Virus record (IMG/VR): IMGVR_UViG_3300037249_001405
Coordinates: 32,001-96,000 of that record
Direction: 5' to 3' (one strand)
From: a virus
Lineage: Duplodnaviria > Caudoviricetes
Length of the DNA stretch: 64,000 nt
A program made the position numbers and the translations under genes. The notes below the pieces were generated by a model, which was not told the origin of the DNA, did no database searches, and was given only the letters and a program-made list of their open reading frames with translations. Below, one piece after another: positions 1 through 64,000 of this stretch (position 1 is the first letter of the stretch; each line of letters begins with the position of its first letter).

Positions 1-1158
1 ATCTGAATTCATACTAGCATCCCAAATAGCTACCTCAAAGAAGTCCCTATTTAATACAGTCTGAGATGGAGTTCTTGTTCCATTCTTTGTATATGTATCT
101 AGAACTTTTGTGAGAACAGTATATTGTGAAGGTCCATTTTCGTTTAACTGTGCTTTCTGAGCGTTTGATAACTCTCTTGAAACAACAGCATCATGGTTGA
201 ATCTACGAATACGAACTTTAAGATCAGATGCAGAATTAAATACGTTAATAGCGTAATATGGTTCTGCTTCGAAATCTGTAAGTTTATTCAAATCAATGAT
301 TTTCTGTTTCTCTACTGTGAAATTTGGCTCAGCAACAGTAATGTAAGCCAGACCCTCTGTAAGATTAGGGTCGGTTTTGTCTAGAAAGTCAGCAGCTAGG
401 TAAACTTCCTTGAAATAAACGGTTCTAACAGAGTATTTGTCTGTAGTATTCGTGTCTATTCTAACAGAAACTTTACCATCGCCATCTGGTACCTCCGGGG
501 TATCATCATCCATTGCTACAGCAACTCCACTCCAGAATGAGTAATCTGGACTAAAGAACTTGGAAGTTTCATTTAACTTGTCAACCAAATCAGGAATATT
601 ATCTACGAAATAGTCATAGAGTGGTCCGTTATCATCAGTTAAGTTACCAAAAACACCTACTCCAGCTACGTTAATAGCCCAACCTTCTTGAACAGGGTCT
701 GTAGAATCTACACCAGTTTGATCGATAACAATCTTGAATGGAGTATCCATTCTCTTTAATAGCTCACCATCTCTTAGTACGTAAGAAGCATTGGGATCAT
801 CACCAACCAAAGGTTTAGCAAAATTAACTCCTTGTGCAGCTGAAGCACGACTAACGAGAAGTGTATTAGAACCAGCTAGCCTATAACCATTAGACCAGAT
901 AGTTGAAGGAAGTGTAGAATCTCCACCTGTGTAGAACTTGTTTAAACCTTCCACATACTCTTTTGATAAATCACCGGATGCATAAGTCTTTATAAAATCC
1001 TTTTGACTTGTGATCAATGTCGGCGTTGTAGGACCTGTATCAGAGATCACTACGCAGCCGATAATTAGATCTTCCCCGGCAGTTGGATTGATTGTAACAC
1101 TTTTAACTCTCTCTTGAACTTTGATATATGGTTCAAGTGTTTCTTTCCATTGTGCCAT
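1..1158 (-). CDS. Probable tail sheath protein, N-terminal part (runs off window start)
   Basis: ATG at 1158; MAQWKETLEPYIKVQERVKSV...GPTTPTLITSQKDFIKTY resembles contractile-sheath N-termini (PxVxVxE, GPxxxPxLITS); lies in the structural gene cluster. Confidence 0.65.
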   Translation of the reverse strand, partial: MAQWKETLEPYIKVQERVKSVTINPTAGEDLIIGCVVISDTGPTTPTLITSQKDFIKTYASGDLSKEYVEGLNKFYTGGDSTLPSTIWSNGYRLAGSNTLLVSRASAAQGVNFAKPLVGDDPNASYVLRDGELLKRMDTPFKIVIDQTGVDSTDPVQEGWAINVAGVGVFGNLTDDNGPLYDYFVDNIPDLVDKLNETSKFFSPDYSFWSGVAVAMDDDTPEVPDGDGKVSVRIDTNTTDKYSVRTVYFKEVYLAADFLDKTDPNLTEGLAYITVAEPNFTVEKQKIIDLNKLTDFEAEPYYAINVFNSASDLKVRIRRFNHDAVVSRELSNAQKAQLNENGPSQYTVLTKVLDTYTKNGTRTPSQTVLNRDFFEVAIWDASMNSD

Positions 1159-1198
1159 AATTTATAATTAATTAGACTTTATTAATTAAATTTATATA

Positions 1199-2968
1199 CT
1201 AACCCACTTCAACTAAGTAAACTGGGTATTTACTTCTAATGAAATAATTACATATACCAGCTACTAAACCAGCATTAGCTGAATTATCCTCAATAGTTGT
1301 TATAGTTATTTCATTATACTTATCTTCCATTTTTGTCGTAACAGCGCTAGAGTTTGGTAGTCTAGTTATCATATCCTTTGTTAGATCTTTCAATCTATCA
1401 TCGGCAACCATGTTGATTATCAGATTCATCTCACCTGATGATCTAGAAATAACTATACTAACTCTGCTCTTTAATTCATCGGCTTTCTTTGGGTCTCTTG
1501 TGAAATGAACACCTTCTTTAAATCCGGATGCTTTCAAATCGTCTACGACAGATGTCATTAATCTAGCATCGACAGTAGCTTTTCTATTGGATATATCGGA
1601 TCCTTTCTTTATAGCATGATGTAATGCACCTAATGCAGCACCAACTATAGAACCCGCACCCATGAATATAAGTGCTCTACCTAAATTTCCTCTACCACCG
1701 TCAGCAGCTCTTGATACAATTCCGGATAGAGTACCAACACCACCGCCGATACCAGCACCACGAATCATATCATCACTAAGGCTAAAGTCTTTTCTTTTGA
1801 ATTTAGCTCCACCCTTTCTTTCAAATATCGTATTTCCAGTAATAAAGTTTACTCTAATACCACCCCATAACATAGGTGCTATTACTTTATCCACTAGTGA
1901 ATAAATGTATGAAATATCGTCACCACCAACTACTTGAAGTTCTACTTGATAGCCATTCTTACACAATGTCTTTGCTGTATAATCAGCATTTTGGAAGTAG
2001 TGACAATAACTATCAAGGGCATCATTAATTATCTGTAATTCCTGACGAATTGGGTTATTAACGTACATAACTAATACACCAAATCTGAGTGTCATGTTAA
2101 CAGTAAATGAATCAGGTTTACCATCAACACAGAAAGGAACTACATACCTATCCCTAGTGTGGGTAGTTACTTTTGACCTTGAAGTTACCTTTCCACTAGT
2201 TGTTGTAGTAGTGTTATTATAATCATGTCCATAGTTATTGCTGTGACCACTATTATAGCTGCTATAAGGACTTGTATAAGATGTGTAAGAACCTCCTCCG
2301 TAGTGATGAGAGCTAGATGTTGTTTCTGTTGTTGTAGGTGATTCATAACCGTACTCATCTTCAATATCCATAGCATCCTCATGATAATATGAATCGATCA
2401 CATCAAGAAGATGAATAGTAGAAAGATGAGAATTAGGTGCTTTGAATTCAGATTCATCAGCTACTTTGTACAAATATGAAGCTAATGCAGTTACACCAGC
2501 AGCTAATAGACCACCAATAGCAGCACCTTGAGCTGGGCCTGCATGATCACCCATACCAGCGAGTGCACCAACACCAGCACCAACAGCGCCCATACCTGCT
2601 ACTAAACCAGGTGAGAACTCATAGGTTTTTCTCTTTCCGTCCTTATAGCCTCCTGATTCAATAGAAAATAGTTTATTTCTAAATTTAACGAAAAAACCTT
2701 CTTTTTTTGGCTGAGACTGCATAACTACTTGTGGTTGTGAATTACTCATTAAATCTTTATTAGTATTCATAGTATGATCTACTTTTGTAAGAGCATTTGT
2801 TAATTTATTCATTGCTTTTAGCTGCTCAGCCTGATTTTTATTTGCATCAGATAATCTTCTTCTATTTGTAGCTAAATTAGCAATAGAAAGACCCAATCCG
2901 GTGATTCCGGTAGTGGCCGATATCGCCTTAATTGGGTCATCTTGTATTAATTTTTTTAGTTTTGACAT
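1199..2968 (-). CDS. Putative virion-internal polyprotein with glycine-zipper membrane segments
   Basis: 589 aa; Gly/Ala-rich hydrophobic helices; KFRNKLF|S and KRKDF|S motifs separate the modules. Confidence 0.7.
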   Translation of the reverse strand: MSKLKKLIQDDPIKAISATTGITGLGLSIANLATNRRRLSDANKNQAEQLKAMNKLTNALTKVDHTMNTNKDLMSNSQPQVVMQSQPKKEGFFVKFRNKLFSIESGGYKDGKRKTYEFSPGLVAGMGAVGAGVGALAGMGDHAGPAQGAAIGGLLAAGVTALASYLYKVADESEFKAPNSHLSTIHLLDVIDSYYHEDAMDIEDEYGYESPTTTETTSSSHHYGGGSYTSYTSPYSSYNSGHSNNYGHDYNNTTTTTSGKVTSRSKVTTHTRDRYVVPFCVDGKPDSFTVNMTLRFGVLVMYVNNPIRQELQIINDALDSYCHYFQNADYTAKTLCKNGYQVELQVVGGDDISYIYSLVDKVIAPMLWGGIRVNFITGNTIFERKGGAKFKRKDFSLSDDMIRGAGIGGGVGTLSGIVSRAADGGRGNLGRALIFMGAGSIVGAALGALHHAIKKGSDISNRKATVDARLMTSVVDDLKASGFKEGVHFTRDPKKADELKSRVSIVISRSSGEMNLIINMVADDRLKDLTKDMITRLPNSSAVTTKMEDKYNEITITTIEDNSANAGLVAGICNYFIRSKYPVYLVEVG

Positions 2969-3058
2969 TTAATTGTAACTATTATAACTATTATTTTATA
3001 ACTTGTACATAGTAGTAATAATAGTCTTTTCTAAAAATTACTAACGTATGCACTACTA

Positions 3059-3835
3059 TTAATAAGTATAATCCGTTCTACCACGTTGATTCTTATACCA
3101 ATCAACTCTCTCTCTTCTAGCAGCTAATCTCTGAGCATCGCCCAAACGTCTGTTATACTCACTAATCTCTTCCTTACCTTTATTACGTTTATGTATAGCA
3201 GCAAGGCCTGCACCAAGAGCACCAACAGCGCCGCCAAGTATAGCACCTCTACCGGCACCACGTCCGATATTTCCACCTTTTCTGAACATATTAACGCCAG
3301 TTCCTATTGTAGCACCTAAACCAGCACCTACAGCAGCACCAGCTAGCGTAGTTCCGACAGCCCTACCTGCTGAGTATGGGTTTTTCTTTTTTTCCTGAGC
3401 AAGAACATCCGCGTCATTCATGTCACGAAGTGTGTTATATCTGTCATAATTTGTCACGGTAGCAAACATCTTTTCGATAGCGTAATCTACCCCGTCTTCA
3501 AATCCCTCACTATAGGTTTTATCTTTCTTAGTAGCTTTGTGAATACCGTAACCAGCGGCAGCTAATACTGGTGCAGCGGCAGCTGCAATCATACCAGCTT
3601 TACCCCACTTACCAGCCTTCATGTATCTATCCTTTACATTCTTTGGTAGATCTTTAATTTTATCCCATAGAGACTTTTCGTAATTTCCCCTTAAACCAGG
3701 GTCTCCTGCTGGTCCAATTGCTAAAGGACTGCTAGCAGGTGGTAACTTATCAGCAAACATCTTCTCAATAGCATAATCTACTCCAGCCTCGAATGCTTCA
3801 CTATACAATCTTTCTTCTGTACTCATTTTTATCAT
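3059..3835 (-). CDS. Leader-module glycine-zipper protein (two YSE-x-FE-x-G-x-DYAIEKMF modules)
   Basis: ERLYSEAFEAGVDYAIEKMFA and KTYSEGFEDGVDYAIEKMFA; GxxxG helices; probable start at 3826. Confidence 0.8.
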   Translation of the reverse strand: MIKMSTEERLYSEAFEAGVDYAIEKMFADKLPPASSPLAIGPAGDPGLRGNYEKSLWDKIKDLPKNVKDRYMKAGKWGKAGMIAAAAAPVLAAAGYGIHKATKKDKTYSEGFEDGVDYAIEKMFATVTNYDRYNTLRDMNDADVLAQEKKKNPYSAGRAVGTTLAGAAVGAGLGATIGTGVNMFRKGGNIGRGAGRGAILGGAVGALGAGLAAIHKRNKGKEEISEYNRRLGDAQRLAARRERVDWYKNQRGRTDYTY

Positions 3836-3861
3836 TTTTAATTTTTAATTTTTATTCTTGA

Positions 3862-5574
3862 TTATTGAATTGCTTGTTCTTTATAATCATCATATGCGTA
3901 TGCATTTGGATCTATAGCTTTTAATGGTTTATTTACCATTTTTTCACCTAAATCCATTGTTTTTCCCATTACATAAAATCCAGTACCTATTGATCCAGCC
4001 ATAGTTAGTTTCTTATGGTTACCGACCCATTTACCAACATTCTGTAATGCTTTACTGTCATATTTTTTACCAGCATCTGTAATACGGTTTGCAAAATTAT
4101 CAACTCCAGCTAACCCTCTTCCACCAGTGAAACTATCTATTTTTGCTAGTGTATTTCGTACAGGAGCTTTGAAGAAATTTCTAATACCCGATCCAAAACT
4201 GTATTGACGCTGTTGTTGTGGTTGCATCATCTGCTTTGTACCACTGTTATTAGTTAATTGTTGCTTAGTTGGTAGAGGTGATAACCCTTTTCTTGCTCTA
4301 GCCATGTCTGACAAGGCTTTTAGTTTATCCTTCTCCGTGGCATAACCGGCTACATTTGGTATTTCAAACATAGATGACATTACAAGTGCCATAGGACCTG
4401 CTACATTCTCTTTTACATAATGCCCTAGTTTTTGCCCCCTAGTGAGCGATTCGGTCCTGACTAGTCTAGGCGAGTTTGTTCTATTACCCTGGGGGTTTAT
4501 TTGTTTAGTCCAATACTCTTTTCCAGTTATATTACCGAATTGATCCCTACCAATCCTTTCCTCTAAACCGGGATTTGTATTAGAATACATCTGTTGCTGT
4601 TCCTTCTGCATATCTCGAATGGCTGCCATATCTATACCATTTTTCTTCATATTATGTTGTAATCCTTTATTTACACCATAATGTACAGCAGCCATTCCAG
4701 CACCACCAGCTACTCCAGCTATTACTTTATTTCTGTGATCCCAGATCATATCCCCGGCCACTTTTCCAGCACCATTAACAAATTTACCAACTCCAGAGTT
4801 ATACCACTTATTACCTAAACCTGAAATAAACTTATTAACATAAATCTTTTGTCTGAATTTTATATTAGTTTTTTGGGATCCTTGATTATTGTTATCAGAA
4901 TATGATTTCTGTACACCACTATTTGTAGCTGAGTTCAAAGTATTAACGAAACCGGTAGTTTGGGACTCTAAAGGAGATGTTAGATTTTTCATACTGTTTA
5001 GTTGATTTTTTAAATCTTTTAAATTACTACTTGCACCTTTTGCACCCTGCCAACTACCGTAAGCTCCCCAAGTTGTCATAGCACCTGTGATTGGACTGGA
5101 AGCAGTTTCCATTGTTATTTTTTTCAAGTCACCCCAATTCTTTGCTGCAGGCATCGCAGAAAAACCCATCAAAGATTTTGCTGTTCCCAAAAGCCCAAAA
5201 AGTTTTCTTTTCAGATTTGGTTCGCTGTATGCTTTAGTTGATAAATCATTACCTACGGACATCACTGCATTAGCCGTTGCTGGGTTAGATGAAGTAGTTT
5301 GGTTTTTGTTAATGGATTCTGCTAATTTGTTTGTAGCTTCTATCTTCTGCTTTTCGAGTGCTTGAGCTTTGTAATCATTAACTGCTTGTTGCTTAGCCAT
5401 CTGGCGCTGAATTTCATTTGCCTCTGAAGAATCCATAGCACCTTTGACACCAGTTACAGCACCGACAGCAGTACCGCCCGCTGTAATCCACGGCATTGCA
5501 GATGTCAACGCTGATCCAGCAGCAGCTAAAGCCGGTAATGCAAAAGTTTTACTTCTTCTTCTAAATTTTTTCAT
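3862..5574 (-). CDS. Putative virion-internal membrane-active polyprotein
   Basis: MKKFRRRSKTF|A leader; internal KAY|S, KLF|G, KSY|S, KIY|V and RQY|S sites; several Gly/Ala-rich helices. Confidence 0.75.
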   Translation of the reverse strand: MKKFRRRSKTFALPALAAAGSALTSAMPWITAGGTAVGAVTGVKGAMDSSEANEIQRQMAKQQAVNDYKAQALEKQKIEATNKLAESINKNQTTSSNPATANAVMSVGNDLSTKAYSEPNLKRKLFGLLGTAKSLMGFSAMPAAKNWGDLKKITMETASSPITGAMTTWGAYGSWQGAKGASSNLKDLKNQLNSMKNLTSPLESQTTGFVNTLNSATNSGVQKSYSDNNNQGSQKTNIKFRQKIYVNKFISGLGNKWYNSGVGKFVNGAGKVAGDMIWDHRNKVIAGVAGGAGMAAVHYGVNKGLQHNMKKNGIDMAAIRDMQKEQQQMYSNTNPGLEERIGRDQFGNITGKEYWTKQINPQGNRTNSPRLVRTESLTRGQKLGHYVKENVAGPMALVMSSMFEIPNVAGYATEKDKLKALSDMARARKGLSPLPTKQQLTNNSGTKQMMQPQQQRQYSFGSGIRNFFKAPVRNTLAKIDSFTGGRGLAGVDNFANRITDAGKKYDSKALQNVGKWVGNHKKLTMAGSIGTGFYVMGKTMDLGEKMVNKPLKAIDPNAYAYDDYKEQAIQ

Positions 5575-5590
5575 AATTATATATTAATTT

Positions 5591-5893
5591 TTACACACCA
5601 GCGGAAGATTGTGCTTGCAAATCTTTACCTGCATCACTCAATCCTTGACCTAAACTCTTAGTTGCTTCCTTACCTATCTTATATGCGGCTACCCTACCTA
5701 TCAAGCTTCCTCCAGGAATTACGCCACTAAGAGCATTACCAGCCATTTCACCTATAGGAGACATAGCAGCACCTATACCTACACCTGTACTAACAATACC
5801 GTTATTAAGTGTCTTTCCTGTAGCATCCATTGCACCACCAGCGGTTTCTCCAAAGATACCAAAGGTTTTTCTTTTTAATCTGTATCTTGCCAT
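5591..5893 (-). CDS. Small Gly-rich leader-bearing protein
   Basis: MARYRLKRKTF|G followed by a Gly-rich hydrophobic stretch. Confidence 0.75.
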   Translation of the reverse strand: MARYRLKRKTFGIFGETAGGAMDATGKTLNNGIVSTGVGIGAAMSPIGEMAGNALSGVIPGGSLIGRVAAYKIGKEATKSLGQGLSDAGKDLQAQSSAGV

Positions 5894-6102
5894 TTTCCTA
5901 ATCTTCCTTGATTTAATTCCTTATTCATCTCTCTAATCTCCTTACCTAGATTACCTACACCAGAACCAAGTTCTCTTTTGGTCTCGTATCTGCTTAATCT
6001 ATTCATATCCATATCATATTTTCGATCACGAATAAATCCAGCATTACCTGATGTACCTATAAGTTGATTAGCTGAATAATGTTTATTAATGTAGACTATC
6101 AT
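5875..6102 (-). CDS. Small leader-bearing hypothetical protein
   Basis: MIVYINKHY|S; abuts or overlaps both neighbours. Confidence 0.65.
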   Translation of the reverse strand: MIVYINKHYSANQLIGTSGNAGFIRDRKYDMDMNRLSRYETKRELGSGVGNLGKEIREMNKELNQGRLGKWQDTD

Positions 6103-6743
6103 TATAGGTTAAGTAAGTATACCTTATAATTAATACCAAACGGTAATATCTTCAATGCTTTTACTGCATCCTGAATTGTTGGGAACTCTAATACAAGAGA
6201 TCTTTCTTTCTTATCGTACTTCAATGTTTCACCGGTCAACTCAGAAGTTTCATAGCTTAAATCAATGTTAGGAGTAAATGTTGCCCTGATATCTGGGTGG
6301 AACTTATCATCACTAAATAACTTTATTCTTTTATTTCCACTAGAAAAAGGAGCAGAGTTATTCTTCTGATATAATCTGTTTCTACTACCTAACTTTTGAT
6401 CATAATTTCCTTGATCTATATTTGGATCTGCCCACTCTGCATTCTCTAATGTCATACCAAGGTTTCCTATTTTATGCATTTTAGTATAACCGGGAAGCCT
6501 TACTTGGTCTGGCATTTTTGCTTTTGCTCCTATTTTTAAGTACATACGATAACGATCCTTATGTCCAAATGCTGTTGAGATTACAAATCTCTCAATAACA
6601 ACACTATTCTCTTTTAAAACAGGAAGCAAAGAGTGTTCATCTATGACACTGAACGGAATATCACGAGTATTTCTTTGCATTTCTACGTAAAGAGATCTCA
6701 TGGCATCGTATTCCGTAAATATCTTTTGTCTAAAAATTGCCAT
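6102..6743 (-). CDS. Hypothetical virion protein
   Basis: MAIFRQKIF|T leader and internal KLF|S; in the structural operon. Confidence 0.7.
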   Translation of the reverse strand: MAIFRQKIFTEYDAMRSLYVEMQRNTRDIPFSVIDEHSLLPVLKENSVVIERFVISTAFGHKDRYRMYLKIGAKAKMPDQVRLPGYTKMHKIGNLGMTLENAEWADPNIDQGNYDQKLGSRNRLYQKNNSAPFSSGNKRIKLFSDDKFHPDIRATFTPNIDLSYETSELTGETLKYDKKERSLVLEFPTIQDAVKALKILPFGINYKVYLLNL

Positions 6744-6759
6744 AATTTATTTTATGTTA

Positions 6760-7131
6760 TTAACATACTACTGAAAGATTGTATTTCCTACCTAAAATTT
6801 CTAGAATATCATAAATAATACCCTCATGTTCACATTCTGCGGTTATTATTCTTTTTGTAGTATCTATACTAATTATATTTAGACGAAATATATCTTTCAA
6901 TAATTTCTGTGTATATCTATATAATTCTTTATCCTGAACACTTATTTGATAATTCCCATGATCATTGAGAATAAATGAGACAAGAACCATTGATTTTGAA
7001 TTGACTTTTGACGCAGCATCAGCCTGTTCAGGAGATATTTTATTGACTTTAATACCACTAGCATCGAAAAATTCTAATGCTTTAGGCATCATGTCAGTTA
7101 TGATTGTTTTCTTTTGTCTAAATGAAATCAT
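6760..7131 (-). CDS. Hypothetical protein
   Basis: 123 aa ORF; ATGA overlap with the upstream gene. Confidence 0.7.
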   Translation of the reverse strand: MISFRQKKTIITDMMPKALEFFDASGIKVNKISPEQADAASKVNSKSMVLVSFILNDHGNYQISVQDKELYRYTQKLLKDIFRLNIISIDTTKRIITAECEHEGIIYDILEILGRKYNLSVVC

Positions 7132-8225
7132 GATTCGTTGCTTTTTTGACTCATTAAGGTTGCTGAAATATCCTCTAAGAATTTATATCTTGTGTCGAAT
7201 ACTTCATAAAAATATAATTCACATCGGAATTGACATTGATAAGAGAAGTTTGAATTATCATCAGGTTGATACATATGATTAAACTCTTCCGTTATACCAC
7301 CTGTCCATTTTATAGCTGCTGTCCATCTATTGCCATATTTATCTGTTGTTTTGAACTCACAGAAATTACTTAATAGATTTACATTGTTAAATTTATTCTT
7401 AAAATCAAAGAATAAAACCATATCAGTTGTATGTAAGGTAAAATCAACTGGAATTCTTTGACTTATAATATTTTCATCAAAATCATCTATGTATGGGTGA
7501 TTAATCTTCATAGGAGTTTGCGAGAATTGATAAGTTATATAAGAAGTTTTTGTTAATGTAGCTTCTTTATTCATTCTAACCAATTCTACACCATAATCAT
7601 CTAGTATTCTTCTAATTTCCAGTATAAACTGATCCTGATAATCAATGGCTCTTATTACATAATCATCATATCTTCTCCTAAGATAGAATATTTCAGTTGA
7701 GTCAGAAGTTAAGTCAACGTTATTATCCTTTATAAGAATTTTCGGAAAATTTCTTATAGTCCAGTTCACCGGCTTCTTACCTATAGGGGCAATGTACTTT
7801 AAATTACCTGAAAAGAATACATAATCTACAAATTTTTCATCTAATGCATCATTCTTTGATACAACTATTGTGGTTTGGTAATAATCCTGAACAACTCTTG
7901 ATTCACTATCGTCGACAATAACAATATTTATTGTGTGTGAATCTGAAGTTAATTTTTTAAACTTAAGGGAGTTTAAAGAAAATGTTACGTCAGTGAATCT
8001 CTTAGGAAGATTAGTGGGTAACATTTTCAAGTCATTGTCAGTTTTTTCTAACCCTAGTAACTCGCTTATTGTACTAGAAGTTGAACCTGGTGTATAGTTT
8101 AGAATTAATGTAGATGTTTTTGTATCTTCTATCAACCCTATAGAATTAGTTTCAACAACTGAATAATATTTACAACCTTTTTTAGACTCAAGTTTCAATC
8201 CTCTGTAAATTATTTGGTTGCTCAT
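7128..8225 (-). CDS. Hypothetical structural protein (possibly neck or tail completion)
   Basis: 365 aa between capsid and sheath genes; function guessed from position only. Confidence 0.55.
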   Translation of the reverse strand: MSNQIIYRGLKLESKKGCKYYSVVETNSIGLIEDTKTSTLILNYTPGSTSSTISELLGLEKTDNDLKMLPTNLPKRFTDVTFSLNSLKFKKLTSDSHTINIVIVDDSESRVVQDYYQTTIVVSKNDALDEKFVDYVFFSGNLKYIAPIGKKPVNWTIRNFPKILIKDNNVDLTSDSTEIFYLRRRYDDYVIRAIDYQDQFILEIRRILDDYGVELVRMNKEATLTKTSYITYQFSQTPMKINHPYIDDFDENIISQRIPVDFTLHTTDMVLFFDFKNKFNNVNLLSNFCEFKTTDKYGNRWTAAIKWTGGITEEFNHMYQPDDNSNFSYQCQFRCELYFYEVFDTRYKFLEDISATLMSQKSNES

Positions 8226-8231
8226 GTTAGA

Positions 8232-8960
8232 TTAATTAATCGGAACTACATCTTCCGTTACTAAATTAGAAAACTTTGGTTGAGTTTTTACTTTAACACC
8301 CTGGTCAATCTTAGTTATTTGTATATCATTAGCTGGATTATGAGCTGGAAGTGCTAATGGATTTGGAGCTGATCCTGGAGCCTGGCTACTATTAGCCGTT
8401 CTAGCTTGTGGTAATGCTAATGGACTTCCACCACCACTAACTGGTTTTACAGGATTAGGAGCTGATCCTGCATTACTTCTAGCTCCTGGATCATAAGGAG
8501 GTGGTGTAACCGGAGGTTTTGTTGTAGGTTGGGTTTTTTTACCAGCACTACTGGTTGATGCGCCACCGTTTGCAGTAATTCCAGCTTTCAGCTCTCTTAC
8601 TTTATTTGCAGCTGACATCTTTACAACATCATCACTCTTTAATGCATCTTTCATTGCCTGAGCTCTAGCTTGGTCACTCGCCCACTTTGCTTTATCTGTG
8701 ATACCAGCTTTCATCATGGCAGTAGCTTCAGCTGCAGCATTTTGGCCAGAACGAGCCATTTGATGCCAACCTAGTGCATTACCCATCCTAGTATGCATGT
8801 TACCAGCAAATTGTTGAGCATGTCTACCAAATAAACCAGCCTTAGCTCCGAAATGAGCACCAACTAATGCTCCCGTTGTTAACAAGCCATTCCTAATCCA
8901 ATGTGACTCATTACCTTGCTCTGGATTATCAAAATATTTTTGATCTAAATAAACTATCAT
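8232..8960 (-). CDS. Leader-bearing protein with Gly-rich membrane segment and Pro-rich tail
   Basis: MIVYLDQKYF|D; GLLTTGALVGAHFGAKAG; GSAPNP twice. Confidence 0.7.
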   Translation of the reverse strand: MIVYLDQKYFDNPEQGNESHWIRNGLLTTGALVGAHFGAKAGLFGRHAQQFAGNMHTRMGNALGWHQMARSGQNAAAEATAMMKAGITDKAKWASDQARAQAMKDALKSDDVVKMSAANKVRELKAGITANGGASTSSAGKKTQPTTKPPVTPPPYDPGARSNAGSAPNPVKPVSGGGSPLALPQARTANSSQAPGSAPNPLALPAHNPANDIQITKIDQGVKVKTQPKFSNLVTEDVVPIN

Positions 8961-8980
8961 ATTAAAAAATTAAATAAAAA

Positions 8981-9013
8981 AAGGATTTCTAGACATTATA
9001 TCTAGAAATCCTC
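8981..9013 (-). terminator. Intrinsic terminator after the major capsid gene
   Basis: Inverted repeat AGGATTTCTAGA/TCTAGAAATCCT followed by a T-run on the minus strand. Confidence 0.7.
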
Positions 9014-9033
9014 AATGTTTATTCTATCATGAA

Positions 9034-10548
9034 CTAGATTCCGTAGTTGAAGGTAACCTTTTGTACGAGCTCAGGTGCTAGATATTTAATACCCTCTTGG
9101 TAGTAAATACCAGAAGCCATCTGAGTTGGGTTGTTGTAGTTACCAACAGTAGGAGTATCTGTCAAAGGCATGTAGATACCACGGGCCAAAGGAGCCATCT
9201 GACCATCCTGTGTCTTGATAATAGCATAGAATGTAGCTTCACTCTCATGTACATTCTCAGCAATATCAACAGAACGGAGTACAGGAATACCATTGTACCA
9301 ACCGAGCAAGTCGTTGATATAGGTCATCTTTGTGTTAGGTTCCCATTTTCCGATCATACCACCCTTCTGGAACTGGTTAGAAGCAGCATTACCTGCAACA
9401 TAAGCAGTTACAGTAACAGACTTAGTAGCCTTAACAGCTAGGTTAGCCTCTACGTGAATTAGATAAGAGTCAAATAGGTCTACTCTTGAACGATAGTCAT
9501 GGAACTGTTGACTCATCTCATTTACTGTGAGATTCAAATCAGTCATAACATCATCTCCAGTGTAATCCTTCTCGAGTGTGCTTACGAGCTTGTAGTTGAT
9601 ACACTTTGTGTAGAGCTCACGAAGCTTTGTGAATAGGAATGTAGCCATATCCGATCCAGTAGCTTTCTTCAAAGCACCAAGAGCAGCGATATTGTATTCA
9701 GCAACTAGCATATCCGGAACAGTGGATAGACCGATCTGTTGCATCTTAGCAATAAATCTCTTGTCGTTTGCGTGAACGTTAGAAGCACCATTTGTGTTAG
9801 AAGGAGTACCAGTTACATCCTCTTTACCGATTGCTACAAGAGTACTAGTAGCTGTAAGCTTATTAGCCAAAGCTGTAGTAAGCTGGAACTCAATAGTACC
9901 ATTGATGTAGTTGATGTTCTTTTTAACCTTTCCTGTAGTAGCGTCGATGATTGGCTCAACTACACCAGGAACTGCCATGAAGCTAGCCTGTCCATTATCG
10001 ATAAGCTCGAAAGTTTCAGTAACAGTTGTACCATTCTTAATCTCACCCTTGATTCTTACAGTACCAGGAACAATCTTCCTACCAGTTACAGTAGTAAAGC
10101 TTGCTGTTTTATCACCTGTTACAGTGAACTCTGTCTTGAAAGAACCAGTAGTGTTAATGTCCTGGTAGCTATCAGGTCCGAGGTTTGGAACAACCTGACG
10201 GAGATCAGTTACACCGAGAACGTCAAACCAGTAGAACAAACCGTTAGGTTGTTCAAAGTCACGTTCAATTGACATATAACCAGCGAAAGAAGATACATAA
10301 GATGCAACAGATGCATTGAAGTATTGGTTGCTCAATAGCGGAGTCTCAGCATAACCAGAGAAGGTTTTCTGAAGTAGGTTGCTATTTTGACCCATACCAA
10401 AAATGTTGTTCATCATATCTTCATTTCTACTGAACATCTTTGCGTATTCCTCAGAACGACGAATAGCATCGTCCATAGATACGGAACCACCTCTCAATGC
10501 TTCGAGCATCTGAGGAGTCTGCATAAAATCTAAATATTGATTAACCAT
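9034..10548 (-). CDS. Major capsid protein (T4 gp23-like)
   Basis: 504 aa; follows protease and scaffold genes; QPNGLFYWFD and GIYMPL...PTQMASGIYYQEG resemble gp23-family motifs; N-terminal AKMF|S and QKTF|S sites. Confidence 0.8.
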   Translation of the reverse strand: MVNQYLDFMQTPQMLEALRGGSVSMDDAIRRSEEYAKMFSRNEDMMNNIFGMGQNSNLLQKTFSGYAETPLLSNQYFNASVASYVSSFAGYMSIERDFEQPNGLFYWFDVLGVTDLRQVVPNLGPDSYQDINTTGSFKTEFTVTGDKTASFTTVTGRKIVPGTVRIKGEIKNGTTVTETFELIDNGQASFMAVPGVVEPIIDATTGKVKKNINYINGTIEFQLTTALANKLTATSTLVAIGKEDVTGTPSNTNGASNVHANDKRFIAKMQQIGLSTVPDMLVAEYNIAALGALKKATGSDMATFLFTKLRELYTKCINYKLVSTLEKDYTGDDVMTDLNLTVNEMSQQFHDYRSRVDLFDSYLIHVEANLAVKATKSVTVTAYVAGNAASNQFQKGGMIGKWEPNTKMTYINDLLGWYNGIPVLRSVDIAENVHESEATFYAIIKTQDGQMAPLARGIYMPLTDTPTVGNYNNPTQMASGIYYQEGIKYLAPELVQKVTFNYGI

Positions 10549-10568
10549 TTTATATTAAATTCTTTTTA

Positions 10569-13010
10569 TTATCTGAAATTTTGAGTACTGTTATTGAGCC
10601 ATGATACTAGAGTGTCTTCAGGTTCGTTAACTTCATTGTAATCTACATCAGTGAAATAACGTTCCTCTTCGTCCTCATCGTAGTAATCATCGTCGTTGTA
10701 AGAGAATTGTGCCTCTTGTAGATCTGGTTCTGCTTGCTCTACTGGAGCAGCCTTAGCATTCATAATAGTAGCCTCAGCCTCTGCAGCAGCAGCTTGAATT
10801 GATTGAACAGCAGCTACAGCTTTGTCCTCAATAGTCTCGAGACTTGGACCTTGCTCTGCAGGTGCATTTATAGGATTACCGTTCTCGTCATACTCGATCG
10901 GATTTCCTTGCTCATCAAATTCTACAGGATTACCATTAGCATCTACTTGAATTTGACCACCATTAGGACCTGGTGCCCATTGTGTTCCTTGCTGAGGTGC
11001 TACTCCACCTTGCTGAGCCATCTGCATTTGAGCTTGAGGATCTTGCATCATACCAGGTTGGGTAACTTCTGCGAAGAATCTATCCATAATTATATCACCA
11101 GTTGAGTCATATCCATAACCTAACTCAGATCTGTAAGGATAAGATTTAATTTCTACTTCTTCATCAGAGTAGTATCTATCATCAGCATCCTCATCATCAG
11201 AATACATATTCACAGCTTCGATCAACTCCATATCGTCGTCATCAGCCTCGCCTGAATACATTCTTACAAGAGCATCCTCGTAAGCGTCATAGATAGAATA
11301 TTCTTTCTCTTCTACCTCGAGATCCCCTGTCAAATCCTCAGCTTCACTTTCTGAAATTGGAGTCAAATCTAATTTTTCACCATCAGATACAGCTTTTGTG
11401 AACTCACCAGATTCCTTGTCTTCGATTACAGCTGTTTCGTCATCAACAGGAGTGATTACCTCATCATCTGTCTCAACTTGCTCACCACTCTCAATAGCAT
11501 CCTGAATGTCATTTTCATCACCATCAGCATCTCCTGAGAATAGTCTAATCATGTAATCAGACATGATTTCATCTTCAGAGAAGAATTTCTCACCGTATTC
11601 ATCTGAATAGATCTCAGGTTCAGAATAATCTTTCTCCTTCAAATCATCCTCAGTAACAACATCTTCTTTCAAATCATCTGCCTCAGATTCTGAGATAGGA
11701 TTCAAATCAAGAGTGTCATCATCCATTACAGCTTTTGTAAATTCACCACTATTTTTATCTTCAATTACGGCAGTCTCACTATCAACAGGAGTGATTATCT
11801 CATCATCTGTCTCAATTTCCTCACCTTTTTCTATTGCACGTTCAACATCTTTCTGTGTATCAAGGTCACCCTCTGATGCATCAGAGAAGAGTTTTGTCAT
11901 AAAGTCTGTGTGATTTGAATAGAACTTAGTTAGATATACAGTATGATCTGAGAATTCAGCTTGTTCTGGTTCCTCAATATCATCTTCTGATTCTGCACCA
12001 AGATTTGCCATCAAATCCATAGCATAGTCACGAGCATCATCCTCGTTATCAAATACCTGAACACTAGCTACACCCCTTTCGGTTAGGTCATCTACAAGTT
12101 CTTGAGCTGATTCCTCATCATACTCAGGAGCATCTACAAGTACGTGATTCTCTGGGTCTACACCTACTACATGAAGTTGGTCATACATTTGGGAATCATC
12201 GATATCGTCGTCATTGAAGTTGTTTCCTTCATCATCATCATCACAACATTCGTCATCACAGCCTTCCTCATCTCCTTCACATAGCTCTGAATAATAGCGA
12301 TAGAGATCCTCGAGGTCTTCGTCGTAATTACTGAATTCCTTTGTGTCTAACTCTGTAACTTCCATCTCGTCGTCATCTAGAACAACCTTAGCTTGGTCTC
12401 CCGTAGACTCACTTGTAACAATCACTGCATTCTCATCATCTGGATCCTTTTCAACTTTTAGATCACCTACTTTAGCAGTGTCTTCAGATTCAATAACCTC
12501 TGCGAATATACGTTCACAGAATGCTTGATCAGAGAAAATCTTCTGTACTACAAAGTTATCTGTAGAAACACTAAACTCTCTCTCATTAGCTAGATCTTCT
12601 ACAAGTCTTTCGTGACCTGCTTCGAAGTTTAGTCCACCGTCCTCAAGATTTGGTGCTATAACGGATGTTCCATCCATATGAGCATCTACATCTTCATCTC
12701 TATTGCAATACACCTGACCCGGAGTTACACCATCCATTTCCGGATGGATATACCCCTCTAACTCAGCTGAACTTGCTGGATAGAGATCGTAGTTACCATC
12801 TTCACCTTGCTCGGCTAACGTAACTTCTCCATTTCCTTTATCTGTAATCGACACACGGCCATCGCCTTCGTCTTCATACCTTACTTCATCAGTGTCAACA
12901 ACGCCATTCTCCTTAGCATCTTCGATATCTTTTGCTACCTGACCTGTTAACTCCTCGTCGCCTTCGTCTGTAGCAGCAAAAAGGCGAGTCATAAATCTAG
13001 TATTATACAT
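10569..13010 (-). CDS. Highly acidic prohead core/scaffold-like protein
   Basis: 813 aa, D/E-rich; internal repeat (ETDDEIITPVD..TAVIEDK.SGEFTKAV twice); about 20 x-x-F/Y|S/A/T sites; directly upstream of the capsid gene. Confidence 0.7.
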   Translation of the reverse strand: MYNTRFMTRLFAATDEGDEELTGQVAKDIEDAKENGVVDTDEVRYEDEGDGRVSITDKGNGEVTLAEQGEDGNYDLYPASSAELEGYIHPEMDGVTPGQVYCNRDEDVDAHMDGTSVIAPNLEDGGLNFEAGHERLVEDLANEREFSVSTDNFVVQKIFSDQAFCERIFAEVIESEDTAKVGDLKVEKDPDDENAVIVTSESTGDQAKVVLDDDEMEVTELDTKEFSNYDEDLEDLYRYYSELCEGDEEGCDDECCDDDDEGNNFNDDDIDDSQMYDQLHVVGVDPENHVLVDAPEYDEESAQELVDDLTERGVASVQVFDNEDDARDYAMDLMANLGAESEDDIEEPEQAEFSDHTVYLTKFYSNHTDFMTKLFSDASEGDLDTQKDVERAIEKGEEIETDDEIITPVDSETAVIEDKNSGEFTKAVMDDDTLDLNPISESEADDLKEDVVTEDDLKEKDYSEPEIYSDEYGEKFFSEDEIMSDYMIRLFSGDADGDENDIQDAIESGEQVETDDEVITPVDDETAVIEDKESGEFTKAVSDGEKLDLTPISESEAEDLTGDLEVEEKEYSIYDAYEDALVRMYSGEADDDDMELIEAVNMYSDDEDADDRYYSDEEVEIKSYPYRSELGYGYDSTGDIIMDRFFAEVTQPGMMQDPQAQMQMAQQGGVAPQQGTQWAPGPNGGQIQVDANGNPVEFDEQGNPIEYDENGNPINAPAEQGPSLETIEDKAVAAVQSIQAAAAEAEATIMNAKAAPVEQAEPDLQEAQFSYNDDDYYDEDEEERYFTDVDYNEVNEPEDTLVSWLNNSTQNFR

Positions 13011-13030
13011 TCTAAATTCTGTTAATTATA

Positions 13031-13954
13031 TTATAGTATATTTACTTTGTTACTTCCAGTTAGTGAGATAATACCATGCTTCTTTAATAAATCTAATATA
13101 TTACCTGGAGCATCTGGATATCTCTCGTCGATTGTTTTCTTAAATACTGGTAAATCTTGTGAAGATCCTCCGAATTCTACTTTCAAATCGTTTAAAATTC
13201 CGGAATCTTTACACCAATCATCACAATCTCCTTTCATTATATCAGAATCTTGTTGCGAAATTGGCATAATTCCGTGAGCTTTCTTGATAATTATGATTCC
13301 TTTTGGTGAAATTGAGCCTTTATTTGCCAAAGCATCTATAATTCTCTCTTTATCTTCTAAAGATGGACCACCACATAACTCGGAGCCACAACAAGTAATC
13401 TTTGGATCTAGATCCATTATTTTTGTAACAGATACGATTAATTTAGAGAATAGACGAGATTGAAGATAAGCGTTAGGGGAAATTTCTAGTTCTTTTCCTT
13501 CTACTGTACCAAATCCTCTCTCTTCCATTTCATCTGCAGAAATACCGAATAATTTTTCTGAATAACTAGCATCTATTCTTTTTCCTGAATAAATACCTAA
13601 ATTTCTTTCATAATCATTATCAGGTTCCGAGAATGATCTTTGAAACTCATCCTCAGCCTCTTCTTCGCTCAAGAAAAGAGATCTTCTATTTTTATCTATT
13701 ACGTTTAATCTATCTTTTGCTAATGGATTTCTATTAGCTATAACCTCTCTCTTATATGGTTCATGCTCAGTTTCCCACTTTATATTGAAACGAGTACCAC
13801 CACACTTAGGACAGAGGATACTAGAAGCTGATTGTGCTGTTTGTAGTTCAAAACCACAATCTTCACAAACTACCGGTCTTAATACAGTACCTTCATCCTC
13901 GGAGAATAATTTACGACGTACTGGATTAGCTGAAAATAATTTTAATCTAGCCAT
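13031..13954 (-). CDS. Prohead-associated protein with Zn ribbon
   Basis: CEDC...CPKC; KLF|S twice, plus RSF|S, KLF|G and RLF|S. Confidence 0.65.
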   Translation of the reverse strand: MARLKLFSANPVRRKLFSEDEGTVLRPVVCEDCGFELQTAQSASSILCPKCGGTRFNIKWETEHEPYKREVIANRNPLAKDRLNVIDKNRRSLFLSEEEAEDEFQRSFSEPDNDYERNLGIYSGKRIDASYSEKLFGISADEMEERGFGTVEGKELEISPNAYLQSRLFSKLIVSVTKIMDLDPKITCCGSELCGGPSLEDKERIIDALANKGSISPKGIIIIKKAHGIMPISQQDSDIMKGDCDDWCKDSGILNDLKVEFGGSSQDLPVFKKTIDERYPDAPGNILDLLKKHGIISLTGSNKVNIL

Positions 13955-15282
13955 TATTTACCCTCCTCTTCTTCTATTTCTTCATTATTAATTTCTGCTT
14001 CGCTATTTTCAGAACCAAATACGAAATTCTGTAATGATTTAATAAAGGTAGCATAAGCTGTCTGAATAGCCTGATATTTATTTTTGCTAACATAGCCTTG
14101 CTTCTCAGCTTCAGCTAATGCCTGCTTATATGGAATAAACATAGCTTGACTAGCCTTCCTTACTTCTACACCTAATGCACCAGCATTTAATAAAGTAACT
14201 AAGTTCTTTCCTTCTAGAACCATTGGTGTTACTACTTGCATAATGCTCAATACATCGGAAGCGAATAAAGATTTCATAACCTTCAAAGTAGGTTCATCAA
14301 TCTTAGAAATACCACCGCTTGCCTTTACTACTTGTTTATAATCAAGAATCAATCTTCTAAAACGCTCTCTTGGTGAAAGTTTAGCCTCTTTAACTCTCTC
14401 TTTAACAGATGTTACTGAGAAGGTTTTTTCTTTTACACCTGACGTAGGAGCTACTGATACTTCTACCTCATCTGGTAAAATTTCAATAACACCGACAGAA
14501 GAGAACTCTTTAACTTTCAATTTAGTAAATACCCCATCAACTTTCGATGTTTTAGCAGCATCACCTAAACCGAATGAATTAAGATCAGAGAATTCTTTTA
14601 CTTTTAATTCGCCATTTTTAGGTTGGGTTCTAACGAATTTATCATCCTTCTCTATTTCAGAGAATTCACGAACTAATTCATCATACACATCATCTGAATA
14701 ATTTGAAGTATCTGGTTTATCATCATATACTTCGGTAATTCTAGCTAGAGGTCCGAATGATGGATTTACAGTCCAGTCAAGAGATTTAATATTCTTGATT
14801 TGACGGCAAATATCAACACCGCTTGATTGTGAATCCCAGTAAGCTACAACTACTAGTGAACATGTTAATTTAATACCAGATCTAATAAGTGCCTTTAATC
14901 TCTTTATGTTTGCAGCGGCAATATCATCAAAACCATCTTCATCAAGAATATGAACAAGTGCACAAAGCCAGGGTCCTTCACCAGGCACATTCTCAATGTA
15001 AAACTCCTTTACATAATGAGTAAATGTTGGAACCCCGTCAGCTACACATAATCCAGCATCATCCCTACCAACTACTTTCTTCAAAGTAGCTGTATTTCCA
15101 ATAGTGCCAGGCATTGTTTCCATAGAACGTCCCCTATGAGTTAAGTAACCCATAGTTAATTTTCCATCAATGGAAAGTTTATATTCTTTGGATTCGAGAT
15201 AATTTTTGACAACTGTTTCGCCAATTAAACTACCATCAGCTGCATTTTTTGTTAAACTGCAGCATCTAACTCTAACATCCAT
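13954..15282 (-). CDS. Prohead core maturation protease (T4 gp21-like)
   Basis: GYLTH, LTCSLV and LDWTVNPSF parallel the gp21-family His, Ser and D-x-x-x-x-P-S motifs; C-terminal extension with VREF|S, VKEF|S twice and EKTF|S. Confidence 0.7.
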   Translation of the reverse strand: MDVRVRCCSLTKNAADGSLIGETVVKNYLESKEYKLSIDGKLTMGYLTHRGRSMETMPGTIGNTATLKKVVGRDDAGLCVADGVPTFTHYVKEFYIENVPGEGPWLCALVHILDEDGFDDIAAANIKRLKALIRSGIKLTCSLVVVAYWDSQSSGVDICRQIKNIKSLDWTVNPSFGPLARITEVYDDKPDTSNYSDDVYDELVREFSEIEKDDKFVRTQPKNGELKVKEFSDLNSFGLGDAAKTSKVDGVFTKLKVKEFSSVGVIEILPDEVEVSVAPTSGVKEKTFSVTSVKERVKEAKLSPRERFRRLILDYKQVVKASGGISKIDEPTLKVMKSLFASDVLSIMQVVTPMVLEGKNLVTLLNAGALGVEVRKASQAMFIPYKQALAEAEKQGYVSKNKYQAIQTAYATFIKSLQNFVFGSENSEAEINNEEIEEEEGK

Positions 15283-15399
15283 TTTAATTATGTGATTTAT
15301 ATTAAATTATATACTTTATTTAAGAAAAATGTAGAAATATTAGTTATAGTTTAGTAAAAAATACAATTACCTAATTTAAAAGATTAAGGTTAGATAAAA

Positions 15400-16503
15400 A
15401 TGATAGTATATATAACAAAATATTTCAATAATTTCGAAGAGGAAATAAAGAGAGAACTTCTGTCCCGGTTAACTGATGAGTTAGAAACAGGGAGTAGCGG
15501 GGATTATGAAGACTGGAGAAAATATAATAAGCAATAAGAGATTGGACTAGCTTACGAACAAATGAAGGATGAGGCAGCAGAGGAGATGAACGAAAGGATA
15601 AAGAAACAGATTGGAAAACCTCACCGTTACCAGGATGCTATAGCAAAGATAGATAAGTTTGAGAAAAAGAATAGGGATTTTAAACAAGGAATTGCTAAAT
15701 TCATGAATTATCACCCAGAACTACGAACTAAAGTAGCTTTTTCTAATAAAAATGAGGATACTGATTGTTACAAACCAAACGAAGATAAAATTATATTAAA
15801 AAAAGATAATTTCGGAAATTATGCTACAGCGGCTCATGAAAACGGTCATAGAAATGATCACTTATCTGGAGAAGCTGAAAAAAGAGTAATCTCTCTTAAT
15901 AATGATATCTTGGATAGAATGAATCGGTCTGGATATAATAATGAGAACTTAATGTGGAATATAAGGGAGGAACATGATAGAGTAACAATTCCGGGAGAGT
16001 TAGCTGCTAGTACAGATGCTTATTGGGATATGTTCAAGAATCCCAATGTATCCAATAAGCAATTGCATAAAGGGAATAAACACTTAATGGATGCTCTTGA
16101 TACATATAAATCCTCTTATTATAAATTAAACCCAGAATCTTTTGAATTAAATAAATTCAATGTAACACCGCAATTATTTGATTTTGATAAATATAATCAC
16201 TTAGGACTTACAAAGCAAGCAGCACAAACAATAGAGGAAATGAAACGAGATGGTGGTACAAAGAAATCAGAAAGTTTAAATATGATGCTAGAAAATCAAC
16301 TACCTAGCATGAAATATAAATTAAGTAGTTTGTTAAAGGAAAAAGGAATTTCAAAAGAGGAACTAAATAAGAAAGGACTTAAATTAGATGATCTCCTCAA
16401 ACGAATCCTTGGTGATAAAAACTTTACAGAGGAGTTAAAAGAAAGAGCGGGATTTTTAGATAAGTTGAGAAATTTAAAATATACAATAAAAAAAGTCAAA
16501 TAA
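15400..16503 (+). CDS. Leader-bearing HExxH metallopeptidase-like protein interrupted by an in-frame TAA (15535-15537)
   Basis: ATG 15400 gives MIVYITKYF|N in frame with ORF 15562-16503, with one TAA between; ATAAHENGH and downstream GELAAS. Confidence 0.65.
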
Positions 16504-16555
16504 AAAAAACGGAAATCTTATAAAAGATTAAAAATTAAAACTAACTTATTTAACT

Positions 16556-16948
16556 ATGATATTAATATTAAAAAGAGTGACATTTTCGGATAACGAAAAA
16601 GAAGATAAAGGAATGTCAACTGGGAAAAAACTTGCTATAGCAGCAGGAGCGCTTGGTATCGCTGGACTTAGTGGCTATTTATTACATAAAAGAGCAAAAT
16701 TGAATAATAGTAAAAAAGTAGACATTGAAAAATCTAATAGTAACACTTCCAATAAATCGCGACAGATCAGTACAGCACCTAAACATAATAATGATGGTGA
16801 TCCTAAACCAAAACCCAATAATAACAAGTCTAATTCTGGTGGTAAGGACGTGTATGTTAAAGGTGGTGAGTACGTAGACAAAAATGGGAATAAATTAACT
16901 AGGGATGAAGTATTTGGTAATAAAAATAATAGATTAATATTTGAATAA
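16556..16948 (+). CDS. Leader-bearing single-pass membrane protein
   Basis: MILILKRVTF|S; LAIAAGALGIAGLSGYLL then basic residues. Confidence 0.75.
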   Translation: MILILKRVTFSDNEKEDKGMSTGKKLAIAAGALGIAGLSGYLLHKRAKLNNSKKVDIEKSNSNTSNKSRQISTAPKHNNDGDPKPKPNNNKSNSGGKDVYVKGGEYVDKNGNKLTRDEVFGNKNNRLIFE

Positions 16949-16949
16949 A

Positions 16950-17381
16950 ATGAGTATAGAAGAAAGAATTTATAGTGAAGCATTTGAAGATGGTGTAAAT
17001 TACGCTATTCAGAGAATGTTTGGAGATGATGAAGAAAAGAAGCCTAAGAAGTGGCCTTATGTTGTTGGAGGCACTGCTGGTGGTATAGTAGGAGGCGCTA
17101 TTGGTACAGGAGCAGGTATGATTAGTGCTGGTAATAGTATAGTTAAAAAAGTCAAAGATACTAATAAAGCTCTCTATGATGAAGTGCAACGTGCCCCGAC
17201 TTGGGAAAAACTAAGTAAAAAGACCCAAGAAAAAATGAGTAAGTATGCAGAGGAAGCTGGTACTAGTATGCTGAAGAGAGGAGCTGTAGGTGGCTTAATT
17301 GGAGCTGGCATACCAGCTGCAACAGCAATAGCTTTATATCATCGCAAGAAAAAAGAATTAAATAAAAAAGATAGGGATTAA
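16950..17381 (+). CDS. Leader-module glycine-zipper protein
   Basis: MSIEERIYSEAFEDGVNYAIQRMF|G; two Gly-zipper helices; basic C-terminal tail. Confidence 0.8.
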   Translation: MSIEERIYSEAFEDGVNYAIQRMFGDDEEKKPKKWPYVVGGTAGGIVGGAIGTGAGMISAGNSIVKKVKDTNKALYDEVQRAPTWEKLSKKTQEKMSKYAEEAGTSMLKRGAVGGLIGAGIPAATAIALYHRKKKELNKKDRD

Positions 17382-17408
17382 TCCCTATCTTTTTTATTTT
17401 TATTTAGT

Positions 17409-18479
17409 TTAGTCACGATCGCGACGTCTTCCTCTTAAGAAACCTGCTGTTCCGATACCAGCACCAGCTACGCCAGCACCAATAGCACCGTACTTCCATC
17501 TCTTAGCGAGTTTCTCAGCAGCTTCCTTAGCCTTCCTGGTGTTATCATGAAGCATTTGTTCTGTATTAAATGCTGTCTTGAATCCTTCAACCTTATCTTC
17601 TGCTGCCTTCAATCCCTGCGCTAATACACTATTTTTCTTATTAGCTTCTCTCAATCCTTGCTGTAATACGCCATTTTTACCCCTAGCTGTTTCTAAAGCA
17701 GACTCTAATTCTTTCCTAGAAATCTCTCCTTTTCTGTAAAGATCTTCGTAATATTTAGCATCTACTGCACCTGACACCGGATTATCCTTACCTTTACCCA
17801 CTACTGCAGAAAGGTTAGAAGAACCTTTACCCACTACTGCAGGAAGGTTAGAAGATCCCTTTTGTTTTTGTTGGTGCTGTTCGTACATATTTACGAATGC
17901 TTGCTCCACTTTCTTTTTATTCTCTTTTGCAACTTTTTCAGCTTCTTTGGCTGCTTTTTCTTTGGCTGCTTTTTTAGCTGCTTCTTTAGTCCTATTAATG
18001 AGATCGTTATATTCTGAATTAGACATATTTTCTGGGTCGAAGAACAATTTTTCGATAGCATAATCTATTCCAGCCTCGAATCCCTCACTATAGGTTTTAT
18101 CCTTCTTAGTAGCTTTGTGAATACCGTAACCAGCAGCAGCTAATACTGGTGCAGCGGCAGCTGCAATCATACCAGCTTTACCCCACTTACCAGCTTTCAT
18201 GTATCTATCCTTTACACTCTTAGGCAGACCTTTAATTTTGTCCCAAAGAGACTTTTCATAGTTTCCTCTCAAGCCTGGATCACCAGCAGGACCAATTGCT
18301 AGAGGACTATTAGCAGGCGGTAACTTATCAGCAAACATTTTTTCGATAGCATAATCTATTCCATCTTCAAATGCTTCTGAGTATAGTTTTTGTGAGAAAT
18401 AATCATCGAATTCGTCATAGCTATTGTCAAAGTCATCGTAATCATTGGCAATAGAAAACACTTTACGTCTTACGTACAT
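17409..18479 (-). CDS. Leader-module polyprotein: coiled coil plus tail-anchor helix
   Basis: MYVRRKVF|S; two YSE modules; shares about 110 aa with 3059-3835; ends WKYGAIGAGVAGAGIGTAGFLRGRRRDRD. Confidence 0.8.
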   Translation of the reverse strand: MYVRRKVFSIANDYDDFDNSYDEFDDYFSQKLYSEAFEDGIDYAIEKMFADKLPPANSPLAIGPAGDPGLRGNYEKSLWDKIKGLPKSVKDRYMKAGKWGKAGMIAAAAAPVLAAAGYGIHKATKKDKTYSEGFEAGIDYAIEKLFFDPENMSNSEYNDLINRTKEAAKKAAKEKAAKEAEKVAKENKKKVEQAFVNMYEQHQQKQKGSSNLPAVVGKGSSNLSAVVGKGKDNPVSGAVDAKYYEDLYRKGEISRKELESALETARGKNGVLQQGLREANKKNSVLAQGLKAAEDKVEGFKTAFNTEQMLHDNTRKAKEAAEKLAKRWKYGAIGAGVAGAGIGTAGFLRGRRRDRD

Positions 18480-18588
18480 TTTTATTATCTATTTTAATTA
18501 TTAATTCTTATACAAAATAATTTCTATTTTCAACTTATTAGATTTTTGTTGATTTTTTCAAAAAAGTTTAGTTTATATAAAATACTAT

Positions 18589-19134
18589 TTATTTATTATC
18601 TTTATTCTTCAATATATTATATAAACCAGCACTCGTTAACCCTATTCCTAAACCAACTCCAGTACTAATTCCCTTACTCTTCAGAACGCTGTCTCTTATC
18701 GGCTTAATTTTCTTTTCTAATTGTTCAATCTCTGATTTTTTCTTAGAAATCATGTCTTTTAGCCTAGAAACCTCAGATCTATTTTGTTCAATATCTTCGC
18801 TTAATTCTTTTGCATTTGGTTTACCGGCGAAAACATCTAATACATCTTTAAAACCTGCTTTTAAACTCTTTAGTCTATCTACTTTAGATAAATCATTTTT
18901 TAACGTAGATAAAGTTTCCTTACTTCTCTCAAGTTCTTCTGCAAGTTTTTTATGTTCTTTTATTTCGTCCCTCGATCTAAATCCTCCGTAAATATTTCCT
19001 CCAAGTGCACCTACTCCTCCACCAATTACAAGCGGTGTTAGATTATCGTGACTATCATCACTATTATGAGAGTAATATTTTTCTTCTATATAATGAATTC
19101 CATCATTGAATCCCTCTAAGTAACTATTATTCAT
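18589..19134 (-). CDS. Leader-module glycine-zipper/coiled-coil protein
   Basis: YLEGFNDGIHYIEEKYY|S is a module variant; two Gly-rich helices flank a coiled coil. Confidence 0.75.
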   Translation of the reverse strand: MNNSYLEGFNDGIHYIEEKYYSHNSDDSHDNLTPLVIGGGVGALGGNIYGGFRSRDEIKEHKKLAEELERSKETLSTLKNDLSKVDRLKSLKAGFKDVLDVFAGKPNAKELSEDIEQNRSEVSRLKDMISKKKSEIEQLEKKIKPIRDSVLKSKGISTGVGLGIGLTSAGLYNILKNKDNK

Positions 19135-19205
19135 CTTTTAATATTTTTTATTAGTGTTACAAATATAAGATTACTGTTTATAGTTGAGGTAATTTTGTGA
19201 GAGTT

Positions 19206-19781
19206 TTAATAAGATGTCTGAGAATTATTGTTTTTGTTATTCCGAGTAAGTCCATAAGTAATTCCACCAATAGCAGCTAATCCACCTGCAACACCCAAAC
19301 CTATTTTAGCATTTCTCGAGAGAAAAGGCTTATTTCCGGTATTTACGTGTGGTTGTGGTTTATTTCCTGTATTTACTGGAGGTTTATTTCCTGTATTTAC
19401 TGGAGGTTTATTTCCTGTATTTACTGGAGGTTTATTTCCTGTATTTACTGGAGGTTTATTTCCTGTATTTGTTGTTGTCGTAGAGGTTACGCCAGGTTGT
19501 TGCTGTATGGGTTGCTGTATAGGTTTTTGTATTGGCTTAGCACTAGTAAAGTAATCATCCCCAACTAAACCTTTTCTTTTTGCATAATTCAGTCTTTGTT
19601 GTACTTCTGGGTCAGCCATAATTTGTTCAACAGTGGCTTCGCCTCTTTCTATTTTACCCCTATGGTATTCTAGTTCTTTCTTTATTTTCTCGTTTCTGGA
19701 TTCTGCTGAAAATAGTCTAATTACATAATCAATACCATCTTCAAACCCGGAACAATAAACTTTTTGTTTATAAAAAATCAT
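19206..19781 (-). CDS. Leader-module tail-anchored protein with PPVNTGNK repeats
   Basis: KVYCSGFEDGIDYVIRLF|S; C-terminal IGLGVAGGLAAIGGITYGL. Confidence 0.75.
   Translation of the reverse strand: MIFYKQKVYCSGFEDGIDYVIRLFSAESRNEKIKKELEYHRGKIERGEATVEQIMADPEVQQRLNYAKRKGLVGDDYFTSAKPIQKPIQQPIQQQPGVTSTTTTNTGNKPPVNTGNKPPVNTGNKPPVNTGNKPPVNTGNKPQPHVNTGNKPFLSRNAKIGLGVAGGLAAIGGITYGLTRNNKNNNSQTSY
19357..19470. repeat. 24-bp coding tandem repeat (4 full copies plus a partial)
   Basis: Unit GGTTTATTTCCTGTATTTACTGGA, head-to-tail with no spacers. Confidence 0.95.
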
Positions 19782-19784
19782 CTT

Positions 19785-20624
19785 TTACTTATTTTTCTTG
19801 ATTAAATTTACGATTCTTCTCGTATATTTATCCTCCATGTTTATTTTATCTGGATGTTTTTCAAGTAACTCTTTGTAATAATCTATATTATTCTTTTTAA
19901 CTGCCCCGAAAGGAAATTCCAGCTTAAGGTATTCTGAAGGTATATCTTTAAAAACTCTGATTTCATCCAAAGAATCCATTGTTTTATTAGTATTGTACCG
20001 TCTAACGTATTCATCATTAGGTAAATCTATTTTCCACCTAACGACACTACTACTTCTTTTCCCCGGATTATTAAAACTTGAGTTAACCCCGGTATCACCA
20101 TCAATATACTTAAACTGTTGTCTGGCACGATCCATTTGCTCATGTGGCTTAGATATATTAAGTAATTCGTTTTTAATATCATCCTTACTACCTAAGTAAG
20201 TACTTACGCTACCCCCAACACGATCTTTGCGGTCGGTATTTCCTTTTAAGATACCTTTTTCAAGGATACTATCTACAGTAGTTATTGGTTCGTATCTATG
20301 TAGAGTAACTACGTCAGGAAGTCCTTCTGGAGATTTAAAATTCAGATGATTTTTATGAAGTCCGTATTTAGGTCTAATACCACCATTAACTCCATACATC
20401 TCTGGGTGCCTCCTTCTATACTCCTCTCCATTTTTATAGTTTTTTAAGAATCTACTATTAGGATCTAGTTTTTCAGCTAAATCTAAGACCCTTTTAGGAG
20501 TCTCAACCCCCTCTATGTCTGATATTATCTTATAGATATTATTTTTTTCCCCTAATTTATCTAGGATGGCACTTCTTACTCTTCTTGAATGTATTCCAAA
20601 TAACTTTGTTCTTAACAGTTTCAT
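19785..20624 (-). CDS. Leader-bearing ADP-ribosyltransferase-fold protein (putative)
   Basis: MKLLRTKLF|G; TLHRYEP...DSILEKGI and DEIRVFKDIPSEYL; C-terminal region paralogous to 28013-29215. Confidence 0.55.
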   Translation of the reverse strand: MKLLRTKLFGIHSRRVRSAILDKLGEKNNIYKIISDIEGVETPKRVLDLAEKLDPNSRFLKNYKNGEEYRRRHPEMYGVNGGIRPKYGLHKNHLNFKSPEGLPDVVTLHRYEPITTVDSILEKGILKGNTDRKDRVGGSVSTYLGSKDDIKNELLNISKPHEQMDRARQQFKYIDGDTGVNSSFNNPGKRSSSVVRWKIDLPNDEYVRRYNTNKTMDSLDEIRVFKDIPSEYLKLEFPFGAVKKNNIDYYKELLEKHPDKINMEDKYTRRIVNLIKKNK

Positions 20625-20936
20625 TTAATTAACTACATTTCTTAATAATTCATCTAATCTATTTTTAGGTATAAGTTGAAGAATCGTACCCTCTTGAAAT
20701 CCATCTAAAGATTTTCTACTCTGAACTATAACTAAACCCATATAACTTTCATCACCATAGAACCTTTTAGCAATAAGATCAGGACGACATTCACTTGTCT
20801 GGATTAAATATGGGATTTTTTCAAGCTTCGGATCTAAAATCATTGAAAGGAATTTAGAGTTATATATATCAAACCCCTCAACATAATTACCTAAATTTTC
20901 TATTTTTGAGATAAGTCTCTGTGGTTTTGTATACAT
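20625..20936 (-). CDS. Baseplate wedge (T4 gp53-like)/LysM-like protein
   Basis: RPDLIAKRFYGD...G..L.LIP motif. Confidence 0.65.
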   Translation of the reverse strand: MYTKPQRLISKIENLGNYVEGFDIYNSKFLSMILDPKLEKIPYLIQTSECRPDLIAKRFYGDESYMGLVIVQSRKSLDGFQEGTILQLIPKNRLDELLRNVVN

Positions 20937-20938
20937 GA

Positions 20939-22834
20939 TTAAAATATATTTTCAACCATTGATTGGAATCTCTTTTGTGTATCCTCAAATGCACTGTGAG
21001 TAACTTTATCTAAGGCTTGTTTAGCCTTTTCAAAATTACCTCCAACACCACCTTCTAAGTACTCAGAATATTTTTGTAAGCAAGAAAATACGGCGCCACA
21101 AACAGCATCAAATAAATCTTTTGTACCAGGTTGTTCACCAGTAACATTTTTATAATCAAATTCAGTACAACTAGAAATCAACGGGTGATCTAATTTAACA
21201 TGTGAATTCGTCTTACCGTTTGTAACTATACGTATTTCAGAACATTCCCTCATTAATATATTACAATAAGGAAGTTCTATTCTCTCTGTATTGACAATAT
21301 TTTTAAATGCTACACCAGCATCCATTGTTTTATCAATAGAAATCGATTTATATTCTATACCATCTCTTTCACAAGATTGAAATATACCAGAAGATGCAAA
21401 AGAGTCTGCGCTGAAAGTTACATAATAACCTTCATTGATGAGATCTTTTAAAAACTGATATAAATGATCCAGTGATGTAGATTGTCCTTTCTTTCTTGAT
21501 ACTACAAATAATAGAGGTACTTTAAAAGTTGGATACTGAGCTGTTCCAGTTGGATCTGAAACTTCTCCTGAGTAATAACACAAGCAGACTCCTGTTTTAT
21601 CTTTCTGTAAACCAATATCGTAATGAACAAACAGATTAGTTCTTTTTGGAACTTTATACAACATTGTTCTTACGTGATCTATAATTCTATCTGACTTGTC
21701 ATAGAAGTCCACAATGACTTCTTCTGGTGCATAATTACGAATCTTAGAACAATTCATTAGATGACTAAGATCACCATTGAAGAATAAAGATGCACCAGTA
21801 TATGGGATACCTGCTAAATCCTGTAAACTTCTAACTGGATTTGCTAGAAAGTGGTGTTTAGCTGAAATAGGAACCTTAACTATTCTATCTAAATCTATAC
21901 CGGACTTTATAGGATCCTCACCAGGATTCATACATCTTGGGACTTGTTTTGAATCCCCTATGAAAAAATCAAATGTTTTTCCCTCACTCTCAGCATAAAG
22001 TTCTGGTCTAACTTCCCACTGACTTGGGTGTATACAAAATAATTCTTTTTGTGGTACAATTTCTTCAAATCTTTGGCTTGCACCGTGATCCGCATCCTTT
22101 GCACTGGAGTCTGCAACAACCCCACCAAAATTAAATCGTTTGTTCTTGAAACGAGATTCATAACGAGTTAGAACCTCATCCATTTTCTCCTTAGCATCTT
22201 GAACCTTCCAGAAACCAATCTCAGAAAGCACACAATAAATCAATTGAGTACCGATAACTGATCCTGTTGATTTAGGTCCAGATGCAATCATTCTTATAGG
22301 AGGTTTATTATACTGTTGCCTGAAATAAGGACTTGTATCAAATACAAATTTATAAAACTGAACAAAATCCCTATAGGCTGTTTCAGAACTAGCATGGAAG
22401 AAACCAAAAGCTAATTTAGTACCACCAGCTAATCCAACACTATGAAACACATTTTGACAACAATCCAACCTATGAAAATGATATAACCCAATCATTTTTG
22501 ATTGATAAGATTTACCAGTACCAATAGCACCTGAAAAAGAAATAAATGGAGTACGAGTTATAACAGGATTTGGAAAAATAACTTTAAATTTATCTAACCA
22601 ATAAGCAAATATTTGCTTACCATGATTTGTTATTGTATCACACCCTAAATAATACTCATCAAATAAAAACTGCTCCATTGTTACAGGTATATGATTCATA
22701 CCTAATAACTTACAAGCTATTTGTAATTTTTCTTTTTCAGATAATTTTTTGTATTGGGCTTCTAGAGATACTGCATTGGGGTCAAAAGGAGTTGTAGGAT
22801 CTGATTGGTTTATAAAATTTGTATTCTCTGCCAT
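20939..22834 (-). CDS. Terminase large subunit
   Basis: Walker A GAIGTGKS, Walker B-like VLSEIG, RNase H-like VHYDIG...DKTG and KDLFDA. Confidence 0.85.
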   Translation of the reverse strand: MAENTNFINQSDPTTPFDPNAVSLEAQYKKLSEKEKLQIACKLLGMNHIPVTMEQFLFDEYYLGCDTITNHGKQIFAYWLDKFKVIFPNPVITRTPFISFSGAIGTGKSYQSKMIGLYHFHRLDCCQNVFHSVGLAGGTKLAFGFFHASSETAYRDFVQFYKFVFDTSPYFRQQYNKPPIRMIASGPKSTGSVIGTQLIYCVLSEIGFWKVQDAKEKMDEVLTRYESRFKNKRFNFGGVVADSSAKDADHGASQRFEEIVPQKELFCIHPSQWEVRPELYAESEGKTFDFFIGDSKQVPRCMNPGEDPIKSGIDLDRIVKVPISAKHHFLANPVRSLQDLAGIPYTGASLFFNGDLSHLMNCSKIRNYAPEEVIVDFYDKSDRIIDHVRTMLYKVPKRTNLFVHYDIGLQKDKTGVCLCYYSGEVSDPTGTAQYPTFKVPLLFVVSRKKGQSTSLDHLYQFLKDLINEGYYVTFSADSFASSGIFQSCERDGIEYKSISIDKTMDAGVAFKNIVNTERIELPYCNILMRECSEIRIVTNGKTNSHVKLDHPLISSCTEFDYKNVTGEQPGTKDLFDAVCGAVFSCLQKYSEYLEGGVGGNFEKAKQALDKVTHSAFEDTQKRFQSMVENIF

Positions 22835-22848
22835 ATTACGTTAATTTT

Positions 22849-23307
22849 TTAATACAAATATCCTTTACCTATAAATGATGCAGCTCTTTGTTGTAGAGCT
22901 GGGGCTGATGGGTTATTTCCTCCTCTAGAGGGAAATTCACTTTTGACGGTTGTATTAGTCATTTGTCCCCCACCATTCTTAAATGATTTATAGAATTTGT
23001 CTAACTCCCCTGGGGAAGTTCTATTTACTTCATTCCTAGCGTATTGAAAACTCTCTTCCATATCCTTTGGAAGTTTACCACCCTTTTTCATGTATCGTCT
23101 AAATATTTCTTCTTTATCACCAGATCCTGCCCAAGAATAAGCAGATCTATGCTTAGAAGCTATTCTCAACATTTTTTCTATAGTAGGGTGTGTATACATT
23201 TTTTCAACAGCATAATTCATACCGTCGCTAAATCCGGTTGCAGCAATATCATTTCGGTAGTCAAATTCAGTATATGTCTTTCTTTTTAATGTGAATGTAC
23301 TTGCCAT
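22849..23307 (-). CDS. Leader-module hypothetical protein
   Basis: LKRKTY|T; GFSDGMNYAVEKMY|T module variant. Confidence 0.7.
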   Translation of the reverse strand: MASTFTLKRKTYTEFDYRNDIAATGFSDGMNYAVEKMYTHPTIEKMLRIASKHRSAYSWAGSGDKEEIFRRYMKKGGKLPKDMEESFQYARNEVNRTSPGELDKFYKSFKNGGGQMTNTTVKSEFPSRGGNNPSAPALQQRAASFIGKGYLY

Positions 23308-23308
23308 T

Positions 23309-23509
23309 TTACTCGTTACTTCTTAGCGGGTTAAATTCTGTATAATTCCTTTGGGTTGTATCATTACTACCATCCTCTACGCCAGTTGTGAATGTTTTCT
23401 GACGTTCGCCGCTTACCTTAGGCGCAGTTGGTATTTTATTTCCATTTGGATTAACAATGTTTGATTGACCACCCATCATTAGATCCATTATATTAAATCT
23501 TGTTCCCAT
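23309..23509 (-). CDS. Small hypothetical protein
   Basis: 66 aa in operon; QKTF|T and RNY|T. Confidence 0.6.
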   Translation of the reverse strand: MGTRFNIMDLMMGGQSNIVNPNGNKIPTAPKVSGERQKTFTTGVEDGSNDTTQRNYTEFNPLRSNE

Positions 23510-23533
23510 AATTTTATTACTTAAAATAATTTA

Positions 23534-23917
23534 TTATTTCTTTTCTATTTTAACTAAATATATAAATCTGTTTATTGTGGATAGGAAATCATCAATTATA
23601 TTAATTGATCCAGACCACATTAAACTATCACCTATTTCTCTTTTATAAGATATAACTAATCCTCTGATCCCCTCTAATACATCCGAGAATGTTGATTCTT
23701 CCGGTAGAGTTGGATTAAGGGTTCCTATTTCAAAAAAGCCAACAAAAGGAACTGCATTCTCTACAACAGCATCCTCAAATTCACCTAACTCATCTTGAAA
23801 TTCATCAATGAGCTTGTGAATAGAAATAGGACCTGTATTCCAGTGTAATTCCTTTAATCTTGTTTGAAAACCCTCTATTTTATTTATTAATTCTATAACT
23901 TTTCCTAAATTAACCAT
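23534..23917 (-). CDS. Ferritin/Dps-like four-helix bundle protein (DUF5856-like)
   Basis: LKELHWNT...HKLIDEF...FEDAVVE pattern. Confidence 0.7.
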   Translation of the reverse strand: MVNLGKVIELINKIEGFQTRLKELHWNTGPISIHKLIDEFQDELGEFEDAVVENAVPFVGFFEIGTLNPTLPEESTFSDVLEGIRGLVISYKREIGDSLMWSGSINIIDDFLSTINRFIYLVKIEKK

Positions 23918-24157
23918 AGTTTTTGCTATTTTAATTAATTAACTATTCTGAAATTAGAGTATTGTCGTTAAATTGCCTCTATTTCTAGCTTTTATGTTTT
24001 CTACGGGCGTAATTGCTTGAAACTCTTATATATGAACACAATAAAAAATAAAAAATAAAAAATCATAAAAAAAGAGGAACAGGATTTCCTTTAAGGTAGT
24101 AGTAGCCTACCTGTTCTTCTTAATTACTACAAAATTACCCACGGCTTGCGCAGTAGA

Positions 24158-24483
24158 GGAGTGATGCCCTCTTGCAAAAGAGTTAATGTCAGTGGAAAGA
24201 CGGAAAGTGGTTAAGGGAACTTAGTGTTAAGAGTTCGCCTTGTAAAATGAAAAAAGCGGTTACATGAAATGATATATGGTAGTCGCAAATTAACACTTCG
24301 GATATGACGTAAAGTCAACGGCTTTGTGATTCTTTCAAAGGGATACTGTAATTACCTTTGTGGAAGAGCTTAGCCCTGAATCCGAAATGGCTGGCAGCTT
24401 TCTATGGAAGTGCATCAGCGCTACGAAACGACCTCCCTTGAGCAAGGACTTACAGGATCGTTTCTTGAAGGGCGTATACTTCC
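24158..24483 (+). ncRNA. Large structured ncRNA of unknown class (~330 nt)
   Basis: GC-enriched, no ORF of 60 aa or more; ends pair (ATGCCCT/AGGGCGT, GGAGTG/TACTTCC); many hairpins; promoter motif at about 24018-24035 and terminator at 24484. Confidence 0.6.
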
Positions 24484-24526
24484 CCACCAATGTTGAATTC
24501 ACCTCAACATTGGTGGTTTTTTTTTT
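24484..24526 (+). terminator. Intrinsic terminator
   Basis: CCACCAATGTTGA/TCAACATTGGTGG followed by T10. Confidence 0.9.
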
Positions 24527-24534
24527 GCTCCCTT

Positions 24535-24623
24535 AAAAATCTAAATATGGAAGAGAATATAATAATAACTTATATTTTCTTCATTTTATTTTTCTAGATT
24601 TATTAACTAATTAAATATTTATT
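24535..24623 (+). promoter_or_regulatory. Promoter-hairpin leader cassette, copy 1
   Basis: AAAAATCTAA-N4-GGA, hairpin GAAGAGAATAT/ATATTTTCTTC, then TTATTTTTCTAGAT. Confidence 0.7.
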
Positions 24624-25253
24624 ATGGGCATATTAAAGGTTTCAATCCCATATGAAGAAAAGTTGGAGTGGTACAACACTTTGACTTTTCAGGATTTAAT
24701 AGACCTTGTTTTAAAGGACACTATTGTATCCATTAAATGGGCTACTCTTAGCCCTGACTGGGGAATTGATTCTCGTGGTGTTAGTAGTAGCAGAAAAGAG
24801 GAGAATCAATATTGGAAGTTTTCCGAAAAGACTTACAGGAATATTCGTCTCAAGAATATGACTGAAGTCAAGCCAGAAACTTTACTTAAAGATGTAAAGA
24901 TGACTGGAAATTATTACTCATCCTGTGATTATTGGGTACACAATTTTCCAAAGTTGAGTATTAATAAAATTAAACAATGTGAAAGCAAGAGAGATCTTTG
25001 CAAAGCGTTTTTTAGAATATTAAGGCCATTTCTCTATTTTCGGATCTCTGATTATGATTATTGGAACATAATCAAAGTAATTAGTAGAGATCCAAATGCC
25101 TATAGCAAGGATAAAAGTTCCGAAATCGATTCAATAGAATCAGAACTTTGGGAACTTAAAAAAGAATACGAATCCAAACGTAAAAAATTAGAAAAAAGAT
25201 TGGATTCTGCTAAGATTTATAATAATATTTATGAATATATAAAAAACGATTAA
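24624..25253 (+). CDS. Hypothetical protein
   Basis: 209 aa ORF behind a leader cassette. Confidence 0.75.
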   Translation: MGILKVSIPYEEKLEWYNTLTFQDLIDLVLKDTIVSIKWATLSPDWGIDSRGVSSSRKEENQYWKFSEKTYRNIRLKNMTEVKPETLLKDVKMTGNYYSSCDYWVHNFPKLSINKIKQCESKRDLCKAFFRILRPFLYFRISDYDYWNIIKVISRDPNAYSKDKSSEIDSIESELWELKKEYESKRKKLEKRLDSAKIYNNIYEYIKND

Positions 25254-25255
25254 GA

Positions 25256-25975
25256 ATGACATATTTTATTATCGGTGTTATTGAGTGTAATACTAGGTAT
25301 ACATTCAATAAGTACAGTATGATGATGGTTGGAATGGCTAATAGCGAAGATGAATTGCTGGATTCCATTAAGACCATGATTAATGAAGACTTAGCGAATA
25401 CGAGCAAAAACATCCTCGTTAACTATATACATTACGAAGAAAATGGGAAAAAATTTCTTCGTATTGAGGATGCTAGTAGACCTAGATATGACTATATTAT
25501 TATTGAATACGGTCACACAGACGGTGAACCAGAAATAGAAACCAGAACTTATCCAGAAGGAAAGGTTTCTATTAAAAAGTATATACTTGAAGGAAAAACC
25601 ATCGGCTTTACAGCCACGAAAGATGATAATACTATATATACTAATATGACTATGCCTAGTGGTAGCTCATATTCTTCGGATCCTTACGATAGAAGAAAAT
25701 TAGACGGAATAAGTGATGAAAAAATTGATTACTTATTACGAAATAAATTACTTTGGGATGAAGGGAACTATAAGGGTCTTCTTCTCCTGGAGTTTGAATA
25801 TAAAGATAAACCAACTAATCAAGGACGCAATCGAATGGGTTGTCTTGAGAGTTGGTACGACCCAACTTTCTCTATTACTCAAACGTTTACGAAAGAGGAA
25901 ATAGAGAAAATGACTGAAAAAGAGGTAAATGATCTGTGGAAGTTAGCTGGAGCTATTGCCGAAGGACTTTATTAG
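25256..25975 (+). CDS. Hypothetical protein
   Basis: 239 aa ORF starting 2 nt after the previous stop. Confidence 0.75.
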   Translation: MTYFIIGVIECNTRYTFNKYSMMMVGMANSEDELLDSIKTMINEDLANTSKNILVNYIHYEENGKKFLRIEDASRPRYDYIIIEYGHTDGEPEIETRTYPEGKVSIKKYILEGKTIGFTATKDDNTIYTNMTMPSGSSYSSDPYDRRKLDGISDEKIDYLLRNKLLWDEGNYKGLLLLEFEYKDKPTNQGRNRMGCLESWYDPTFSITQTFTKEEIEKMTEKEVNDLWKLAGAIAEGLY

Positions 25976-26060
25976 GTCATTTACAAAAAATATATAAAAA
26001 TAACCGGATTAAATATCCGGTTATTTTTCTTTCTTATTATCTCCTAAAAGCCTTATATAT

Positions 26061-26290
26061 GGATAAATGGAGTTACTGTGTTTCGGTAACTATATCTAAT
26101 CGACATACGGAAGGTCCACAAGCGGAGTTGGTTAGACGAAATCTAGTTCCATTCTAGCATCGTTTGGGCGATGTAAAAATACTTGTGACTTATAGCCGTG
26201 AATAGCGTGTACTAACAGCTATTCATTGTCAGGGGTTGTTGTTAGCCCCGTAGGAATACATAACTAGCTGTAAGGATAAGCCCAAAGCGG
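26061..26290 (+). ncRNA. Structured RNA / long 5' leader
   Basis: CACAAG/CTTGTG and CTTATAGC/GCTGTAAG close multi-stem junctions; TTTGGGC/GCCCAAA alternative or pseudoknot pairing. Confidence 0.5.
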
Positions 26291-26363
26291 AAAGATAAAG
26301 GAAAAGAAAGAAGAGTAATAATATACTCTTTCAAGTTAACAAACAATTAAATTAATACATAAT

Positions 26364-26522
26364 ATGGCAGAGAAAATAATTGTTGCCATCAGTGGTGCTA
26401 TTGCTAGCACCGCGGTTGGCAAATTGCTGAAAACCGCACTCGTGGAGTATATGGAACTTCGCAAGTGCGAAAAGATTGCTGATGCCGCTCGAGCAATCGA
26501 GAGAGGCAGCAATCAGCAATAA
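26364..26522 (+). CDS. 52-aa small protein (below the ORF-track cutoff)
   Basis: MAEKIIVAISGAIASTAVGKLLKTALVEYMELRKCEKIADAARAIERGSNQQ after an AT-rich initiation region. Confidence 0.65.
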   Translation: MAEKIIVAISGAIASTAVGKLLKTALVEYMELRKCEKIADAARAIERGSNQQ

Positions 26523-26601
26523 AAAACTTGAAAGAGGTGCATGTAAAAACCTACCTCTTTCTTTTGAGACACACTTATACTGAAACGTCGTAAGTGTGAG
26601 C

Positions 26602-26704
26602 TACACTATTTATTTTGACTAAAACTGTAGTCTAGTCAGCTAAATACTTATACTAGGCCTGAAGAGACCTAACAAGGTTGAAACAGTTTAAAATAAATAG
26701 TGTA
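26602..26704 (+). ncRNA. Type III hammerhead ribozyme
   Basis: Core CTGAAGA (26659-65), GAAAC (26680-84), GTA site (26627-29); stem I GTCTAGT/ACTAGGC, stem II GACCT/AGGTT, stem III AAACTGT/ACAGTTT extended by TACACTATTTATTTT/AAAATAAATAGTGTA. Confidence 0.85.
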
Positions 26705-26875
26705 CTCAAGATACACGCGACGTTTATATTTTCAAGATTAACAAATAACAACATACATATTTTTTAGTTTTAGTTGAGATAGTAAGATTTCAACTAAAGT
26801 TTGGGATTTAACTATCCAACTTACATCAGTGAACAGCGGGATTCACTGAGCTATTTTTTTTTGCTCCTATTCCTT

Positions 26876-26966
26876 TAAACTCTTAATATTGAAGAGAATA
26901 TAGACAGTTAAGTTTCTATTCCCTTCTTTATTTTTCTAGATTATTAACTTTTAATTAAATATTATT
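26876..26966 (+). promoter_or_regulatory. Promoter-hairpin leader cassette, copy 2
   Basis: AAACTCTTA-N4-TGA, GAAG...CTTC hairpin, then TTATTTTTCTAGAT. Confidence 0.7.
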
Positions 26967-27596
26967 ATGGCATATCAACAACCCGAACGTGACCGTTGCC
27001 TTGAACCCCGCAGGCGTATCATGGCTATGGCTGGAGCTGGTGTGGCGGCTGAAGAGACCGATATCGAGCTCTTTGGATTTGATGGTTCTATCATAGGAAC
27101 TGTCAAACCGTATGAAACTAATGATCCTAGGAAAAAGATCATTAATGATTACTTAATTGAGTATTCAAGTAAATTGCTGAATAAGTTCGGCGATGAATTG
27201 AATAATCAAAGCCCAGCTGATAGCACTGCTACTGCAATGGTTGATGCAATGCTCGCAGCTAGAATACCGATTATGGCAGAAAAATTTTGCGAATCGGTTA
27301 ATACTGATTATGAACATATACCCACAGAGGAGTATATTCGTAGACCAGATATTGAAGTATTATTTGAGGAGTATGTAAAATTGACAGAAGCATTATCATC
27401 AGATAATACACCAGAAAAAGAAAAAATTGGGTTGAGAAAATTCAAAACCCAATTAATGTATAAGCTTGATAAAGAAATCCATGAATTTCTTAAAATTGCT
27501 TATTCTAAAGACGTTTTCCAAGAAGCCAAGCGGCTTCTTGGACAAGCGATTAAGCAATCTATTGAGGTTGCTACCGAAAAAGCTGATAATAATTAA
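26967..27596 (+). CDS. Hypothetical protein
   Basis: 209 aa ORF followed by a terminator-like hairpin. Confidence 0.75.
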   Translation: MAYQQPERDRCLEPRRRIMAMAGAGVAAEETDIELFGFDGSIIGTVKPYETNDPRKKIINDYLIEYSSKLLNKFGDELNNQSPADSTATAMVDAMLAARIPIMAEKFCESVNTDYEHIPTEEYIRRPDIEVLFEEYVKLTEALSSDNTPEKEKIGLRKFKTQLMYKLDKEIHEFLKIAYSKDVFQEAKRLLGQAIKQSIEVATEKADNN

Positions 27597-27718
27597 TTAT
27601 TAGCTTGAAAAACACATATCGATATTTTTTATAATTCGATATGTGTTTTTTTTTTATTCAATTTTCAACATTTAAAAATCTCATAATTGATTGAATATTA
27701 ACTAATAAATTATAATAT

Positions 27719-27961
27719 ATGACAGAGAATGAAATTATAAAAGTAATAGAGTGTCTCCTTGGTGGTGAAATTGACACATCCTCTTGTAATTTTGAGCAGG
27801 GAGTGAAGCGATTGGAGAAATTTATTTCTATTATGAAAAGGTTCTACACAAAAATAGATAATTTGGCGTGGAACCTTAAGGATGCTCAAACAGGCCTTAA
27901 AGCGGAAGCTAAAAATCTTTGTGAAGAGTACCTTAATTGGGCTGCCGGGAAAGAAAAATAA
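27719..27961 (+). CDS. Hypothetical protein
   Basis: 80 aa; promoter motif at about 27673-27690. Confidence 0.7.
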   Translation: MTENEIIKVIECLLGGEIDTSSCNFEQGVKRLEKFISIMKRFYTKIDNLAWNLKDAQTGLKAEAKNLCEEYLNWAAGKEK

Positions 27962-28012
27962 GAGATAGTTAGTGGAGAAAAAAGAAGAGGATTAATCCTC
28001 TTCTTTTTTTTT

Positions 28013-29215
28013 TTATTTGCGTTTCTTTTTTCTATTTTTATATAAATAATAACTTCCTAAACCTAACCCAGCAATTCCTGCTGTAACCAAACCAGCTTTT
28101 GCTAAGTTATTTAGTTTTAGTCTAGAATTAATTACAGGTTCCTTGACATTATTACCTTTTTGTGGTGTTATATCAATAGTGTCTTTAATTACTCTTTTAT
28201 TGTTACTATTAATTTTATCATTACTACCGTGAGACTCTACTTTTTCTTTTTCTGCTTTGGTTTTGGATATTTTCTCTTCTACTATTTTTTGTTCATTAGC
28301 AGCTTCTTTAACAAAATCTTCTTTCGTTGTAGGCTGTGTAGATTGTACTGTGGGTTTCTTTAAATCAATTCCCATTAACTTTGCTATTCTTCTAGTATAA
28401 GCATCACTAGCATCTAATTTTTCTTTTGGTATTTTCTTGATTGTATTCAAATATGTATTGAAATTATCTTTAGTAACAGCAGCAAAAGGTATTTGAACTT
28501 TTATTTTCTCAGGAGGTACTGTTATCACATTATTCCAATCAGTGATTCTCCACTCTAAATTATTATACAACATCTCTGGTTGTCTACCCTCTTCAGAAAC
28601 ATCACACACAAGTCTAATTAAACACTTATGTGGATCTTGTGCAAATCCACCCTCTCCATCTATTAAAGATAGCTGTTGATAATGTAGCGGATACCTACTA
28701 TCTTTGTACAAGCCAACTATATTAGGTTGTCTATAATCTTTTAGTTTTTTATACTTTATAGTATTATCCCCCTTGATCTTTATTCTTTCTATATCATTTA
28801 CTAGTCCATCTGGGCTGTGATAAAACCCTTCCTTTACGCGTTCAGTTTCTATAGGAGTCTTTCCGAATAAAATATCTATATCATCTACATTTTTTCCACA
28901 TTTATCCTTTATGAGCTTTATAACTTCATCCTCTACTTTTTCATTGTACTTATGAGCAGCTTCGTTATAAGACTCAATTAGTGGATTAATTCGTTTATTC
29001 CTTTCTATATGTTTATTTATTTTATTTACGGCATCTTTCCACGATATCTGATCTTTTTTCATAAAATCAGTATCTGGTAAGAAAAAAGACAGTGACAAAG
29101 CTCTTCCGCCGTTTCTTGATTTGTTGTTTAATCCTTCTTTAAGAATATTTGGTAAATTTTCTAAAGGAGTATAATGATGGACTATTGTAAATAATTTAGT
29201 TCTATATAATTTCAT
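28013..29215 (-). CDS. Leader-bearing, tail-anchored ADP-ribosyltransferase-fold protein (putative)
   Basis: MKLYRTKLF|TIVHHYTPLENLPNILKEGL resembles the DarT/Tpt1 NAD-binding start; C-terminal transmembrane helix then KNRKKKRK. Confidence 0.6.
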   Translation of the reverse strand: MKLYRTKLFTIVHHYTPLENLPNILKEGLNNKSRNGGRALSLSFFLPDTDFMKKDQISWKDAVNKINKHIERNKRINPLIESYNEAAHKYNEKVEDEVIKLIKDKCGKNVDDIDILFGKTPIETERVKEGFYHSPDGLVNDIERIKIKGDNTIKYKKLKDYRQPNIVGLYKDSRYPLHYQQLSLIDGEGGFAQDPHKCLIRLVCDVSEEGRQPEMLYNNLEWRITDWNNVITVPPEKIKVQIPFAAVTKDNFNTYLNTIKKIPKEKLDASDAYTRRIAKLMGIDLKKPTVQSTQPTTKEDFVKEAANEQKIVEEKISKTKAEKEKVESHGSNDKINSNNKRVIKDTIDITPQKGNNVKEPVINSRLKLNNLAKAGLVTAGIAGLGLGSYYLYKNRKKKRK

Positions 29216-29333
29216 TTTTATATTATCTTATTATGTAATCTGAAATGAAAAAAAAAAACAGTTTCCTTATTATTTGATTATAAGGGTAATGTTTATTTAT
29301 AACTATGATATAAAATATTAAAATAGAACAAAA

Positions 29334-30329
29334 ATGATTATACTAAGAACAAAGCACTTTGGATTTTACGACCAAAGCGGTAAATTACTTGAGAAATATA
29401 CTAAAGGTAATGGACTTAAAAGATTTCAAAACTGGAAAGAAGGAATTTTAAGACAGTATAAAACGAGACTTAAAGAAGGAGGTTTGAGTACAGACCTCTC
29501 TGAAAAAGAAATAGAAAATATATTAAAAGAGCAGAGTAGGTCGAGAGATGCTGCAGTAAATACATGGGCCAATGAAAGAAAAAATTTAACTTCTCAAATT
29601 GATAAGAACTCTAAACGGTTAAATGCGATTGCAAAAAAGTTAACAGAGTCAGAAAAAGCTGGTAAAATTAGCCATGCAGAAGCAGAAGCTGGTAAAGATT
29701 TCTATGGAAACGAATTAGGTGGAGCTATTAATATTCTTGAGAATAATAGAAAAAATATAGGTTTAGGACAACTAGGACTAAAAAGGGAACCTAAAGGTAG
29801 ATTTGCAAAATACTCTAAACCAGGAGCTCACGAGGCTTATGATGAATCTAAGATAAATGATTTTCTCAGTGAAAGACAGCAAAAGGCTGCTGCTCAGAAG
29901 AAGCAACAGCAAGCAATAATTGATGCACAAAATGCTAATCAAAATTTACAAGAAAATTTAAATAACGCTAATAAACAAATTAGTGATTTAACTAATCAAA
30001 ATCAATTCTTACATCAGCAGCAGGGTATTCATGCTAAAAACTTCAATAATGAAGTTAATAAAAATAAAGATCTAACAAATAAGTATAAAGATCTAGATAG
30101 CAGATATAATGAATCTGTAGAAGAAATTAAGAGATTGCATGAGAAATACAACAAAGATGTTGAAGGGTTAATTAATTCGCACAAGAATAGTATGTCTGTT
30201 GTTGAAAAAGAAAAGAAAGAGTTAGAGGATTCTAGAAATAAGTGGAAATACGGTGCTTTTGCGGCCGGTGGTTTAGGTTTAGCTGGAACAACGGCTGCAG
30301 CTATAGCTGCTAGAAGTAAAGATGAATAA
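29334..30329 (+). CDS. Leader-bearing coiled-coil tail-anchored protein
   Basis: MIILRTKHF|G; ends KWKYGAFAAGGLGLAGTTAAAIAAR, similar to 17409-18479. Confidence 0.8.
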   Translation: MIILRTKHFGFYDQSGKLLEKYTKGNGLKRFQNWKEGILRQYKTRLKEGGLSTDLSEKEIENILKEQSRSRDAAVNTWANERKNLTSQIDKNSKRLNAIAKKLTESEKAGKISHAEAEAGKDFYGNELGGAINILENNRKNIGLGQLGLKREPKGRFAKYSKPGAHEAYDESKINDFLSERQQKAAAQKKQQQAIIDAQNANQNLQENLNNANKQISDLTNQNQFLHQQQGIHAKNFNNEVNKNKDLTNKYKDLDSRYNESVEEIKRLHEKYNKDVEGLINSHKNSMSVVEKEKKELEDSRNKWKYGAFAAGGLGLAGTTAAAIAARSKDE

Positions 30330-30365
30330 AAAAAAAATAATAGGCATTTAAGCCTATTATTTTTT

Positions 30366-30883
30366 TTATCTTCCTTCTTTTTTCCTCATTTCTTTCCTTC
30401 TTCTTATAGCCTCCTCAGCATTTTCATTTATTCCTGGTTTAGCCTTTTTATTAACGAATTTAGAAGCGTAATAGTCTAAGGCCGCTCCAGACAGAGAACC
30501 TGCTGCAACAGCTCCTGCCTTCCTTAGGTTACCAGGTTTACCGTAAAGTTCATGTAAACCATGACCCATTAATCCACCACCTAAAGCACCAAATCCAGTA
30601 GCAATTTTCTGATGGACATCAGAAGCTTTGTCGTATGAATCATTAGCAATCTTTCTAATCTGTTCATCAGATTTTCCTTCTCTGATTCCCTGATTTATCT
30701 TATTTTTAGCGTGACCATAAGGGTAGGCCATCCAGGGGAAAAACCCTTTAAAGTTACTTGCATATTTGGCTTCTCTTTCTAGATCCTCATCAGTTGTATT
30801 TTTTTTTTCCCGAACATCTTCTGAATAGCATAATTTACACCATCCTCAAATGCTTCACTATAAATTCTTTCCTCTATACTCAT
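30366..30883 (-). pseudogene. Leader-module glycine-zipper gene frameshifted in an A10 run
   Basis: ATG 30883 gives MSIEERIYSEAFEDGVNYAIQKMFG then A10 (30808-30799) and an early TAG; one more A would join it to ORF 30366-30731. Confidence 0.7.
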
Positions 30884-30884
30884 T

Positions 30885-31403
30885 TTATTTTTTATCTTTA
30901 TTATCTTTTTTCTTAGATAAATAATGTGAGAGAGCTCCTATACCAGCACCAGCTGCTACTGGTATACCGATAGAACGCGAAGTTACCTTTTTTGCTAGTT
31001 TTTCATAGGTTGGCTTAAGTCTCTTTATTTCACTCTCGTTTAATCTATTAAGTCCTCTAGCCACTTTAGCTTCCTCCGCTAATTCAGCTGCTTTTTTACT
31101 ATTTCCAACCATTCTGTGGTGCATAGAGTATTCATCAGCATACTTAGCTCGTCTTTCCATCTTATTTCTATCAGAGATAGCTTCTTGATACTTCTTATTA
31201 ATACTGTCAAATTCTTTTAAAGTATCTTTACCTACTAGATTACGCCCAAGGAAAGCCCCAGCACCAAAGCCTAAACCAGCACCAGTAAGTGAACTTCTTA
31301 GATAACTGCCCTCATTTTTTTCATCATCACCAAACATTCTCTGGATAGCGTAATTTACGCCATCTTCAAATGCTTCACTATAAATTCTTTCTTCTATACT
31401 CAT
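30885..31403 (-). CDS. Leader-module glycine-zipper protein
   Basis: MSIEERIYSEAFEDGVNYAIQRMF|G; two Gly-rich helices; basic tail. Confidence 0.8.
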   Translation of the reverse strand: MSIEERIYSEAFEDGVNYAIQRMFGDDEKNEGSYLRSSLTGAGLGFGAGAFLGRNLVGKDTLKEFDSINKKYQEAISDRNKMERRAKYADEYSMHHRMVGNSKKAAELAEEAKVARGLNRLNESEIKRLKPTYEKLAKKVTSRSIGIPVAAGAGIGALSHYLSKKKDNKDKK

Positions 31404-31405
31404 TT

Positions 31406-33265
31406 TTATTTTTTATCTTTATTCTTAAAATATTTTTTATATAAATCATTAGTTAGAAGAGCTGTTCCAACACCTACAGTGGCGCCTAGAGCTGCTCTAG
31501 GATAGATAGATTTACGTAGATCACTCCTGAAAATTCTTTTTGCTTCTGGATTTTGGTCACAGACATCTTTTATCTTTTTATATAATTTCCAAGAAGGTTT
31601 TGGTGACTCTGTAGGCTTTTTAGTATCAGCATCGATAAATTTAATGTTTTTCAGATGTTGATCTCTACCATTAACCGCTCCAAAATAACCACCCATTAAT
31701 CCTGTACTAATTGGCACTACTAAATCATCTCCACTACTCTCTTTAGTAGATTCAGGTTTACTATAAAATTTATTTTTCCATCTATCAAATTTATCCTTAT
31801 TTCTTTCCTCTCTTCTTTCCTCTTTTTTCTTCAAAGATTGGTGTACAGCAAAACCTATACTCAAAGCACCTAATCCTATTAAGCCGGATTTCCAAGGATT
31901 TTCTTTAACCCATTTAACTGCACTTTTCCAGAGACTAGGCTTTACTTCACCTGTTGTAGCGTCTTTAACAACATTAGCTGGTGCAGCATTATTAGCTGGA
32001 GGATTTTTATCAAAATCAGGAATATCTCCGTAAACAGTTTTCTTTCCTATATGTGCGTGGGCTCTTGCTATCTCTATATCTTTTTCAGTTTTTTCAAGGT
32101 TAATCACAACATTCTCAAGTGACTTCGGATCCGACATAACATATTTATTAAGTACATTCTCAGCAGCTGTATCATCGAGAACTTTCTTTAATTCTTGGAT
32201 ATTTTTTGCTGTAAATCCCCAATCACTAGCAGCCTTTGGATCAGAAACAAGTTTAGCAATAGTATCTTTTATATTATCACATTTATAATAACCAGAACAT
32301 TCCTGTAAGAATCTCGTAAATAATTCTTCTTTATTCTTTACGCCCAAGTTCTTTAGCGTTATATCTAATTTTTTCTTTGGATCTGTTATATTTTTAGTTT
32401 CCTCTAGAATTTTAGATTTAATAGCATCTAACTTGTCAGGCGATCCTCCAGTTAATGGATAGATATGACCTAAGAATTTATCTAATCCATCCTTTTGAGA
32501 TAATATATCATTTAAGAACCTTTCCTCAGCCACTTCCTGCAACTTCATATAGCGTCCCATTTCATCAAAGCTTAAAGATACTGTTTTACCTTTAAACTTA
32601 AAGCTTTCTGGAACGTCTGTAGTAACAGGATCATTAGTTAAGATATCCTTTATTAAATTCTGATCTTTATATAATAAGTCTATTTTGGTATTTAAATTAG
32701 AAATTTCTTCAGACAATTCATTCTCTGATACTTTTACTACTTTTTCTAGGGATTCCCTATAGTCACTGATTAATTTCATTAATTCTTTATCATTAGTCAA
32801 TTTACTATTGTTATTACCTAAGAAATCTCTAGCTTTCTCTAGATTTTGCCTATAAGATTCACCCTCGTTGATTCTGTCTAGCAATTCTTTTTGCTGCTTC
32901 TCGCTTAACATAGTTTCTATGTATTCCTCAAGAGCGGCTTTACTATTTTCGAAATTTTTCTTAATTCCTTTAGGGAATTCGGGTCCATCAATATATCGAT
33001 CAATAAGGTCATTCTCACTATTTCTGGCTAATTTAGTTAATCTATCCTTTTCTTCCCTACCGGTAGGAGAATGTTCAATTAACCAACCAGCGAATCTGTT
33101 ATTAGAAGGATTATCTTTATAACTACTTATATATTCATCACATTCTCTCTTTAAATCCTCCATCCATTTTGGATGATTTTTATGAGAATCGTAAGCCTTC
33201 TTAAATGATTCATACAAGCTTAATCCTTCATCTTCACTGTAATATTTAGTTCTATATAGAATCAT
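31406..33265 (-). CDS. Leader-bearing large helical membrane-anchored polyprotein
   Basis: MILYRTKYY|S; transmembrane GLIGLGALSIGFAV; internal NKFY|S followed by a Gly-zipper module. Confidence 0.8.
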   Translation of the reverse strand: MILYRTKYYSEDEGLSLYESFKKAYDSHKNHPKWMEDLKRECDEYISSYKDNPSNNRFAGWLIEHSPTGREEKDRLTKLARNSENDLIDRYIDGPEFPKGIKKNFENSKAALEEYIETMLSEKQQKELLDRINEGESYRQNLEKARDFLGNNNSKLTNDKELMKLISDYRESLEKVVKVSENELSEEISNLNTKIDLLYKDQNLIKDILTNDPVTTDVPESFKFKGKTVSLSFDEMGRYMKLQEVAEERFLNDILSQKDGLDKFLGHIYPLTGGSPDKLDAIKSKILEETKNITDPKKKLDITLKNLGVKNKEELFTRFLQECSGYYKCDNIKDTIAKLVSDPKAASDWGFTAKNIQELKKVLDDTAAENVLNKYVMSDPKSLENVVINLEKTEKDIEIARAHAHIGKKTVYGDIPDFDKNPPANNAAPANVVKDATTGEVKPSLWKSAVKWVKENPWKSGLIGLGALSIGFAVHQSLKKKEERREERNKDKFDRWKNKFYSKPESTKESSGDDLVVPISTGLMGGYFGAVNGRDQHLKNIKFIDADTKKPTESPKPSWKLYKKIKDVCDQNPEAKRIFRSDLRKSIYPRAALGATVGVGTALLTNDLYKKYFKNKDKK

Positions 33266-33375
33266 TTTCTTTTAAAAAAATTAATTGTTATAACACAAAT
33301 AAGAATAATGTTATGATTATGAAGAAAAAAGAATAACATAAGGTTTTTTTTATTTTACCTTATGTTATTCTTTTT

Positions 33376-33939
33376 TTATTTATAATTGAGTAGGTTAATA
33401 TAATTAGCCTCTTCAATTGTAAAGGTCATTTCCCACTCGAAATAACCTCCTTGTATTAGAATACCATTTTCATAATATTCTACAATATACCGCTCTTTGT
33501 CGGTATTTTGAGGTACAGATAGAATAATTCCGTTAATGATATCCTTGCCTTTACCCCGAATGAGAAAAACTTTATCGCCAACATCAAATTTATTTGATAA
33601 TTCTAGTAAATAATCTTCCTCTCGCCTTATTCTTCCAGGAAATTGCTTCTTTTTACTTTTTCTTTTTTTCAGAAGGTATTTCATTTCCTGGAAAGTGTGA
33701 CTAATGTCACTAAGTTTTCTGTAACAATAAGAAAAGGAATCCCATGTTACTTCAAACCATACTGAGTCACCAAAGGTTGGATCCCCATCGGTTCTTTGAA
33801 ATATTTTCCCTTTGGGAATATATTTCGTGACGACCTCAATTGGATCGTAAAAAGATTTCATACGTCCTATCGTATAAATTTGATCACCTTCAGAGAAGGT
33901 TTTATAGGAACTGAATCTTTTTAATGTATTTTTATTCAT
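33376..33939 (-). CDS. Hypothetical protein
   Basis: 187 aa ORF. Confidence 0.7.
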   Translation of the reverse strand: MNKNTLKRFSSYKTFSEGDQIYTIGRMKSFYDPIEVVTKYIPKGKIFQRTDGDPTFGDSVWFEVTWDSFSYCYRKLSDISHTFQEMKYLLKKRKSKKKQFPGRIRREEDYLLELSNKFDVGDKVFLIRGKGKDIINGIILSVPQNTDKERYIVEYYENGILIQGGYFEWEMTFTIEEANYINLLNYK

Positions 33940-33960
33940 TTCTTTGAATTATCTTTATAA

Positions 33961-35067
33961 TTAAAAAACCCCTTCATAAGAACTCCACGGAAGGTGGAGG
34001 GGATTAGTTATACATATGGAATTAAGAGCTTCCCTGAGTTCTTTCTTTTCCCAGATAGCTGCTTTAATTTCCGGAAGTGTTATTTCATAAGAGTCATCAA
34101 AGGATTTGTCCCCAAAATCCTTTATTAAACCGATTTTTTTATGAGACAATACACCACTGCAGAAGACAAAGCCAAGATTCTCCAACTGATGAAGAGTATC
34201 TCTACAATCATCTTCATCATCGTAAGACCAGCTTTCCTCTGGAACATCATTAAACCATGATATAATTTTATCATCATTTCTATCATTGTTTAATATTTTA
34301 GCTTCAAAAGAATCCAAATTTCTGTAAATCGGGCCTTCTTTTGTTACTATTTCTAACATAATCCAATGTGCAATCCAAGGTTGATTACAACAATTCTCAA
34401 TTATGTACTTAATCCTCTGGGCTTCTTCTTCCCACGTGGATGCCGTAGAAGGATATTCCCAATTCTTAGTACTCCATACACAATTATTCAGGTAATAAAT
34501 GTTTATTACCCACTTAGGTGAAGGCGAGTTTGCCTCGCCAGATAATGGTGGATGAAGTGAATTAGGTATATCCAAGAACATTAATGCTTCACTCATTTTA
34601 TTTTCCGGGTCGAACATAATGCTCTTTATATCAGGAAGAGTGGGCTTTTCTTCGTAAATAACCCACTCATTTTTATCATTGGAATATTCACTTGAGAGAA
34701 TGTAAAAACTATTTTTACCTTTTTCAAGTTTTATACCGAAAGGGGATAAGGTCCTAACCCAATCCTCTATAGTTAAACCAGATGGTTTATATTTCTTTAT
34801 CGCAGAAATATAACTATCATAGAACGAATCCTTTATATCATCTTCATCACTAAAGTCTGGTATTGTTTCGGAATCTGCTCTCATGTAAGTGATCCAACCG
34901 CCCTCATTTAAGATTTCAAAATAGCAATCATGTAGGTTATGCCCACATGCTTGTAGTGCCAATTGATGCTTGAATAAAGTTCTATCAGACCAGCCATGCC
35001 GAGGATGTTTTTCAGACCATACAAGGTCATTTCCAATATAAACATTTGGCTTTACATAATTACTCAT
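33961..35067 (-). CDS. Hypothetical protein with an internally duplicated domain
   Basis: NVYIGNDLVWS...LPDIKS...EAL..L.IPNSLHPPLS recurs as NIYYLNNCVWS...LPEIKA...EAL..I.ITNPLHLPWS. Confidence 0.75.
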   Translation of the reverse strand: MSNYVKPNVYIGNDLVWSEKHPRHGWSDRTLFKHQLALQACGHNLHDCYFEILNEGGWITYMRADSETIPDFSDEDDIKDSFYDSYISAIKKYKPSGLTIEDWVRTLSPFGIKLEKGKNSFYILSSEYSNDKNEWVIYEEKPTLPDIKSIMFDPENKMSEALMFLDIPNSLHPPLSGEANSPSPKWVINIYYLNNCVWSTKNWEYPSTASTWEEEAQRIKYIIENCCNQPWIAHWIMLEIVTKEGPIYRNLDSFEAKILNNDRNDDKIISWFNDVPEESWSYDDEDDCRDTLHQLENLGFVFCSGVLSHKKIGLIKDFGDKSFDDSYEITLPEIKAAIWEKKELREALNSICITNPLHLPWSSYEGVF

Positions 35068-36482
35068 TAATCAATAAATTCTTTATGAGTTAATAAGTAA
35101 TTATCCATTTCTGGCGTATTATTCCATTTATAAATTTCATATTTCATAAATGAGTATTTGTTGTGTCCGATTTCAGCCGAGAATTTACACAATAGCAAAT
35201 TACGAACGAAAAAGTGAACACCAAGTCTTAGTCCACCCCTTTTGAAATCATAAGTAGGTGAATAAGCTATCGGTTTATAACGGTAAACATGAGGTCCAAA
35301 AACAGACACCGGTTTACCATCCCTAAATGCTTTTACGTAATCACCGATGGGCGGATATTTCCATACTTTGCCCTTTGTATCAACAATTACTGTAAACTGC
35401 CAATCCTTATTTGGCCTAGTGGTTCTACAACCTTTCAGCTCTATTGGTTTAGCATTTAAATCCTCTCGATTCCAATAATTACCCTCCTGATTGGCACCTG
35501 GATTTACAACAATTGCGTTGAAATCTGAGTAATCCCAGATAGGTAACTGTACTGGATCAAGATCGGGGGTTAATATATTATTAATACTCAAGTATTCTTT
35601 TTGAGTTAATAATGGAACTGAATATTTTGAAGCTTTTTCATAATATTCAAGAACAAGAGCATTCTGCTCCTCCTCGCATTTTTTCGCTTCACTCTTAATT
35701 GACTCAAGAATGAAGTTAATACCCTCAATACCTCCATTTATTTCGATAAGGTATTTTGAGAATTTCGGATCTAGTATAACAGTTCCGCTGTTAATACCTG
35801 GACCTGGTATTCCGTGTAAACTAAATTCCTTCTCTGAGGAGTTATAATAGTCTACCTTGGAAAATCTCTCTTTCCACCACCAGGAATCATTTCCGAATAG
35901 AAGAGGACGGGTTTCAGTCTCAGTACATTTGAGATCATCCCAGAGACAATTTTTTATCCAGAGATAACTCCTTTTATTGCTGAGTTCCATCCATTTTTCA
36001 ACTAAGCTAACTAATTCAATATCATTAGTTGCATCCTTGAATAATTCTCTCGATCTTCGATTGCCGTCAGGCAATGGTCTCATATCAAAGAGAATTGGAG
36101 AGTAATAAACTCTATAATCTGATTCAGGAAGATTACTAAATCTGGTCATAGAACTGATACAGTGATCAGCATGGGGATCACCATTTCTCCTCTCTATCTC
36201 AGAAGCTGGATAAACAGAATCGGAGTATTTACTACTCTTAACGAATCTATTTATCTTTGTGACATTCTTGAGTCCACAAAACTCAAGGTTATCCGCATGC
36301 CATTCCTCACCGTTCCAGGTAAGAACCATATTGCCTAACTTAACTGATACAGGCTTTCTCGAAGAGTAAATCACTGTATCGTCAAAATAGGTTACATAAA
36401 CCTGAAGGTCGAATTCCCAGCCCTTTGGCTTAGAGAGCCTAACCTTCATATCAGTTGGCTTAAAATCATCATTGTTTGCCAT
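35067..36482 (-). CDS. Hypothetical protein
   Basis: Long ORF; start moved to MANNDD (36482), behind leader cassette copy 3. Confidence 0.75.
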   Translation of the reverse strand: MANNDDFKPTDMKVRLSKPKGWEFDLQVYVTYFDDTVIYSSRKPVSVKLGNMVLTWNGEEWHADNLEFCGLKNVTKINRFVKSSKYSDSVYPASEIERRNGDPHADHCISSMTRFSNLPESDYRVYYSPILFDMRPLPDGNRRSRELFKDATNDIELVSLVEKWMELSNKRSYLWIKNCLWDDLKCTETETRPLLFGNDSWWWKERFSKVDYYNSSEKEFSLHGIPGPGINSGTVILDPKFSKYLIEINGGIEGINFILESIKSEAKKCEEEQNALVLEYYEKASKYSVPLLTQKEYLSINNILTPDLDPVQLPIWDYSDFNAIVVNPGANQEGNYWNREDLNAKPIELKGCRTTRPNKDWQFTVIVDTKGKVWKYPPIGDYVKAFRDGKPVSVFGPHVYRYKPIAYSPTYDFKRGGLRLGVHFFVRNLLLCKFSAEIGHNKYSFMKYEIYKWNNTPEMDNYLLTHKEFID

Positions 36483-36579
36483 AATAATATTTATATTTAA
36501 TGTTATTAATATCATGAAAAATAAAAAGAAGAGAATATAAACTTTAATCGTTTATATTCTCCTCAATTATAAGAGTTAC
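36483..36579 (-). promoter_or_regulatory. Promoter-hairpin leader cassette, copy 3
   Basis: Minus strand: GTAACTCTTA-N4-TGA, GAGAATATAAAC/GTTTATATTCTC, then TTATTTTTCATGAT. Confidence 0.7.
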
Positions 36580-36585
36580 AAGGAA

Positions 36586-37407
36586 TCACACCTCTATGGG
36601 ATCCCCTAACCACACTTCGTAATTTTTAGGGTTACGAGATCTAGTGAATACCACTTTACCTATAGAATTCTCACCAATGCCATCAGAAATCATTCCAAAG
36701 AATTTCCTTTCAATGGCTGTTTTCAGTGTTTCTTTCTTAGGGTAACTATGCATATCCACTATTTCAGTGTTAATAGGAATAATCGAAGTAAAACATACGG
36801 AATACCATCCGTCATCAAATATTACCGACATTTTTACTTCTTTTTCATTAAAACCCTCTTGGATTTTAGTATAATTTAAATCAAATTCATTTTCTACTTG
36901 ATCTGATTGTGGTTCTCTTTTTAGCCAATCCCACTGACCAAGTAAATTCTCAATTCCTTTAAAATCTTTCGGGTTGAAATTATGCATCCAAACAGAACAA
37001 CCCTTCTCATCTATAAGTTTCAAAGGAATCTTATATTTTAGTGTATAATCACTTGATCGTAGATCTTTTAGTAGTGATATAAATTTATTTTCATTAAATG
37101 GTTCTACCCTAACTAATGAAAATTTGAATCTATCTGGTGTATAAGTCATTCTATCACCATCAATAGATAATACTACTTTTTCATCCCTATCCCATATAGA
37201 GACCTTACCATTGCCGGAAGCAATAATCTTAAAATCTTTTAGATCATCCTCCGTAGCCTTTTCAAGAACCAGTTTAAAGTTCTCTACAGAGATAGGTGAA
37301 ATAGGAAGAGTATAATCAACCAAATCAGGCATGTGATTATAACCCATTTCATCGACTACATAATATAAGTAATCGATCATTGCTTGTTTACCGTATTGTT
37401 CTGCCAT
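36586..37407 (-). CDS. Hypothetical protein
   Basis: 273 aa ORF in operon. Confidence 0.7.
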   Translation of the reverse strand: MAEQYGKQAMIDYLYYVVDEMGYNHMPDLVDYTLPISPISVENFKLVLEKATEDDLKDFKIIASGNGKVSIWDRDEKVVLSIDGDRMTYTPDRFKFSLVRVEPFNENKFISLLKDLRSSDYTLKYKIPLKLIDEKGCSVWMHNFNPKDFKGIENLLGQWDWLKREPQSDQVENEFDLNYTKIQEGFNEKEVKMSVIFDDGWYSVCFTSIIPINTEIVDMHSYPKKETLKTAIERKFFGMISDGIGENSIGKVVFTRSRNPKNYEVWLGDPIEV

Positions 37408-37409
37408 TT

Positions 37410-38129
37410 CTATAATATTATTTCGTTATTTCCAATACTTCCTACTATTTTGTTGTTAACAAACATAGTTGAACCGGAAAATCTAGGAACATCATCTAAT
37501 CCTAAGTGTTTCATAAAAATATATTTTGCTGGTACGAATTTAGTCATCCAAGTAAATTTATTTTTACACAAATAGAATGTATAACCATCCTTATACATTT
37601 CATCAGAATTTATATAGACTATTAATAAATCCTTTTTTGCAAGTCTAGATGATCCACATAGTGTTGTACCTTTGTCTATTGCCGTTGAAATATCATCAGT
37701 TAAATAAACAAATGGTTCATTCTTTTTAGGAATAATATTAAACTCCTTCGGTGTTTCTGAATTTTTTACATAGGAATAGAGAACCTGAGGTGGTTTGAAT
37801 TGAGTAGAATTAAGAAGTATCGGAAGAGTGTGTCCCGAATTTGCTCGAATTTTTGTACCATATCTATCAAATGAAATAAATTTTTTATCATCAACATCAT
37901 TCTCTGATATAATACGAACTATGTCCTTCCCTGAAATTGAGGATTCCTCACCACCGTTTTGTATACCTAAGACTTTAACAAAATCTTCATTTTCATTTAA
38001 AGATTTCGCTAGTTGGTTGATATCTACCCAACCATTCTCGTCTATAGGAACATCGAAACGACTATAAATATCATGTCGCAGGATGCCTACTATACACCTA
38101 AAAAGATCATGTTCAGATATTTGCAGCAT
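37410..38129 (-). CDS. Divergent RNA 2'-phosphotransferase (Tpt1/KptA) paralog, probably inactive
   Basis: Keeps LRH, DENGWV and IRANSGHT; lacks the KKR arginine, HGT and SRxYVH. Confidence 0.75.
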   Translation of the reverse strand: MLQISEHDLFRCIVGILRHDIYSRFDVPIDENGWVDINQLAKSLNENEDFVKVLGIQNGGEESSISGKDIVRIISENDVDDKKFISFDRYGTKIRANSGHTLPILLNSTQFKPPQVLYSYVKNSETPKEFNIIPKKNEPFVYLTDDISTAIDKGTTLCGSSRLAKKDLLIVYINSDEMYKDGYTFYLCKNKFTWMTKFVPAKYIFMKHLGLDDVPRFSGSTMFVNNKIVGSIGNNEIIL

Positions 38130-38664
38130 TTTCTACTAACCAATTAATAGTCATTCGAAGATCATGGTAAGTGAAGGTATCAGTGTCATCTTCCCTTACG
38201 CTATTGATATCATTAAGTATCAATTCAAATGGGATAGAGTCATCAATATCTTCAGTTCTGAAACAAACACTTGGGGTATCGAAATACTCGGTTTCAAGTG
38301 GTGTTTCATAAGTTCTAGGATTGGCACACTCTAGTTCTCTCTTACACTCAAAATCCACTAGTGGAGAATGAACTTCAGAACATATAATTCCAAAAAGAGG
38401 AATCCTAGGTCCAGACTCAAACTCAAACCTGACAAATTCAGATTTATCCGTGTAGAAATTTTGTGGCGGTTCTGCGTCAAATGTTTCATCTATTGTGAAA
38501 CACTCCCAAGATTTTAGTTTTCCAAGTACAAATCTTCTTTCCCCATTATCTGGTTCTAATCCATCCCAGCCATTAATAGCATAATCGAAGTCTTGTACTA
38601 CAACCAGTTTACCTACTGGATCTATTTTTTCGAGATACTCTCGAATTTTTTTATTTTTAATCAT
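38113..38664 (-). CDS. Hypothetical protein
   Basis: ORF between the two Tpt1 genes; start moved to MIKNKK (38664). Confidence 0.65.
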   Translation of the reverse strand: MIKNKKIREYLEKIDPVGKLVVVQDFDYAINGWDGLEPDNGERRFVLGKLKSWECFTIDETFDAEPPQNFYTDKSEFVRFEFESGPRIPLFGIICSEVHSPLVDFECKRELECANPRTYETPLETEYFDTPSVCFRTEDIDDSIPFELILNDINSVREDDTDTFTYHDLRMTINWLVENAANI

Positions 38665-38669
38665 TTTTA

Positions 38670-39224
38670 TTACTTTACTGACAAGAAGTATTTTGTAGGT
38701 ACCTCTTCTGTAAGCCAAACATTATTTGCTGATAAGTAAAATTTAAAGCCATCTTTATACATTCGTTCTGCAGAGATATAGATGACTTTTGGATCTCCAT
38801 GTCTTTTACCAACTTTAATAGCTGTTTCTTCATCACTAGATAAATGAACATAGAGTCTGGACTTTGGTTTTATACCCTGTTTCATTATGGATTCGAGATA
38901 TTTTACTCCCGTTCCATGAAACAGTATAGTTGGTGGTGGACATTCTATCATAAAAACTTTAATTCCCGGTATAGAATGTCCTTGATTAGCTCGGATTCTT
39001 GTTCCGTCTGGACTATAAGAATATCTTTTCTTATCATCCGTTTCAACTATTCTATCTAAAGTCTCCTTATCAATAAAATAGACAGATTCTGAGTTAATCT
39101 TGTTTATTAAATCATCAACTAGAGCCCAACCACCATCCATTTCAAGAGTAAGTCCAATCTCTTCCGGATGATGTCTGAGAATAAATGCTATATACTTAGA
39201 TAGCTCTGTAATATCGCTGGACAT
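38670..39224 (-). CDS. kptA: RNA 2'-phosphotransferase (Tpt1/KptA)
   Basis: LRHHPE, GGW, DDKKRY, RIRANQGHS, LFHGT, SRLYVHLS, VGKRHG, NNVWLTEEVP. Confidence 0.95.
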   Translation of the reverse strand: MSSDITELSKYIAFILRHHPEEIGLTLEMDGGWALVDDLINKINSESVYFIDKETLDRIVETDDKKRYSYSPDGTRIRANQGHSIPGIKVFMIECPPPTILFHGTGVKYLESIMKQGIKPKSRLYVHLSSDEETAIKVGKRHGDPKVIYISAERMYKDGFKFYLSANNVWLTEEVPTKYFLSVK

Positions 39225-39311
39225 AAATAAATATGTTTAAATTAAAAAAGAGGTATATGGATTATTTTTCCAGATACCTCTCTCATCTTCCTACTTACTG
39301 GTTCTCAGATT

Positions 39312-39485
39312 TTAACCGAAAAACCAGACAAAGAATGGAATATCGCAAACCAGTGACCATATAATGCACTTGATCATATACTTAGTATCAACTTTTTTGC
39401 CATTGAATCCCCTAGCCCAAAAAAACAGGGCAAGCAATATGATCGGAAATGCGATCAACCAAACAATTTTTAAGAATGTCATCAT
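39312..39485 (-). CDS. 57-aa membrane protein with two hydrophobic helices
   Basis: MMTFLKIVWLIAFPIILLALFFWARG...CIIWSLVCDIPFFVWFFG; promoter motif at about 39526-39543. Confidence 0.6.
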   Translation of the reverse strand: MMTFLKIVWLIAFPIILLALFFWARGFNGKKVDTKYMIKCIIWSLVCDIPFFVWFFG

Positions 39486-39559
39486 TTTTTAAATTATTAA
39501 TTAAGTTAGATAAAAATTATTTTTCATCAATCATAAGATTTTCAAGATTTTAAAAAATT

Positions 39560-41608
39560 CTACTTTAAGCCTTTAATAAAATATCCTAATTCTCTTTTCT
39601 TTGTTACGGGATTGGTTAATCGTTGATTATCTACAGCAAAATAATTCTGTATATCAGCAGCTTTTGGTGCTGAGTTATAACCAACCCTCTGATAAATGTT
39701 TCTTAACTTTTCCTTTATTGAGGATAGTGTATAGAAAGTGTTTAATTGGAATTCTTTTTGAATCTCTGTTTTAACATCACCCGATTCAATCATTCTTATT
39801 TTATTAAGTTCATCCATTAATAAACCTTTCTGATAACCGAGGGATTTTATTTTATCGATTCCCAATCTATTCAAACAATTTCTATACTCAACAGGAACAA
39901 AACTTATAAAGTAACTATTGTACTTCTGATAAATTGATGGCTCTCTCGTGATAAACTCATAGAATAATTTCATTCTTCTGACAAAATTACCATCCTGTTC
40001 AAATTCCTCTTTGAATCTGGAAATTGCTTCTACATCTGAAGTTACTTCTATGGGAATGTTTAATGGATCTGGTCCAATTTTTCTTATAAAAACATTCTCC
40101 TGATAATCAGGTCTTGTTATCTCCCAAGCTCGTAACTCAGATAATCTCACTAAAACATTTTCCACAACAGAATTAGATTTTTTAGAGAATGAAGCATAAT
40201 CGTTTTTATACCTCTTGCTTTTAGTCCATGTTAGCATAAATTCCGAAGCTAATGTTGGATCTATCTTATTAAAATTTTCTATAATCTTTTGAGTCTGTGC
40301 CCGCATTGATTTTACATGTTCATCAAAACTTGCTTGATCCATATAAAATCCATCAGATCTTTTATGATAGAAAAACATTATCTCGTTTCTAAAAACATTT
40401 TCTGGTGATCTTTGCCTACCAATAATTTGTGGAAGATCTAATGAAATATCTACAGTTAATGATTGTTTATTTAAATCAGAAAATATAAAAGTCATAGCAT
40501 TATCAGAATAAAAGTCTGCACCTATATAAGAAGTTCTTGTACAGAATGTAAACATTTTATTTTGTGACTTATCAATAGGAACAGTACCTATTGAATAACC
40601 AATCTTCTTTAATCTTTTCTTATTAAATTCACTATTAGCACAGAGAATATTAACTTTATCTGGACTTAGTTTAGTTTTCTTTAATACATCACATATTACA
40701 TTTACTGAATTAACAAAGAAAACCGCTTCTTTGGACACATGTTCTACTCCATCTAAAGTTACTTTTGTTGGGAAAATATTATTTATATAGTTATTTATTA
40801 TATTAATAATATCTCCTCTTATAGATTCCGTTAGTCTTCTCGTTAAATTAACAGGTTCTATTAAGGATTTATCCCAGATTAGTTTATATATAGTCATATC
40901 TTTAAAAAAATCCAATTTATCCAAATATCTCTCCATCATAGGAGTAGCTGATATGAACAAGAATTTATTTAAAGGTAGACTACTCATTACTTCCAATACA
41001 CTTAGTTCTACTTCCGGTTTGAATGTACTATCAGTAAAAATAGACTGAAATTCATCCACAACTATAGTAAATCTTGATATATCAACTCCTAAAGCATCTA
41101 CAACATGCTTAAAAGAATCATAAGTTACTATAATTTTAGGTACAAAATTGGGATCATTGGAATTAATTGATAACCATTGTCTTAAATCAGATTTTAATTG
41201 GAAGAGATAAATAGGTAATGATGACTTTTTATCCTTTATAACTAACTGTTTATTAGATACTAACTCTTTTTCTAATTCAATAAAACTTAAATTAGTTTCT
41301 TCTTCCTGAGTTATTTTAAGAGTAGTATCAGGTTCTTCATCATAACCTAAACATACTTCCTTTTCATTCTTAAAATAAAATAATGGTCTACCTCTCTGCG
41401 AGAGGTTGTGTTGATCTGCTTTATTATCCAATAATACTCTTCTTGGACTTAATAGTATTATTGGTTCATTATTGTTTAAACAGAATTCTGTCAAACCACA
41501 ACCACATACTGTTTTATCAATAATACAACTTATGGTTGGTAAGTTAAATCCTACCCAATCACTAATGAATTTTGTTCCTTGCGGAACGTTTACTTCTATT
41601 ACTTTCAT
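39560..41608 (-). CDS. Superfamily-2-like helicase (possibly replication/origin-binding)
   Basis: Variant Walker A KTVCGCGLT, IVVDEFQ, FISATP, YIGADF, QIIGRQR. Confidence 0.75.
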   Translation of the reverse strand: MKVIEVNVPQGTKFISDWVGFNLPTISCIIDKTVCGCGLTEFCLNNNEPIILLSPRRVLLDNKADQHNLSQRGRPLFYFKNEKEVCLGYDEEPDTTLKITQEEETNLSFIELEKELVSNKQLVIKDKKSSLPIYLFQLKSDLRQWLSINSNDPNFVPKIIVTYDSFKHVVDALGVDISRFTIVVDEFQSIFTDSTFKPEVELSVLEVMSSLPLNKFLFISATPMMERYLDKLDFFKDMTIYKLIWDKSLIEPVNLTRRLTESIRGDIINIINNYINNIFPTKVTLDGVEHVSKEAVFFVNSVNVICDVLKKTKLSPDKVNILCANSEFNKKRLKKIGYSIGTVPIDKSQNKMFTFCTRTSYIGADFYSDNAMTFIFSDLNKQSLTVDISLDLPQIIGRQRSPENVFRNEIMFFYHKRSDGFYMDQASFDEHVKSMRAQTQKIIENFNKIDPTLASEFMLTWTKSKRYKNDYASFSKKSNSVVENVLVRLSELRAWEITRPDYQENVFIRKIGPDPLNIPIEVTSDVEAISRFKEEFEQDGNFVRRMKLFYEFITREPSIYQKYNSYFISFVPVEYRNCLNRLGIDKIKSLGYQKGLLMDELNKIRMIESGDVKTEIQKEFQLNTFYTLSSIKEKLRNIYQRVGYNSAPKAADIQNYFAVDNQRLTNPVTKKRELGYFIKGLK

Positions 41609-42057
41609 ATTATATGGTGTTTTTTATTTGTCATAAAAAATTAAGTGGTCTTACCTAAGGATCAGAGAATCTATACTACCTGTCACTTTTTTTTAAAAGT
41701 TGCCTCTTATAGTATAAAACGGAAAAATAGGTAAAAAATATGACATCTATAAGGTTATTGATATATTAAAACAGAGAACCGTTAGGTTCGTTAATATAAA
41801 AATTTCAAAATTCAAAGCATACAATTACAATAATTGAAAGAAACGAATTTGGGTTAAATCCTCAGATTCCTTGGTAGGACTCGGGGCATAAAAATCGATA
41901 TAATAAGATATAGGTATATTTCAAGTTAAAGATATTTTTAGAGGGACATATAGTTCCGCTTTTTGCCGTTTTCTGCCATTTTGTCACTTTTTTCAATTCC
42001 GTAAAATCCTAATGTCTGAAAAGAAAGTAAAAAAAAAAACACATTAATATAGATATT

Positions 42058-42573
42058 ATGGAAAATATATTGAAAATTACTGCAATAAAATCTAATGGTA
42101 ATCTCTACAAATCCCGATATGGGAAAGACGATAAAGATCTTGAACGAAGAGTTCCTAAAGAGGATTTAGAGTATGGAAATAACTGGTATCTACACGGTGA
42201 ACTTGAGAAAAAGATAGGGTTCGATAGAGGTTTTATTACGAATCTTACATCTTTTGGACATTGTGAAAGATACCTTAATAAGTGTTATTTGGTTGATAGT
42301 ATAGGTATAGGTCATAAAGCGACTCTCGATAAGAATAAAGTCTGTTTTAATAGACTGAAACTAAATGGGATAGTACCTGTAGACGTAGAAGGTATTAGAG
42401 AACGCTGTTTGGGGTTTTTCTGGACAGTTGACGAAGAACATTTCGATTTTTTCTATGATGGTAGACGAAATTGGACTAAATGGGATCAGAAAGGTTTAAT
42501 AATACTCGAAAGTGATAAAGAAGCTTTTGATCCTTGTTATGAGCTCTATTTTTCTAAATCTTATTTTATTTAA
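42058..42573 (+). CDS. Hypothetical protein
   Basis: 171 aa; promoter motif at about 42003-42019. Confidence 0.7.
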   Translation: MENILKITAIKSNGNLYKSRYGKDDKDLERRVPKEDLEYGNNWYLHGELEKKIGFDRGFITNLTSFGHCERYLNKCYLVDSIGIGHKATLDKNKVCFNRLKLNGIVPVDVEGIRERCLGFFWTVDEEHFDFFYDGRRNWTKWDQKGLIILESDKEAFDPCYELYFSKSYFI

Positions 42574-42574
42574 A

Positions 42575-43198
42575 ATGATAAATCCTTTAGAAACAGAATA
42601 CAGTGGAGTAGAAGATTCGCTTTTTGATAAACAGCTTTCTCTTTGGTATAATATACTAGAAGAAGAACGAAAAAAGCTCCCAGATTTTAATAATAGGGAT
42701 AAAATGGAGTGTTATAATAGATTATTTTATGCACAATCTATATATAATAACTCAAAAATCTTCTATACAATGCATACAGCACATCTGGATTTGTATATTA
42801 GTACTATACTTCATGCTCGTTATCCAGGTGATAGTTTCAGTTATTTCAATGTTCATTACGACTCAGAGCTGAGGGATTATGTTATTGAAAGAGTAGGTAA
42901 AAATACTCTTAAGAGATTCTTTAATACTATAAATGGGTATGTTTTACCTGTATCCGATGGTTACTATGAAAGTTTCTTATGGAAAAGGCAGGTAATTTAT
43001 AATAAAATGAGAAATAATTTCAAGATGAGACATAAAGTATGTTCGAAATTATTTGGAAATAAGCTTGGAAATTTTTTAAGCAAGGCTATTACGTATGCTG
43101 AAGTCTTTGTTAGAACTAAGCTAACTAATATACCCTGGTATCAAAAAGTTTCCTGGAAAAGATCTATTAATTTTGTATTTAATTTTAATGCAAAATGA
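42575..43198 (+). CDS. Hypothetical protein
   Basis: Start moved to MINPLE (42575), 1 nt after the previous stop. Confidence 0.7.
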   Translation: MINPLETEYSGVEDSLFDKQLSLWYNILEEERKKLPDFNNRDKMECYNRLFYAQSIYNNSKIFYTMHTAHLDLYISTILHARYPGDSFSYFNVHYDSELRDYVIERVGKNTLKRFFNTINGYVLPVSDGYYESFLWKRQVIYNKMRNNFKMRHKVCSKLFGNKLGNFLSKAITYAEVFVRTKLTNIPWYQKVSWKRSINFVFNFNAK

Positions 43199-43668
43199 TA
43201 ACCCTTAATAAAAATTCTAAAATAAAATCATTATCTGATGATTTTTTTAAGAATATAAAAAGAGTGGGTGATTCTGATATTATATATTATGATGGTCCAC
43301 TTTTATCATTGTATAAACTGGACGATAAATATTATCTATTCTACTGGGCTGATGTCACAGAAAATAGACAATACAATACTTGGATTGTTATATCCGACAA
43401 TGATAACAAGAAGTTATTGACTCATATCATAAATTTCATGGAAAATTTATGTTCTTTAAATGAGATAATGCTTTTTCCTAGTAGACAAATATATTTGGTA
43501 GATATAGATCACAATTTAAATTATCATAACACCGTTATGATAAATAATGTTTTATCTTTACCAGAAGTTTATATTCCATCAGAAAAATATTCATTTTTTG
43601 ATGAAAAATTATCTGACTCTGGTAAGGATTACGTAAACTACCTTAAAGAGTTAGTTAAAAAGGCCTAG
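43195..43668 (+). CDS. Hypothetical protein (DUF6575-like)
   Basis: YYDGPLLSL...YLFYW.D...W pattern; family recalled, not searched. Confidence 0.55.
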   Translation: MITLNKNSKIKSLSDDFFKNIKRVGDSDIIYYDGPLLSLYKLDDKYYLFYWADVTENRQYNTWIVISDNDNKKLLTHIINFMENLCSLNEIMLFPSRQIYLVDIDHNLNYHNTVMINNVLSLPEVYIPSEKYSFFDEKLSDSGKDYVNYLKELVKKA

Positions 43669-43671
43669 CCT

Positions 43672-43764
43672 CAAACCCTTCTTATTGAAGAGGTGTATCA
43701 GAGTAAATCTCTTACACCTCTTCATTTATTTTTCGTGATATTATTAACAATAAAAACTAATAAA
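43672..43764 (+). promoter_or_regulatory. Promoter-hairpin leader cassette, copy 4
   Basis: CAAACCCTTC-N4-TGA, GAAGAGGTGTA/TACACCTCTTC, then TTATTTTTCGTGAT. Confidence 0.7.
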
Positions 43765-44271
43765 ATGAATGAATGGACCGGAGAACTACCGGATTTCTTG
43801 AAAGGATATCAGCCATCTCCTTTTATCGAAAAGAGAATACGAGAGGAGATAAATGCTGGAAGATTTGATAGGGCAAATAAATTGATCTTGTTATCTGCTT
43901 TTTATTCTGGTTACGTGAAAACACCAGAACCCGAACAGCAAGATCAAAGCGACGATTATGATTATAATAATTGCATCAATTACTATGATCTAATTTACAA
44001 AAAAGAAATAGATCGTTTTATTTCTTACGAAGGAGATAAAACATGGTTAGTTACCGCTTCAAATGGAAAAATAGATTTGAATACTGAAGATCCAAAAGAG
44101 GTTGAGATTATTAATGATGACGTGAAAGACGGATATATTGATGTTCGTCGTAAAAACAGAATTAAGAAACTCTCTAAGATTTTTGGTAGAAAAGTTGGTA
44201 AAGTTATTAGTAACTTTATTACTTTCATTGAAAGGTCACTATTTAAAGATTATAGAAAAAGCAATGAATAG
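43765..44271 (+). CDS. Hypothetical protein
   Basis: Start moved to MNEW (43765); C-terminus resembles that of 42575-43198 (KIFGRKVG..IS..IT..E). Confidence 0.7.
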   Translation: MNEWTGELPDFLKGYQPSPFIEKRIREEINAGRFDRANKLILLSAFYSGYVKTPEPEQQDQSDDYDYNNCINYYDLIYKKEIDRFISYEGDKTWLVTASNGKIDLNTEDPKEVEIINDDVKDGYIDVRRKNRIKKLSKIFGRKVGKVISNFITFIERSLFKDYRKSNE

Positions 44272-45433
44272 AACCGTAGAAATAAAAAATGCTGGTTTAA
44301 TTAAATCAGCTAAAATTGATATTAAGAAAATAAATATCATAATCGGAAGTTGTATGAAATCAGAGGTAATGCAACTTCTCTACAGACTATTATATCTCGA
44401 AAAAAAGATATGTAGCATTTATAGTTTAAATGAAGATTGTACAAATGATAATGCAATTTCATTTATTTCTACTGAATTAAGGAATAACTATTCTCATTTT
44501 CTTCAGTTAATACAGAGTCCGCTGAAAATAAAATCAGATGGATATATAAAATATACATCAGATTGGTTGGAATATACTATTTACCAAGATAAGATTGAGA
44601 TAGATAGATTTAAGTGGGATTTAGATTTACCTGATTATCTTTGGTATAATTCTGATCCGTATTTTTCAATTGATAGAGACAAGACTCTCGATCCTAAATT
44701 TCCAACTGAATGGTTGGATATTGAGGAACCATCTTTTGCTTTTGAGAAAAGAATGCAGAGTATTGTTTCTGAGATTGTTGAATTAGCTCCACCAAGCGAG
44801 GAGAATTATATAAGAATAATGTCCTTGAGAGATCATGGATATTCGAGTCTTTTTCTTGTAAAAGAAAAAGATGATTTGAGACAATTTTTGCTTCAAGTTA
44901 TAAAGTATCCAGAAGAGAAAGAAAGTGTAAAGGACTACACTTTAAACGGAGAATTTCGTTTAGAACAACAATTACCACACCAACTTCTACCCTTGAAGAG
45001 TGATGGTTTGAGATATTTAATTCCAATTGTTTTGACGATAGAGAAGAGAATATCTGATGAAATTGTTGACTCGGTCTTTATAGAAGAGCCAGAATTGGGA
45101 TTATTTCCTCCAATTGCAAATCTATTAATTAAAAATTTAATAGACGACATCACACTTAGAGAGAGTGAATCTAAAGATCCTGAAGATGTTGAGCTAAACT
45201 GGAGGCCTACGCTATTTATGACTACTAATTCTGAACTAGTTATAAATAGTGTATTAGAGGATTCTGGTACTGAATTAACAAAATTACCTAAAGGTTCCGT
45301 TAATATTGTAACCATACAAAGGGATGAAACAGCACCGTTAGACTTTTTATGTAATTCAATATCGGAAGAGTCCATTGATGATATTTACAATAATGGACTA
45401 GATTGTTTTTATAACATAAATTCTCTTGACTGA
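44264..45433 (+). CDS. Degenerate ABC-type (AAA_15/AAA_21-like) ATPase
   Basis: IKNAGLIKSAKI...INIIIG start, SDG signature and FIEEPELGLFP; Walker A reads GSCMKS and H-loop reads TTNS. Confidence 0.7.
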   Translation: MNRTVEIKNAGLIKSAKIDIKKINIIIGSCMKSEVMQLLYRLLYLEKKICSIYSLNEDCTNDNAISFISTELRNNYSHFLQLIQSPLKIKSDGYIKYTSDWLEYTIYQDKIEIDRFKWDLDLPDYLWYNSDPYFSIDRDKTLDPKFPTEWLDIEEPSFAFEKRMQSIVSEIVELAPPSEENYIRIMSLRDHGYSSLFLVKEKDDLRQFLLQVIKYPEEKESVKDYTLNGEFRLEQQLPHQLLPLKSDGLRYLIPIVLTIEKRISDEIVDSVFIEEPELGLFPPIANLLIKNLIDDITLRESESKDPEDVELNWRPTLFMTTNSELVINSVLEDSGTELTKLPKGSVNIVTIQRDETAPLDFLCNSISEESIDDIYNNGLDCFYNINSLD

Positions 45434-45435
45434 AA

Positions 45436-45801
45436 ATGGAAGATTTTGATATATATGATGATGCAACACCCGATAAGCCTTTTATAATTGATTATCAAAG
45501 CAGGGTGTGGGGAGGGGAAGAGGTTCCCGGTGATAAACCAATTGAAGTAGATCCCATAAAGCTAAATACCGAGTGGATTAAAGCGGTAGACAGGACTAAA
45601 GATTCTATCTCATTTATGTCTTATATAAGAGATAATCTTATGAAGTGTATTAATGGACAGTTTCCTGGGTACGATCCAGGTCAACTCCCCTCATATATGC
45701 TCATCAAGAAGTCGTTCAGGACTCATCATCCAAGTGGGGAAGTTTTTTCTAAATTATCAAAACGGTATCCAATTCAACCGGATACTGATTCAAAAGACTA
45801 A
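45436..45801 (+). CDS. Hypothetical protein
   Basis: 121 aa ORF in operon. Confidence 0.65.
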   Translation: MEDFDIYDDATPDKPFIIDYQSRVWGGEEVPGDKPIEVDPIKLNTEWIKAVDRTKDSISFMSYIRDNLMKCINGQFPGYDPGQLPSYMLIKKSFRTHHPSGEVFSKLSKRYPIQPDTDSKD

Positions 45802-45899
45802 AACTCTTAAAGATGAAGAAGATATAAACTCGATTTATATCTTCTTCTTTTATTTTTCATGATATTAATTAACAATTATTTTTAAATTAAATTATTATT
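45800..45899 (+). promoter_or_regulatory. Promoter-hairpin leader cassette, copy 5
   Basis: AAAACTCTTA-N4-TGA, GAAGAAGATATAAA/TTTATATCTTCTTC, then TTATTTTTCATGAT. Confidence 0.75.
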
Positions 45900-48674
45900 A
45901 TGGCAACAGATCTTTTTACGAAGGTTCGCGACAGAGTCAATGCGAACTTTCAAGAAATGGTCAGCCGAGGTGATGCTATTTTCATGGCACCTCCGGCTGG
46001 AGAGAAACTTTTTGTAAGTTATCTCAACGCATTCGGTGGTCTCGTACCGACGAATCGTTCCCTGATTTTCAGAGGCTACAACACCCATGCTTGCATGGCG
46101 TGTAGCAAATTTATCAACCATTTCGGCTTTATAACCTCTTTGGAAAAGACCGATAATGGTTTTACGAGGCATACTCTCTGGGAGAATATGTCTTTTACAA
46201 CAGGAACCGAGTATGAAGCTCCGATATCGACCCTTGACAAAATAGTTAGGGAGTCGAATATCCAGTCATACTTCAAGCCCTCCGAAGGTTGGCTTCAGAA
46301 GGATGACATAAAGGCCACAAGAACAAAGGCCGGAAATTACGTAATTGGCACGCCAGAGGAGAATCTCCTTGATCACTTCGATGGTGATACCTCTAAGTAT
46401 TTCCGCCATTATGTTGATGGTCATGAGGGTAAAGTTACACCGCTTCGTCTCACTGACAAGGGTGAACTTGAACTCGACATAACCGGTGAGAAAATCCAGG
46501 CTATAGTTAAAAGAAGTGATACTGAAGAATACACCTTCCAGCACTTTTACATCAACGTACCGAAAAGTTACGTTGTTGCTGGTAAGGATGCTTCATGGAC
46601 AACGGAACTTCACAACGCTTATTCATCGCATATCAATGCGATGAAAGAGGTGTTCGGTTCTGATAAGCAACTTGTTACCAAGGATGCTTGGGACAAAATG
46701 GAAGAACTTTTCAATGAGAAGCGTTTGCTTCTTAAGGATGAAAAGCTCTGGCTTGTAGAGCTAGGCAAGAAGGTATTCAATGAGACTCGGGATTTGACTC
46801 CTGAGCAATTGAATGACTACTTGAACTACCTTTGCTTCCAGTGTACGTGTACCGTAGATGAGTATGGTAGAACGAAAGCATCTTTCATAGGCATAAAGAA
46901 AGACGTTATTTTCGGTGGCTTCTTGCAGCCTTATTCAGGAACCGGAATGATTCGGGAAAAGGATGAGGATGGCAACGACATCGAAATAGAAGGTTCGAAA
47001 ATGAAGGGTAACGAGTTGTATGCAATAGCTCGTTACAATACAATGGCTGATCCAGCCAACCGTGGGATGAAGTCGGAAAAGGCTCTTACCGCTATGGACA
47101 TCTTCAACTTTGAGAAAGGGTTGAAAGATGGTGACTGGGAGAAGTCACTTCACCGCCGTTTTGCATCAAAAGAAGATATCGATAAATCTGAGATCTTCTA
47201 CGATGCAGAAAAAGAGTCTGAATCTGGTACTGTGCTTGACTCAAACAAGTCAACCGCATTTAAGCTGTTTGAGGAAATGAAGCAATTTAAACCTAGTCTG
47301 GTTAGCAAAACTGTAACAGGCAATGGTAGTAGCTTCATTCCGTTTAATCAGTTCGACGAGTGTGAGACAATCACAATCGAACAATTGTTTAAGGATAAAA
47401 TGCCCAAGAGCAAGAACATGAATATTTTCTTGACCTCTCTTCATGAAGGTAATGTGGCTATTTTGACCACAGCCGATGACCCGAAGGCGAAGAATATTCT
47501 CAGGTGGAACAATCCTTTCGCTATTGTAACGAAGGATGGTACATCTTATAAATCTTCAAAGCTTGTTCAGAAAGCTGCGATGAGTGGTTCGTATGTTTAC
47601 GCCCCATTCTCCTTCTCAGTTTTATGGCACACAAACTGTGACTGGGATGGTCACGTAAGAGAATATGGACCAAACGGAAGCTTCCATCTCTACTACGCCT
47701 CTTCATCAGGTAGAGGCAGAACCCGTATTGATCTACTGAATCAGTTGCGTTTACGCGGAGGGTTCAAGACACCTTCTGGTACATATTACTCCTATAAAGA
47801 GTACGTACAGAAGTGTGTTGCAAATGGACAAATGGATGAACTTAATCAGATGATGTCTGATTGGTTTGAAGTCTGTCCTAAATCACCCACCAAATGGGTT
47901 CAGGACCAAGACCGTACTGAAAACATGGCAGGAGAGGAACTCGTCGTAGAGAACTTCTTCAACCTCAATTCAACGGACACAATACCTGAAGGAACACTTT
48001 ATATCTTCTTTGCTAATGTCTATAATGACAACGGCAATTATCCAGATAATATAAAGGCTCAAATTACCATTAATGGTAAAACCACTGAGTTCGAATCTAA
48101 TGGTGATTTCCGGGACGGTAATAATGTTATTGTTGCCGCAGTAATTGCGGAAGGCAATAACAAATTCAAGCTCATCACCGGTAATGAGTTATTGTCTGAT
48201 ACTAAGTATGAAATAAAAGGTATGGGCAATAGAACAATTAAGTCTTTGCTCCCAAGCTATGTAAAAATAGCAGAAGTAACAAAGACTACAACACCTGAAG
48301 ACTCTCGAGTTATATGGGGTTGTCCATGTGGTACTTTCTATCCTGTGGAGGCAGCGTTTAAATCGCCTAACCACTGGCAGAAGCCTACAGTAGGTGATTT
48401 GAGTTATTTCTTCGCAATTCAGAATATGAGATGCGATCAAGAAATAAAATCTTACACCCAGGATTCACTCTCCAAAGAGTTCACACTCTCGCTTGGAAAG
48501 CGATTCACTCAGTATCTGGCTACGTTACCGTCTATGGTATTGAAAGCAGATCCTAATCAACCTCAATTGGCCGGCTTGGTTTACAACACTGCAGCATCTG
48601 ATGTTGCTGTTGTAAAGTTGGGTATGCCAGATGGCAGCGATAAAGTTTACAGGGTTACCTTCGGTAACGTGTAG
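45900..48674 (+). CDS. Large phage protein of unknown function
   Basis: 924 aa; HACMACSKFI (CxxC), CDWDGH, SPNHW...YFF; codon usage appears more GC-rich than neighbours. Confidence 0.8.
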   Translation: MATDLFTKVRDRVNANFQEMVSRGDAIFMAPPAGEKLFVSYLNAFGGLVPTNRSLIFRGYNTHACMACSKFINHFGFITSLEKTDNGFTRHTLWENMSFTTGTEYEAPISTLDKIVRESNIQSYFKPSEGWLQKDDIKATRTKAGNYVIGTPEENLLDHFDGDTSKYFRHYVDGHEGKVTPLRLTDKGELELDITGEKIQAIVKRSDTEEYTFQHFYINVPKSYVVAGKDASWTTELHNAYSSHINAMKEVFGSDKQLVTKDAWDKMEELFNEKRLLLKDEKLWLVELGKKVFNETRDLTPEQLNDYLNYLCFQCTCTVDEYGRTKASFIGIKKDVIFGGFLQPYSGTGMIREKDEDGNDIEIEGSKMKGNELYAIARYNTMADPANRGMKSEKALTAMDIFNFEKGLKDGDWEKSLHRRFASKEDIDKSEIFYDAEKESESGTVLDSNKSTAFKLFEEMKQFKPSLVSKTVTGNGSSFIPFNQFDECETITIEQLFKDKMPKSKNMNIFLTSLHEGNVAILTTADDPKAKNILRWNNPFAIVTKDGTSYKSSKLVQKAAMSGSYVYAPFSFSVLWHTNCDWDGHVREYGPNGSFHLYYASSSGRGRTRIDLLNQLRLRGGFKTPSGTYYSYKEYVQKCVANGQMDELNQMMSDWFEVCPKSPTKWVQDQDRTENMAGEELVVENFFNLNSTDTIPEGTLYIFFANVYNDNGNYPDNIKAQITINGKTTEFESNGDFRDGNNVIVAAVIAEGNNKFKLITGNELLSDTKYEIKGMGNRTIKSLLPSYVKIAEVTKTTTPEDSRVIWGCPCGTFYPVEAAFKSPNHWQKPTVGDLSYFFAIQNMRCDQEIKSYTQDSLSKEFTLSLGKRFTQYLATLPSMVLKADPNQPQLAGLVYNTAASDVAVVKLGMPDGSDKVYRVTFGNV

Positions 48675-48767
48675 ACTTTTAATAATAAAAAAAAAACAGA
48701 TAGGGGCTATCTAAAAGCTTGATAGCCTCTATTTTGATATAAAAAACTATAAAAAATATACACAAAA

Positions 48768-49361
48768 ATGGAAAGAACTGAAAAAAACCTTCAGCGCCTC
48801 ACGGCGCTTGCATCACAAAATGTAATTGCAGCTGCAGAGTTTGCAGGTCTCCTATTTAGGGGTATTGACAACGAATGTCTTACCTTTAAAATGGCAGATC
48901 TTTGGAAATATGCTCGTAAGGCATCTTATGAGCCTATTGAGGAAAACAAGGTTGGCGCTAACACGTCAATCCTCGCAAAACTTCTCAAGCAGGAGAAGGC
49001 AATTCTTGACAAAATGAATTGTCAACCCGCTGAGAACAACGATAATGATGACCTTGAGGGTTTTGTAATTATCAACAATACCAACAAGAAAGTTACAGTT
49101 GAGGATCTCCAGAAAGCCTTTGAATTGAAGGAACAGGAGCTTCGAGTTTCTGTACTTCAATGGCTTAAGTCTTGGGTTATACCTTACAAAACTCAGGAAC
49201 GTCAAGAGATTGATAATGCTGAGAAGGCAGCTCAGGAGAAAATCTCTAAGCAGATTCGTAAAGATCGTCTTCTCGCCGAGAAGGAGAGAAGGGATGCTGC
49301 GAAAGATATGGCATTGACTGACGAGGAGTTGGACAAAGCTCTCGCAGAGTGTGATGAGTAA
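48768..49361 (+). CDS. Hypothetical coiled-coil protein
   Basis: 197 aa with a charged helical C-terminus. Confidence 0.75.
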   Translation: MERTEKNLQRLTALASQNVIAAAEFAGLLFRGIDNECLTFKMADLWKYARKASYEPIEENKVGANTSILAKLLKQEKAILDKMNCQPAENNDNDDLEGFVIINNTNKKVTVEDLQKAFELKEQELRVSVLQWLKSWVIPYKTQERQEIDNAEKAAQEKISKQIRKDRLLAEKERRDAAKDMALTDEELDKALAECDE

Positions 49362-49437
49362 TATCACCGCATAATAAAATATACCTAACTAATAACAAAA
49401 AAAAATTAGTTAGGTATATTTACTTTTTATTCCGTTT

Positions 49438-49530
49438 GAAAACCTTATCTTGGAGGAGATATAAACAGAATAAGTTTATATTTCTCTTTTATTTTTCTAG
49501 ATAATTTAACTTTTTAATTTATTTTTTATT
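49438..49530 (+). promoter_or_regulatory. Promoter-hairpin leader cassette, copy 6
   Basis: GAAAACCTTA-N4-GGA, GAGATATAAAC/GTTTATATTTC, then TTATTTTTCTAGAT. Confidence 0.7.
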
Positions 49531-50850
49531 ATGGCACTAAAAAAATTTTCGGACCTTTCTGAGTCCGAATTTGAATCAATCTTCAAAACACCTGAAGATT
49601 GCATGAATTATCTCTGCTATTTGCAGATTAATTCATTAGTAAGTTCTAAATCAAAATGCCCAGATTGTGGGAAAGAACTTACTTTCGACCATTTGAAGAT
49701 CGTAAAATCCTCAAATGGTCGCCCAATTGTTGTTCATCGTCACAAAAATGGCGCTGAATGGGGACAAGCTTTGTGCGGACATAGATTTGAAAGCTCAAAG
49801 CTGATGTTCTCTTTTACCGATACAATAACTAAAAAAACTCGGGAAAGGGATGAAAAGGGTGAACCTATTTCCAAAACAGAAACGGTCACCTTCAAACCAT
49901 TTGATCTTAAACTTGATAACCGAATTCTCGGTATGTTTAAGATCACTTGGGCAATTGTAAGTGATAAAATTTTCACTAATATTCTTATCAGGAATACTAA
50001 GTCTGAAAATTGGACTGCTTACAATAAAAGAGTAGATTTGGTAATCCGAAATTATTGGGTTAATTCCGTTAGAAATAATGGTGAACCCGATGGAATTTCC
50101 AGATTAGAATTTATCAACTATCTCACAACAATCTTTGCTACTGTAAAGAAATTTGGTAAAGATTTTATGGGAGTAGTTAAGTCAGATCTAATTACTCCTT
50201 CTCAGAAAGAAGAAGATGCTCCTATCTATTCCTCTGATGTAGAAGTATACTCGGAGGAGGATGGAGAGGAGATTCGGGAAACAAATACACCTGCTACTCA
50301 GAGTGGTGAAGGTGATGTTGCTCCTGAGAATGAATCAACTGAGACCAAAAAGAGGGTGTATCCTGTTGGGACCTCTTTTATGGTTAGGTCTATTTATTGT
50401 AAGATATATGATGAAATAGACAAAAATCCTAACCAGCGTGATATACTACTCTACAAAGGATACCTTGCTGCAGCGGCACAAAGGTACGCTGAAGGAGACA
50501 AGCAATCCTATAATAGGGTCCTTCATGAAATGCCTGGATTCGATAATTTTGACCACGTAAAGGACGTGTGTGAAAATTGTCTTAACATTATTAATTCACC
50601 ACTTTTGGGAGCAAAGTCTCTTTGCAATCCGAATATTAAATCGGAAGAGGAAGAATCACCCTCTGGTGAATGCAAGTTGATTTTGTCCACTGAATTGGAT
50701 GAAATTTATGAGAAATCCCCCAAAAAAGATTTCAATTTGTCTGAATATTTCTGGACGATCAAGGATTTTATTCAGATTGTCAAGGAATCTTTAGGATACA
50801 ATCTTACTGAACAAATAGTTTGTAAGTACTTCGAAAGTAAATTGAAATAA
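49531..50850 (+). CDS. Hypothetical protein with an N-terminal IS1595-like Zn ribbon
   Basis: FKTPEDCMNYL...CPDCG...CGHRF; no DDE core recognised. Confidence 0.65.
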   Translation: MALKKFSDLSESEFESIFKTPEDCMNYLCYLQINSLVSSKSKCPDCGKELTFDHLKIVKSSNGRPIVVHRHKNGAEWGQALCGHRFESSKLMFSFTDTITKKTRERDEKGEPISKTETVTFKPFDLKLDNRILGMFKITWAIVSDKIFTNILIRNTKSENWTAYNKRVDLVIRNYWVNSVRNNGEPDGISRLEFINYLTTIFATVKKFGKDFMGVVKSDLITPSQKEEDAPIYSSDVEVYSEEDGEEIRETNTPATQSGEGDVAPENESTETKKRVYPVGTSFMVRSIYCKIYDEIDKNPNQRDILLYKGYLAAAAQRYAEGDKQSYNRVLHEMPGFDNFDHVKDVCENCLNIINSPLLGAKSLCNPNIKSEEEESPSGECKLILSTELDEIYEKSPKKDFNLSEYFWTIKDFIQIVKESLGYNLTEQIVCKYFESKLK

Positions 50851-50996
50851 CTTACAAACACTCAATATATAAAATAAACCATCTTTTTAGGTGGTTTATT
50901 TTTTTTTTATTCCAAAAATCCTCCCCCTCAAATTCTTACTAGAGAATAATTTTCATATAAAAATAGAATTAATAATTAAAAATATAAATTTCAAAA

Positions 50997-53903
50997 ATGG
51001 AAAAAGACAACGACGCAGCAGCAATGGACTTTTTGAAAGATCTTACTAAATTTTTCTCAAAAATTGGTCCCGGTTCTAAACTTTCAGCTGAGGAAAGAGA
51101 GGCTGAGTTTCAGAATTTTGCGAAAGATCAAATGTCTTCATGGTCTGAAGAGCAGAGAGAGAATTTTAGAGGTAGGCTCAAGAAGAAATTCTTATCCGAG
51201 GAGTTCAGTGAGAACTTAACTGATAATTCATCTAGAGTAATTAAAAGACTGAATGCTTTAGGTGATAGTTTTATAAGTGTTCCATCGCTTATTTATGATA
51301 TATTCAAAAATGCTGGTGGGTCACTTTTAGATGCTTCTCCTATATTGGCTCAGGCAATATCTACAAAGTCTCAGCAAGATTTCGAGGAGTTCTATAAGAA
51401 ACTCAATGATTTAACAGCGAAACAATCTGATCTTTATGATAGCTTGGATCCTGCTAATAAACTTTATATGCTATTTACATCTATTTCGTTTATTCAAGAT
51501 TCGATTAGTGATGTAATTAGGGCATCCTTGTCTACCCTTAACACTAAATTTCAACCAAATGGTGATGCTGAAATGACTGCCGCATTATCTTCAATGGTTA
51601 GTGCATTGGGTAATCATAAGTTTACTACAGAAGATCTTTTGCTTGCGGTTATCAATAAAATAGTTCATTCAGTTGCGAATAAAACTGTTAATATAGCTAT
51701 TGACGTTGATTTGATCAAGGCTCTTCATGACTTTGGATTGACAGATAAAGTCATTCTAGAGGCCTGGAGAAGGGATTTCTTTAATAGAATTTCAGAAGAG
51801 GCTAAAGAATACATACCAGAAAATATGCCTCAACCACCTTCATTCGAAAGAATTACAGAGAAGGAGTTTGTAGAAGCTGGTAATGATGGATCCAGAAAAG
51901 TGGTTAACAAAAAGAAAGTTGACGTTAATCCGTCTGGTGAAAAGAAATCTGCTACGCCATATTTGGATAGATTTGGCGTTGATCTTTGTGAAAAAGCTCG
52001 AAAGGGTGAGGTAGATCCACTTATTGGTCGTACTGAAGAGATTAACGACATGTTCAGGATACTTTGCAACAGAAAGAAAAAATCCGTTGCATTAGTAGGT
52101 AAGGCAGGTTGTGGTAAAACTTCTTTAGTGGAGGAACTAGCAAGACTTATTGTAAGCGGTAAAGTTCCAGATAAGCTAAAGAATGTCAGGTTAGTTTCTA
52201 TTCCTATCTTCAGTATAAAAGCTGGGGCAAGTCTTCGTGGTGAACTTGAGGGTAGGTTAGAAGGAATTATAAAGGAAGTTCTATCTTCAGGACAGAAGAT
52301 AATCCTTTATATGGATGAGATGCATCAATTTGGTTCTGGTGTTGATGGTAATACTATATCAGATGTACTAAAGCCGTATCTCGCTAATGGTTCTATTACC
52401 TTAATTGGTTCTACAACTGATTCAGAGTTTAGAAGATATATTGAGAATGATAGAGCTATGGTAAGAAGATTTAGCAAGATCATTATAGAGGAACCATCAA
52501 TTGATGAAACTATTGAGATTCTCAAGAAATCTATGGATAATTATTCAACTTACCATAAAGTTCAATATCCAGAGGATGTAATTGAATTTGCTGTTAAAAC
52601 AAGTTCAAGATATCTTCATGATAATGCTAATCCTGATCTTTCTTTGAATATTCTTGATAGGGCAGGTTCAGCTTGCGAGCTTTCACATAAGACTGCTCAT
52701 AACAAAGTTAAAAAGCAGATTAAAGCTTATGAGAAAGAATTAAAGGATCTAACTGGAAAAAGAACTACTTTAGTTTTTGAATCAGCTAATGATCCTAATA
52801 AGCTTGTTGAGATTAATGCAATCCAACCAAGAATAGAAGAATTGGAAAAGGATATAGCTAACCTCAAAAATCCACAGAAGGCTGATAGAACAACATGGCC
52901 TGCTGTTACGATTAAAGACGTAGCCACTGTTATATCAGATGCAGCTAATGTTCCAATTGATATTATACTTGAGCCTGAAATCGATAAGTTGGCAAAACTT
53001 AAAGAGGTAATAGGTAAGGTAGTAATAGGACAAGATCAGGCTGTCGATACAATGGCAAGAGCTTTGTGTAGGTCTTACCTCGGACTTAGAAATCCGAAAA
53101 GACCAGTAGCTTCTTTCATGTTTATCGGACCTACTGGTGTTGGTAAAACTGAATTGGCTAAGAAAACAGCTGAAATTGTTTTCGGAACTGAGGAAGCATT
53201 CTTGAGAATTGATGGTGGTGAGTATAGCCAACCTCATACAGACACAAAGCTTCTTGGTGCTCCCCCTTCATTCGTTGGTTTTGGTACAACTCCACCTGTG
53301 TTTGAGAAGATTAGAAAAAGACCATATACTTTGGTGTTGGTAGATGAGGTGGAAAAAATTCATCCTGATATCGTGAACAAAGTATTCTTGTCTATCCTTG
53401 ATGAAGGTACTGTTACTATGTCTGATCAAACAGTTATCGATATGAGAAACTGTGTCATTGTATTTACAGGTAACATTGGATCTACTTCAGCTAATAAAGT
53501 TTCATTCAACCTCAACCAGAATGAAGAGGAAAAAGCTGAGGCTGTTAAAAAGGGTTACATGAGTGCAATGAAAGCATATTTCAGACCAGAATTTTTGGGT
53601 AGGCTTACTGAGGTTGTTTGCTTTAATCAGCTCAACTCAGAGCAAATGCATTCTATTCTCGAACTTGAAATTGAGAAGTTTAAGGATAGAACTGGAAAGT
53701 CTTTGACTTTGACAGATGCTTTAAAGGATTATCTTATATCTAAAGTAGACTTTAAACTCGGGGCTAGAAATCTTGGTGTCGTAATTCAAAAGGAGATCGA
53801 AGATAAAATAGCTGACGCTATTCTTGATAATAAGAAGCTCTATAAGAAAACAGCTATAGAGGCTGATTACAAGGATGGTAATGTAAAACTAAATTTCAAA
53901 TAG
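50997..53903 (+). CDS. ClpB/ClpC-family double AAA+ chaperone
   Basis: DPLIGR, GKAGCGKT, YMDEMH, IGQDQA, GPTGVGKTE, LVDEVEK, FRPEFLGR, GARNL; novel N-terminal domain. Confidence 0.92.
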   Translation: MEKDNDAAAMDFLKDLTKFFSKIGPGSKLSAEEREAEFQNFAKDQMSSWSEEQRENFRGRLKKKFLSEEFSENLTDNSSRVIKRLNALGDSFISVPSLIYDIFKNAGGSLLDASPILAQAISTKSQQDFEEFYKKLNDLTAKQSDLYDSLDPANKLYMLFTSISFIQDSISDVIRASLSTLNTKFQPNGDAEMTAALSSMVSALGNHKFTTEDLLLAVINKIVHSVANKTVNIAIDVDLIKALHDFGLTDKVILEAWRRDFFNRISEEAKEYIPENMPQPPSFERITEKEFVEAGNDGSRKVVNKKKVDVNPSGEKKSATPYLDRFGVDLCEKARKGEVDPLIGRTEEINDMFRILCNRKKKSVALVGKAGCGKTSLVEELARLIVSGKVPDKLKNVRLVSIPIFSIKAGASLRGELEGRLEGIIKEVLSSGQKIILYMDEMHQFGSGVDGNTISDVLKPYLANGSITLIGSTTDSEFRRYIENDRAMVRRFSKIIIEEPSIDETIEILKKSMDNYSTYHKVQYPEDVIEFAVKTSSRYLHDNANPDLSLNILDRAGSACELSHKTAHNKVKKQIKAYEKELKDLTGKRTTLVFESANDPNKLVEINAIQPRIEELEKDIANLKNPQKADRTTWPAVTIKDVATVISDAANVPIDIILEPEIDKLAKLKEVIGKVVIGQDQAVDTMARALCRSYLGLRNPKRPVASFMFIGPTGVGKTELAKKTAEIVFGTEEAFLRIDGGEYSQPHTDTKLLGAPPSFVGFGTTPPVFEKIRKRPYTLVLVDEVEKIHPDIVNKVFLSILDEGTVTMSDQTVIDMRNCVIVFTGNIGSTSANKVSFNLNQNEEEKAEAVKKGYMSAMKAYFRPEFLGRLTEVVCFNQLNSEQMHSILELEIEKFKDRTGKSLTLTDALKDYLISKVDFKLGARNLGVVIQKEIEDKIADAILDNKKLYKKTAIEADYKDGNVKLNFK

Positions 53904-53964
53904 AATATTACTAATTATTGAAAGTGGGGGCTATTGCCTCTACTTTCATTTTTATTATTATAAA

Positions 53965-54879
53965 ATGGAAAAGACTTATAAACAATCTGTTGTATTCCAT
54001 AATTATCCCTATGGAATGTACATTAAGCTTTACCGGGGAGGATTTGATAGAAAAAATAAAAAGGGAATGGATCCCTGTTATAGAAGTTCGACCCCTGTAA
54101 ATGATATAGTTATTGGCAGAACCCTCGACGACCACTATCCAATAAAGCGAGGAATAATACTCTCATCAATGAATAAATATGATAACTCTATCACTAAAGA
54201 ATGGTTTATTAGGGTTGGAAAATTTTTCTTTGGAGAAGATTTTGAAGAAAAAATGGCTGATATCAAAGAGGATGAGTTTATTGCGGTTGATGGAGAATGG
54301 ATGCTGGTTTTTTCTCACTGCAATGATTTAGTATTGTACAGAAAAGAAGATGATAACTTTATACCTAAAAAGGTAACTAAAGAATGTACGGAATATTCTA
54401 AATTTTACAAAACTTGGAATAATATGTATGGGTTCCATTGCCGTAAAAATGAAAAAGGGAAATACACTGTAAAAGGTTATGATTTTGGCAAAGTAGATTT
54501 TGTATTAACTTCTCCTCCTTCACACTATAGAGATTTCTTACCTGAGTACGGTAAGACTGTTGAAATGAAGAGTATGTCTGAACCTTGGGAAGATTATGTC
54601 GATAGGTTATATGAACTTCCACCAATAGATCTTGGAAAATCTTGGGATTATACCGAGGAAGAGAAGTCCAAGTTTAAGGAGGAAGCAGATAAGATTATTC
54701 ACAAAAGAAAAGAGGAAGATAAAAAGTTGGAGGAGAGAAAACATACACCAGGATACTGTGAATTGTGTGGAGAACCTGCTGACTATGTAATTGACCCTTA
54801 TGACGCTGATATCTATAATATTACTGTATATAGATGGTTATGTCCAGATTGTCTGAGATCTATTGCCGGTGATATTTAA
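53965..54879 (+). CDS. Hypothetical protein with a C-terminal Zn finger
   Basis: CELCG...DPY...WLCPDC. Confidence 0.75.
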   Translation: MEKTYKQSVVFHNYPYGMYIKLYRGGFDRKNKKGMDPCYRSSTPVNDIVIGRTLDDHYPIKRGIILSSMNKYDNSITKEWFIRVGKFFFGEDFEEKMADIKEDEFIAVDGEWMLVFSHCNDLVLYRKEDDNFIPKKVTKECTEYSKFYKTWNNMYGFHCRKNEKGKYTVKGYDFGKVDFVLTSPPSHYRDFLPEYGKTVEMKSMSEPWEDYVDRLYELPPIDLGKSWDYTEEEKSKFKEEADKIIHKRKEEDKKLEERKHTPGYCELCGEPADYVIDPYDADIYNITVYRWLCPDCLRSIAGDI

Positions 54880-55020
54880 GAGAAAAAAAAGAAATACATA
54901 CATTTCATTTAAGATTTGTATGTATTTCTTTTCTATTTTAATTCTCTAAAACGTAAAAATAGGGCATCTAGAAAGCACCCAAATTCTAATAGATGAACAT
55001 AAAAAAACGTAATTTAAAAT

Positions 55021-55101
55021 GCGGGTGTGACGGAATTGGTAGACGTAGCACGTTTAGAGCGTGCCGCCAAAAGCGTGGGGGTTCGAGTCCCTTCACCCGT
55101 A
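55021..55101 (+). tRNA. tRNA-Leu(TAG)
   Basis: GCACG-TT TAG AG-CGTGC; long variable arm; GGTTCGAGTCC. Confidence 0.9.
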
Positions 55102-55226
55102 CGATGAGCCGACGGTATTCCGGCCAGGATGTTATCGAATAAGTCAAATTTCCCTTGATACCAGGGTGACATATTGGAAAGACAATAAAAAGCTGGGATG
55201 GCGGAACTGGTCGACGCGGCGGACTT

Positions 55227-55979
55227 AGTTCAACTCCGTTTTACAATTTTTTGGAACATAATTCTTTACTGTGATATTAATTTAAAAAGAAATCACATGA
55301 AAAAGAAGAATTATACTGACGAAGAATTTGTGGAAGCGGTACAAAAATCCAAATCATATTCTGGTGTTTGTAAATTTATAGGTCTATCTCCTAAAGGAGG
55401 TAACTTAAGAACTGTAAAGAACAAAATTCAGATAATGGGTTTGGATACAAGTCATTTTACTTTTGGTAGGTGGAATAAAGGATTAACAAGTGAGGATCAT
55501 AGCTCAATAAAGAAAAAACCTTTAAACGAGATTTTTAAAGAGAATTCTGGATGGAGTTCTCATAATATTAGATTGAAGCTATTCAGAGAGAAACTAAAAG
55601 AAGAGAAGTGTGAACAATGCGGTAGAACCGAATGGAATGGAGAAAAGATTCCACTAGAGTTACACCATATAAATGGTATTCATACTGATAATCAATTAAG
55701 TAATCTCAAAATCCTTTGTCCGAATTGCCATGCTCTTCTTGGATTTGACACCAAGTTTGGTAAATATAAAGTAAAAGAACGAGGTTTGAGTGCACCTGTG
55801 GTAACACAGGATGTAGAAGTGGGCTAATTCGGTGAAGGTGACGGCCTTTAAACGTCAATAACGCCGAGCTAAGTCGATGTATTTTATACATCGTAAATGT
55901 GTAGAGACTATACACCCACCACCCTACTTCTTTCAAGAAGGGGTGAAGACATAGTCCAAGCGGAAAAGATTTCCGTATG
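55227..55979 (+). mobile_element. Group I intron (753 nt)
   Basis: Exon ends in U, intron ends in G; guide sequence TTGAG at 55786; P/Q/R/S-like AATTCGGTGAA, GCCGAGC, GTAGAGACTA, GAAGACATAGTCC. Confidence 0.88.
55297..55827 (+). CDS. Intron-encoded HNH homing endonuclease
   Basis: CEQCG...LELHHING..TDNQLSNLKILCPNCH; true start MKKKNY (the ORF-track start lies inside the tRNA exon). Confidence 0.9.
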   Translation: MKKKNYTDEEFVEAVQKSKSYSGVCKFIGLSPKGGNLRTVKNKIQIMGLDTSHFTFGRWNKGLTSEDHSSIKKKPLNEIFKENSGWSSHNIRLKLFREKLKEEKCEQCGRTEWNGEKIPLELHHINGIHTDNQLSNLKILCPNCHALLGFDTKFGKYKVKERGLSAPVVTQDVEVG

Positions 55980-56235
55980 AAAATCCGCTGGGCAGTAATG
56001 CCCTTGGGGGTTCGAATCCCCCTCCCAGTACCCAGGTGCGAATACTAAGATGACTCCCAGACGTTTGGGTCATCGGATGAGTCGGCAGAGATATGGCGCC
56101 GTATCTCGACTCTTATGGGCAACCCCCCGACTGTACCACATGCCGAGTAGGTACATCGCTACTATTTGCTTTAGTCTGGAAGTGGGTAGTAGTTCCTAGC
56201 GGGAAAAGATAAAATAGCTAGGATTTTTTTTTAAC

Positions 56236-56309
56236 GGTGCGTTAGTTCAGCTGGCTAGAATGCCTGCCTGTCACGCAGGAGGTCACGGGTTCGATCCCCG
56301 TACGTACCG
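56236..56309 (+). tRNA. tRNA-Asp(GTC)
   Basis: CCTGC-CT GTC AC-GCAGG; canonical cloverleaf. Confidence 0.92.
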
Positions 56310-56316
56310 CTATTTT

Positions 56317-56390
56317 GGGGACATAACTCAGTGGTCCAGAGTGCCTCCCTTACAAGGAGGAAGTCGGTGGTTCGACTCCACCTGTCCCCA
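56317..56390 (+). tRNA. tRNA-Val(TAC)
   Basis: CCTCC-CT TAC AA-GGAGG. Confidence 0.92.
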
Positions 56391-56408
56391 CAAAATTCTC
56401 TCTCACCT

Positions 56409-56541
56409 AGGTGGTTGGCGTAATCGGTAGCCGCGCGGGGCCAACATCTCTCTGAGATCTGAACTCTGTGCCCTCGTCCTCCTTTCAGGCGACTGAATTT
56501 AGGGTAAGTAGGGCGTACAGGTTCGAATCCTGAACTGCCTA
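56409..56541 (+). ncRNA. Oversized tRNA-like RNA (133 nt)
   Basis: Acceptor AGGTGGT/ACTGCCT, Leu-type D arm and CAGG-TTCGAAT-CCTG T arm; anticodon and variable regions expanded. Confidence 0.65.
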
Positions 56542-56677
56542 GCGGAGAATTTTTTTTAAGAAATAAGAATAACTAATCAAATACGATTAGTTATTTTTTT
56601 TTTATTTCTTTCAAGTATTTCAGGAGTTCCCTTGAAATTCTAAATAATGATTAATAATAATTAAAAATAATATTAAT

Positions 56678-56872
56678 ATGGACGAATTTGTAATAGTAAC
56701 ATGGTCTGATAACATTCAGTTCTTCCTGGAACAGGAAGGTTTTAAAGAAAATGCCTATCTAATTAATGATGAGAAAGGTCTCGATGACTTTGGTTCAAGT
56801 GCTTACTTTGTAAGAAAAAGTTGGTATTTAGAAAACGAACCAAAACTATTAAAGGCACCAGAAGGATTGTAA
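56678..56872 (+). CDS. Hypothetical protein
   Basis: 64 aa; promoter motif at about 56634-56650. Confidence 0.7.
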   Translation: MDEFVIVTWSDNIQFFLEQEGFKENAYLINDEKGLDDFGSSAYFVRKSWYLENEPKLLKAPEGL

Positions 56873-56888
56873 AATAATAAACAAGAAA

Positions 56889-57419
56889 ATGACAGTATTA
56901 ACTAGTTTATATCACGTATCCTTGTATATTCTTAATCACAGTCCATACGGCAAAAATGAGCCAATGGAATTAGGATTGTTTTCAAGAATATTATTCGATG
57001 CTAATGCATCACAGATATACTCATATGCTTCTGTAATCATCAAAGATTACTGGGAAATTAATGAAGAGAAGGATATGATATTTCCTAAATCTTTTGAAAA
57101 GATGATCTCTTCCGATAAGTATAAAATATGGATAGAAGGGGATAAAATCCGTACCGATCAGGATGCCAACCTAGATTATTTATCAGAAATAACTAAAGAA
57201 ACTCTTGATAATCATCTAAGACTTCCTGCTGGATGTAGTTGGACTATCGAAACTTGGTATAGAGTTAAAATGAGTCCATCTTTTAAAAATTCTAATATAT
57301 TTGAGGATAAAAAGAAAATAACCCCTCCAAATATTTTGGAGTATGTTTATAATAATGTTAAATCTTGCGTAGAGGAACAGTTTTTCCTCGACCAATCATG
57401 TGGTAATTATTATAATTAA
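56889..57419 (+). CDS. Panacea (DUF4065/SocA)-like protein, divergent
   Basis: LYILN...FSRILFDA...I.KD.W...P and DANLDYLSE pattern. Confidence 0.45.
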   Translation: MTVLTSLYHVSLYILNHSPYGKNEPMELGLFSRILFDANASQIYSYASVIIKDYWEINEEKDMIFPKSFEKMISSDKYKIWIEGDKIRTDQDANLDYLSEITKETLDNHLRLPAGCSWTIETWYRVKMSPSFKNSNIFEDKKKITPPNILEYVYNNVKSCVEEQFFLDQSCGNYYN

Positions 57420-57433
57420 TAATACAAATAAAA

Positions 57434-57835
57434 ATGACACAGGAAGAAAAGGAATTACTCTTAAAAGACCTTTGTGCAAGATTGCCTTATGGGGTTATAC
57501 TTGACATTGATACGACAGATTGGAAAGCACCACAAGGTCATATAAAAGTAAAAATTGAAGGTGTTGGCATACTATACAGTGATCTGTCTCTAACTGTTAA
57601 TGGCTCCTATTATGGCAACAAATATAAGCCGTATCTTCGTTCAATGGCGAGTATGACCGAAGAAGAGTACAAAGAATATATGAGTATAGATAATAGAGCT
57701 TATTCTTGTCCGATAGATTATGCACATATTCCTGCTCAAGAGAGAATAGATTGGCTCAATGCTCATCACTTCGATTTTAGGGGTCTCATTGAGAGGAACT
57801 TGGCCTTAGAAGCACCAGAAGGTATGTACAATTAA
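57434..57835 (+). CDS. Bacteroidales-phage-type hypothetical protein
   Basis: MTQEEKELLLKDLCARLPYGV...KPYLRSMASMTEEE...DWLNAHHFDFRGLIE. Confidence 0.8.
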   Translation: MTQEEKELLLKDLCARLPYGVILDIDTTDWKAPQGHIKVKIEGVGILYSDLSLTVNGSYYGNKYKPYLRSMASMTEEEYKEYMSIDNRAYSCPIDYAHIPAQERIDWLNAHHFDFRGLIERNLALEAPEGMYN

Positions 57836-57847
57836 AAACTAAATAAT

Positions 57848-58231
57848 ATGGAAATTACTGAAGATTACGTAAGTTTTGAAATAGCAAAACTTCTTAAAGA
57901 AAAAGGATTTGATATAAGATGTAATACGTACTACATATCAGATAATGAGATTGCAGCATTACCTATTACAAGAGATTTTAATAATCACGGTATTTACTTA
58001 TCCGCTCCAACTCTTCAAATGGTAATGAAGTGGTTGAGGGAAGTTCATGGATTATTTATATCCATTGATAATGATGACCTTGGCTATAATTGGCAAATAA
58101 TGAATGTCGATATTAGGTCAGATAACGGTGATCCTACTTATCTGACAGATTCCTATGCTGGTTATAAATCTTATGAAGATACTGTAGAAGCAGCACTTAA
58201 ATATTCTCTTTCAGAAAAAATTAATCTATGA
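57848..58231 (+). CDS. Bacteroidales-phage-type hypothetical protein
   Basis: [17 protein letters not shown]...[15 protein letters not shown]. Confidence 0.8.
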
Positions 58232-58584
58232 ACTACAAAGAATTAATAGAGTTAATTGATAATCAACATTTCACTGATTGCGGTGAAGCTAAAGATTACA
58301 TACTTAGTAATAAATATGCTGAACCGTATTCACCAAAATTTAATCCTTTCGGAAGTTATTACTTTACATTTGATGGGGTTAACTTGGTATTGTTAAAAGA
58401 ATCTGGTCAGGTTAAACTAGCTAAAGTAATTGCCTTGAGTGAGATCAAGAAGTTACGTGAGGTTACTGGGCGTGGAATGATGGACTGTAAAAAAGCATTA
58501 GTTAAATCGGATGGAGATTTCGACGAAGCCATCAAAATTCTTGAAACGATACCTAAAATACTCATATATAGAGTGAATGAATAG
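58228..58584 (+). CDS. Small protein with an EF-Ts N-terminal (UBA-like) domain
   Basis: [33 protein letters not shown] matches the EF-Ts N-terminal signature. Confidence 0.8.
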
Positions 58585-58683
58585 GAAGAATAAAATAATT
58601 AACTAGTAATATATTAAATTTACTGGTTAATTATTTTTTTTTTCTTACAAAAATCTTGATAATAGATTAAAATGTAGATAATT

Positions 58684-59595
58684 ATGATATTATATAGAAC
58701 AAAAAATTATGGAGTAGCGGATAGCGTTCGAAAGGCAAAGGGTGAATATTTAGATAAACTCTTTAAGGAAGCAAAGGAGAGGATAAAAGATACTGAATTA
58801 GCAAAAAAGAGATTAAGGGATAAAGAGGAATGGAAGAAGTGTTTAAATAATGAACGAAGAGATATTGATAAACACTACAAATCGGTTATTGATGATTCTT
58901 TAGAAGGTTTAGACTTTAGTGTGGTAAAGCGTAATATAGAAAAAGAGTCACATCAACCTTCAGATGAAGTAATATCAAGGATTTATGACAAGTATAAAAA
59001 TAAAGCTGATAATTTAGGTATTGATATCGTTATTGATTCGAACTTTAAGAGTTCTGGTAGGTATGATCCAGAACTAAAACAAATTATTCTAAAGAATCCA
59101 AAATCACTCACACTCATTCACGAATTAGAGCATGCGATTCAAGATAGAAATGAGAAAAAGTTTAGATATCTTCCAGGATTTGGTACTGGAATTGCTAAAA
59201 AAGATTACATGAGGCTTTATAATGGCAGGGAAAATGTTCATAAATATATCAAGTCTGTAGCATCAGAAGATGGAGCTATTATTGCGAAAACTAAAAAACT
59301 TTATTTAGAACCAGATGTCCCAGTTGATTATGTATTTGCTCAACACAACACTCCTTATATGCAACACATGAGAGCCCCGTTAGGTGATACAAACTTAATG
59401 AAGAATTATGCTGATATTTACTACAAGAACTGGATTGATCCTGAATTATATGGCAAAATAAAAGAGAATGCTAAAAAGATAGGTATTGATCTAGAAAAGA
59501 AGAGTAAAGTAGATAGAACACCAGGAACACCAGATGTAATAGAGAGAGTAAAAGAGTGGAATCTTGAAAAATTTGGTCATTCAAATATAAATTAG
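58684..59595 (+). CDS. Leader-bearing HExxH (zincin-like) protein
   Basis: MILYRTKNY|G; GRYDP..KQIIL...TLIHELEHAIQ...SEDGA. Confidence 0.7.
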   Translation: MILYRTKNYGVADSVRKAKGEYLDKLFKEAKERIKDTELAKKRLRDKEEWKKCLNNERRDIDKHYKSVIDDSLEGLDFSVVKRNIEKESHQPSDEVISRIYDKYKNKADNLGIDIVIDSNFKSSGRYDPELKQIILKNPKSLTLIHELEHAIQDRNEKKFRYLPGFGTGIAKKDYMRLYNGRENVHKYIKSVASEDGAIIAKTKKLYLEPDVPVDYVFAQHNTPYMQHMRAPLGDTNLMKNYADIYYKNWIDPELYGKIKENAKKIGIDLEKKSKVDRTPGTPDVIERVKEWNLEKFGHSNIN

Positions 59596-59658
59596 GAAGA
59601 AATTTCCCCTCAAAATTCTTAGTATTGATTAAGAGGTTGTCGAATCGTAAGTCGACAC

Positions 59659-59731
59659 ACAGGAGTAGTTCAGTTGGTAGAACGCTAGTCTCCAAAACTA
59701 GTGGTCGGTGGTTCGAGTCCATCTTCCTGTG
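59659..59731 (+). tRNA. tRNA-Trp(CCA)
   Basis: CTAGT-CT CCA AA-ACTAG. Confidence 0.9.
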
Positions 59732-59898
59732 CTTTTTGATGATGGATATGTTCCGTTTGATAAAAAGATGCTAGGGTTGGGTTTTTGGGTGAGTCTTTCC
59801 CTCTTCGATGACATAGATCTAGAACGTTGATAAAATTGAAAGACAAACCAGACTGCAGAGACGAGTTCTGTTGGCGCTCAGGAAAGTACTGGGGAAAT

Positions 59899-59972
59899 GC
59901 GGGAGTAGCTCAATTGGCTAGAGTATCTGCCTTCCAAGCAGAGGGTTGCGGGTTCGAAACCCGTCTCCCGCT
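59899..59972 (+). tRNA. tRNA-Gly(TCC)
   Basis: TCTGC-CT TCC AA-GCAGA. Confidence 0.92.
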
Positions 59973-60022
59973 CTTTTTTACTATTAATTATTAATTATTA
60001 ACTATTAATTTAAAAACACATT

Positions 60023-60274
60023 ATGACATCAGCTATAGCTTTCATTATGGGGATTTTCCTCATATGGTATGTAACAGACTCGATGAAAGAGACTAAGAAT
60101 CTCTATGAGATTCTTCTTTCGACAGAAAAGAATGAAGAGGTAAAGAGCCAACTAAAGGATCTTTATGAGAAATCAAAGAGAACTAATAAGAAGTATTTGA
60201 TTATTTTCGCTATTCTTCTTGCTATTTCTGTTGCTGTTTCCGTTACTGATTTAATTGCAATAATCAGCAAATAA
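60023..60274 (+). CDS. Small membrane protein with two hydrophobic segments
   Basis: Hydrophobic N- and C-terminal helices. Confidence 0.7.
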   Translation: MTSAIAFIMGIFLIWYVTDSMKETKNLYEILLSTEKNEEVKSQLKDLYEKSKRTNKKYLIIFAILLAISVAVSVTDLIAIISK

Positions 60275-60333
60275 TGTTATATGGTGGGTGGGGAAACCTG
60301 CTCACCATTTTTATTTCATCAAATTAATTAATT

Positions 60334-60660
60334 ATGAACTATAAAGAGAATGATGAGAAAAGACGATATTATGAAGATTTGCTAAGAAAGCGTATTGATA
60401 TCGTTCAAAGAAGAAAGATTGGGCTTATGGATCTTGTTGACCGACTTCAAAAAGAGGCTGGAATAACGAGAGGAGATGCTCTTGTACATGAAGTTTATAA
60501 AGGAACAGATAAAATTTGGGATAAATTATCTGAAAAATCCTTAGAAAAGTTCCTTCAATATCAAGAAGCTTTAATAGATCTCGAAAATGAGACTAATAAA
60601 CTCAACAAATTAAACGAAATATTAAATAATCTTCTTGAAGAAAGAAATACAAATGACTAA
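60334..60660 (+). CDS. Hypothetical coiled-coil protein
   Basis: 108 aa ORF. Confidence 0.7.
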   Translation: MNYKENDEKRRYYEDLLRKRIDIVQRRKIGLMDLVDRLQKEAGITRGDALVHEVYKGTDKIWDKLSEKSLEKFLQYQEALIDLENETNKLNKLNEILNNLLEERNTND

Positions 60661-61162
60661 AGAGGAAAAGATCAAGGAACTAGAGGCAGAAATGAACGAG
60701 CACTATGACAAGGCCTGGAGTTTACGCGATAAAATTGAAAAGCTTAGATTAAGTGATATTAATTTTGAGGGTAAATTCGTAGCTAGATCTGATGGTTATG
60801 GTGCCCCATTTAACGATTTTATGATAGTAAGTAGTCAACAGCTTACTGAAGTAAGAGGTAAAAAAGAGGTTTGTTTAACCGGTTTAGCATTCTATATGAT
60901 GGATGGCGGTTATACGGACAGTATTGATCTATTCTTTAGAGGCGAGCATACCTGGTGGATTCCTCTGGAAGATATTCTTGACCTAGAAACCAATAAAAAG
61001 TTGAAAGAAATTGATAAAGAGACTTATTTAAAGGCTGTAGGTGAGTATATAAAATCCATTCCAGCTTTCATAGATAAATGGATTAACGTTTACATTAAAA
61101 ATTACGTAGAAAATGACGGAGGAGAATCTAGCCAAACTGAAGGAAAAGCTTCAAGCTTGTAA
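60653..61162 (+). CDS. Hypothetical protein, paralog A
   Basis: INFEGK...DFMIV..Q...VCLTGLAFY...FFRG..TWW shared with the next gene. Confidence 0.75.
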   Translation: MTKEEKIKELEAEMNEHYDKAWSLRDKIEKLRLSDINFEGKFVARSDGYGAPFNDFMIVSSQQLTEVRGKKEVCLTGLAFYMMDGGYTDSIDLFFRGEHTWWIPLEDILDLETNKKLKEIDKETYLKAVGEYIKSIPAFIDKWINVYIKNYVENDGGESSQTEGKASSL

Positions 61163-61556
61163 TGAACAAGCTGCTCGTTTAAAAGCTGATATAGAAAAGA
61201 ATGAGCTAAAAGGAATTAATTATGAGGGTAAGATTCTTTTTAGAAAAGATGGTACTGGAAATGATTATATGATCGTGAAACGCCAATGTAAAGATGGCGA
61301 TAAAGTTTGTCTTTCTGGTTTAAACTTCTATATTAATAATTCCACAAAAGAATTAGAAAGTGCTGAGGTATTTTTTAAAGGGTGGATGACTTGGTGGTAT
61401 GATCTAAACGAATTTCTTAATCTAGAAAAAGATAAAAATCATAAAGTTTTAGATAAAATAACTTTTATGAGTGAAATAAAGGGGTATCTAAAAACCCTTG
61501 AAATCTTTATAAATGATTGGATTGAAAGATTTATTTCAGAAAATGAAATAAATTAA
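61113..61556 (+). CDS. Hypothetical protein, paralog B (tandem duplicate)
   Basis: INYEGK...DYMIV..Q...VCLSGLNFY...FFKG..TWW. Confidence 0.75.
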   Translation: MTEENLAKLKEKLQACNEQAARLKADIEKNELKGINYEGKILFRKDGTGNDYMIVKRQCKDGDKVCLSGLNFYINNSTKELESAEVFFKGWMTWWYDLNEFLNLEKDKNHKVLDKITFMSEIKGYLKTLEIFINDWIERFISENEIN

Positions 61557-61595
61557 TCTAATCATTTCTAGATCATATTAACGATTTCTGTTAAT

Positions 61596-61667
61596 TGACC
61601 TGTGGTGTAACGGTTAGCACCCGAGATTTTGGTTCTCGTAGTGGGGGTTCGAATCCCTCCAGGTCAA
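61596..61667 (+). tRNA. tRNA-Gln(TTG)
   Basis: CGAGA-TT TTG GT-TCTCG; TGACCTG/CAGGTCA acceptor. Confidence 0.9.
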
Positions 61668-61842
61668 CGCTTACCGTGAGGCTGCGTAGCGCAATTTGGA
61701 TTAGCTTGAGGGATAAAAGTTAATCTGGAGGCCTCCAAACGAATGGTATAGTGGATGCTATACCGCCTGCTAGTATGAAGTAGGTTGTAGTCATCAGTCC
61801 CAAGAATCCGAGATCATACTATCGGGTTCATTTAAAATATAA

Positions 61843-61916
61843 TCTGTTATAGCTCAGTGGATAGAGCGACTCTCAATTACTGAGAGAAGACGTGGACTCA
61901 ATCTCCTCTAACAGAA
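61843..61916 (+). pseudogene. Degenerate tRNA-like gene
   Basis: Perfect acceptor TCTGTTA/TAACAGA and D arm; non-canonical anticodon loop AATTACT and T loop CTCAATC. Confidence 0.6.
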
Positions 61917-61926
61917 CAAATAAATT

Positions 61927-62000
61927 GCCGATGTAGCTCAGCTGGCCAGAGCGGCTGATTTGTAATCAGCGGGTCGTGGGTTCGAATCCCTCCGTCGGCT
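61927..62000 (+). tRNA. tRNA-Thr(TGT)
   Basis: GCTGA-TT TGT AA-TCAGC. Confidence 0.92.
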
Positions 62001-62041
62001 CTTTCAATACATTTTTTAACAATTAATAAAAACATATACAT

Positions 62042-62116
62042 GACAGGGTGGCTGAGAGGCCCAAAGCAACGGTCTGCAAAACCGTACAACCGTGGGTTCG
62101 AATCCCACCCCTGTCT
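62042..62116 (+). tRNA. tRNA-Cys(GCA)
   Basis: ACGGT-CT GCA AA-ACCGT. Confidence 0.92.
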
Positions 62117-62123
62117 CATTTAT

Positions 62124-62338
62124 AAATCACTACAAGTGGGTTTGTCATACCCTGCAATTATCTCTTCCCTAATAAGCCAGTTCTCAAATTCTAGAAAAGT
62201 ATGCTAGCGCATACATCGGGCTATGGGGGAGTCTTCTCATAAGCTAAATAGAAACTGCAGAAATTCTATTTAGTGAAACAGGAGAACAGTAAGGTCATAG
62301 GTAAAGAGAATACAGTATGATCTAAGAAGTAGTGATTT
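62124..62338 (+). ncRNA. Rod-like structured RNA (~215 nt), class unknown
   Basis: Nested pairings AAATCACTAC/GTAGTGATTT, GTCATAC/GTATGAT, TCTCTT/AAGAGA, CCTA/TAGG, GTTCTC/GAGAAC. Confidence 0.55.
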
Positions 62339-62354
62339 TTTAGGAAATAAAAAC

Positions 62355-62428
<74 letters not shown>

Positions 62429-62441
62429 CGAATATTAAAAC

Positions 62442-62515
62442 GGGAATGTAGCTCAGTTGGTTAGAGCAATTGACTGTTAATCAATAGGCCGTGGGTTCGA
62501 ATCCCTCCTTTCCCG
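62442..62515 (+). tRNA. tRNA-Asn(GTT)
   Basis: ATTGA-CT GTT AA-TCAAT. Confidence 0.9.
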
Positions 62516-62549
62516 CAAAATTCTAATTTATAAAGGTGAAGCTCTTAAT

Positions 62550-62634
62550 GGGGAAGCGGCTACGATGGTGGAGTGGCGGCGGTCTGTAAAACCGTTACAT
62601 TGATACGCAGTAGGTTCGAATCCTACCTTCCCCA
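62550..62634 (+). tRNA. tRNA-Tyr(GTA)
   Basis: GCGGT-CT GTA AA-ACCGT; long variable region. Confidence 0.88.
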
Positions 62635-62671
62635 CACATAATGTGTGATTTGTTTTATAATTTTTTGGTAA

Positions 62672-62744
62672 GCGCCAGTAACTCAGTTGGCTAGAGTACG
62701 AACTTTTAATATCGGAGTCCCGAGTTCGAATCTCGGCTGGCGCA
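62672..62744 (+). tRNA. tRNA-Lys(TTT) with an irregular anticodon stem
   Basis: CGAA-CT TTT AA-TATCG (4 bp plus a bulge); other arms canonical. Confidence 0.75.
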
Positions 62745-62761
62745 CTTTTTTATTTATTTTT

Positions 62762-62849
62762 GGAGGGTTGGCAGAGTGGACGAATGCAGCGGTTTGCTAA
62801 ACCGTCGACCGCGAAGAGCGGTCCACAGGTTCGAATCCTGTACCCTCCG
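62762..62849 (+). tRNA. tRNA-Ser(GCT)
   Basis: GCGGT-TT GCT AA-ACCGT; long variable arm GACCGC/GCGGTC. Confidence 0.92.
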
Positions 62850-62880
62850 CAAAAATTAATTAACTAAAAACACAAACAAA

Positions 62881-63075
62881 ATGACACAGGAAGAAAAATT
62901 GTTACTTGCTCTCTTGGGCGCTATGGCTCCCAAGAAGAAAACATTTTTCGACCACGTAGATACTGTGGTCGATAAGTGCGAGAATGCTATAACTAGCATT
63001 CCAGACAAATGCTCAAATGTAGCAGACAAGATCGAAGATACGGTAGATGATATCGTAGACTTCTTCACAATTTAG
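62881..63075 (+). CDS. Small hypothetical protein inside the tRNA array
   Basis: 64 aa after an A-rich initiation region. Confidence 0.6.
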   Translation: MTQEEKLLLALLGAMAPKKKTFFDHVDTVVDKCENAITSIPDKCSNVADKIEDTVDDIVDFFTI

Positions 63076-63088
63076 GCACATCTTTACA

Positions 63089-63161
63089 GGGCCCGTACCT
63101 CAATGGTCAGAGGGACTGACTCATAATCAGGCGGCTACAGGTTCAAGTCCTGTCGGGCCCA
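63089..63161 (+). tRNA. tRNA(CAT), probably Ile2 (lysidine type) or elongator Met
   Basis: CTGA-CT CAT AA-TCAG; GGGCCCG acceptor with C4:G69 and C5:G68. Confidence 0.8.
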
Positions 63162-63167
63162 CAAAAG

Positions 63168-63277
63168 ACACACTTGTTGATGCGTAATCCGAAAGGAGAT
63201 AAACATCCGGGGGTTCGAATCCCTCTCCTGCCTGAATGGGCAGGTTGGCAGAGCGGTTGATTGCAATGCAGGTGTGT
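63168..63277 (+). ncRNA. Circularly permuted tRNA mimic (YrlA/Y-RNA-like topology)
   Basis: Order is T arm, then loop-closed acceptor stem, then D arm; the 5' and 3' ends pair in place of the anticodon arm. Confidence 0.75.
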
Positions 63278-63502
63278 ATTTTTCAATGAAATTTTAAAGT
63301 GTATACAAGAGACGCAGGAGTTGTAACCCACCCGATAGCCTGGGTAGCTCAGATTTCATTAAAGAGCGCTTGTATATGCGTATGTAAGGAGTAATATGTT
63401 CTCTAGCGGAAGGCAAAGGCGATGATGGGGCTATTATGGAATCACCTTACTAAAAATATTTTAGGTTATTTGGACCAAGAAACCACCTTTCTTGGTCAAT
63501 TT

Positions 63503-63576
63503 GGGTCCGGTAGCTCAGCTGGTAGAGCGTCTGATTGAAGATCAGAAGGTCACTGGTTCAAATCCAGTCCGACCCA
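63503..63576 (+). tRNA. tRNA-Phe(GAA), copy 1 (bulged acceptor stem)
   Basis: TCTGA-TT GAA GA-TCAGA; GGGTC(C)GG/CCGACCC. Confidence 0.85.
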
Positions 63577-63662
63577 CTTTTCGTTTTATACTACTAGGTT
63601 ATATAGTTTGTCAGGATTGGGGGACTATATGTAATTACTTCTCCGGAGAGTCCCTAGTAATT

Positions 63663-63735
63663 GGGGAGGTAGCACTGGTGGTCAGTGCACTGGACTGAAA
63701 ATCCAGCCAAGAAGGTTCGACTCCTTCCCTTCCCA
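63663..63735 (+). tRNA. tRNA-Phe(GAA), copy 2
   Basis: CTGGA-CT GAA AA-TCCAG. Confidence 0.88.
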
Positions 63736-64000
63736 CAATTAATTACTAATCATTAATGATTAGTAATTTTTTTTTGCTCATGAAATATGTTGTTATGAAA
63801 ATAAAAACCTAAATAAGTGATTAAATTTTACTCACATTAGTGAATAAGATTACTATGAATGAAATTAATAATTAGATTACAAAAGCCGGTAAAATTCTTA
63901 CGAAAGATGAAATAGTATTATTTTTCGTTGGTTATATCGTCTTGAATTATATTAAAGATAGAGGGATTAACGTAATGGAAACTATAGCTTTATATTTTAA

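Follow-up and report, generated by a model that had tools for sequence, protein, structure and literature searches.

Why should unrelated proteins, encoded on both strands of one phage genome, begin with the same short peptide? The question is raised by a stretch of 64,000 nucleotides (hereafter the window; positions 32,001 to 96,000 of IMG/VR record IMGVR_UViG_3300037249_001405), in which a first-pass annotation had noticed a leader that it took to load more than 20 unrelated cargo proteins into the capsid. The record is linear, 210 kb long, with 223 ORFs and a G+C content of 34%, and belongs to a gut jumbo phage. All 12 N-termini quoted by that annotation were found where it had placed them, and the leader, 8-12 residues long, occurs on about twenty unrelated proteins (Table 1; genes are named by their start coordinates). 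We defined the strict motif as [K/R]-x-[F/Y]-[S/G/A/T] with the aromatic residue at positions 5-13 of the ORF. It is present in 27 of the 223 ORFs, compared with 5.4 ± 2.3 when whole proteins are shuffled and 6.5 ± 2.5 when the first 20 residues are shuffled (highest of 1000 shuffles, 15), and the position of the aromatic residue peaks at 9 (12 ORFs) and 11 (6 ORFs). The leaders exceed what composition would give. Of the 64 ORFs of the morphogenesis region 20 carry the motif, as do 7 of the 159 ORFs elsewhere (Fisher p 2e-7); between 34 and 58 kb of the window, where the motif had been called almost absent, 1 of 21 ORFs carries it, which is chance level. Two complete relatives also show an excess (30 versus 12.9 and 36 versus 12.5 expected). 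The figure of more than 20 cargo proteins fared less well: the window has 17 real strict cases, 15 of them outside the core proteins (the ORFs starting at 13954 and 13010), and 20 is passed only with about seven relaxed cases or in the whole record. Likewise, the tagged bodies are unrelated by BLAST (35 bodies in 32 groups, counted from the list), but many share glycine-zipper helices.

The typical leader consists of M, two or three hydrophobic residues, R/K, x, K, x and F/Y, with a mean charge of +2.5 in its upstream half. Unrelated proteins share R/K at P5 (76%) and hydrophobic residues at P6-P8, whereas the positions upstream of the motif at scaffold sites are acidic. The consensus of 248 leaders is basic and F/Y-terminated, unlike the Glu-terminated CTS of T4. 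A small residue follows the aromatic one in 83% of 206 leaders picked without that criterion. The basic residue of the motif is conserved to the same degree as the aromatic one, and the residue after it is unconstrained (L, E, T, V, N, F).

Neither Pfam nor PHROGs had a significant match for the protease, scaffold, capsid or most of the cargo, and sequence searches of the PDB gave none; protein identities were taken from folds instead. The protease gene lies just upstream of the scaffold and capsid genes. Its model (pLDDT 90) has T4 gp21 as top match (5jbl; Z 11.6, rmsd 2.7, 131 residues aligned), with herpes proteases next, and its catalytic triad of H49, S142 and D169 is in register with H85, S140 and D168 of T4. 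Across 72 homologs H49, R52, D75 and S142 are invariant and D169 is kept in 71, so that fold, triad and conservation together support the identity well. The leader listed earlier at 13954 is real, but that ORF (13954-13031) is a zinc-ribbon core protein, and the protease is ORF 15282-13954. The catalytic domain takes up residues 1-190; beyond it lie a linker, in which the motif occurs four times (F207, F231, F260, F288), and a C-terminal part that is helical. All 45 full-length homologs have at least two linker copies, at a density 14-fold that of the catalytic domain. The counterpart of T4 Arg142 is a conserved Val144, which would fit a predicted hydrophobic pocket. Judged from sequence, Glu-type motifs show no clear enrichment in the scaffold, zinc-ribbon protein, protease or capsid, whereas [KR]x[FY] is enriched. 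When the protease domain was modelled in complex with the 18479 N-terminus, the score was 0.13 against a mark of 0.32, and the result was counted neither for nor against.

The motif sites that had been described in the capsid, protease tail and scaffold are all there, and their T4-like placement, to which we add the portal, is well supported. Among 18 scaffolds, K/R stands two residues upstream in 78% of [FY]S (composition would give 6.5%), and S/A/T comes next after 96% of [KR]x[FY]; cuts at the motif would leave scaffold fragments of 10-140 residues. The scaffold role itself is suggested by position and composition. In the capsid protein, whose best structural match is the P1 head, only the middle residue of the motif sites varies. 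A cut at 63 would give a mature length of 441; residues 42-133 are modelled at low confidence, and the propeptide boundary could not be placed from a profile alignment with T4 gp23, which was too weak. All nine portal homologs with an intact start have the motif near the N-terminus.

Table 1. Motif-bearing and related features of the window.
Position	Strand	Feature	Remarks
1199..2968	-	Three-module fusion	Modules are separate genes in relatives, mostly leader-bearing
3059..3835	-	Two-module glycine-zipper protein, tagged	Double-site module recurs internally and in 18479, 16950, 31403
3862..5574	-	Conserved Gly/Ala-rich protein, tagged	Most homologs K-x-F/Y plus bulky next residue
5591..5893	-	Small Gly/Ala-rich conserved protein, tagged	Strict tag in 18/22 homologs
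5875..6102	-	Conserved 75-aa protein, tagged	Tag in 19/20 homologs
6102..6743	-	Conserved 213-aa protein, tagged	Tag in 23/23 homologs
6760..7131	-	Conserved 123-aa protein	Upstream half-leader only (M-x-x-F-[RK]-x-K)
8232..8960	-	Gly/Ala-rich protein	Leader relaxed, with D after K-Y-F
9034..10548	-	Major capsid protein	Two sites, K37-x-F39-S40 and K61-x-F63-S64, both kept in all 36 homologs
10569..13010	-	Acidic repeat protein, probable scaffold	Carries the motif 17 times where 0.83 are expected; net charge -199
13031..13954	-	Zinc-ribbon core protein	Carries the motif 6 times where 0.6 are expected, twice within first 17 residues
13954..15282	-	Prohead protease, T4 gp21 / herpes assemblin fold	Structure model, homolog alignment
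15400..16503	+	HExxH zincin-like body, relaxed leader	One in-frame TAA at 15535-15537
16556..16948	+	Small basic protein, relaxed leader	One Gly/Ala helix
16950..17381	+	Tagged glycine-zipper protein	Double-site module
17409..18479	-	Tagged mosaic	Leader, double-site module, body, second module, coiled coil, Gly/Ala helix
18589..19134	-	Degenerate double-site module (motif at residue 21)	Gly-rich helices
19206..19781	-	Relaxed leader plus site at residue 24	C-terminal Gly/Ala helix
19785..20624	-	Possible ADP-ribosyltransferase-like tagged protein (lead only)	DarT/PARP/Arr neighbours 0.84-0.86, TM at most 0.47
22849..23307	-	Tagged 152-aa protein	Adjoins large terminase gene
28013..29215	-	Tagged distant paralog of 20624	C-terminal Gly/Ala helix
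29334..30329	+	Tagged coiled-coil protein	C-terminal Gly/Ala helix
30885..31403	-	Tagged glycine-zipper protein	Residues 1-28 identical to those of 16950
31406..33265	-	Tagged 619-aa helical protein	Gly-rich helices near C-terminus
33376..33939	-	Two motif copies in first 15 residues; lower confidence	Atypical upstream half
58684..59595	+	Tagged HExxH zincin-like protein, tRNA region	43 kb from protease

About half of the tagged genes (e.g., 6743, 6102, 5893, 5574, 3835 and the modules of 2968) are syntenic and conserved in at least 20 related loci, and are thus more likely to be permanent components of the head core or of an ejection apparatus; to call the tagged proteins injected effectors was an overstatement, since these are conserved head-operon genes and not accessory ones. 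Two families depart from the rule. The strict cut motif is found in none of 23 homologs of 7131, which retains the upstream half only, and this makes the address appear separable from the cut site. Among the 21 homologs of the 5574 family, K-x-F/Y is followed in 16 by something other than S/G/A/T, mostly a bulky residue, which counts against the reading favoured below. ORF 2968-1199 carries whole leaders exactly at both module junctions (F101, F395) and none at its own N-terminus; 10 of 14 projected fusion junctions, which are not independent of one another, have the motif against a background of 9%.

The remaining tagged genes are variable. The bodies of 18479 and 3835 share 93% identity. No tag is present on the large terminase gene (20939-22834). 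The 45-codon ORF listed earlier at 15400 has a real leader but is not a separate gene: it forms the beginning of the HExxH gene (15562-16503), which continues in the same frame after one TAA, and homologs of 15562 were absent from the four records searched. A suppressor tRNA for this TAA was considered and rejected, the odd tRNA at 62672 looking by eye like tRNA-Lys(UUU) with an irregular loop. The claim of a distant tagged gene in the tRNA region stood up: nine of ten homologs of 58684, down to 34% identity, retain the leader, and the tenth starts about 75 residues downstream. The zincin-like and ART-like functions come from sub-threshold matches and serve as leads only. Homolog searches found no leaderless homologs of tagged accessory bodies, a point against the reading below in that leaders may, but need not, have been grafted onto foreign genes.

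We consider it probable that these observations reflect a T4-like capsid-targeting and processing system in which basic-P3/aromatic-P1 specificity replaces Glu. The gp21-type prohead protease that the phage itself encodes would recognize the motif, reading Lys/Arg at P3 and Phe/Tyr at P1 and cutting before the small residue. Cleavage at the motif is very likely and, given cleavage, the bond after F/Y is likely the one cut. The leader would be bipartite, its basic/hydrophobic upstream half docking the protein on the very acidic scaffold core during prohead assembly and its last four residues forming the cut that frees it; whether it suffices as an address we regard as an even question. Once activated, the protease would shred the scaffold and zinc-ribbon protein, take 63 residues off the capsid protein (predicted mature start S64), trim the portal and its own tail, clip the leaders and split fused cargo. 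Tagged proteins would remain in the head after clipping, and it is fairly likely that most of them are packaged. The conserved set would probably be the inner core or ejection apparatus, while the variable set (glycine-zipper, HExxH and ART-like proteins) may be delivered with the DNA, an outcome that we marginally favour.

Other readings have to be weighed against this one. The tag could be a protease site and nothing else, the tagged proteins being ordinary head-core or ejection proteins that are recruited by their own folded surfaces and lose a short propeptide, as many SPN3US and phiKZ head proteins do, with no portable address. The conservation and synteny of about half of the tagged genes, the loss of the N-terminal leader in ORF 2968 and the many uncleaved proteins packed by SPN3US (PMC10052503) all suit such a reading, which we nevertheless hold to be unlikely given the upstream positions shared by unrelated leaders yet acidic at scaffold sites, the upstream half kept without a cut site in the 7131 family, and the leaders retained by rapidly evolving genes that stand alone at a distance from the operon. 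A docking role, in which the motif binds a core protein or exosite and is left uncut, or is cut in some proteins only, would explain why the 5574 family retains K-x-F/Y despite its bulky next residue, and some scaffold copies lie within conserved repeat units and could be structural. This seems quite improbable, as the small residue is strongly selected in scaffolds and leaders alike, and copies cluster directly after the protease domain and at the capsid propeptide boundary. The protease might also cut at the motif but at another bond, for example after Lys/Arg; the HK97 protease cuts after Lys. The conserved basic residue is in keeping with this, and the cut position in this phage is deduced from sequence, but we give the idea little credence: the position following K/R is unconstrained, while the sites mapped for related proteases are P3-x-P1 with a small P1' (PMC10052503, PMC9024508), and Val144 would fit a hydrophobic pocket.

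Prp, which cuts F|A in L27 and in the capsid and scaffold of staphylococcal phage 80alpha after a short shared leader (PMC5744158, PMC9405229), makes an aromatic-P1 cut in head proteins such as we predict here, and the leader length and predicted F|small bond match long L27 (PMC9405229, PMC5744158). On the other hand, Prp is a host cysteine protease of Firmicutes-type hosts with Gln at P3, where K/R stands here. That a host or phage Prp cuts an F/A bond after a nine-residue leader is hardly credible and was rejected: Q-x-[FY]-small is at chance level in three genomes (0-1 N-termini per genome), none of the three (two complete; controls positive) has a PF04327 match, Bacteroidota are absent from the Prp phyla listed in PMC9405229, and the phage encodes a protease of its own, the tail of which bears the motif. 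Finally, a genome of 34% G+C, in which the K, I, F and Y codons are A/T-rich, could mimic a leader through codons rich in A/T at the 5' end, a signal for translation or a DNA repeat. This we consider refuted, with a probability close to nil, by the first-20-residue shuffles, by the variation of synonymous codons (serine after the aromatic residue uses both TCN and AGY), and by motifs retained inside proteins, including the junction leaders of ORF 2968. A search upstream for a common DNA motif or late promoter came up empty (lowest p about 4e-3 over thousands of k-mers). Selection of the motif at the protein level is thus well supported.

How far is the preferred T4-like system already known? 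T4 matures its head with the gp21 protease and a gp22/67/68 core, and has the CTS on IPI, IPII, IPIII and Alt (PMC9026906, PMC9958956), its targeting and processing residues being split (PMC9026906). The likeness covers the protease fold and triad, a leader of about 10 residues that ends in a P3-x-P1|small site on unrelated proteins, many scaffold sites and a substrate placement paralleling the T4 list (PMC9026906, PMC9958956), the capsid propeptide (63 residues predicted here, 65 lost by gp23), apparently separable targeting and processing halves, and ART-like cargo. Unlike in T4, the predicted site is [KR]-x-[FY] rather than Glu-terminated, the leader is basic with no sequence likeness to the CTS, about 20-30 genes rather than four are tagged, the motif is also found on the portal (gp20 of T4 escapes processing; PMC5694885), a tail of 250 residues extends the protease, and fused cargo has internal leaders; the system here is known from sequence alone. 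In phiKZ (gp175) and SPN3US (gp245), one gp21-related protease serves many internal head proteins, the capsid, the portal and its own C-terminus, as we predict here (PMC5694885, PMC10052503), also through a P3-P1 motif with small P1', but with Glu at P1 and often long propeptides; neither paper describes a genome-wide shared short leader. The SPN3US site is A-x-E|S and most head proteins are uncut (42 not cleaved; PMC10052503), so cleavage and packaging need not coincide, which counts against our reading. Phage P1 cuts its capsid at E120|S121, and an N-terminal signal of DarB packages a foreign reporter, although Dar proteins lack a consensus N-terminus (PMC9024508); its capsid is the best structural match (mature length 448, versus 441 predicted here), whereas the shared leader and the predicted aromatic residue before the cut set the present phage apart from P1, which cuts after Glu. 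Portable N-terminal capsid addresses being established for T4 and P1, the claim of a new system went too far: the code and its scale are new, while the principle was known from the T4 CTS and DarB.

Many human-gut records, up to 401 kb in length, encode capsids with 73% identity to this one and carry the same motif system; we presume them to be Jug phages from their size and interrupted protease gene. Jug phages infect Bacteroides or Phocaeicola, have genomes of 360-402 kb and share about 95% capsid identity between groups Alpha and Beta (Chen et al. 2026; PMC12880540), so our phage is a relative rather than a member; its record, at 56% completeness, extrapolates to about 375 kb. The main text of PMC12880540 describes neither leader nor protease specificity, and no description of this leader was found in the literature, subscription journals being thinly covered. 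Head genes of the distant relative IME392 lack the motif, so the code is clade-specific. More tentatively, and somewhat short of even odds, it may be a two-part code across a clade of gut and rumen jumbo phages, in which the address half alone would load any protein and the aromatic-P1 half would be cut, while genes acquire tags, join up into polyproteins that the protease splits, and exchange modules bounded by the motif. The injected proteome of these abundant uncultured phages, with its membrane-inserting glycine zippers, zincins and ART-like enzymes, might then be readable from sequence.

If the T4-like reading is true, the gp21-type protease family would gain a basic-P3/aromatic-P1 specificity of which we found no earlier report, T4, phiKZ, SPN3US and P1 all cutting after Glu. 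The half-leaders and fusions that occur in nature are relevant to the binding partner of a capsid address and to the way the cut site is separated from it. Furthermore, a few dozen unannotated genes would become candidate head or injected proteins, and the internal virion proteome would become predictable for a large uncultured clade that includes abundant human-gut jumbo phages.

The first-pass annotation had proposed that unrelated proteins of this phage share an 8-12-residue N-terminal leader, ending in [K/R]-x-[F/Y]-[S/G/A/T], which loads them into the capsid, and all the leaders it quoted were found in the sequence. When [KR]-x-[FY]-[SGAT] was counted with its aromatic residue within positions 5-13, it occurred in 27 of 223 ORFs, compared with 6.5 ± 2.5 after shuffling of residues 1-20 (maximum 15 in 1000), and is commoner than composition predicts; the positions most often taken by the aromatic residue are 9 and 11. 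Strict leaders open 20 of the 64 ORFs of the morphogenesis region and 7 of the 159 in the rest of the record, and [KR]-x-[FY]-S in whole proteins is observed 58 times in that region (15.7 expected) and 33 times outside it (35 expected). Two complete relatives have the same N-terminal excess (30 versus 12.9 and 36 versus 12.5 expected). The figure of more than 20 cargo proteins in the window stood only with about seven relaxed cases added to the 17 real strict ones (15 outside the core operon). Judging from its codons, the signal is under selection as protein, not DNA, because codons vary, serine being encoded by both TCN and AGY, and no common DNA motif was found upstream of tagged genes.

The window covers positions 32001-96000 of a linear record that is 210,316 bases long and about 56% complete. 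Many human-gut records (up to 401 kb) encode a capsid protein with 73% identity to the one here, and in other relatives the identity is 59-79%; the phage collection searched contained no cultured close relative. In size and in their interrupted protease gene the gut records resemble the Jug phages (Chen et al. 2026, PMC12880540), which we infer them to be. Two short inserts break the protease gene in most of the human-gut loci (L010-L089), for instance at L011:5013-6660; the first directly follows the catalytic Ser codon region, and the arrangement fits the group I introns that have been reported in Jug phages. In locus L060 the gene is broken differently. The clade capsid gene also lies on 371-kb (L133) and 376-kb (L134) contigs inside bacterial MAGs labelled Mycoplasmatota and Bacilli, which are probably mis-binned whole phage genomes, not hosts.

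In T4, gp21 shreds the core, trims internal proteins and takes 65 residues off gp23 (PMC9958956). In this phage, 17 motif copies (0.83 expected) lie in the acidic scaffold and six (0.6 expected) in the zinc-ribbon core protein; T4-style Glu-type motifs show no clear enrichment in the head proteins examined, these two included. Across 18 scaffolds, K/R stands two residues ahead of the aromatic residue in 78% of [FY]-S pairs, and S, A or T follows 96% of [KR]-x-[FY]. The capsid protein matches the P1 head and T4 gp23 folds, and both its N-terminal motif sites are invariant among homologs, the middle residue varying; a cut at residue 63 would leave a predicted 441 residues, the mature P1 protein having 448 (PMC9024508). 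Residues 135-243 of this protein, whose gene is at window 9034-10548, form a confidently modelled insertion domain with Ig-like fold matches (Z 5-6), of differing length among relatives. The T4-like portal, encoded at record 97399 just outside the window, has the motif close to its N-terminus, a feature that its homologs share, and the SPN3US portal is also processed (PMC5694885). In this record the portal gene (G000:97399-99225, also L132:2399-4225) is separated by about 43 kb from the terminase gene and by about 50 kb from the head operon, unlike in relatives, which keep it close to both. Terminase and sheath of the record have no leader, and the motif occurs anywhere in the first 70 residues in 2 of 6 terminase and 4 of 21 sheath homologs; the head genes of the distant relative IME392 have zero copies.

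ORF 15282-13954 was rightly taken for the head-maturation protease: its model (pLDDT 90) has a gp21-type fold, T4 gp21 being the best structural match (Z 11.6) and herpesvirus proteases the next, and H49/S142/D169 align with T4 H85/S140/D168. The ORF has 85 homologs; H49, R52, D75 and S142 never vary in the 72 compared, and D169 is kept in 71. The conserved Val144 aligns with T4 Arg142, and this residue may contribute to a P1 pocket of hydrophobic character, with D75 as a candidate for an acidic P3 pocket. At least two motif copies lie just past the catalytic domain in all 45 full-length homologs, down to ~30% identity. Beyond this motif-rich linker lies a conserved helical C-terminal part (~residues 290-430, window 13954-14400, minus strand), possibly a scaffold-like tether; some distant homologs (e.g., L008:324-830) stop right after the catalytic domain, at 160-180 aa, and have motif copies in the next ORF.

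Roughly half of the tagged genes are located between those for capsid and tail and show conservation across at least 20 related loci. Their products probably belong permanently to the head or the ejection apparatus, a few having weak matches, which are leads only, to P22 gp7 (E 0.01-0.02) and phrog_342 (E 0.005), ejection/internal virion proteins. The variable tagged set includes glycine-zipper proteins, one above the Pfam Gly-zipper cut-off, and the zincin-like and ART-like proteins tabulated below. The ORF at 19206-19781 (minus strand) has about five tandem 8-residue Pro/Asn-rich units ahead of a C-terminal Gly/Ala helix. T4 Alt is a packaged ART. ARTs and metallopeptidases are among the recurring injected domains of phages (PMC7824862), and we lean slightly towards injection of the variable cargo. 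The tagged gene said to lie ~43 kb from the protease was upheld: 58684 is located in the tRNA region, and 9 of 10 homologs retain its leader, with bodies down to 34% identity. At 62672-62745, a tRNA left unassigned by ARAGORN has an irregular anticodon arm and looks like tRNA-Lys(UUU), not like a suppressor. The HExxH gene at 15562 has its tagged start in the ORF at 15400; the two share one reading frame (15400-16503, plus strand) with a single TAA at 15535-15537, which could mean a pseudogene of recent origin, a mis-assembly or readthrough. The motif had been described as almost absent from the N-termini of accessory genes at 34-58 kb, and accessory enzymes such as the two tabulated do lack a leader. 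No untagged homolog of any variable tagged body was found in our searches, so tag gain by a foreign gene stays a candidate only.

Enzyme-like proteins considered as cargo, and accessory genes
Feature	Position (window unless stated)	Strand	Remarks
HExxH zincin-like proteins, four	58684; 15562; record 122105; record 156174		
ART-like paralogs, two	20624; 29215		lead only
Tpt1/KptA RNA 2'-phosphotransferase	38670-39224	-	E 3e-46, no leader
ClpB-like AAA+ ATPase	50997-53903	+	no leader

ORF 2968-1199 joins three modules in 589 residues; the starts of separate tagged genes in relatives align with its residues 93-94 and 389, and its sole two motif copies stand at the two junctions. An internal leader is also retained in a relative's 535-aa fusion and a 317-aa gut-phage fusion, and a double-site module opens 16950, 31403 and 3835 and is repeated inside 3835 and 18479, whose common body is 93% identical. 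A leader kept inside fusions points to a cut site, not a translation signal; cleavage at the motif is highly probable, and a docking peptide that is never cut would be quite improbable. The bond after F/Y was chosen because P1' is small at the mapped sites of SPN3US and phage P1 and F/Y here precedes the sole conserved residue of small size; given cleavage, this analogy makes it very likely the bond cut, and a cut elsewhere is hardly to be expected. The host protease Prp is already known to cut F|A in heads of phage 80alpha (PMC5744158, PMC9405229), but next to the phage's own gp21-type enzyme its involvement has a negligible probability, and an effect of composition can be practically dismissed after the shuffles.

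The motif could also be a protease site without address function, which we consider unlikely. In the T4 tag, residues 4 and 7 serve targeting and 8 and 10 processing, and a tag that cannot be cleaved is packaged all the same (PMC9026906). Of the 23 homologs in the ORF 7131 family nearly all have M-x-x-F-[RK]-x-K and none the strict cut motif, and the ORF 5574 family retains K-x-F/Y followed mostly by a bulky residue, mirroring that split; these two families are the best, if indirect, sequence argument for an address. Moreover, 248 pooled leaders are hydrophobic at P8-P6 and have R/K at P5 in 76%, positions that are acidic at scaffold sites, and leaders carry about +2.5 charges, the scaffold -199. 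Packaging of most tagged proteins seems likely to us; that the leader alone suffices as address has an even chance.

Most likely, the scaffold core would be where the leader docks proteins, after which the protease would cut core, capsid, portal, cargo and its own tail past the aromatic residue. Portable capsid addresses are already known from T4 (PMC9026906) and P1 (PMC9024508), and our literature searches turned up no gp21-type enzyme and no Jug-related phage for which this code has been described. The working principle would be that of the T4 CTS/gp21 system, with a gp21-type protease, but there is no Glu site and the leader sequence is unrelated to that of T4. Overall, the sequences argue for this leader and cut code as a real and well-supported variant of the T4-type principle.
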